32,000 nucleotides of DNA from Opitutales bacterium (GCA_965219535.1 CBDCNV010000001.1:1440001-1472000), one strand, 5' to 3'; counted from the first letter of the stretch, positions 1 through 32,000 are shown. Made by a program: numbers and translations. Notes: a model not told the origin generated them from the sequence alone.

Positions 1-165
1 TGAATTTCGGAATCAGACGAAGGCGATCCACAAGAAGAAACTAAGTGGGCATAAACGAACAAAATGATAAGCGTAATTATCTTCACGAATATATAGGTAA
101 CGCATTAAAATTTACAATGAGTCAAGTATCGATCTCGAGCGGTGATTTTTCTACGGAGTGAATGT

Positions 166-207
166 AAAAAAAGACCGGCCAATCTGCAAGCAGAGGCCGG
201 TCTTTTT
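166..207 (-). terminator. Intrinsic terminator downstream of amtB-glnK; symmetrical, so it could act in both directions
   Basis: An 8-bp GC stem, GACCGGCC (173-180) / GGCCGGTC (195-202), has an inner TCTG/CAGA extension. It is flanked by A7 (166-172) and T5 (203-207), which gives a U-tract on either strand. It lies about 25 nt past the glnK stop (229-231). Confidence 0.8.
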
Positions 208-228
208 AAATTAATTTAAAAACAGTTA

Positions 229-579
<351 letters not shown>

Positions 580-650
580 TTACTTTAGGTAATTGTTAGT
601 CTTTCAATAATTTCTTGGCAAGCTGAACTTTGATATATTCTTCTAATTAT

Positions 651-2021
651 TTATCGAGTTCTCATCTGGAAGTCGCCATACGCTTCCTGGCCGTGCTCAC
701 CGATGTCGAGGCCTTCGAATTCTTCTTCTTCAGATACCCGAATTCCTATTGTTGCCTTCAATATGCCGAAAATGATGAGGGCAAAGGTAAAGGACCAGGC
801 ACTTATCGCCAGGGTGCCGATAATTTGCCATCCGACAGAGTATCCGCCGAAGATGCCGGCAGCAATCGTGCCCCAGTTGCCACATATTCCATGGACGGAG
901 ATGGCGCCGACGGGATCGTCAATTCTGAGCTTATCAAACATAAGGATAGAAAATACTACGATAACACCAGCAATGAGGCCGATGATAACGGCTTCACCGA
1001 CTCCAACCGAGTCCGCGCCAGCGGTGATGCCAACGAGCCCGGCGAGAATGCCGTTTAGTGCCATAGAAAGGTCAGGTTTCTTCAAAACTGTCCATGCAGT
1101 GGCTATGGAGGCAACGCCACCCGCGGCAGCAGCCATCGTGGTCGTAGTTACGACATAAGAGATAAGGACGGGATCGGCCGAGAGAACGGAACCCCCATTA
1201 AATCCAAACCAGCCCAAAAAGAGGAGGAATACTCCTATTGTGGCGAGAGGGAAGCTGTGCGCGGGAATGGGCCGTATTCTGCCGCCTTCAAGGTATTTAC
1301 CCTTCCTTGGACCGAGTAAGAGCACACAAGCCAGAGCGCCATAACCGCCGAAGGCGTGGACAACTGAGGACCCGGCGAAATCATAAAAACCATTCGCATC
1401 GAGCCAGCCACCACCCCATTTCCAGGCTCCCGAAATGGGATAGGCGATAGCGACGAAGAGTGTCACAAATAGCATAAAGCTGGGTAGTTTTACACGTTCT
1501 GCGACAGCTCCCGAGATAATTGTGGCACCCGTTGCGGCAAACATCGCCTGGAAGAAGAAGTCGGTCCAGGTGGTCATATCCAATGCGTACCCCAGTGGAG
1601 TGATTAATCCAAAATCCTCCAGGGAACCATCGCTGGGAATAAAGAATCCAGCAAAACCGAGTATTCCATTAAAATCTCCGGGATACATAAGATTGAATCC
1701 ACAGATATAGTAAGTGAGAATACCAATTGAGATGATGAAAACATTCTTAAAAAGAACGTTTACACAATTCTTCTGCTGGGTGAGACCAGATTCCAGGGCG
1801 GAGAAACCAAGATGCATGATGAAAACGAGCATGCCCGCAATGAGCACCCACAAGTTATCGACCATGAACTTCGTATAGAGGACAGGCTGTTCCTGAAACT
1901 CGGCCATCGTTGTATAGGCCGGAGCTTCATCTTCCTGTGCATAGAGTGGATTAATGAAAGGACAAAGGGCTAATCCTGTGAGGATTAATATTAATCCAGA
2001 TTTTTTTAATTGGGTTATCAT
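651..2021 (-). CDS. amtB: Ammonium transporter (Amt family) with a cleavable-looking N-terminal signal peptide
   Basis: Amt signatures are present: FAATGATIISGAVAERVK, GSSVVHAFGGYGALA and HGICGNWGTIAAGIFG, in a polytopic membrane protein. The track ORF (651..2078) starts at a TTG. The ATG at 2021 gives a canonical signal peptide (MITQLKKSGLILILTGLALCPFINPLYAQ) and leaves the sigma-54-like motif outside the CDS, so I prefer 2021. Confidence 0.92.
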   Translation of the reverse strand: MITQLKKSGLILILTGLALCPFINPLYAQEDEAPAYTTMAEFQEQPVLYTKFMVDNLWVLIAGMLVFIMHLGFSALESGLTQQKNCVNVLFKNVFIISIGILTYYICGFNLMYPGDFNGILGFAGFFIPSDGSLEDFGLITPLGYALDMTTWTDFFFQAMFAATGATIISGAVAERVKLPSFMLFVTLFVAIAYPISGAWKWGGGWLDANGFYDFAGSSVVHAFGGYGALACVLLLGPRKGKYLEGGRIRPIPAHSFPLATIGVFLLFLGWFGFNGGSVLSADPVLISYVVTTTTMAAAAGGVASIATAWTVLKKPDLSMALNGILAGLVGITAGADSVGVGEAVIIGLIAGVIVVFSILMFDKLRIDDPVGAISVHGICGNWGTIAAGIFGGYSVGWQIIGTLAISAWSFTFALIIFGILKATIGIRVSEEEEFEGLDIGEHGQEAYGDFQMRTR

Positions 2022-2062
2022 AACTGTATAGAATTTATATTTCTGAGATAAATCGCCCTTGA

Positions 2063-2078
2063 GCATTCGCCATGCCAA
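2063..2078 (-). promoter_or_regulatory. Candidate sigma-54 (-24/-12) promoter for amtB-glnK
   Basis: The minus strand reads TTGGCATGGCGAATGC. Against the consensus TGGCACG-N4-TTGC it has correct GG/GC spacing and 9 of 11 defined positions. It lies about 40 nt upstream of the ATG at 2021. Confidence 0.45.
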
Positions 2079-2402
2079 TACTCAATTAACACGGTTCGAA
2101 TTGTCTCCCCTTGTGTGGTGTGACAATTAAAAGACTAACTATTCCAAGCTATTCCACCCTGATTTTGCGAATTTATGAATCGCTCATCCATTCATACATA
2201 AAGTTAGCAAAAAGTATGATTGATAGTGATCCTCAGGAGTCCTGTCTAAATTTGATCACCTTTTCAGCCAGGGTTTGGAAAGCTAACCTATGAATGTAAA
2301 TAGAGTATACAGATTTATAATTCCCTGCGCTTGCTAATCTTATTACCGTTGATCTAGTAACTGAGACTTAGTTATATAAATTGATACAAGAGATTTGCCG
2401 CT

Positions 2403-3179
2403 ATGAAATTGAAGGATCGAACCGCATTAATTACCAGGGCAAGCAAAGGGATCGGCAGAGCCATTGCTTTGGCATGTGCTAAAGAGGGGGCCAATGTAGT
2501 CATCACCGGTCGAGTTGCCGAGGAATTGGAATCGCTAGAGGAAGAAATCAATGCCTTGGGTGTCCGCGCATCCTTGGTCATAGCAGATTTGTCCCAACGC
2601 GATGGGGTGGATAAGGTTTGGAGCTATTGCGTGGAGAACTTTGATAGAATAGATATCCTTATTAATAATGCGGGGATTGGGAGCAGCGCTAAACCCAAAC
2701 CGGTTGTAGACTTAGAGGAAGCGTTCTGGGAGCAAATGCATTTCGTCAACCTGACAGTTCCTTTTCTATTATCACAATGTGTTTTGCCAAAGATGATAGA
2801 ACGCCAATATGGTCGAATTATTAATATTGCATCGATCGCGGGAAAACTGCCCTCCTTACATGGGGCTTCCTATTCGTCGAGCAAGGCAGGGTTACTGGGA
2901 CTGACAAGAACCCTTGCCCTGGAAATGGTAAAAGAGGGAATTACGGTCAACGCTATTTGTCCGGGACCCGTTAATACCCAGACACATGATAAAAGAATGG
3001 CCTATGATTCAGAACGGCTGGGTGTTACGGTCAAAGAAATTGAAGCGGCTTCAACACCCATGGACCGGCGTCTGGAACCAGGTGAAATCGCACCACTCGC
3101 TGTTTTTCTTGCCAGTGATGATGCCTCAGTCATTACTGGTCAGGCCTATAATGCCGATGGTGGTATTCATATGTCGTAA
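2403..3179 (+). CDS. Classical short-chain dehydrogenase/reductase (FabG-like oxidoreductase)
   Basis: The 258-aa ORF has the N-terminal cofactor motif ITRASKGIG (a variant of TGxxxGxG), NNAG, the catalytic S...YSSSK and PG (ICPGPV). Confidence 0.85.
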   Translation: MKLKDRTALITRASKGIGRAIALACAKEGANVVITGRVAEELESLEEEINALGVRASLVIADLSQRDGVDKVWSYCVENFDRIDILINNAGIGSSAKPKPVVDLEEAFWEQMHFVNLTVPFLLSQCVLPKMIERQYGRIINIASIAGKLPSLHGASYSSSKAGLLGLTRTLALEMVKEGITVNAICPGPVNTQTHDKRMAYDSERLGVTVKEIEAASTPMDRRLEPGEIAPLAVFLASDDASVITGQAYNADGGIHMS

Positions 3180-3206
3180 GGTGGCATAATCTTTTATAAA
3201 TCAGCA

Positions 3207-3368
3207 ATGAATAAACTTTGCATATTTGTTGGATTGACGATCGGGAGTTATCTCGGCTGGTGGGTTGGGGCACAATGGAGCATGATGATGGCATTTATAG
3301 TGAGTTCCATAGGCAGCTTGGCCGGGGTCTACGCAGGGTGGAAAATCAACCGAAATTTCTTCAGTTAG
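3207..3368 (+). CDS. Small hydrophobic protein (53 aa, two glycine-rich predicted TM segments); below the ORF-track size cut-off
   Basis: I translated this by hand: MNKLCIFVGLTIGSYLGWWVGAQWSMMMAFIVSSIGSLAGVYAGWKINRNFFS*. It has an ATG start, a TAG stop and a membrane-like composition. It overlaps the charged, unconvincing 65-aa track ORF 3218..3415 in another frame. Confidence 0.45.
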   Translation: MNKLCIFVGLTIGSYLGWWVGAQWSMMMAFIVSSIGSLAGVYAGWKINRNFFS

Positions 3369-3465
3369 AGTCTGAAGTGTTGTCGAAAGTCAAAAGTGAA
3401 ATATGCATTAATTAAAAAAAAGTCTTCTCCTTTGATCTTCGAATTTCGACTTTAGGCTAATAATA

Positions 3466-4440
3466 ATGCACACGGTCACAGCAATAGAAGTCCCGCTGCC
3501 CGATGAATTGAAAGAAGAACTTATCGATTTCTGGCAGGGTGTATTTGAAACGAGCTATGATGGGTTTCGCGCTGTTTTTGATGCCAAAGAAAAAGATTAC
3601 AATCACGATATTGTCTATTTAGTCCGAAAAGGGGAGAAGCTGGGCGGAACATGTCATTTATCGCATTCGATTTTCAATCCGGAATTGGGCGGGTTGGGGG
3701 AAGTAGCAACCGCGCCTGAATTTATGCGCATGGGAATTGCGGCGGCGGTATGTGAAGCGGCGCGCGATGAGTTTTTCAAGCATGGGGGAAGGGCAATCTT
3801 TCTGGGGACCGGTAATCCGGAAGCAGCGCGTGTCTACTATCGTTTGGGTTGGCGGAAGCTTGCTGGAGCTAACATGATGGTCTGCATCGCGAGTGGAGAT
3901 TCACCCGAGACCTTTCTTGTCGATTACTATCGGAAAAATGAACCCGTCACAATAGGTCAAGCATCGGCGAGTGATCGAATTTCAATGATTCCATTGATTG
4001 CTACCCCCCATAATTGGCAAGTTTTAGATGCTAACGCAGGTGTATATTCAACGCGGTATGTTTTACTGCAGTCATGCATGAGCCTCTACCCGCGTTATGA
4101 AGCTCTCCTTGAGAATGGACAGGGAACATGGTTTGGCGCGCGAAGCGTCAGCGGTATACTCGTCGGGTTATCGACTGCACGCTTTGTAAATCCCGAACAG
4201 TGCCAGGTGGATGGATTTATCCATCAGAACTTTAATAATGACTGGGGAAAACTGGTAAAAAAAGCGGTGGATTGGGGTTTTTCCAAGGGAAGTTCCATCT
4301 GCAGGGCCACATTATCGGTCGAAGACCGCGAAAAAAAATCACTTTTTGAGGATTTGGGATTTAAAGAGACCGGAAGCGGAGAAGCTTTTGATATCAACGG
4401 ACGTGAAGTACCCGCTATCCAGATGGAAATCCGGCGGTAA
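3466..4440 (+). CDS. GNAT-family acetyltransferase-like protein (GNAT domain followed by a second domain of unknown function)
   Basis: The segment EVATAPEFMRMGIAAAVCEAARDEFFKHGGRAIFLGTGNPEAARVYYRLGWRKL looks like the GNAT acetyl-CoA binding motif A/B. The substrate is not inferable. Confidence 0.6.
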   Translation: MHTVTAIEVPLPDELKEELIDFWQGVFETSYDGFRAVFDAKEKDYNHDIVYLVRKGEKLGGTCHLSHSIFNPELGGLGEVATAPEFMRMGIAAAVCEAARDEFFKHGGRAIFLGTGNPEAARVYYRLGWRKLAGANMMVCIASGDSPETFLVDYYRKNEPVTIGQASASDRISMIPLIATPHNWQVLDANAGVYSTRYVLLQSCMSLYPRYEALLENGQGTWFGARSVSGILVGLSTARFVNPEQCQVDGFIHQNFNNDWGKLVKKAVDWGFSKGSSICRATLSVEDREKKSLFEDLGFKETGSGEAFDINGREVPAIQMEIRR

Positions 4441-4500
4441 TGCGGATAAGCGTATAGGAGAATATGCGGGCATGTATAATTATAGGATGTAGGATATTGC
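4438..4500 (+). repeat. Octamer-periodic array (WATGCGNN)n that begins with the stop codon of 3466..4440
   Basis: The array reads TAATGCGG ATAAGCGT ATAGGAGA ATATGCGG GCATGTAT AATTATAG GATGTAGG. It degenerates after about 4 units. Confidence 0.6.
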
Positions 4501-4527
4501 TTTGGTAAAATTTCCAAAACCTTTAAA

Positions 4528-4656
4528 TTGTCATCGCGAGGCTGCTTGTATGCCGCGGCGATCCAGGGAAGCGTCGGTTGCTTATTTTAGCCTAGGAATG
4601 GAAAATGTCGCTTCGCTCGCAGCCGCCAGACTGTTACGCCTTCCTCGCAATGACAA
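4528..4656. repeat. Imperfect palindromic intergenic element (MITE/REP-like) between convergent genes
   Basis: TTGTCATCGCGAGG (4528-4541) and CCTCGCAATGACAA (4643-4656) are reverse complements at 13/14 positions, and they enclose about 100 nt of GC-rich sequence. It holds no credible ORF. Confidence 0.55.
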
Positions 4657-4724
4657 GCGAGTTTACCTGATGTAGGCTATTCCTAGCGTTCTACTCATTT
4701 ACGCACATGAGCACCCCACTGGCG

Positions 4725-6506
4725 TTAGGTATTGGTCAAGTCAATATTCAGATCGCGTAATTGCTTTTGCGTAACTGCGCCCGGGCTTTCGGTCATCAGG
4801 CATTGCCCCTTCTGCGTTTTTGGGAAGGCGATCACATCACGTATGCTAGAAGTACCCGTAATGATAGCAATTAAGCGGTCAAAACCTACCGCAATACCCC
4901 CGTGAGGGGGCGCTCCATAGTGAAAGGCTTGCAGCATATAACCAAATTGCTCTTTCACTACTTCAGGTGGAATTTTAAGAAAATCTTCGAATACCTTTTT
5001 TTGCAAATCGGGTTGATGGATACGTATACTTCCACCACCAATTTCTGAGCCATTTAAGACAATATCATAATGTTGCCCGCGGACCGAGCGAGGGTCCGAA
5101 TCCAATTTAGGGATATCCTCCGTTACCGGAGACGTGAATGGATGATGAGCTGAAACATAGCGTTGCTCATCCTGATCGAAGAGCATGAGGGGGAAATCGG
5201 TAACCCATAGAAAATTGTACTGATCATCGGGAATGGATAAAAGCCCTCTCTTACTGAGTAATTGAGCGGAATCCAAACGGATACGGCCAAGTATTCCACA
5301 GGTTTGCTCCCAATCCGCGGCGGCAAAAAAGATAATATCCCCATCTTCGACCTTCAGTCTTTCTTTGAGAATAGATTTTTCCTGCTCGGAAAAGAATTTG
5401 AGGATGGGAGATTTCCACTCATTCCCTTCAGCTTTTATAAAAGCCAGTCCCTTTGCCCCCATTGATTTAGCTGCTTCTTCGAGGCTTTTCAATTCGCCTT
5501 GGGTAATATCAGCCAGGCCCTTTGCGTTGAAGGCTTTTACAACCCCATTATTTTTTATAGTGCCAGAAAAGACTTTAAATTCGGAGTCTTTAAAGGTATC
5601 CGAAAAATCTTCAATCTTAAGGTCAAAACGCGTATCGGGTTTGTCTACGCCGTATTGATTCATCGCTTCATGATAGGAGATGTGCGGAAAAGGTAATTCT
5701 AAGTCAACGTCAATGACGTCTTTCCAGATGCGCTGGAATAAGCCTTCGATCAGCTTATACATATCCTCCCGATCGATGAATGACATTTCGATGTCGATCT
5801 GAGTAAATTCAGGTTGACGGTCAGCCCGTAAATCTTCGTCCCGAAAACAGCGGGCCATTTGATAGTAGCGTTCTACTCCCGCAACCATAAGCATCTGCTT
5901 GTATTGTTGAGGCGATTGAACAAGGGCATAAAACTCTCCCGGATTCAATCGGCTGGGCACGAGAAACTCTCGCGCTCCTTCAGGCGTGCTTTTAAATAGC
6001 TCGGGCGTCTCTATTTCAAGAAACCCATTTTCATCCATGTAATCCCGTGTCGATTTTGATGCCTTATGTCGACAGCGCAATCGATTGAAGCTTTGTGGGC
6101 GACGAAGATCAAGGTAGCGGTAAGTCAATCTTAAGTCCTCGTTTACTTTATCTGCTTTTTCGTCTTCGAGCGGAAACGGGGGAACATCGGAAATATTGTG
6201 AATAATAAGCGACCGAGCGAAAACTTCAATTTCCCCCGTTTTGAGATTTTTATTTAGTGTCTCCTCAGATCGGGGTTTTACCTCTCCCGCAATCTCAATA
6301 ACCGATTCAGGTTTTAGCAGTTTCAGGGTTTCGGTTGATTCGAATTCAGCCGGATCAAATACTATTTGAGTCAGCCCTTCGCGATCGCGTAAATCGATGA
6401 AAATAATTCCCCCATGATCGCGCAAGGTAGCGATCCAACCTATGAGCACGACTTCTATGCCTGCATTGGCTTTAGTGAGTTCACTACAATGATGAGTTCT
6501 TTTCAT
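4725..6506 (-). CDS. aspS: Aspartate--tRNA ligase (bacterial type)
   Basis: The 593-aa ORF starts RTHHCSELTKANAGIEVVLIGWIATLRDHGGIIFIDLRDREGLTQIVFDP, as AspRS does, and carries class II motifs (FRDEDLRADRQPEFTQID, GGGSIRIH, GIAVGFDRL). Confidence 0.95.
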   Translation of the reverse strand: MKRTHHCSELTKANAGIEVVLIGWIATLRDHGGIIFIDLRDREGLTQIVFDPAEFESTETLKLLKPESVIEIAGEVKPRSEETLNKNLKTGEIEVFARSLIIHNISDVPPFPLEDEKADKVNEDLRLTYRYLDLRRPQSFNRLRCRHKASKSTRDYMDENGFLEIETPELFKSTPEGAREFLVPSRLNPGEFYALVQSPQQYKQMLMVAGVERYYQMARCFRDEDLRADRQPEFTQIDIEMSFIDREDMYKLIEGLFQRIWKDVIDVDLELPFPHISYHEAMNQYGVDKPDTRFDLKIEDFSDTFKDSEFKVFSGTIKNNGVVKAFNAKGLADITQGELKSLEEAAKSMGAKGLAFIKAEGNEWKSPILKFFSEQEKSILKERLKVEDGDIIFFAAADWEQTCGILGRIRLDSAQLLSKRGLLSIPDDQYNFLWVTDFPLMLFDQDEQRYVSAHHPFTSPVTEDIPKLDSDPRSVRGQHYDIVLNGSEIGGGSIRIHQPDLQKKVFEDFLKIPPEVVKEQFGYMLQAFHYGAPPHGGIAVGFDRLIAIITGTSSIRDVIAFPKTQKGQCLMTESPGAVTQKQLRDLNIDLTNT

Positions 6507-6583
6507 GATTTAATAATAAAGAGGATGAAAATGGATACTTCGCTAAAAACAGCAATGATAAATTATTAAGAATCTAGAGTAGG

Positions 6584-6734
6584 GCAGATGAGGAAGCCGG
6601 AAGGCTGGAAAACCAGTTCCGAGTTCCGCAGTCGCGGAACGACATCTTCCAAACTGAAGCAAGAGAAAGAGTATGATTAAGTGAACAAATTAAATTTAAT
6701 ATTCCGCATATTCGCATTCACGCTTTTCCGCTTA
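6584..6734. repeat. Composite intergenic repeat, copy B: purine-rich octamers, then hairpin module Y, then octamer array abutting the stop of 6732..8942
   Basis: Octamers GCCGGAAG GCTGGAAA lie at 6596-6611. Module Y at 6619-6654 is 35/36 identical to 14748-14783. The segment 6701-6734 reads on the minus strand as TAAGCGGA AAAGCGTG AATGCGAA TATGCGGA, with TAA being the gene's stop. Confidence 0.7.
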
Positions 6735-8942
6735 ATTCCCCACTTCAAAGGGCACGGTAAGGACAGCGGAGTTTCCTAATTCGTCAACGGCTTCAAGGAG
6801 AAGGCTATGTCCGCCGGAAGCTAGATCATCAATATTAAGGGTAAAGTTCTCACGGGTGGAATCAAATAATCCGTCATCAGGCCTAATCGATTTATGCGAT
6901 TTACCGTCCAACTGATAAAAAACTTCCCTCAATATACTGTTATTATCCGCGACACTGAATTGCAGATTTATCTCATCACTTTGTATTTCATGCTTATGAA
7001 TGATGATTTCAGGAGGTGAATTATCGATGAGGAAGAGTTCGCTTAAACGAAAACCACTTAGTTCCTGGCCAGGTTCGTTGTCAGGTGCGTCACTTGCCAC
7101 CAGCTTTAGATGATAGTTTCCTTCATCAAATCCCTTGGTGTTAATTGTTGTAACGGATACTTCCATCTTTTCCGCCAAAGTGATCCAGGTTTCATCGCCG
7201 TCTTTTTTTATAAGAAGGGTGAATTCTAAATTGTCACCGTTAGGATCTACCGCTTTCCAGCCCACGGATAACAGACCTTCTTCACCCAATTGTTTGAGTT
7301 GTTGGCGCGGTATACGTTCCGCGATTAATTTATGTGGGTCGCCTTCTTCGAGGAATTTTTTCAAATCGATATTTCTGACGGCCGCGGGCATTTGGATTAA
7401 TTTCAATCCTATGGGGAGAAGACGAATGGATTCTATAAAAGGAGCGGAATTTCGCGATTGATAGAATAGACGTACGCGATTGATCTTCTCTTTTGATTGA
7501 CCTGGTGTCGATTCCGAGGGGAACGCTATTTCGTATTGCAGGTAGCGGGCGTGGGAGCTTTTTATCACCCAATCTCCATTATTTTTTTCCACATCTGCCC
7601 AATCATTCCAAGTGTCATCGGGGTCTTCGGTATTTCCGCTACGCGTGCGAAAAGTGGAAAACGGAGTAACACTGTTGTCGGTAACGGGTAAGAGGTTGCC
7701 CCATTTTACAATCTGTTTGATATCGATTGCTCCTGATGTAAAGACGCCGGTTTCTGCTTTTCCCGACTGTAGTCGGTAAATTTTAGCGGGATTACTGGTC
7801 ACCGCCAAAACAGAATCAGGATGGATTGGGTCAGGGATAAGCACTGTTAATTCACCCCCATCGGGTGTCTGTTGCAAGAGTGACCATTCGCTGCGATCTT
7901 GTACAGAATAAAGTCGTCCTTTATCATTCGTGCCGATCAATAAGGATTGATTCGCGTAGAGTATAAAACTGTAGATATTAAAATTATGAGATTCCCAAAC
8001 GGACTCAACGAACCCTTCATTATCAATCCTGTAGATTCTGCTCGAGCCCCCTTTCACCGCCGATGGTGGAGTGTTAGAATGATTGGAGTTACCCTCCTTC
8101 CCCGATACCGTAACGGAGTAGGTTGACATCGAAGCATTGTTTTCCGTTTTGCGTGAAGACTCCGCACTTTTGTCACTCCCATTGCGGTTGAAGGTGGAAA
8201 AAAAGAGGGTCCCATCACTTTTTGCGACGATACTTTTAATTTCCTGTGCACCGGAATTGTAGAGCGCATAGGCTTTATCTTTATTTTCGATACGGTAAAG
8301 TACACCATCGGGGCTGCTTCCCGCGAGTAAGTGACCCTCTGAATCCCAGGCCAGTTTAGTGAGATGAGTTTGAGGACAACTAAACCATAATTCAGCTTCA
8401 TCTCCCGTTTGAATACCAGGTGAAATCTTATATATATTTGCCGGGCTTCCCGTCGCTACATAAAGATTACCGTCCTCATCAGAGATGAGATCCCAAATAT
8501 ACTCTTCATCGCTATCGAAGTAGATTTCCGGTAACCTTCCCGGTGAGATGCGATAGACACGTCCGCGTGGCGAGGTTCCTACATAAAGATTGTCTTGAGA
8601 ATCGATCGCGATGGCACGCGTCAGGATCTTATCCGGGCTGAAATAATTACTTACCTCACCCTGGGGACTCACTTTAAGGACTGTTCCATTATTCCCGGTT
8701 GCGAGGTAGAGGTTGCCTTGTGAATCAACGACACCGGCCCAGATTATGGGTTCGGGTAGCTCAGCGACTTCTAATAATCCTGGAGCTAATTGTAATGACC
8801 CCTGGTTCCCGAGAGATACGTTTTTAAAATCGCCTTCAATAAAATCATAGTATTTTTCATGGGCGATAGACTGTGTGCGCACGCCATAAAGTGAAGTAAA
8901 GACAAAGCAACCGCAGAGTAGGTAAATTAAGAAATTTTTCAT
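6732..8942 (-). CDS. Secreted beta-propeller repeat protein with C-terminal Ig-like region (function unknown)
   Basis: It has a signal peptide (MKNFLIYLLCGCFVFTSLYG). At least 7 blade-like repeats follow the pattern GNLYVAT..G.IYKISP. The C-terminal ~100 aa are beta-rich. I recognised no catalytic motif. It starts 7 nt after the upstream protease gene. Confidence 0.7.
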   Translation of the reverse strand: MKNFLIYLLCGCFVFTSLYGVRTQSIAHEKYYDFIEGDFKNVSLGNQGSLQLAPGLLEVAELPEPIIWAGVVDSQGNLYLATGNNGTVLKVSPQGEVSNYFSPDKILTRAIAIDSQDNLYVGTSPRGRVYRISPGRLPEIYFDSDEEYIWDLISDEDGNLYVATGSPANIYKISPGIQTGDEAELWFSCPQTHLTKLAWDSEGHLLAGSSPDGVLYRIENKDKAYALYNSGAQEIKSIVAKSDGTLFFSTFNRNGSDKSAESSRKTENNASMSTYSVTVSGKEGNSNHSNTPPSAVKGGSSRIYRIDNEGFVESVWESHNFNIYSFILYANQSLLIGTNDKGRLYSVQDRSEWSLLQQTPDGGELTVLIPDPIHPDSVLAVTSNPAKIYRLQSGKAETGVFTSGAIDIKQIVKWGNLLPVTDNSVTPFSTFRTRSGNTEDPDDTWNDWADVEKNNGDWVIKSSHARYLQYEIAFPSESTPGQSKEKINRVRLFYQSRNSAPFIESIRLLPIGLKLIQMPAAVRNIDLKKFLEEGDPHKLIAERIPRQQLKQLGEEGLLSVGWKAVDPNGDNLEFTLLIKKDGDETWITLAEKMEVSVTTINTKGFDEGNYHLKLVASDAPDNEPGQELSGFRLSELFLIDNSPPEIIIHKHEIQSDEINLQFSVADNNSILREVFYQLDGKSHKSIRPDDGLFDSTRENFTLNIDDLASGGHSLLLEAVDELGNSAVLTVPFEVGN

Positions 8943-8949
8943 CGGGTTA

Positions 8950-10752
8950 TTATTCTAGCGTAATGGGGTAAGCGTATTGACCCTGAAACTGGCTTGAAAG
9001 AGGGATGGCTGTTTCCCAGAGCGTCGTGGCGGTAATTGACTGACGCGCGATATTGTTTGCGGGCGAAGAAAACTGTTCAACCACCGAAGGTGGTAGATCA
9101 TATAAATTTTCACCCTCCAACCTTAAGCCTGGTGTATCTTTTAAGAGTTTTAGATAGATCGCCTCACGACTTCTCCCCGCACGCAGATTATCGACAATAT
9201 CCTGAAAGGATGACACATACCCATCCAATACATTATCTACGCGTTCAGCCTCTTTTGCATCGGCAATCAGGACGGTCAATACATCACCGGAGCGAAGATT
9301 CGCGGGAACGGGAATAGAGACTGGATGAAAAGTCGGGTCTTTGTGATAGTGGTAGAGACTCAGCACCAGATCAATTGTGCTTCCTGCGCGGACGCGCCTC
9401 GAAGTTACTCTTACTTCTTTGAGGTAACTCAGCTCCCAGTGATCACTTATCTCTATCTCCAAATCGATACCGCTCACTCTAGGGATAGCAAATGCATTGT
9501 CATAGAGTTGGCTTATTTTTTTCTGAAATTCCATCGTAACACTATAAGCCCCCTTTGGACCGGATGCTATCTCGCGGTATTTAATAGGTGCGAATCCATC
9601 AATGGCGATGCGTCCGTCGATAGTAAAAGTCTGTATCTCACCTGCTTCCAGGGTTGAATTAAGTGACTCCATGAGAGCGATGCCCGTTAAGATAGGAGAA
9701 AGGGTAGGGTGTTCGAATATATTACCCCTAAAATGCCGCTCTGCTCCATTCGCGTTGCGAGTACGAATGGATAAGGGCGTAAGAGGCGGCAACGGTCCTA
9801 TCTTTCCCGCAATACTTGTCAATCGATCCTGATAAATTGAACCTAAAAGAGGTCCGGTATTTGAAAGTTTAAATGACTGGGCAATAGACTGGACAACGGT
9901 AATGATCTCCGCGCCCGCCATGGGAATACTTGCGGAACCGTATTTTAGAAAGGGGTGACCGAAAGCCAGGATGGTGTCATTTTTTCGATAAGTAACAGTC
10001 CCTGTCGCCGAAATATTAAAATCACCGTTCATGAGGACAGCTGAAACCGGCGCACCCGGTTCGAGTTTAAATTTTGAGTCCGGTGAAGCACTCCCCATCG
10101 GCGCTTGCATAACTTGTAACCCTAAATCTTCTAATTGAGATTTAAATACATTTAAAGTTTGCTGTGATACACCGGATACAAAAAGAGGTGTCGGTTGAGG
10201 CTGCAAAAGTGATTCTACCATTTCATTAGATATATTTTCATTCCCACTCGCGAGTTGCCATTTACTGTGTTCATGTTCATTTCGCTGGCGATTTTCCGAC
10301 ACGTTTGATCTTTTAATCGTTGGTCGGTGATTAGGCGCTGGCGGCTCTACGGGGTAAGTATTAATGAGTTCAATCATATCTTCTATCGGGGTAACGAGAA
10401 TAATAGCCTGCTCCTTTGGCCAGCTGTATCCATAGGCATAGGCGCCGACCAGTTTCCCGTTAATATAAACTGGACTACCGCTCATCCCGGCAACAGGTCC
10501 TGTCAGCATATTTTTCGTATCAATCGCTTCGCAGATGATAACCGATCTTTTTGGCCCGACAAAATTGTGCGCTATGCCGAGCACCTTGAGTTCAAAATTC
10601 TCAATCGTCGTTCCTGAGACAACAGTCTTCCACATACCTTTCATCCCCGGCTTTACCGCGGTTAAAGGCATTATTTCCGGTTCGGTAGCGCAGAGAGAAA
10701 CGACCGAGAATAATAGAATATTGATACTGCAGACTAGGTTTCGAAAATGCAT
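8950..10752 (-). CDS. Secreted serine-protease-like protein (SpoIVB/S55-like catalytic segment)
   Basis: It has a signal peptide. The segment LTGPVAGMSGSPVYINGKLVGAYAYGY resembles the catalytic-Ser region (GMSGSP) of S55/chymotrypsin-fold peptidases. A long C-terminal extension follows. The family assignment is from memory, not from a search. Confidence 0.55.
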   Translation of the reverse strand: MHFRNLVCSINILLFSVVSLCATEPEIMPLTAVKPGMKGMWKTVVSGTTIENFELKVLGIAHNFVGPKRSVIICEAIDTKNMLTGPVAGMSGSPVYINGKLVGAYAYGYSWPKEQAIILVTPIEDMIELINTYPVEPPAPNHRPTIKRSNVSENRQRNEHEHSKWQLASGNENISNEMVESLLQPQPTPLFVSGVSQQTLNVFKSQLEDLGLQVMQAPMGSASPDSKFKLEPGAPVSAVLMNGDFNISATGTVTYRKNDTILAFGHPFLKYGSASIPMAGAEIITVVQSIAQSFKLSNTGPLLGSIYQDRLTSIAGKIGPLPPLTPLSIRTRNANGAERHFRGNIFEHPTLSPILTGIALMESLNSTLEAGEIQTFTIDGRIAIDGFAPIKYREIASGPKGAYSVTMEFQKKISQLYDNAFAIPRVSGIDLEIEISDHWELSYLKEVRVTSRRVRAGSTIDLVLSLYHYHKDPTFHPVSIPVPANLRSGDVLTVLIADAKEAERVDNVLDGYVSSFQDIVDNLRAGRSREAIYLKLLKDTPGLRLEGENLYDLPPSVVEQFSSPANNIARQSITATTLWETAIPLSSQFQGQYAYPITLE

Positions 10753-10979
10753 GAATATTATAGCAAAACTAAATATAAAAAGAGGCTCAAGTTCTTAAGC
10801 ATATTAATTGGGACTATAGTGCACCCTTTTCGTTCCCGTGATAAAGGGTCTTTGTCTTCCCTGTTACATTCTTCTCTAGAACTATATGATGATCTAACGA
10901 TACAAATCGATTATCCGCAATCTTATACGGTTTCGCTATTTGTTATTCAAATAATAGGAAGTGTAATGCGGTTGATCAG

Positions 10980-11735
10980 TTATCGTTGTTTTTTTGCTTT
11001 GCCCTGATTGGCAACTGTCTGGATAGCTTTTTCGACCGCCTCAGGATCGCCGAGATAGTGGTGGTTAACAGGTTTTAATGACTTATCTAATTCATAAACG
11101 AGTGGTATTCCCGTAGGGATATTGAGTTTGACAATTTCTTCATCGGGAACCTGATCGAGAAATTTTACGAGCGCGCGCAATGTATTACCGTGTGCGGCAA
11201 TGATAACCTCTTTGTTTTCTTTAATCACTGGCGCGATACTCTCGTACCAATAAGGCATAAATCTATCTACCGTGTCCTTGAGGCACTCGCTCAAGGGAAG
11301 ATCCTGTTCGGATAAGTCCGCATAGCGCGGGTCATGGCCAGGGTAATGTTCATCCGACTTGTTGAGAGCGGGTGGGGGAATATCATAGCTGCGACGCCAG
11401 GTCAAAACCTGGTCCTCCCCGAACTTTTCAGCGGTTTGCGCTTTGTTCAACCCCTGTAACGCGCCGTAATGTCTTTCGTTGAGTCGCCATGATCGTATAA
11501 CAGGAATCCACATAAGATCCATTTCATCTAAGGCTAACCAGAGTGTACGGATCGCACGCTTGAGAACAGATGTAAAGGCGAGATCAAATACATAACCTTC
11601 TTTTTTTAGTAACTGTCCTGCTATTTTAGCTTCACCTATACCCTGTTCTGACAAATCCACATCAGCCCACCCGCTAAACAGATTCTCCTTATTCCAAATG
11701 CTTTCACCGTGTCTTAATAATACGAGCTTACTCAT
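10980..11735 (-). CDS. gpmA: 2,3-bisphosphoglycerate-dependent phosphoglycerate mutase
   Basis: The N-terminus is [29 protein letters not shown]. It also has [11 protein letters not shown] and [10 protein letters not shown], and a typical length of 251 aa. Confidence 0.93.
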
Positions 11736-11786
11736 TGCGTGTCTTTATTCATCGATTAATTAATATAAAAAATCACTCTACAAATT

Positions 11787-12809
11787 CTACGTATAACTCA
11801 TGATAGTAACTGTTGCATATACACCGAGCAGTATGAATCCGAATGGCCGATTTAATTTATCCTTGGAAAAAGTGATTCCAATACGAAATATAATAAGAAT
11901 AATGAGCATCGCGGGAAAAAGAAATTGAAAGAAATGCGGAGGGGCTGAAAGCCCACCCAGTGTTACCGCAGAGGCAGAACCGGCGACGAAGAGGACATTG
12001 AGTATATCTGCGCCGATGATATTTCCCACCGCCAATTCCCCATGACCTTTAGTTACTGCAGTAATGCAGGTAATCAATTCCGGGAGTGAAGTTCCAAAAG
12101 CTACCAGGGTAGCTGCGATGATGCTGTCGGGGACACGGAGGCGAACCGCTGTTTCCTCGACCGCGGGAATCAGGATACGCGAAGAAATCACAACGATCAC
12201 GATAGAAATAAATAATTTGAATAGGGTATAAGCTATTTTCGATGACTCTTCATTTCCCCTTTCATCTTCGACCGCTATTTCCGAGCTGTCTGTTTTTACC
12301 CATTTCAAGGTCAACCAGAGATAAGCAATAAGCAGAAGAAGAAAAACAAAACCCATATACTGTGGTAATCCACCACCGACGGAAAAGGTTGTATTCAGGC
12401 TTCTGTATGGGATGCAGGCAAGGACTAGAAGAAAACCCGCGCCCAATTGAATCCACCCCTGCCGATTAACGATTTTTTTATTGAGCGGAAGGGGTGACAA
12501 AACAGTAGCTAACCCAAGGATTAATCCGGTATCACATATAATCGATCCCACGGCATTGCCCAAAGCCAGTTCAGGGTTTCCCGTTATTGCCGCGAACACG
12601 GAAACGGATGCTTCGGGTAATGTGGTGCCGATACTTACAATCGTTGCGCCGATTAATATCTTGGGCACACCCCAACGGAGCGAAAGCGTTACCGCTTCTT
12701 CAACCAGCATGTCAGCTCCCCGCGCAAGCGTATAGATGAATATTGCGATAATAGCAAAGAGAAGGGGCAGCGACTGTGCCTCCATCAGATGTTGAAGCAG
12801 GGTTTCCAT
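11787..12809 (-). CDS. Ca2+/cation antiporter (CaCA family, YrbG-like)
   Basis: The 340-aa polytopic protein has the two alpha-repeat motifs GTTLPEASVSVFAA..GNAVGSIICDTGLILG and GTSLPELITCITAV..GNIIGADILNVLFVAG. Confidence 0.85.
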   Translation of the reverse strand: METLLQHLMEAQSLPLLFAIIAIFIYTLARGADMLVEEAVTLSLRWGVPKILIGATIVSIGTTLPEASVSVFAAITGNPELALGNAVGSIICDTGLILGLATVLSPLPLNKKIVNRQGWIQLGAGFLLVLACIPYRSLNTTFSVGGGLPQYMGFVFLLLLIAYLWLTLKWVKTDSSEIAVEDERGNEESSKIAYTLFKLFISIVIVVISSRILIPAVEETAVRLRVPDSIIAATLVAFGTSLPELITCITAVTKGHGELAVGNIIGADILNVLFVAGSASAVTLGGLSAPPHFFQFLFPAMLIILIIFRIGITFSKDKLNRPFGFILLGVYATVTIMSYT

Positions 12810-12982
12810 TATAATAGGATAAGCAGATTAAATTACTTTAATCTCAGAGGTGCATACATGTGCCGAATGAAATAATCAAAAGAAAATTTGATTAGATAAT
12901 CGAATCTGGGGTAATCATTGGTTCTTTTATCTTCAATTCCTCTTGTCTGGATAGTTCGATAATACTTTAATACAGAGTCATT

Positions 12983-13810
12983 ATGAGCGTAGCCGACCAA
13001 ATAGAAGATACCGCAGCTAATACTATTCAAAGTGTGCGCGCAGAGGGGTGGTGTCTAGTGAAAGGAGTGATTCCCGAGGAAGAATGTGAGAAAATACGAC
13101 AGGGCATTTATGATGTGGCTAGGGCAAATCGCAAAGATTATGCCACCGAAGGACTGACTTTTCTGCCCGCTTTTATCAATCATAATCAATCCTATGCAAA
13201 GTACATCGCGGATCCTAAGGTATTGGCCGTCGTCAAAGGAATATTTGGTTCCCACCCTCGTGTTTCTTATACGTCAGCGCTCATAAATGAACCTGACAAT
13301 AAAAGGGGGTCATGGCATGCGGACTGGCCGTTTAATGCGCAAAAAGCTGGTCATATCCCGAGTCCTTACCCCATGGATGTAATTTTCCATTTAACCACCC
13401 TTTGGATGATTTCCCCCTTCACGGTTGAAAATGGGGGCACGCTTATTCTTCCCCGGAGTCATCGTAAGCCGACCAATCCAACCTGCGAACCGGATGGAAA
13501 TTGGACTCAACCCCTTGAAGGTGAAATGAACGCGATTGGTCCCAGTGGAAGTGTACTGATACTGGATAGTCGCATGTGGCACGCAACGGCGAAAAATATT
13601 TCCGACAAACCGCGAGTGGGGCTGGCGATTCGCTACGCGCCATGGTGGCTGAATCTGGATATTCTGATGCCGGGCTCGGAAGAGCGTAAAATGATGGTGG
13701 AAGAACCCGGTGTGTCGGAAAATGAAGTGCCCCGATTAAAGCAGGAGGTCTACAATAATTTACCCAATGAAACTAAGCCACTCTTTCGCCATTGGTTACA
13801 TAAGCGTTGA
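12983..13810 (+). CDS. Phytanoyl-CoA dioxygenase (PhyH) family Fe(II)/2-oxoglutarate dioxygenase
   Basis: A His-x-Asp (WHADWPF) and a distal His (RMWHATAKN) are followed by R..GLAIRY, the PhyH-type facial triad and 2OG-binding Arg pattern. Confidence 0.75.
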   Translation: MSVADQIEDTAANTIQSVRAEGWCLVKGVIPEEECEKIRQGIYDVARANRKDYATEGLTFLPAFINHNQSYAKYIADPKVLAVVKGIFGSHPRVSYTSALINEPDNKRGSWHADWPFNAQKAGHIPSPYPMDVIFHLTTLWMISPFTVENGGTLILPRSHRKPTNPTCEPDGNWTQPLEGEMNAIGPSGSVLILDSRMWHATAKNISDKPRVGLAIRYAPWWLNLDILMPGSEERKMMVEEPGVSENEVPRLKQEVYNNLPNETKPLFRHWLHKR

Positions 13811-13877
13811 AAATACAACGGGATGGTTATTAGAATAAGAGTTGAAATGTCTCACTAGTAACCGCTAGATTTGTCCT

Positions 13878-14672
13878 ATGAGTGATTTCGACTTAAGTTA
13901 TGATTATAATTTAGGTTACGATTACGTTAATTCCTTTGTCCAATGGACGAGCTTTGAAGACGATCATACCCCGCGCTGTGCCTTGCATGCCAGTTGCAAG
14001 GTGCGCGGTAAAGGCGAAGAGTTCAGAGAATACTTTTTAAGTCATCCCTGCGCGGGTGAGAAAATGTATGCGGACACACAATTAATATTGCTCCCGGCAT
14101 CTGAGTTTCACGTTATTTTTTCTGATGATGGACAGTTTATGTTTGTAAAATCCTTCGAAACGGAGCCCGGGTTTGAACGCATGGCTTATCGCCGGGGAGA
14201 TACCGTTAAAAGGAAAAACGTACAGATGAAAGGGGTCATCGATATTTTGGAAAGCGGCTTGAGGTATTTTGTCGAAGTTGCGGAAATGACTACCTATAAG
14301 GAAGTCCATGACGCGATGGTCGGTAACAAGCCCATTCTGGGGAGAACACGCTATCTTGCGAAAAAGGGTGATGAAGAAATCGAAGTAGTAGCTGAATATC
14401 CGGTAACGGTTATGAATACACGGCACGACCACGATACGTGGCAGGTCGATACCGGTCCCATGCTGCTCCCCTACTTTTCAATTGAACACAATCTTGAAGT
14501 TGCGCTCTTTCGGCAGGCTTACATTGCCTATAACCGATGGGATTATGCTGAATGTGCGATGCGCTTACCGGTAGCGATTGAAGGGGTGGACCACCCCGTC
14601 CTCTACTATGAAAATTGTGGGCCGCCCGGTACGGAAGTGCGCAATCAGATGTTCGTCGTAAAAGTTATTTAG
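13878..14672 (+). CDS. Hypothetical protein (264 aa, no family recognised)
   Basis: It is a long ORF with ordinary composition, co-directional with the PhyH gene and 67 nt downstream of it. It has no signal peptide or TM segment. Confidence 0.7.
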   Translation: MSDFDLSYDYNLGYDYVNSFVQWTSFEDDHTPRCALHASCKVRGKGEEFREYFLSHPCAGEKMYADTQLILLPASEFHVIFSDDGQFMFVKSFETEPGFERMAYRRGDTVKRKNVQMKGVIDILESGLRYFVEVAEMTTYKEVHDAMVGNKPILGRTRYLAKKGDEEIEVVAEYPVTVMNTRHDHDTWQVDTGPMLLPYFSIEHNLEVALFRQAYIAYNRWDYAECAMRLPVAIEGVDHPVLYYENCGPPGTEVRNQMFVVKVI

Positions 14673-14889
14673 TATGCGGGTACGCGTGAATGCGTATATG
14701 CGAAAAAGCGTGAATGCGGTTATGGATATACGCAAAAAAGGCGTGATCCGAGTTTCGCAGTCGCGGAACGACATCTTCCAAACCAGTTGATCGGTGTGTC
14801 GGATTGATCGACGCTGTGTGTATACTTGGAAATCTCCGCATTACCGCTTATACGCATTTACGCGAATACGCATTATCGCGTATCTGCAA
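14673..14889. repeat. Composite intergenic repeat, copy C, filling the whole convergent gap from stop codon to stop codon
   Basis: Positions 14673-14745 hold 9 octamers (TATGCGGG TACGCGTG AATGCGTA TATGCGAA AAAGCGTG AATGCGGT ...). Module Y is at 14748-14783 and module W at 14783-14807. After a 17-nt spacer, 14825-14889 holds the same octamer family inverted (..CCGCAT TACCGCTT ATACGCAT TTACGCGA ATACGCAT TATCGCGT). Confidence 0.8.
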
Positions 14890-15120
14890 TCAGCCTTTAA
14901 CTACTTTACCTGCTTTGATTGCTTTGGCCGATACCCACATTCTTTTTACCTGGCCACTGGCCAAGCGCACTCTAATCTTCTGCACATTGGGTCGAAAAGT
15001 GCGTTTGACTGCCTTCGTTATATTAGTACCGATGCCCCCGCTCTTTTTAGGTATACCTTTGCGATGAATTATCCCACCGCGAACGGGTCTCTTGCCAGTG
15101 ATTGCACAAATTCTAGACAT
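14890..15120 (-). CDS. rpmB: 50S ribosomal protein L28
   Basis: The 76-aa ORF starts MSRICAITGKRPVRGG.. and is highly basic, with the typical L28 N-terminus and size. Confidence 0.9.
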   Translation of the reverse strand: MSRICAITGKRPVRGGIIHRKGIPKKSGGIGTNITKAVKRTFRPNVQKIRVRLASGQVKRMWVSAKAIKAGKVVKG

Positions 15121-15276
15121 AGTAATTTATCTCTCTCGTAAAAAAGGAGAAAAAAGTAGTCTTTACCCGTGTTAATGCAAGAAAAAATAGAAAACAGATC
15201 AGATCCATCACGCTTATATTATCATTTTAACTTTGCACCTTAGAATCGATCTAATCAATTTAATGAGAAATAAGCG

Positions 15277-16299
15277 ATGAATCCCTTTGAAAAAGTAAGC
15301 ATTGGCGAAACTGGCGTCGAGGTGACTCGCCTCGGGCTGGGTGGGGCACCATTGGCCGGAATGGCTGCATTTGATGAGGATTATGAGAATTATCTGAACA
15401 GGAGCTTTGCCGAAGCGCTTGAAATCATTCAATCCGCTTATAAAAAGGGGATCCGTTATTTTGATATGGCACCTTTATATGGCGTCGGTCGCAGTGAAGT
15501 CCGTTATGGCCGGATTCTCAGTCAATTACCAAGGGACAGTTTTTCCCTTTCGACCAAAGCATCGCGCTTACTTGTTCCGGAAGATCCGGATTCCCTGGAT
15601 CCCTATAGTGAGGATGGCATCCCCAAGTATAAAGTCGAATTTGATTTCAGTGCCAACGGTCTCCAGCGATCCCTGGAGGCTAGCTTGAAGAGATTGCATT
15701 TGGATTTTACGGATATTCTTTTCTTGCATGACAGCGATTTTTTTCCCGAAGACGCTGAACGCAATTCCATCGAGGGATTGACCGCGCTACTTAAGCTGCG
15801 GGATAGCGGCGTGGTTAAAGCTATCGGAATGGGAGTGAACCATTGGGAAACTCCCGCTAGCATGATAAAACAATTCGATTTGGATGTTATTTTACTTGCC
15901 GGTCGATACACCCTCTTAGATCAGACATCATTGCCCGAATTTATGCCCCTATGTCTAGAGCGGGGAGTGAAAGTTGTCATCGGAGGTCCCTATAATAGCG
16001 GAATCCTCGCGCGCGATCTCAACCAACCCGTCACTTTCGATTACGAGTTAGCACCTGAGGCTTTAGTGGATAAAGCGCGCAGGATCAAAGCTGTCTGCGA
16101 CCGACATCAGATCGATCTGAAAGCCGCCGCGCTCCAATTTATCATTGCTCACCCGGCGGTTGCCTCTGCTATTCCCGGATCCGCATCTCTTGAAGAATTG
16201 GAAGAAAACATTCGCATGGCGCAGCAAGAGATTCCATCAGACCTCTGGGCAGAATTAAAAAGTGAAAAGCTCATCCCCGATGAAGCCCCAACGCCTTGA
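15277..16299 (+). CDS. Aldo/keto reductase family oxidoreductase
   Basis: It has the AKR pattern: GLGGAPLAG, FDMAPLYG (Asp/Tyr), STK (Lys), LHD (His), and a C-terminal IPGSASLEELEENI. At 340 aa it resembles sugar (aldose/fucose-type) dehydrogenases, but the substrate is unknown. Confidence 0.85.
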   Translation: MNPFEKVSIGETGVEVTRLGLGGAPLAGMAAFDEDYENYLNRSFAEALEIIQSAYKKGIRYFDMAPLYGVGRSEVRYGRILSQLPRDSFSLSTKASRLLVPEDPDSLDPYSEDGIPKYKVEFDFSANGLQRSLEASLKRLHLDFTDILFLHDSDFFPEDAERNSIEGLTALLKLRDSGVVKAIGMGVNHWETPASMIKQFDLDVILLAGRYTLLDQTSLPEFMPLCLERGVKVVIGGPYNSGILARDLNQPVTFDYELAPEALVDKARRIKAVCDRHQIDLKAAALQFIIAHPAVASAIPGSASLEELEENIRMAQQEIPSDLWAELKSEKLIPDEAPTP

Positions 16300-16422
16300 G
16301 TGGGGTGCCAATTTTCAAGACATACATTTTCTTATCGACCGGGCAGTGATTCTAGGGGTTGACAACAATCATGGGGATGCCCAGATTATTTTTTAATTAA
16401 CTAATTATTAAACAATAAAGTC

Positions 16423-17052
16423 ATGGCATATACACTTCCAGAATTAGAATATTCATACGATGCATTGGAACCGCATATTGATGCGCGGACGATGGAAATT
16501 CATCATTCAAAACATCATGCAACTTACATTACTAAGGCCAATGCGGCTCTTGAAGACGCTAGTGATCTCGCCGGTAAGTCAGTTGAGGAACTTATTGCTG
16601 ATGTTGCGAATCTTCCAGATAAGGTAAAGGGTCCTCTGCGTAATAATGCAGGTGGGCATGCCAATCACTCTTTTTTCTGGCAAACACTTTCAGGTAGTGG
16701 TGGAGGAGAACCTTCGGGTGATCTCGCTGCCGGTATCAATGACGCATTCGGTGGTCTCGATAGTTTTAAAACAGCATTTACCGATGCAGGTGTTAACCGC
16801 TTCGGAAGTGGTTGGGCTTGGCTTGTCGTAAACGCCGAGGGAAAACTCGCGGTCACTTCTACGCCGAATCAGGATAGTCCATTGATGAAGGGTGTAGTCG
16901 ATGTGGAGGGAACACCAATCATTGGGCTCGATGTCTGGGAGCACGCTTATTATTTAAAATATCAAAACGTGAGGCCGGACTATATCGCCGCTTTCTGGAA
17001 TGTTGTTAATTGGGCCAAAGCCGAAGAAAGATTTAAAGCAGCAACCGGGTAA
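16423..17052 (+). CDS. sodA: Superoxide dismutase, Fe/Mn family (Mn-type by similarity to E. coli SodA)
   Basis: Motifs present: [51 protein letters not shown] and [19 protein letters not shown]. The GGHANHS and NQDSPLM segments match the MnSOD pattern as I remember it. Confidence 0.88.
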
Positions 17053-17053
17053 G

Positions 17054-17081
17054 GGTTCGTGCTTCAGGGTTCAGGGTTCAG
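17054..17081 (+). repeat. Heptamer array (GGTTCAG)n immediately after the sodA stop
   Basis: It reads GGTTCGT GCTTCAG GGTTCAG GGTTCAG, starting 2 nt after the TAA at 17050-17052. Confidence 0.7.
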
Positions 17082-17174
17082 GAAATTGAAATAGATTATA
17101 GTCTTCTTTATCCTTGAATTCTATTTGGATATTTTGAGGAGGGTGAACAAGTGGCATGGAACAAGATAATGGCT

Positions 17175-17230
17175 CCATCATGCATCATGTATCCCGCATC
17201 TTGCATCCTGAATTAAGCATTTTGCATTAC
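17175..17230 (-). repeat. Heptamer array (NNNATGC)n downstream of the efp stop
   Basis: The plus strand reads CCATCAT GCATCAT GTATCCC GCATCTT GCATCCT GAATTAA GCATTTT GCATTAC. In the efp sense it starts 14 nt after the stop. Confidence 0.65.
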
Positions 17231-17244
17231 TCTAATCCACTATT

Positions 17245-17802
17245 TTACGCGCGCCCGAGGTAAGAACCGTCTTCTGTACTCACTCTAATCAGGTCACCTG
17301 ACTTGATGAAAAGTGGAGTTTGTACAATAACTCCAGTCGCCGTTGTCACCGGCTTGAGAGCGCTACCCGAGGTGTCTCCTTTGAGGCCTTCAGGGGCATC
17401 AGTTACTTTCAATTCTACGGAAGAGCGCAGTTGAATCTGTACTGCCTGACCGTCGACAAAGAGAATATCATACTCATTACCTTCGGATAGATATTTTTTC
17501 GCATCTTCGATCATATCTTCCGCCAAAACCGTATCCTCAAAGGTTTCAGGATGGAGAAAGTGGTAGCCCTCTTGATCTAAGTAACTGAACTCTAATCGCT
17601 GAGAGTCGGTCATAAGTATTTCAACATTATCCGTGCTGCGGAATTTTGTCGTTGTCGTGCTGCCACTTGTCAAATTGCGAAGCGTGGTCTGGACAAATCC
17701 AGCTTGTCTTCCTTGAGTCCGATGCATCATATCGAGAACTAAATGCGGCGAGCCATTATAGTTAATAACTTTACCTTTACGAAGTTCTGTAGGTGAGGGC
17801 AT
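17245..17802 (-). CDS. efp: Elongation factor P (Arg32 type)
   Basis: The 185-aa ORF has EF-P architecture and motifs (..LRKGKVINYNGSPHLVLDMMH.., ..GDTSGSALKPVTTATG..). The loop tip reads TQGRQAG, with Arg at residue 32 (codon 17707-17709). Confidence 0.92.
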   Translation of the reverse strand: MPSPTELRKGKVINYNGSPHLVLDMMHRTQGRQAGFVQTTLRNLTSGSTTTTKFRSTDNVEILMTDSQRLEFSYLDQEGYHFLHPETFEDTVLAEDMIEDAKKYLSEGNEYDILFVDGQAVQIQLRSSVELKVTDAPEGLKGDTSGSALKPVTTATGVIVQTPLFIKSGDLIRVSTEDGSYLGRA

Positions 17803-17965
17803 TGATTGTTTGGCTCTGTAATTTAGTTAGTACAATTAATAGTGCGAACATGTGATTAGGTTATTGAGGGGAATGGTGTCAATCCTGAGACGCATCATTC
17901 TCACACAAATATAGACGCTTTACAATTGCGCTAATAGCCGTAGGGTGATGACAGTAAGTATATTT

Positions 17966-19306
17966 ATGAAACAGCGGACGATCCATCGTGAAGCCTCGAT
18001 CAAAGGGAAGGGCTTACATACGGGCGAGGAGGTACAAATGACCTTGAAGCCGGCACCAGAAAATCACGGTGTCGTCTTTCGGCGCGTCGATCTGTATGGA
18101 AAACCGGAGATCAAACCGAATGCTGAAGTGGTTTCAGATATTATGCGGAGCACTTCAATATCGAGTGGTCACGTTACTCTCAATACAGTCGAACATATTC
18201 TCAGCGCGCTCAGTGGGACGGAGGTGGACAACGTGCTTATTGAGATCGATGCGAGTGAACCACCTATTCTCGATGGATCAGCTAAACCTTTTGTGCAATT
18301 AATCCAAAAGGCTGAGCCAATTGAACAGGATACAGAACGCGATTATTTCGAACTCAAAGAACCCGTTTCCGTAATTAGGGGCAATAGTTCTTACATTGCC
18401 CTTCCACACAACGGCCTGAAAATCAGCTGTACCTTAACCGATGACCGGGGCGGATCACATACCCAGCATCTTTCGCTTGATATTAATTCTCAATCTTACA
18501 TCGCCGATATTGCGCCTGCGCGGACCTTTGCGTTTTTTGAAGAGGTAGAAAACCTTCGCCAAATGGGAAAAATTCGAGGGGGAAGTCTGGACAATGCGAT
18601 CCTCATAAAAGGCGATACTATACTTTCCAAGGAACCCTTGCGTTTTAAAGATGAACTCGTCCGGCATAAAATACTGGATATTCTTGGAGACATCACACAT
18701 TTGGGGAAGCCCTTAAGGGCGCACATTATCGCGGTGCGACCCAGCCATGCTCTCAATCATGCCCTGACTCAAGCGATTTATGATATTATGCGGGCGGAAA
18801 GCAATGGTCGGCAAAAAAAGAAAAAACAGACCCCGGCAGTAATTGTAGCACCTGAGGAAACGGTTCTTGATATTCGACGCATCCTCGATTTGCTGCCTCA
18901 TCGATACCCCTTTGTCATGATCGATCGAGTGATCGATATTAAAGGAGATAGCGAACTCGTCGCGATTAAAAATGTCTCAATCAATGAACCCTACTTTCAG
19001 GGACATTACCCCGGCCGCCCTATTATGCCGGCAGTACTGCAGATTGAAGCCATGGCCCAGGCAGCGGGAGTCCTGCTCCTTCGCCAGATATCAGGAGATG
19101 GAAAAGTCGCGCTCTTTATGAGCTGCGATAAGGTAAAACTGCGGCACCCCGTAGTGCCCGGAGACCAACTGGAGATACAAGTGAAATTGGATAAGATAAG
19201 AGGGCGTAAGATTGCCAAGGCAAGTGCATCCTGCAAAGTGGGGAAGAAAAAAGTGTCCTCTTGTGAACTGATGTTTGTGGTAGTTGATGATGCGGATGAG
19301 GCGTAA
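17966..19306 (+). CDS. lpxC/fabZ: Bifunctional UDP-3-O-acyl-GlcNAc deacetylase / 3-hydroxyacyl-ACP dehydratase (LpxC-FabZ fusion)
   Basis: The N-terminal half is LpxC-like ([16 protein letters not shown].., ..HKILDILGD..). A KKKK-rich linker lies near 18800-18840. The C-terminal half is FabZ-like ([14 protein letters not shown].., [23 protein letters not shown]). The track ORF begins at a GTG at 17945, but the ATG at 17966 aligns with canonical LpxC N-termini. Confidence 0.9.
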
Positions 19307-19340
19307 TTTAATTTCCCAGTCCTTTCGATATTGATAAGAC

Positions 19341-20117
19341 GTGGCAACTGATATTCATCCCACTGCAATAGTGGAATCCGGAGCTGTTCTGGATGATAAC
19401 GTTACGATCGGCGCTTTTGCCTACATTGGTGCGAAGGTTGAATGTGGGGCGGGTACTATCGTCCGGCATCACGCAACCGTAGAGGGAAAAACTATACTCG
19501 GCCGCGACAATGAGATTTTTTCCTACGCTTCAATCGGGGGGCAATCACAAGACATGAAAGCCAAAGGGGGCACAGCCGGTCTCAAGATTGGAGACAAAAA
19601 CATCTTTAGAGAGTATGTCACGGTTCACTGCCATTCTGAGGATGGTGAATATACGGTCCTTGGCTCTCACAATTACTGCCTCGCATACAGTCATATTGGG
19701 CATGAGTGCATAATCGGTAATCATTTTATCCTCGGTCACAACAGCACCTTGGGTGGTCATATGATAGTGGAAGATTATGTCAATGTGGGCGGATATGTAG
19801 CTTGTGTTCCTAAATGCCATCTCGGGCAGTGCGCTTACATCGGGGGGTATTCGAAGGTGGCACAGGATATTCCCCCCTTCATGATTGCGGATGGAAGGAC
19901 AGCAACTATTAGAGCGGTCAATAAAATCGGTATGGAGCGCCATGGGTTTTCAATGGAGGATATCAACTTGGCAAAGCAAGTTTATAAGATTTTATATCGT
20001 GAGGGGCTCAATCGCAGTCAGGCATTGGAACGCTTGCGCGCACATAAGGAGGCCAATTCACTCATTATCCAGGCGATTATCGTTTTTGCCGGGAGCAGTG
20101 AGCGCGGTTTTGCATGA
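19341..20117 (+). CDS. lpxA: Acyl-ACP--UDP-N-acetylglucosamine O-acyltransferase
   Basis: It has a left-handed beta-helix hexapeptide repeat N-terminus (IHPTAIVESGAVLDDNVTIGAFAYIGAKV..) and an LpxA-type helical C-terminus. It has a GTG start and is 258 aa. Confidence 0.9.
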   Translation: MATDIHPTAIVESGAVLDDNVTIGAFAYIGAKVECGAGTIVRHHATVEGKTILGRDNEIFSYASIGGQSQDMKAKGGTAGLKIGDKNIFREYVTVHCHSEDGEYTVLGSHNYCLAYSHIGHECIIGNHFILGHNSTLGGHMIVEDYVNVGGYVACVPKCHLGQCAYIGGYSKVAQDIPPFMIADGRTATIRAVNKIGMERHGFSMEDINLAKQVYKILYREGLNRSQALERLRAHKEANSLIIQAIIVFAGSSERGFA

Positions 20118-20132
20118 TTTCTTTTACGCGTT

Positions 20133-20477
20133 CTACTCTCGCGATAGCTGCTCATTGTCCCGCAATTGTGCCTTCTTTGCGTCACCGAGCTTTTGGAGGT
20201 ATTCGAAACTAAAGAGTCCGGTATTATGGCCATCGCTGAAATAAAAACGGATAGCATAATTACCGATTAAAATCCAATTGCGAACTTCTACCCCGGGAAA
20301 CTTTTTCGGTCCGTCTCCGCCGTGCAGGTTTCCGAGGATATCGCGTTCGCCCATATTTTCCGCGCTCGGTGAGCAAGCCCGTAATTCCTCCATCTTAAAA
20401 AAATCTTCTCTTCCATTGGGCCACATAATTGCCACCTCATTACCAATGAACTGAATATTCGACGGTGGTTTTATCAC
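20133..20477 (-). CDS. DUF971 family protein (gamma-butyrobetaine hydroxylase-like N-terminal domain)
   Basis: The 114-aa ORF carries LRACSPSAE...G...I..W..IGNYAIRFYFSDGHNTGLFSFEYL, the pattern I associate with DUF971. It has a GTG start. Confidence 0.7.
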   Translation of the reverse strand: MIKPPSNIQFIGNEVAIMWPNGREDFFKMEELRACSPSAENMGERDILGNLHGGDGPKKFPGVEVRNWILIGNYAIRFYFSDGHNTGLFSFEYLQKLGDAKKAQLRDNEQLSRE

Positions 20478-20660
20478 TTAATTTTTATTATGACTAATTT
20501 AAGCAATTCTCTTTCCCATTATCTGTGCGCGGGAGGATAAACAAAAGGTATTTTTATTCATTTTTTATCTTCAGAGCCGTCTCCGATCACCCGTTGGGTG
20601 AAGTCATTTAAGCATTTATGGGGATTTGAAGCGGTGATTCTCAGTTGAATGGCTCGGTCT

Positions 20661-20758
20661 TTAACGTTATAAGTTGCTTAACATTATAGAGATAGATTCA
20701 CAAGATCACTATTGTTAACCAAAAAGATATTTCATTTAACAATTGAAATTATCGTTAA
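20661..20758. promoter_or_regulatory. Cluster of five TTAAC(R)(W)T motifs (candidate operator sites) upstream of the TonB-dependent receptor
   Basis: Direct copies: TTAACGTTAT (20661-70), TTAACATTAT (20678-87), TTAACAATTG (20736-45). Inverted copies: TTAACAATAG (rc of 20709-18), TTAACGATAA (rc of 20749-58). The last pair forms TTAAC-N13-GTTAA, ending 20 nt before the ATG at 20779. Confidence 0.35.
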
Positions 20759-20778
20759 AATAGCCTAATTTCCGGCCC

Positions 20779-22629
20779 ATGAAGAGACTGATCCTGGGAC
20801 TCCTATTTTTGCCAATAAGTTTAAGTGCGCAGAAAAGCGAATCGAGCGCGGATGTCTTTGTAACCTTACCTGATTTTTCAGTCACGGAGACAAGAGTGGC
20901 TAACCCGGAGCCAGCCGGCACTTTTGCGTCTGCGATTACGGAATTGCGATTTGAGCCACTGATTGATGTGCAAACCCGCAACCTCGCGGAAGCGCAGGGA
21001 GATGTAACGATTCGCGGCGGCATTTTTGAAAACACTGGATTCCGGGTAGGGGCAGCCACCTTGTTTGATCCACAAACCGGTCACTACTTTGCAGAGATCC
21101 CGATAGCACCTCAGATGCTTTCTCTACCAACTGTAATTACGGGTATAGAGAATGCGCACGCGGGTTTTAATTCGACCGTAGGATCTATCAATTATGCATG
21201 GAATCCAATACGCAATGGGGGTGAAACCGGGATAGGAATTGGAGACAACAACTTAAATCTACAGCGAATTTATTTTGGAGCGGTAAATGAATATAATGAT
21301 GAGGGTAATACCGTGGGAATTGATCTTTCATTTTCCCGATCGGAGTCCGACGGTACGCGAATGTATGGTGATCACAATTTTAATCGATACGCGGGAAGAA
21401 TTCAGTTGCTGGGTGAGCGGTCGCAAACGGATTTATTTGCCGGCTATCAATCGAAGTTCTTTGGGTGGCCCAACATGTATACCCCTTTCAATGTAAATGA
21501 GACGGAAAATTTACAGACCAATCTATATCTCATTAATCACCGGGAAAATTATGCTGATGACAGTTATATAGAATTCACGGGTTACTATCGACGGCACAAA
21601 GATGATTATGAATTTAATCGTTTTGAGCCGGGTCAATTTAATCCCTTTCAGCATGAAACCAAAGTTTGGTCAGCCGGGATTCAGGGATATCAGGATTTCC
21701 AGAAAATTGCTCTCAATTACAGTGCGCAATTTTTGGCGGATGAGATTAATTCAAGCAATCTGACATTTGGCCCCTTCAGTTCACGCAGTTATTATAAATT
21801 CACGCTTTTGCCCGAATGGCGGCAGGCATTGAATACTGAGACAGATCTTATATTACGCGCCGGTGTGAGTTATGATGACACGAATCGCGATGGATCAAGA
21901 GTATCACCCATGGCATCGGTATCCATTACCCAGAATGATGGAAGGGGCAGCGGACACCATTATTATTTTGAGTATGCCGAGAGTAGTCAGGTCGCGGGTT
22001 ACACGGCAATTGCTTCAAACCCCAACGGCGGTCTTTTTCGTGGCAAACCCGATGCGGCGAGAGAGCGCAGCCGAAATATTGAAGTGGGCGCTGATTTTAT
22101 CCGACCACAATGGCAGGGTCACATCGCCATCTTTTACCGGCTCGACAAAGACTTATTAGACTGGACTTACAGCTTTGAAAGCACCTCCGCGCGCACCGCC
22201 AATAATGTCGATATCGATACATTTGGAACCGAAGCTACTTTTATTACTCATTGGCAGGATCTCAATTTTATTCTGGGGTATACCTTTCTCAATAAAAGTG
22301 AGGATTATGGAATCGCCGATGTTGATGCCAGTTTTTATGCATTGAATTTTCCCCGTCATCGATTGACCGCGGCACTGACTTATCGTTTCTTAGATCAATT
22401 GGAATTTCGTCTCGATAATGAATTTCGTTCCCAGGAGGAAAATCTACTCCGTCGAAGTTCAAACGAGGCTGCGCTTACTTCGCTAAGCCTGGTATGGTAC
22501 CCCCCTTCATTAGAAGGATTTGAATTTAGTTTTACCGTGGATAACATCTATAACAGCAATTTTGAGGAAATTCCCGCTACCCCCGCCGTCCGCCGCCAAA
22601 TATCCGGTTATTTCAGCTTCAGGTGGTAG
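20779..22629 (+). CDS. TonB-dependent outer-membrane receptor (small, BtuB-sized; substrate unknown)
   Basis: It has a signal peptide, then a TonB-box/plug-like N-terminus (DVFVTLPDFSVTETRV.., EAQGDVTIRGG), then a long beta-strand-rich region ending in an aromatic residue (..YFSFRW). Confidence 0.85.
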   Translation: MKRLILGLLFLPISLSAQKSESSADVFVTLPDFSVTETRVANPEPAGTFASAITELRFEPLIDVQTRNLAEAQGDVTIRGGIFENTGFRVGAATLFDPQTGHYFAEIPIAPQMLSLPTVITGIENAHAGFNSTVGSINYAWNPIRNGGETGIGIGDNNLNLQRIYFGAVNEYNDEGNTVGIDLSFSRSESDGTRMYGDHNFNRYAGRIQLLGERSQTDLFAGYQSKFFGWPNMYTPFNVNETENLQTNLYLINHRENYADDSYIEFTGYYRRHKDDYEFNRFEPGQFNPFQHETKVWSAGIQGYQDFQKIALNYSAQFLADEINSSNLTFGPFSSRSYYKFTLLPEWRQALNTETDLILRAGVSYDDTNRDGSRVSPMASVSITQNDGRGSGHHYYFEYAESSQVAGYTAIASNPNGGLFRGKPDAARERSRNIEVGADFIRPQWQGHIAIFYRLDKDLLDWTYSFESTSARTANNVDIDTFGTEATFITHWQDLNFILGYTFLNKSEDYGIADVDASFYALNFPRHRLTAALTYRFLDQLEFRLDNEFRSQEENLLRRSSNEAALTSLSLVWYPPSLEGFEFSFTVDNIYNSNFEEIPATPAVRRQISGYFSFRW

Positions 22630-22802
22630 TCGGGAGGACCGGAAGGCTGGAGGGATGGAAAGCCGGAGGGAGGGAAAGCTGGAGAGCCGGAAGACCGGAA
22701 GGTCAGAAAGCCAGTTGATCGGTGTGTCGGATTGACCTTAGCTTATTGTAATTCTTGGAAATTTCCGCATTACCGCTTATACGCATGTTCGCGTATACAC
22801 AT
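22630..22802. repeat. Composite intergenic repeat, copy D, filling the convergent gap from stop codon to stop codon
   Basis: Positions 22630-22710 hold about 10 purine-rich octamers (ACCGGAAG GCTGGAGG GATGGAAA GCCGGAGG GAGGGAAA GCTGGAGA GCCGGAAG ACCGGAAG). Module W at 22711-22735 is 25/25 identical to 14783-14807. After an 18-nt spacer, 22754-22786 is 32/33 identical to 14825-14857, and it continues as an inverted octamer array up to the stop of 22803..23666. Confidence 0.8.
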
Positions 22803-23666
22803 TCACACGTGTGCGGTTTCTCCCGACTTTCGTTCGGCTATGAAGACGGCGAAAATCATTATTCCACCTCCCAGGAGAAGCCTTGGTATATCGGTGCTTT
22901 CGCCAAAGAAAATAAGTGAGCAGAGAATAGCCAGGGGTATCTTAAGATTATTAAATACCGCGAGGGTCCCGGCGTTACTCAGGGTAGCACCTTTGTTCCA
23001 AAGGAAAAACCCGACCCCGGATGGAAGTAATCCAAGATAGAGGAGGGCACTAATCTCGGTTGCCTCAAGTTGGTCGAGATGGTCCCAACCTCCGGTCAGT
23101 GTTGTCATGATAGTCGTTACGACAACCGCTCCCAGGTAAAGAAGAGCAAAGACTTCATGATCTTTAAATTGGGTAATGCACAATCGGACTTGACGGTATT
23201 CGATCTGGCCGAAGGCGAAGCAGAGATTGGAAAATTGCATCAGTAAAAATCCAATAATAACACCGCTTAAATTAATATCCTGGTAGCGGATTAACGCGGC
23301 GCCAAAGACCGCCATCAGTGCGGCACCGAGAAAATAGACTTGAAACTTTTTTTTATAAAAATCATTGATGATCGTAACATAAATCGGGGTAAAAATTGTA
23401 AATAATGCTATTTGGTAAGCTTCCAGGTACTGAAATGAAAAGAGATAACTGCAGTACATCAGCCCATACTGTACCGCGCCGATAAAAAAAAGTCTTCCCA
23501 TGATCAAGGGTGCCAGACCCTTCCATCGCAGTACGGGTAGGAATAGGATTGAAGCGAGCATCATTCGCGCCCAGGCGACAAAGTTGGGGTCAAGCCCGGT
23601 GAGATAACTTTTGATCAACCCAAATGAAAAAGCCCAGATCAGTGAGACAATGATGAGATATATCAC
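22803..23666 (-). CDS. EamA/DMT-superfamily transporter
   Basis: The 287-aa ORF has about 10 hydrophobic segments in two halves, with an EamA-like N-terminus (IIVSLIWAFSFGLIK). It has a GTG start 9 nt after the upstream gene. Confidence 0.75.
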   Translation of the reverse strand: MIYLIIVSLIWAFSFGLIKSYLTGLDPNFVAWARMMLASILFLPVLRWKGLAPLIMGRLFFIGAVQYGLMYCSYLFSFQYLEAYQIALFTIFTPIYVTIINDFYKKKFQVYFLGAALMAVFGAALIRYQDINLSGVIIGFLLMQFSNLCFAFGQIEYRQVRLCITQFKDHEVFALLYLGAVVVTTIMTTLTGGWDHLDQLEATEISALLYLGLLPSGVGFFLWNKGATLSNAGTLAVFNNLKIPLAILCSLIFFGESTDIPRLLLGGGIMIFAVFIAERKSGETAHV

Positions 23667-23675
23667 GGGGCCTTT

Positions 23676-24623
23676 TTATAGAAATACGCGTTCAATAGTC
23701 CAGTAAGCTCCCGTAACGGCAATGACCAGGGAAGCGGGAAAAATAACGAACTTGCGGTACCAGGTTTTATTTATAAACCAACCGAGAAAGAGGTAAGCGG
23801 ATCCGATGACGGTGAGCTGACCCAATTCAACCCCGACATTAAACGTCACTAGAGCCGTTAAAAAATCTCCGCGCGGGAGGCCAAGTTCAGAAAGGACGCC
23901 CGCAAATCCCATTCCATGGAGAAGGCCAAAAATGAATACGACAACGGGCCTCCAGGGATTGAGACGTTTAGTCATTAAATTTTCAAACGCGACAAAGACG
24001 ATCGATAATGCGATCAGAGGTTCTACAACCGCTGATGAGAGTGATACATAACCGTAAATGGATAATCCTAAAGTGATAGAATGCGCGATGGTAAAAGCTG
24101 TAACCTGCCAGAGCAGATAACTGAATTTAATGCTCAATAGGAAGAGGGCTAAAACAAAAAGAATATGATCCAATCCTTTGGGTAAAATATGTTCAAAACC
24201 GAAATTGAGATAACGGATCGCTACTTTTACTCTACTCGGCTGTAATTGCTGGTCACGTTTTTCTTCATCGGTAAGTTTGATTTCGGATTCACTTTTTTCT
24301 TCACGCGCGTCAGTTATTAGGGGTGCAGGAGAAGGTTCACGTTCGCCAACATCACTTACTTCAGCATCGGGTAGCTGTTCACTCTCAGTAATCTCAGATT
24401 GTTCTATTGCCATCTCATCGAAAATCTCGAGCTTCTCAGTCTGCTCTAAATCAATGACCTCTTCATTTTCAGTTTCCTCAATCACAACGGTTTCCGGCTC
24501 TACGTAAGGTGGAAAATCAAAGAAATCAACAGGGTGCGCCAAAACCATGAGAGGAGGGCAAATCAACCCTAATAATCCCACGGAAATTATGTTCCCCACT
24601 GCTCCCGTGTGGTTAATACTCAT
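23676..24623 (-). CDS. HupE/UreJ-like membrane protein with an acidic N-terminal periplasmic region
   Basis: The C-terminal ~190 aa carry GFEHILPKGLDHILFVLALFLL, TAFTIAHSITLG and LHGMGFAGVL, as in HupE/UreJ_2-type proteins. A ~120-aa Glu-rich low-complexity segment precedes this and follows a signal peptide. The preferred start ATG at 24623 overlaps the upstream stop as ATGA; the track ORF extends to 24659. Confidence 0.65.
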   Translation of the reverse strand: MSINHTGAVGNIISVGLLGLICPPLMVLAHPVDFFDFPPYVEPETVVIEETENEEVIDLEQTEKLEIFDEMAIEQSEITESEQLPDAEVSDVGEREPSPAPLITDAREEKSESEIKLTDEEKRDQQLQPSRVKVAIRYLNFGFEHILPKGLDHILFVLALFLLSIKFSYLLWQVTAFTIAHSITLGLSIYGYVSLSSAVVEPLIALSIVFVAFENLMTKRLNPWRPVVVFIFGLLHGMGFAGVLSELGLPRGDFLTALVTFNVGVELGQLTVIGSAYLFLGWFINKTWYRKFVIFPASLVIAVTGAYWTIERVFL

Positions 24624-25951
24624 TCTCCTAATCCTAAGAGCTTTAAAACAGCACCCCATCTTTCACTGTAACTAACTGGGCTGTCACGCGCTATGAGTTG
24701 TGTGAAGTAAAGCGACAGTAAGATCAGGTTCCATACACAGGCGAGATTGGCCACTAAATAGAGCGATTGAGTAATGAACCAGTTTTTCTCATATTTATTG
24801 AGGAGCAAAGCATAACCGAGCATCGCAAAAAATATCGATGATTCAAAAGCGCGATGGCCAAATGAAGAGCCAAACCACCAGCTATGCCAGGAGGCATTAA
24901 TAAATACGATAGCGATGAACGAGATGATCCAGGATTTTGGAATACTTTTTTTAGTAAAAGTACAAATTATAAAAACGATCAGTCCTACGCATAGCAGGGG
25001 ATGCCAATTAAATAATCCGTGAAAATGAGAGAATAAAATCGGCCCTATTTGGGGGTGAAGGAAATCAAAACTCTCTCCTTCGTAAGTGTAAATTATCCAT
25101 GTTCCGTAAAGTAATTTCCAAGCAAACAATTGCACAAAGACTATCGCCAATGAAGGGATAATAAAAAGCGCAAGCTGTTTCAATTTTTGGCTACCCGTAT
25201 TATCACTGAATACATACTTAATAATGACCAGAGCTGGAAAAATTAAATAGGTAACGGCCGTACTTCTGGTTATAATGAGAAAACCGGAAAAGAAACCTAA
25301 GCCGAACCATGCGCGCCAGTTTTGTGCATGGTCCACAATTTTAAATGTCAGGTAAAAGATCGTGAGGGTTAAAAAAAATACAGTGTTATGGCTCAAGGAT
25401 ACACGAGCGGTCTGGTAATACAGCAGGGGGCTGCTCAACCAGACGAAGAGCATTCCCAGCCACGCCGTGTTTAAGGGGACAAAGCGCGAAATTATTTTTA
25501 CCGTCAGGAAGAGGCTGATGACGGTATAAATCAATTGCCCAATCCAAATATAAATAAAGTATATGGGCTCAAAACCCGTAGAGGGTAAGCCGGCGAGGAG
25601 GCTGATAAGATGGGCGAAAAGAAAAAAGGGTAGGTTGGCGAGAGCCCATCCAACGGGGTATTTATTCGGCAATAAACCCGTGTCTGTTCGCGATCCATTG
25701 AGAACAAATTCCTTCGTCACTGAATCGATAGTAGTGGTCATTTCGAGTTCGTTGAAAAAATCGACATCGCGATCGATGACCGCGGAGCGGAGCCAGAAAT
25801 AATAAAAACTGTCATCGAATCCCTGAAGTATGGGTTCCTGCTTAGGAGAAAACATACCGTAACCCTTATAGCCGATAGCATAGAGTGAACATAAAACCGC
25901 ACACGCCGTAAGGATCCAAATATCAAATGGCCATTTCTTTTTAACTTTCAT
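24620..25951 (-). CDS. Polytopic membrane protein, GT-C glycosyltransferase-like (ArnT/PMT-like topology); function unverified
   Basis: It has about 12 hydrophobic segments. An acidic motif, GFDDSFYYFW, sits in the first extracytoplasmic loop after TM1, as in GT-C enzymes. The track ORF starts at a GTG at 25960, and the ATG at 25951 (MKVKKKWPF..) is more likely. Confidence 0.45.
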   Translation of the reverse strand: MKVKKKWPFDIWILTACAVLCSLYAIGYKGYGMFSPKQEPILQGFDDSFYYFWLRSAVIDRDVDFFNELEMTTTIDSVTKEFVLNGSRTDTGLLPNKYPVGWALANLPFFLFAHLISLLAGLPSTGFEPIYFIYIWIGQLIYTVISLFLTVKIISRFVPLNTAWLGMLFVWLSSPLLYYQTARVSLSHNTVFFLTLTIFYLTFKIVDHAQNWRAWFGLGFFSGFLIITRSTAVTYLIFPALVIIKYVFSDNTGSQKLKQLALFIIPSLAIVFVQLFAWKLLYGTWIIYTYEGESFDFLHPQIGPILFSHFHGLFNWHPLLCVGLIVFIICTFTKKSIPKSWIISFIAIVFINASWHSWWFGSSFGHRAFESSIFFAMLGYALLLNKYEKNWFITQSLYLVANLACVWNLILLSLYFTQLIARDSPVSYSERWGAVLKLLGLGE

Positions 25952-25981
25952 CGCTAGCACATTCTCTTCTATAAAAATTCA

Positions 25982-26422
25982 TTATGCGTCATCCGAATCT
26001 TTGTTATCCACCCAGTTCTGAATCCTTTTTTTAATTTGATCGCGAATAACTCTGATTTGTATTAACTTTTCTTCATCGCCACCTGCAAGTTTAGAAGGAT
26101 CAGGGAAATTCCAGTGAAGTTTCGTCCCCGCGCTTGGGATAGTAGGACATCTCTCGGCGCTTGTCTCATCACATACGGTAATGAGATGCGAAATATTCAA
26201 TTCTTGCGTGATGACCGCGGATACACTCTGCGTTTGGTGATTTGAAATATCAACGCTGACTTCCGCCATGGACTTAACAACGAGGGGATTTAATTCACCC
26301 GGCTCAATCCCCGCGCTGATGGCTTCGTAATGCTCACCATAGAGCGTATTCAGCCATGCTTCTGCCATTTGGCTCCGAGCGCTGTTGTGAATGCATACAA
26401 AGAGTACTTTTAATTTCGGCAC
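25982..26422 (-). CDS. arsC: Arsenate reductase-like low-molecular-weight phosphatase (thioredoxin-coupled ArsC type)
   Basis: The P-loop is VLFVCIHNSARSQMAEAW, with Cys10 and Arg16. A second Cys pair lies in VCDETSAERCP (C84/C92). Overall it is collinear with the Gram-positive ArsC sequences I remember. Confidence 0.75.
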   Translation of the reverse strand: MPKLKVLFVCIHNSARSQMAEAWLNTLYGEHYEAISAGIEPGELNPLVVKSMAEVSVDISNHQTQSVSAVITQELNISHLITVCDETSAERCPTIPSAGTKLHWNFPDPSKLAGGDEEKLIQIRVIRDQIKKRIQNWVDNKDSDDA

Positions 26423-26498
26423 TTTTCCAATAGGGGTAGCAATATGGTAAGGAGATTAGTTAAGATTGATTAACGAACAATGCCAAAATTAATCCTCT

Positions 26499-27044
26499 AT
26501 GAAACACTATGCTAGAAATGCGATTGCTTTAGTTTTCATAGGCGTAATTTATCTTACTCCCGGTGACGTCACTGCTCATCATGGCGGTAAGGTCCATATT
26601 TCACCCTTTCTAAAGCTTTATGTGAGAATAATTGATAATTCAAGCATCGGTTCTGACGGCAGTTTCGGTTCGGAATTATCCGAACTGGATCGCTTTCGTT
26701 TCATGAGTGAGACTATAACTGAGACCTTTGAAGCGGGTGAATATCCGGTCACTTTAAAATTTGTTCGCTTTGGCAAAGATATTCCTCCGGATGTAAACGT
26801 CCTCACGATTTCTATCATTCGTTGGACACTGAACCGAGTCGGTGAGTATGAGACGCGGATTTTTGCCAAGCTGAAAGCACGTAAAGGGAAAATCAATCTT
26901 GGCTATTTTGTCGGACGCACTATTACGGTTAATATTCCCGATCGAGATAAAGTAATAAAAAATTTCAAAATGTCGGCGAGGGAAGCCCTGGAAAAACTTC
27001 TCCCTGAGCTACAGGCGCGGACGCTCCCGAGGAAATTTAATTGA
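26499..27044 (+). CDS. Hypothetical secreted protein (181 aa)
   Basis: It has an N-terminal hydrophobic signal-like segment (AIALVFIGVIYLTPGDVTA). I recognised no family. Confidence 0.6.
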   Translation: MKHYARNAIALVFIGVIYLTPGDVTAHHGGKVHISPFLKLYVRIIDNSSIGSDGSFGSELSELDRFRFMSETITETFEAGEYPVTLKFVRFGKDIPPDVNVLTISIIRWTLNRVGEYETRIFAKLKARKGKINLGYFVGRTITVNIPDRDKVIKNFKMSAREALEKLLPELQARTLPRKFN

Positions 27045-27070
27045 GTTATGCGCCCAAAGTATTACTTTAG

Positions 27071-27101
27071 TTTACACTTTTCATAAACTGCGAAGGATAA
27101 T
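27071..27101 (+). promoter_or_regulatory. Possible sigma-70-type promoter for tRNA-Arg
   Basis: TTTACA (27071-76) and GATAAT (27096-101) are separated by a long 19-nt spacer. The -10 element ends 9 nt before the mature tRNA 5' end. Confidence 0.3.
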
Positions 27102-27110
27102 TCATATTAC

Positions 27111-27186
27111 GCGGGAGTAGCTCAGTGGATAGAGCAGCGGTTTTCTAAACCGTTGGTCGGGAGTTCGAATCTCCCCTCCCGTACCA
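27111..27186 (+). tRNA. tRNA-Arg (anticodon UCU), CCA encoded
   Basis: I folded it by hand. The acceptor is GCGGGAG/CTCCCGT (one G-U), the D arm GCTC/GAGC, the anticodon arm GCGGT/ACCGT with loop TTTCTAA (anticodon TCT), the variable loop 5 nt, and the T arm GGGAG-TTCGAAT-CTCCC. The discriminator is A, followed by CCA. Confidence 0.93.
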
Positions 27187-27280
27187 TTTTAATGGCTAAA
27201 GTCGATAAGGTGGTGAGAAAGCAATTGAAAAGAATTAAGTGTAGAACATACTTTTAGTCCGGAAACTGTGTGAGATCTCA

Positions 27281-27757
27281 ATGATGAAAGTAAAATCGGA
27301 TCCAATCTACGCTGTTCATAGACTTGTATACTGTGCGATTATTTTTGTCCTGATCTTCAGTGTCGGGTGTACTTCGATCAAGTTAATAGCCGATTACGAT
27401 GAAGTAATCGACAGTTCAGTCACTGAGTTTCAAAGGAATATGGAGGCGCATTTAATCAAGCTGGAGCGAAATATTGGGACAGATGATGCGAGCCACGAAA
27501 ACAGTATCGATTTTTATGATGAAGCTAGAGTCGAGTTAAGTTCAATGAGGGTGCGGGCCGCCGCGATTCCTAAAAATGAACTCACCTTGACGCAGATAGA
27601 ACTGTTAATCCGGAATCTTGAAAATCTGGAAAAAATACATGAATTGGGGATCGATGCGAATGACATTCCCCCTTTAAGAAATGCTTTTAATACCGGCACA
27701 ACGGCTATCTTAAAACTGGAATTAGCCAAAAAACGGGGTATTGAAGATGAGGAATAA
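27281..27757 (+). CDS. Hypothetical probable lipoprotein (158 aa, helical)
   Basis: A hydrophobic N-terminus ends in ..LIFSVGC (lipobox-like, Cys30). The rest is charged and helical. I recognised no family. Confidence 0.6.
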   Translation: MMKVKSDPIYAVHRLVYCAIIFVLIFSVGCTSIKLIADYDEVIDSSVTEFQRNMEAHLIKLERNIGTDDASHENSIDFYDEARVELSSMRVRAAAIPKNELTLTQIELLIRNLENLEKIHELGIDANDIPPLRNAFNTGTTAILKLELAKKRGIEDEE

Positions 27758-27778
27758 TTTAATTGGGAGGATTATAAG

Positions 27779-28111
27779 ATGACGGATATCGACCTTTCTG
27801 ATTTAGTGGCAAGTATGCTCAGGGCTGCTGGGGATTCACTTAAAGACAAGTGGCCGGAGTCAAAAGATTATGCCGAATCGGAATTTAAAAAAATAGGTGA
27901 AACTATTATTTTCATTAGCCAGGAAGTTTCAGCTGGAAGGATGAGTGAGGAAAAAGCCAAATTACATTTGGAAATTCAAAAAAATTCATCGAAAATGGTC
28001 ATCTTGACATTAGAAGGACTGGGATTGCTGGCAGTGGAAGCAGCAATCAACGCGGCCCTGAAAGTCGTTACCGACACCGTTAATTCCGCGATCGGCTTCG
28101 CCTTGCTTTAA
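27779..28111 (+). CDS. Hypothetical small protein (110 aa) with a hydrophobic Gly/Ala-rich C-terminal segment
   Basis: It is the only start in the window with a clear Shine-Dalgarno (GGGAGG at 27765-27770, 8 nt upstream). It begins 21 nt after the lipoprotein gene. Its 3' end overlaps the convergent lipase gene by 32 nt. Confidence 0.6.
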   Translation: MTDIDLSDLVASMLRAAGDSLKDKWPESKDYAESEFKKIGETIIFISQEVSAGRMSEEKAKLHLEIQKNSSKMVILTLEGLGLLAVEAAINAALKVVTDTVNSAIGFALL

Positions 28112-29123
28112 GCGAGGTATTACGTTTGCTCGCGTAGGCTTCCAGCTTTTTACAGTAATTTAAAATAAAATGATCGGTGGCTCCGGCTTGCCAATTTACA
28201 GTTACCCTTTTAATTAATCTGAAAGCGCGATCGATAATCGTTGGGTTTTGAATAAGCCGCAAATCACTGAAATCTTCCTTACAAGCGGTGAGGTAGCGCA
28301 TATCCGCGTGGTGCCGATAACCAACCAATCTTTGCAGGAGTCTGATGATGAAATTACTGACAACAGGAATGGCAAAGAATTCAAAAAAAGCTATTAAGGC
28401 GTGGGACAAATAAGCGGGTGGAACGCGCGGCACCAAATCGGCCGCATTGATTACCCGGTAAATGGGTGTCTTAATATTATCACCGAACTCTGATGAAGCA
28501 ACTCTTGGACTGCCGAAGGTATAACAGGCTCCGAGACTATCGGAGACGAGAAACTTTGTAGCCAATAAAGCCAAGGCTCCACCGAGAGAATGCCCGGTGA
28601 TATATAATGCACAGCCGGAATTCTCGATAGTGTTAAGTGCGCTTTCAATTTGCGGCTTTAAATCATTAAATGCTTTATAAAAACCACCATGTATCTTGCT
28701 GCCATCCGTTTCGATCATCGGTGCCTTGAGATCTGTTTTTATATCTCTGATGTCTTTTTCGGTCCCTCTAAATGAAAGCACCCCCATATTATACTTCGCA
28801 CTCGTCGCCAGAAATGCCTGGGTGCCATTGTGATTAAATGTTTTTATTAACTCAAATTCAGCCTTTGCTAAATAAGCGCGTAATTCTTCGATCGCTTGAT
28901 CCGCCGATTGTCGTTGTTCAGCAAGCAGCTTTTCCAAAGTTTCTTTGATATCTTTTTCGTCAGTTACATCGGCGAGGGCTTTGGCGATCGAAGTTAACTC
29001 TACGCTTCCTTCAAATTTGAAATAAGCCAAGCGTGACATTTCAGCCAGGAGTAGTGCGCTGCGGTCACTGTAGGCTGCTCTTTTGACAGGCGGGGTCAGT
29101 AGAATCTCGTTTTCAAAATACAT
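28080..29123 (-). CDS. Class-3 lipase family alpha/beta hydrolase (no signal peptide)
   Basis: Lipase_3 pattern: SFRGT..D, HGGF, nucleophile elbow YITGHSLGGALALLA, YTFGSPRV and YRVINAADLVPRVP. The track ORF starts at a TTG at 29144, and the ATG at 29123 (MYFENE..) is more likely. Confidence 0.8.
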   Translation of the reverse strand: MYFENEILLTPPVKRAAYSDRSALLLAEMSRLAYFKFEGSVELTSIAKALADVTDEKDIKETLEKLLAEQRQSADQAIEELRAYLAKAEFELIKTFNHNGTQAFLATSAKYNMGVLSFRGTEKDIRDIKTDLKAPMIETDGSKIHGGFYKAFNDLKPQIESALNTIENSGCALYITGHSLGGALALLATKFLVSDSLGACYTFGSPRVASSEFGDNIKTPIYRVINAADLVPRVPPAYLSHALIAFFEFFAIPVVSNFIIRLLQRLVGYRHHADMRYLTACKEDFSDLRLIQNPTIIDRAFRLIKRVTVNWQAGATDHFILNYCKKLEAYASKRNTSLKARRSRSRN

Positions 29124-29265
29124 AGTGTCCCTTTTTTTTATCAAGTGGGAATATAGCGATTTATAAACTCAGTGTTTAATATTTATAAATATCATTACAA
29201 ATAACCGCGATCACCATCCGTTATTTGTTTCCCATAAGAAGTAAGTTAATTTATAGTTGGGTGAT

Positions 29266-29625
29266 ATGAAAAAATCACTAAAAGGAGCGCTTATATCAGG
29301 TTTGGTATTTCCCGGTCTGGGTCAAGTTATCCTAAAAGGTTATAAACGAGGTGCCCTTTTGATCCTGATGATCTCAGTCGCTATGCTGATTTTCATTTTG
29401 AAGGCAGTCGAACAAGCCTTTATCATCTTGGAAAATGTTGAATCAGCGGGTGGAGCATTAGATATGAATGCGCTCTTAAACGCTGCTGCGGAGGCTTCTA
29501 CTTCACCAGCCAATAGTGCAATGAATTATGCCCTATCATTTATTTTTCTCTGCTGGTTATATTCGATTATAGATGCTTTCCTGTTGGGAAGAAGAAGGGA
29601 CAGGGAAATGCGTGAAAGCGTGTAA
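29266..29625 (+). CDS. Small membrane protein (about 119 aa, 2-3 TM segments)
   Basis: Hydrophobic segments include GALISGLVFPGLGQVIL, ALLILMISVAMLIFIL and ALSFIFLCWLYSIIDAFLL. The track ORF starts at a TTG at 29257, with an ATG at 29266. The last 6 codons and the stop are supplied by the octamer repeat. Confidence 0.6.
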   Translation: MKKSLKGALISGLVFPGLGQVILKGYKRGALLILMISVAMLIFILKAVEQAFIILENVESAGGALDMNALLNAAAEASTSPANSAMNYALSFIFLCWLYSIIDAFLLGRRRDREMRESV

Positions 29626-29690
29626 GCGTGAAAACGGGATAGCGTTAATGAGAATATGCGTGAATGCGGTGATGCGGTGATGCGGTGTGC
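29607..29690 (+). repeat. Octamer-periodic array (WATGCGNN)n spanning the stop codon of 29257..29625
   Basis: It reads AATGCGTG AAAGCGTG TAAGCGTG AAAACGGG ATAGCGTT AATGAGAA TATGCGTG AATGCGGT GATGCGGT GATGCGGT. The stop at 29623-25 is the TAA of unit 3. Confidence 0.8.
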
Positions 29691-30004
29691 AGCAATTTGC
29701 TGGAAGTAGATTCTATTAAGTAACTTGTAATGCATTTAGGATTTAAGTGCGCTATTCATTTTTTCGGTTTTTAACATTTTTACTGGTTAAAACCCACGAA
29801 ATATATGTCTATTACCTATAGATTTCTTAAAAGTCGCTCTGAGAGAACGATTAGGGTTTGATTTTTACCTTAAATTTGTTAGACATAACGTTCGCTTTTA
29901 TTCCTGGGAGAAGTAATTTAATGGCAATGAAGCGACCAGTAACTTGAATTATTCCCAAGCCTGTGCGAAAAAATCTGAATCGAAAATACTCATTCGGCTG
30001 ATTA

Positions 30005-30442
30005 ATGACTAAGAAGGTATACATAATCGAAGACGACGAATTGACCTCTAAAATGATCACGAAGGTCATTGATACGTACTTCGATGATATAGAAGTGATT
30101 GGAAGCAATCAAAATGGGCAGAGTGGAGTCGGCGAATGTGTGAAGTTGAATCCCGATCTCGCGATTGTTGATATACGTTTGCCTGATGTAAATGGATTAG
30201 AAATATTACACATCCTTAAAAGAAGGCATCCGCAAATGAAAGTTTTGATTTATTCAGGGATCCTGAATCTTAATGCCATAAAACGCGCGCATCAGGGGAT
30301 GGCAGACGGGATTATTGAGAAATCATAAGGCATTGAAGAACTAAAGGCGGCAATTGAAGCTATCGTCTCGGGCCGGTCTTATTATAGCCCGATAGTTACC
30401 GAGCAGTTACTTCAACACGAAGTTATAAGTTTGGAGAGCTAG
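30005..30442 (+). pseudogene. Response-regulator receiver domain gene interrupted by an in-frame TAA (30326-30328) and lacking an output domain
   Basis: The receiver features are complete: EDDE, phospho-acceptor in AIVDIRLPDVNG, YSG, and the conserved Lys in IIEKS. After the TAA the same frame continues with the conserved alpha5 segment GIEELKAAIEAIVSGRSYYSPIVTEQLL.. up to a TAG at 30440-42. Confidence 0.6.
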
Positions 30443-30447
30443 GGTAA

Positions 30448-30489
30448 GCAATTGCGGATTGCGGAATTCGGATGTCGGACTTCGCTCTT
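30448..30489 (+). repeat. Heptamer array (CGGAWTK)n right after the response-regulator reading frame
   Basis: It reads GCAATTG CGGATTG CGGAATT CGGATGT CGGACTT CGCTCTT, starting 6 nt after the TAG at 30440-42. Confidence 0.65.
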
Positions 30490-30763
30490 GGTAGGGAATG
30501 AGGGATGTCGCCCAAGCGATAGTGAGGCTCGGTAGCCGATTGGAGCTGGATAAATGACTGCTAGAAAAGTCATGGGTATTCAGTGAATAATCGATACCAG
30601 TTCATTGCTCTTGTTATTGTGAGCTTATGCAAATCACTTCAATGACACGCTAATTCTGGTATTAGAAAATATTTCTGCCCTATCCTTTAATAATTTATTG
30701 CAGCGAGCCCGATAAATAGAAACGCTGAATTTTATTTCAACATTGGAGAAAGAGTAGAAAAAT

Positions 30764-31876
30764 ATGTTAAATGAATTATCAATTATAAAAAAAGGTAAGA
30801 GCGGCAGATTTTCATCCTGGGATACGACCGGGAGAAACTCAGACGCATGGATTATTGGTCCAGGGGAATCACGTGTATTAGCAGACATTAAAGGACCCGG
30901 TGCTATCACTCACATCTGGATGACACAGATTAAACACTACCGTGAATGCTTACTAAAGTTCACCTGGGATAATGCCAAAAAACCGAGCGTTGTTGTTCCC
31001 CTCGGAGATTTTTTCTGCCTCGGGCATAGTATCGTTAATAGTTTCGAATCACTTTTGTTTACCGCTTCAACGCAGCACAACCATTGCTTTAATAATGGGT
31101 GCGCACTAAACAGTTATGCATCCATGCCATTTACGGAACGCGCGGTTGTAGAACTGGTTAATGAGAGTAATGAGGTCCATAAACAATATTTTTATATCGA
31201 TTATGAAACTTTCGATGAACCCAAAACTGAACATGGATATTTCCACGCGGAGTTTCGACGCTCCTATCCTTTTGGTGGATGGGGGGCGGAAATAGAAGTT
31301 AATACAGGTGAAGCTAATATCATAAATAAAGGTGAACTCGCATGGGACAGCAACTACGTCATTCTTGAGACCAAGGGACATGGCCATTACATCGGCTGCA
31401 ATCTTTCGGTCACCAATTTCAAAGGAGAATGGTGGGGTGAAGGCGATGATATGATTTGGGTCGATGGGTACAAGTGGCCGCCGGACCTTCATGGAACCGG
31501 GAGCGAGGACTACCTGAATCAGGCATATACGATGCAGCCTAATGCTTTCCTTCGCAACGGTTCATCCGTTTATGAACATAGTACCAAGGGCTATCAGACG
31601 AGCTATGTGTTCCACGTCGAAAACCCCATCAGATTCGAGAAAGAGATCAAGGTGACGATGGAACATGGGCATGGAAATCATTTAGCTAATGAGATGTCAT
31701 CTGTCGCTTATTGGTACGCTGATGCCCCCGGTCGCGTCGCGTCGCCACCACCCGTCGCGAAACGTTTGGCCGTCCCCCGCGATAATCAAGGTAATTGGCT
31801 CCACGATAAACGTAATCAGTGTCCGGGAAAAAAGATTCCGCTCAACGCGGAAATGAAAAGGAAGCTAGGCAAATAA
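30764..31876 (+). CDS. DUF2961 family protein (family whose characterised members are GH172 glycoside hydrolases)
   Basis: The N-terminal segment SSWDTTGRNSDAWIIGPGESRVLADIKGPGAITHIWMT is the pattern I associate with DUF2961. The ORF is 370 aa. Confidence 0.7.
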   Translation: MLNELSIIKKGKSGRFSSWDTTGRNSDAWIIGPGESRVLADIKGPGAITHIWMTQIKHYRECLLKFTWDNAKKPSVVVPLGDFFCLGHSIVNSFESLLFTASTQHNHCFNNGCALNSYASMPFTERAVVELVNESNEVHKQYFYIDYETFDEPKTEHGYFHAEFRRSYPFGGWGAEIEVNTGEANIINKGELAWDSNYVILETKGHGHYIGCNLSVTNFKGEWWGEGDDMIWVDGYKWPPDLHGTGSEDYLNQAYTMQPNAFLRNGSSVYEHSTKGYQTSYVFHVENPIRFEKEIKVTMEHGHGNHLANEMSSVAYWYADAPGRVASPPPVAKRLAVPRDNQGNWLHDKRNQCPGKKIPLNAEMKRKLGK

Positions 31877-31916
31877 TTAAGTTTTCTGTGAGGCCTTTGA
31901 TTGTCATATATAATCG

Positions 31917-32000
31917 ATGACCGCAGGTTTAGAGAATGATCCCTCGACCCTGGTTCTAGATGTCGGAAAGACGCATGTTAAAGTTCTCGTTTTGAGTGAG
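31917..32000 (+). CDS. 5' fragment of a probable FGGY-type carbohydrate kinase (runs off the window)
   Basis: I translated it by hand: MTAGLENDPSTLVLDVGKTHVKVLVLSE. The LVLDVGKT..K segment resembles the N-terminal phosphate-1 motif of the sugar-kinase/ASKHA fold. Only 28 codons are visible. Confidence 0.35.
   Translation, partial: MTAGLENDPSTLVLDVGKTHVKVLVLSE

Follow-up and report, generated by a model that had tools for sequence, protein, structure and literature searches.

Sense-oriented tandem octamers with a conserved GCG core follow stop codons in an uncultured member of the Opitutae

Introduction

Why should short tandem repeats begin, at gene after gene, where the reading frame ends? 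The question is raised by a window of 32,000 nucleotides from an Opitutales bacterium (GCA_965219535.1 CBDCNV010000001.1:1440001-1472000), in which an initial annotation pointed out six arrays of period 8, each running in the sense direction of the gene upstream, and proposed for them either a role at the transcript level or the behaviour of a small repeat with stop codons as its target. The host, uncultured and of marine type, belongs to the Opitutae (Verrucomicrobiota) and not to the Bacteroidota; its AspRS has its nearest named counterparts, at 70-72% identity, in Puniceicoccaceae, Oceanipulchritudo and Opitutales. The arrays are described here as a family of octamer strings, specific to the lineage, oriented and constrained in motif, that follow stop codons, and the explanations that might account for them are weighed.

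Results

Six octamer arrays in the window

The pattern GCGN5GCGN5GCG occurs 17 times in the window, where shuffles that preserve dinucleotides predict 0.15 and none exceeds 2, and 16 of the 17 matches fall inside the six arrays, all of which were recovered where the initial annotation had placed them and next to the genes it had named (rpmB being 14890-15123, minus strand). Array extents were refined to comprise the units with a GCG core, degenerate units being given separately. On the plus strand, five units at 4430-4469 (TCCGGCGG TAATGCGG ATAAGCGT ATAGGAGA ATATGCGG) follow the GNAT gene (3466-4440); the second begins with the stop codon TAA (4438-4440), and a faint, degenerate 8-nt periodicity extends up to about 4501. 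On the minus strand, four units at 6704-6735 (TTAAGCGG AAAAGCGT GAATGCGA ATATGCGG) follow the Reg_prop gene (6732-8942), whose stop TAA (6732-6734) is enclosed in unit 1. The plus-strand array of hyp264 (13878-14672) occupies 14672-14743, with the stop TAG (14670-14672) at its start, and consists of six core units (14672-14719) plus three degenerate units in phase. The minus-strand array of rpmB (14836-14891) opens with a degenerate unit, GATTGCAG, which overlaps the stop TGA (14890-14892) and holds its GA, and continues with six core units, the last being GGAGATTTCC. Behind the EamA gene (22803-23666), the minus-strand array at 22765-22804 has a degenerate first unit, GAATGTGT, overlapping the stop TGA (22803-22805), and four core units, the final one GGAAATTTCC. 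Ten units at 29606-29685, on the plus strand, lie across the end of hyp122 (29257-29625), unit 3 enclosing the stop TAA (29623-29625); the last three are identical (TGATGCGG three times, 29662-29685), which is the only trace of recent slippage.

Neither CRISPR nor a catalogued RNA family accounts for these arrays. CRISPR repeats are 23-50 nt long and are separated by unique spacers of similar length; the unit here is 8 nt long without such spacers, and the initial annotation was right to consider it too short. Rfam, run over the window, returned only a tRNA-Arg at gathering score and nothing at E <= 1 in 14600-14950, and no named family fits, in keeping with the failure of the initial annotation to recognise one.

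Orientation and position relative to genes

With the focal genus and its nearest relatives included, the set grows to 17 arrays at 11 independent loci, each of 4-11 units lying in the 30-90 nt that follow a stop codon, and all are in sense orientation and flush with the stop (11 of 11 independent loci; two-sided binomial p about 0.001). When more distant relatives are added, the tally becomes 15 sense versus 3 antisense, the three exceptions (L172, L139 and L169) being antisense to both flanking genes. When 120 loci drawn from many phyla are surveyed, the AWGCG octamer arrays no farther than 20 nt from a gene end include 23 that follow the stop in sense and 6 that follow it in antisense. Arrays of any kind occupy none of 9 divergent (promoter) spacers versus 7 of 9 convergent ones. 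The sense, stop-flush placement claimed by the initial annotation is thus borne out at every focal locus, though the three antisense arrays of distant relatives show that the rule is not absolute. The flush position is not an artefact of open reading frames running into a stop-rich repeat, since the hyp264, L28 and Reg_prop proteins keep their C-termini in two to three related species, and the arrays start 0-9 nt past these native stops.

Unit profile and selection on the core

The consensus of 96 units from the 17 arrays, on the sense strand, is D-W-A-T-G-C-G-D. Positions A3 (90/96), G5 (93/96), C6 (89/96) and G7 (96/96) are conserved at 93-100%, T4 is found in 58 units, and positions 1, 2 and 8 are variable, although C is absent from positions 1 and 8 and present at position 2 in only 8 of 96. 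Neighbouring units agree at 2.20 of 5 variable positions, versus 2.35 of 5 for units from different arrays; an ordinary slippage microsatellite or VNTR is rejected on this ground, neighbours being no more alike than distant units, even though copy number does change by whole units between relatives. An alignment of the hyp264 array with those of L176 and L129 shows an in-phase indel of exactly two units (16 nt), and an in-phase length change of about 24 nt, read by eye, separates the rpmB array from that of relatives. None of the 11 substitutions between orthologous units falls in the core, all being at positions 1, 2, 4 or 8 (P = 0.0005 under a uniform spread of substitutions). The core is under selection and is not the product of recent duplication. 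A polarity tied to the gene and not to the DNA strand, together with a selected core of 4-5 nt, argues for a role during or after transcription, and in this respect the transcript-level role of the initial annotation is strengthened; I infer only that 3'-end formation or stability, two of the functions it named, may be served.

Turnover is rapid, and whole arrays are lost in close relatives. The GNAT array has an orthologous, alignable counterpart in L129, L131 also carries an array and L176 has none. At Reg_prop, L129 has about 11 units, L176 only TAAGCGG and L131 nothing, so that unit numbers of 1, 4 and about 11 are seen among three relatives. The arrays are therefore dispensable: those of GNAT, aspS and Reg_prop are missing from L176, whose AspRS is 95% identical.

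Scarcity of intrinsic terminators

The glnK gene provides a contrast: it ends in a canonical intrinsic terminator on the minus strand (166-203; AGACCGGCC...GGCCGGTCT followed by T7), which is conserved in L176. As the initial annotation had remarked, this is the only clear one in the window; no hairpin-plus-U terminator was found at any other 3' end there, nor at any array, and a Rho-independent terminator, with its G+C-rich hairpin and U tract, is accordingly rejected as the identity of the arrays. Over 52 kb of the focal genome there are one clear intrinsic terminator, that of glnK, and one weak candidate, located downstream of a PhyH gene in the left flank. The site behind sodA carries an array in the window, no array in L129 and a canonical hairpin plus T8 terminator in L131. 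Single arrays fold no better than shuffled sequences (z 0.28 and -1.36) and are therefore predicted to be unstructured. The hyp264 and rpmB arrays together give a predicted 231-nt hairpin (-90.4 kcal/mol, z -5.4), an automatic consequence of two sense arrays facing each other.

Companion arrays and composite spacers

The initial annotation overlooked two features of these spacers: other array families, of periods 6-8, share the post-stop position, and the arrays are parts of composite spacers with common non-repeat cores. CCGGAAGG-like octamers (22630-22706, plus strand) begin directly behind the stop codon of hyp616 (20779-22629), and members of this family are also present at 6590-6616 and in L129 and L176, without fitting the pause consensus considered below. 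The heptamers (AGGGTTC)n (17051-17082, plus strand) start within the sodA stop codon, and (GATGCAN)n (17176-17232, minus strand) lie about 14 nt past the efp stop. An (ATTGCGG/ATTCGGA)n array (30450-30484, plus strand) begins about 8 nt past the TAG at 30441-30443, where the response-regulator reading frame really ends; the array repeats a TGCG core at period 7. All seven arrays of a CAGTGAA family are sense and on the stop side, and an AAGTCAA family is flush with stops in its stop-less orientation. Because the CAGTGAA, AAGTCAA, CCGGAAGG and AGGGTTC families are flush with stops without matching the pause consensus, the placement of arrays at stops is more general than the AWGCG motif. Short-period repeats as a whole are about 9-fold enriched in intergenic DNA.

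Two non-repeat cores recur between arrays. The first, S1 (TCCGAGTTYCGCAGTCGCGGAACGACATCTTCCAAAC, 6618-6654), has a second copy at 14747-14783 with 97% identity over 37 nt, contains the hairpin GTTCCGC-AGTC-GCGGAAC and is conserved at the orthologous site in L176. The second, S2 (CCAGTTGATCGGTGTGTCGGATTGA, 14783-14807), is repeated at 22711-22735, and its homology extends into the adjoining arrays: a 93-nt segment that includes the EamA array is 85% identical to 14783-14874, so that an array-bearing segment is duplicated at two loci. Even with this duplication, the second proposal of the initial annotation, a DNA-level repeat aimed at stop codons, finds little support; I know of nothing able to recognise true stop codons in DNA.

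Match to the pause consensus

A further feature that had escaped the initial annotation was noticed post hoc, after many other comparisons: the units match the consensus of the elemental pause of bacterial RNA polymerase. This consensus is G-10 Y-1 G+1, where -1 is the RNA 3' end, or g-11 G-10 t-3 g-2 Y-1 G+1 in its extended form (PMC6062546, PMC11077087). The likeness consists of the T-G-C-G core and a G lying 9 nt upstream of its C on the non-template strand. The latter is G5 of the preceding unit, 9 nt upstream of the next C6, and because the period is exactly 8, every unit is read as G(-10)...T(-3) G(-2) C(-1) G(+1); a GCG core has a G at -10 only at this period. Among 79 units with a preceding unit, 72 have G-10/Y-1/G+1 on the non-template strand, with the proviso that this consensus may not be that of the verrucomicrobial polymerase; 49 have T-3 G-2 and 47 have both. 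Position -11 is T or A, not G, and the A at -4 is better conserved than the T at -3. Across three genomes of the genus, the first 60 nt after stops contain the extended consensus 35 times in sense versus 3 in antisense, and its density is 6.5 per kb after stops versus 1.5 per kb in the coding background. A pause signal is strand-specific, and the arrays have one and the same polarity at 11 of 11 focal loci.

Discussion

The best explanation that I can offer, and I offer it tentatively, as one that may well prove wrong, is that the arrays are tandem pause sites that brake RNA polymerase once the ribosome has left. Each array would be a row of 4-11 pause sites at which the polymerase, on leaving the reading frame and no longer pushed by a translating ribosome, would be slowed or parked. 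Because the spacers are C-poor and rich in stop triplets, the nascent RNA would be unstructured, which would favour backtracking, and because stop-rich spacers would halt ribosomes in all three frames, the polymerase would not be pushed through. The pause could then leave time for Rho, NusG or another termination factor, or for a downstream element, to act. Both steps, pausing at the arrays and its conversion into termination or 3'-end formation, are read from sequence and are put forward conditionally. If true, this would be a hairpin-free definition of gene ends in a genome almost without hairpin-plus-U terminators. The consensus acts on diverse polymerases, and pausing is suppressed when a ribosome is coupled (PMC11077087). 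That suppression agrees with a position flush with the stop, and the canonical terminator of L131 at sodA, where the window has an array, also fits. Several observations go against tandem pausing: the pause logo does not predict that A3 is more conserved than T4; other stop-flush families do not fit the consensus; the TGCG core at 30450-30484, of period 7, has no G at -10; three arrays in relatives are antisense, and L176 dispenses with arrays; C-poor sense RNA is a poor loading site for Rho; and a classical Rho terminator has the rut site before the pause sites, the reverse of the order here. Known pause sites also differ in being single and scattered, whereas the array units stand in head-to-tail rows. 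In E. coli, pause sites were reportedly found by Larson et al. in 2014 to be enriched at translation start sites. To my knowledge, neither natural head-to-tail rows of pause sites nor a post-stop position has been described.

The stronger conservation of A3 would be easier to understand if the core were contacted base by base by a protein. The arrays could serve, in the 3' UTR, as a platform of regularly spaced sites for an RNA-binding protein that oligomerises into a ring or filament. Each subunit would read one A-U-G-C-G core, the three spacer bases between cores being left free, and binding beside the stop would govern the stability of the mRNA, the processing of its 3' end or the release of ribosomes. 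TRAP (GAG/UAG every 5-6 nt) and HutP (UAG every 7 nt) are precedents, likewise with a short conserved core, strict phase, free spacers and 4-11 copies, a number that would suit a ring or a short filament; the sites of TRAP and HutP, however, are triplets in 5' leaders with known cognate proteins. Sense orientation within the 3' UTR, and the predicted accessibility of unstructured single arrays, would fit such a protein. I nevertheless consider the platform rather unlikely: no candidate protein is known or encoded nearby, unit number varies freely among close relatives and whole arrays are lost, and the coincidence of core and period with the pause consensus would be left unexplained.

That same turnover is what a satellite without cell function would display, and this explanation seems to me about as doubtful as the platform. 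Many short-period arrays would arise by slippage and ectopic recombination and survive only where harmless, 3' of genes and off promoters; deletion bias would pack them against the stop, and the orientation giving stops in all frames would be tolerated beside a reading frame. Unrelated unit families of periods 6, 7, 8 and 9 do share the niche side by side, and in-phase changes of unit number, loss of whole arrays in close relatives, the duplicated 93-nt segment, the intergenic enrichment of short-period repeats and the distribution of stops, in two or three frames of sense arrays and almost absent from antisense, all point the same way. Neutral decay, however, cannot hold four positions at 93-100% with the others at chance similarity, nor does it account for a core spared by all orthologous substitutions. 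The stop filter fails for the AAGTCAA family, and in long convergent spacers, where extension of a reading frame carries no penalty, the array still abuts the gene for which it is sense. Arrays that begin at the native stops of proteins with conserved C-termini are a further difficulty.

Among described repeats, the STRR (short tandemly repeated repetitive) heptamers of heterocystous cyanobacteria come close: like the present arrays, they are lineage-specific, short-period tandem arrays of multiple families, confined to intergenic DNA and mixed with small dispersed elements, which in the cyanobacteria are nested in the STRR. Period 8 instead of 7 and a host in the Opitutae, within the Verrucomicrobiota, exclude membership; strict sense orientation, stop-flush position and a conserved core with random spacers set the arrays further apart, and I know of no description of these three traits for STRR. 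REP, BIME and REPIN elements are likewise high-copy and extragenic, lie just 3' of stops and have been suggested to influence termination and the stability of mRNA, and REP-like hairpins (S1 and a GGTGGAGCGGGCTG...CGCGTTCCACC element) adjoin the arrays. The arrays themselves are neither palindromic nor tagged with GTAG or CGTC, and they are predicted to lack structure; given the fold scores of single arrays, the imperfect palindrome of 20-40 nt that defines REP/REPIN is rejected. The Borg tandem repeats of Methanoperedens, about half of whose regions either are intergenic or start with a unit inside the end of a gene, resemble the arrays in this placement and in being fast-evolving and genome-specific (PMC9879509). 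They differ in being perfect copies of longer, A-rich units (18-21 nt in the examples given), and show no pattern of conserved core plus random spacers.

If the functional strand were the complement, its RNA (H-CGC-A-T-W-H), C-rich, G-poor and unstructured, could be a rut-like loading site for Rho that keeps convergent or antisense transcription from going far into the gene. Of the 17 focal-set arrays, about 13 do sit in convergent spacers, intrinsic terminators are rare, and the three antisense exceptions, in tandem contexts, present their C-rich strand to the transcript of the upstream gene; with one C per unit on the sense strand, the complement has C well above G. I regard this as unlikely. 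A site flush with the protected gene would put termination inside that gene, and five sense arrays (Reg_prop in two species, hyp122, L143 and L152) stand in tandem contexts without a convergent partner. The complement, rut-like in composition, is short at 32-88 nt, and arrays of 32-50 nt are short for a rut site. The Rho primary site prefers C preceded by a pyrimidine, and few C residues here are so preceded. The sense strand itself is rejected as a rut site, which should be C-rich, G-poor, unstructured, roughly 70-80 nt long and situated upstream of the release sites: sense RNA has about 12% C and about 30% G, the opposite of rut.

Least probable is a set of fail-safe stop codons. Since 8 is 2 mod 3, arrays of this period that bring roughly one stop triplet in each unit would cycle through the three frames and release read-through or frameshifted ribosomes within a few codons of the gene end: stop triplets do exceed column composition (53 observed versus 36.4 +/- 3.8 in column shuffles, none of 2000 reaching 53), fall in at least two frames in 14 of 17 arrays with almost none on antisense strands, and often include the gene's own stop as that of the first unit, but one to three backups would be enough where arrays reach 11 units, the invariant GCG core would be left unexplained, and the companion families AAGTCAA, AGGGTTC and CCGGAAGG have no stops on the sense strand.

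Octamer arrays abut the ends of six genes

The window contains 17 matches to GCGN5GCGN5GCG, where dinucleotide-preserving shuffles predict 0.15 and never exceed 2, and 16 of the 17 fall within six AWGCG arrays, located at 4430-4469 (+), 6704-6735 (-), 14672-14743 (+), 14836-14891 (-), 22765-22804 (-) and 29606-29685 (+). A phase-aware scan returned exactly these six arrays, in all of which GCG keeps a fixed phase, together with three chance intragenic chains without A/T context; the places given in the initial annotation are therefore correct. Tandem Repeats Finder detected the arrays only in part, because their units are too dissimilar. Two further properties claimed at the outset also hold: all six arrays lie on the strand of the gene whose stop codon they touch, and they are flush with it, the stop either opening a unit or lying 0-9 nt ahead of the first clear unit. 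The upstream genes encode, respectively, a GNAT acetyltransferase, a Reg_prop protein, a 264-aa protein without Pfam match (hyp264), L28 (rpmB), an EamA transporter and a 122-aa protein.

A flush position could arise artificially if the called ORFs simply ended at the first stop of a stop-rich repeat. This was rejected, since hyp264 (…VVKVI), L28 (…KVVKG/A) and the Reg_prop protein keep their C-termini in two to three related species and the arrays start directly past these native stops. As had been noted from the sequence, there is no hairpin-plus-U terminator 3' of any array; the only clear one in 52 kb belongs to glnK, and in L131, the corresponding locus of a related species, sodA has a canonical terminator where the sodA of the window has an array. 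The strand complementary to the arrays is nearly free of stop triplets and open in all frames, which accounts for ORFs of 97-115 aa that cross arrays on that strand (4224..4517 (-), 14794..15141 (+) and 22732..23040 (+)). Such ORFs are likely called as spurious genes, an example being a 42-aa gene at 1381-1509 of comparison locus L181. For annotation, this means that array complements breed spurious antisense ORFs and that the arrays flag true stop codons.

Comparison loci

The closest named AspRS proteins (70-72% identity) come from Puniceicoccaceae, Oceanipulchritudo, Ca. Moanabacter and Opitutales MAGs. Contigs 99.98-99.995% identical to the window are held by three public assemblies and were used to extend it to 51.6 kb. 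The seven loci retrieved through window proteins (L001-L003, L124-L126 and L128) represent the same genome, the three of them compared by BLAST being 99.98-99.995% identical, and carry no information on strain-level variation. Syntenic loci from three related species were found through hyp264 and AspRS homologues: L176, L129 and L131, whose AspRS proteins are 95, 87 and 85% identical to that of the window. An 8-kb stretch of the Opitutales MAG chromosome OY829953.1 (L103) has the same repeat set as the window. On the strength of this shared set and of the AspRS relatives, an origin in Bacteroidota, which an lpxC-fabZ fusion had suggested, was rejected. Finally, 351 kb of marine-type relatives were retrieved from JGI metagenomes with a dispersed element of the lineage.

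Core and phase are constrained, unit number and presence are not

A unit profile was built from 17 arrays (96 units) of the extended window, L129, L131, L103 and a further comparison locus, L132. Position 7 is G in 96/96 units, position 5 G in 93, position 3 A in 90 and position 6 C in 89. Position 4 is less uniform (T 58, A 22, C 13), position 2 is variable (T 39, A 36, G 13, C 8), and C is absent from positions 1 (A 49, G 25, T 22) and 8 (T 41, A 28, G 27). Counted over the five less conserved positions, the number of shared bases is 2.20 for adjacent units, 2.40 for units two apart and 2.35 for units of different arrays, the last value being about that expected from column frequencies. Adjacent units are thus no more alike than distant ones, and the arrays are periodic strings of a motif rather than fresh tandem duplicates, with the exception of a threefold TGATGCGG at the distal end of the array at 29606.

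Eleven substitutions separate orthologous units of the window, L129 and L176. All are at positions 1, 2, 4 and 8 and none at A3, G5, C6 or G7 (P = 0.0005 under uniform substitution). Length changes between relatives are in phase: the hyp264 array shows a gap of 16 nt (alignment A1) and the rpmB array a difference of about 24 nt, read by eye. The Reg_prop gene is followed by one unit in L176, four in the window and about 11 in L129; the GNAT/aspS spacer is 47 nt in L176, where the array is missing, versus 284 nt in the window, and four of the arrays are missing from L131. Core and phase are therefore constrained while unit number and presence are not.

Stop triplets are enriched in the arrays (53 observed, 36.4 ± 3.8 expected from composition). 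Single arrays are predicted to be unstructured, and predicted folding is confined to the facing hyp264/rpmB pair (z -5.4), where it is automatic for two facing sense arrays; a role as RNA structure or inverted-array terminator was rejected on these grounds. A chain of mini-ORFs with AUG...UGA overlaps, as in ATGCGGTGATG, was also rejected, because T4 is only 60% conserved, so that AUG is not needed, and because the GCG core and the period would be left unexplained. Footprints of 8-bp target-site duplications do not fit units that differ among themselves within one array, and a GGAAATTTCC-like conserved 3' end motif, present after only 5-6 of 17 arrays, is not a defining part. G-quadruplexes, DnaA boxes, uptake sequences, Chi/KOPS and anti-Shine-Dalgarno sequences are not known to match motif, period and gene-linked polarity jointly.

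Orientation in relatives and in other phyla

In the focal clade, the array at each of the 11 independent loci reads in the sense of the adjoining gene (two-sided p ~0.001). The marine-type relatives are array-poor, with eight AWGCG arrays in 351 kb: four follow a stop in sense orientation (two of these beyond an array of another family), two lie antisense in gaps between genes of the same direction (L139 and L169) and two are of unclear orientation. A six-unit array in L172 is also antisense, which brings the count to 15 sense versus 3 antisense (p ~0.008). The orientation rule proposed initially therefore stands in the focal clade but has three exceptions in more distant relatives.

A scan of GTDB genomes for four consecutive AWGCG units gave at least 120 loci of many phyla, mostly perfect octamer repeats of phyla other than that of the window; the source genome is absent among the matches listed. 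Among the listed arrays within 20 nt of a gene end, 23 were sense after a stop versus 6 antisense after a stop (p ~0.002); the simple gene caller applied here found 48 of 53 reference genes and made no false calls. In the matches listed (L004-L123), Verrucomicrobiota, Gemmatimonadota, Streptomyces and Saprospiraceae often carry near-perfect octamers in tandem, for instance (GTTGAAGC)n, (GGGGAAGC)n or (GGTGATGC)n.

The arrays are components of composite spacers

The AWGCG arrays are parts of composite spacers that share non-repeat cores. Core S1 (37 nt, 6618-6654 and 14747-14783, 97% identical) contains the hairpin GTTCCGC-AGTC-GCGGAAC, and core S2 (93 nt, 14783-14874 and 22711-22803, 85% identical) extends into the arrays. 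Companion arrays of other short-period families follow other stops: CCGGAAGG-like octamers after hyp616, AGGGTTC after sodA, GATGCAN after efp and, after a response-regulator frame, ATTGCGG (30450-30484), which has the TGCG core at period 7. The flanks of the extended window add (CAGTGAA)13, inverted CTTCGT/GACGAA arrays and a seventh AWGCG array.

In 52 kb, an array of any family occurs in 0/9 divergent versus 7/9 convergent spacers, and in tandem spacers the array is on the stop side, the next start being 130-320 nt away. An unbiased Tandem Repeats Finder census of 473 kb of the lineage found short-period repeats to be about 9-fold enriched in intergenic DNA, 81 being closer to a stop versus 38 closer to a start. 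CAGTGAA arrays are sense and stop-side in 7/7 cases.

A possible row of pause sites past the stop codon

The elemental pause consensus of RNA polymerase, read along the RNA-like strand, is G-10 Y-1 G+1, or g-11 G-10 t-3 g-2 Y-1 G+1 in its extended form (PMC6062546; PMC11077087), and pausing is suppressed by coupled ribosomes (PMC11077087). In the unit D1 W2 A3 T4 G5 C6 G7 D8, T4 G5 C6 G7 correspond to T-3 G-2 Y-1 G+1; period 8 puts the G5 of the preceding unit at -10, and among periods 6-9 only 8 brings a G of the GCG core there. The three-position consensus fits 72/79 units and the five-position form 47/79; in the first 60 nt after stops, the latter occurs in the genus 35 times in sense versus 3 in antisense. 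The reading that I rank first, albeit tentatively, is that each array is a row of pause sites that would brake the polymerase past the stop, probably as the kinetic half of factor-dependent termination. The strand specificity of the pause signal would explain the polarity of the arrays, and suppression of pausing by coupled ribosomes would explain their position flush with the stop. Given the enrichment in stop triplets, ribosomes could not trail the polymerase into the array, and since positions 1 and 8 are free of C, which is found in only 8/96 units at position 2, the nascent RNA would stay unstructured. Unstructured nascent RNA favours backtracking. It is conceivable that the arrays are natural head-to-tail rows of consensus pause sites placed where the ribosome releases, acting as a hairpin-free brake or terminator from which ribosomes would be excluded by stops in all frames.

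Against a row of pause sites, the match was spotted only after many other comparisons, A3 is conserved above T4, contrary to the pause logo, a period of 7 is found with the TGCG core too, the sense RNA is poorly suited to Rho, and relatives show antisense exceptions and array losses. Moreover, CAGTGAA, AAGTCAA, CCGGAAGG and AGGGTTC arrays have the same post-stop position although the pause motif is absent from them, which implies a more general cause that positions arrays there. The conservation of A3, with the conserved core and free spacers, would suit a periodic platform for an RNA-binding protein, a somewhat less probable explanation for which no protein is known. About as doubtful is a tolerated satellite: rapid turnover and the many array families are what it predicts, but the core is constrained and the AAGTCAA family sits at stops in the orientation without stops. 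The functional RNA might instead be a rut-like one from the complementary strand, in keeping with the convergent contexts and the three antisense exceptions; the flush contact with the gene and five sense arrays in tandem contexts make this unlikely. Least probable are fail-safe stop codons, which would account for the stop-triplet enrichment but not for the GCG core or the length of the arrays.

Relation to known systems

The arrays have no match in Rfam, and literature searches on octameric or other tandem repeats, whether of Verrucomicrobia or of stop codon regions, turned up no account of the family, in agreement with the earlier failure to name it. I file them with short intergenic tandem arrays. 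Cyanobacterial STRR arrays are heptameric rather than octameric, belong to another phylum and have no link to stop codons that I know of. REP/BIME elements differ in being palindromic, and TRAP and HutP sites in having triplet cores and lying in 5' leaders. The elemental pause sites of E. coli, also among the nearest kinds, are single sites. Borg tandem repeats (PMC9879509) are perfect copies of longer units, but are alike in that some start inside gene ends.

There is a real chance that the AWGCG arrays are a new kind of gene-end signal, and the ends of transcription units are poorly understood in the many bacterial lineages without hairpin-plus-U terminators. Rows of pause sites, if real, would be a third termination mode in bacteria beside hairpin-plus-U and rut-dependent terminators, and one readable from sequence as a gene-end marker in such genomes, possibly with a weaker form in phyla that have sense-oriented AWGCG octamer arrays. 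Through them, the release of the ribosome would bear directly on polymerase kinetics, and they would offer a natural test bed for the elemental pause in which period, core and unit number could each be altered. Should the arrays prove not to be pause rows, the purifying selection on their 4-5 nt core, repeated in strict 8-nt phase, still implies that some machine reads them; to identify it would be new biology in Verrucomicrobiota.

Other repeats and genes

Arrays of CCGGAAGG type (window 6590-6616 and 22630-22706; L129 2623-2742, 10840-10930 and 19410-19460; L176, reverse complement of 1760-1810) are at all of these sites G-rich on the + strand of the window and thus, at two sites, antisense to both flanking genes. 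Cumulative GC skew climbs throughout the window; with the constant G-richness, this suggests that the family may track the replication strand and not genes. Just 5' of gene starts in marine-type relatives are arrays of (TTTTGACN)n, the complement of AAGTCAAA (L169 2483-2515, L149 2393-2426, L140 9501-9534, L142 8129-8157, L147 656-682), each unit of which includes TTGAC, the core of the -35 hexamer; in the opposite orientation, this family lies flush after stops.

An element whose ends, TTGTCATCGCGAGG ... CCTCGCAATGACAA, form an inverted repeat, and which has inside it a ...GCGACATCTTCCATTCC motif akin to core S1, lies in the GNAT/aspS interval in the window (4528-4660) and in L131, and also the sodA/efp interval in L131 (685-925 and 13795-13860 in that locus); it resembles a MITE or REPIN-like family. 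A dispersed palindrome, GGTGGAGCGGGCTG(TCCCTAGCACGC)...GCGCGTTCCACC, exists with and without an insert of about 30 nt, often directly 3' of arrays (window +38,100 to +38,400, in L128; L103 5266-5340 and 6800-6910; L129 17060-17135), and an exact 26-mer of it matched 38 contigs from JGI metagenomes.

Between hyp264 and rpmB, L131 has a shikimate-kinase-like gene (PF01202, 10806-11282) where the window, L129 and L176 have two facing arrays and cores instead. Between the SDR and GNAT genes is a conserved hydrophobic ORF of 53 aa (3200-3361, +), called as a gene in L124 and L176. In this Opitutae genome, LpxC and FabZ form a fusion protein (PF03331 + PF07977, 17945-19306). The response-regulator ORF 30005..30328 terminates at an in-frame TAG, which could be a nonsense mutation, a sequencing error common to all assemblies or a site of read-through; the frame resumes with plausible receiver-domain sequence (GIEELKAAIEAIVSGRSYYSPIV...) and runs to a second TAG at 30441-30443, about 8 nt ahead of the (ATTGCGG)n array.
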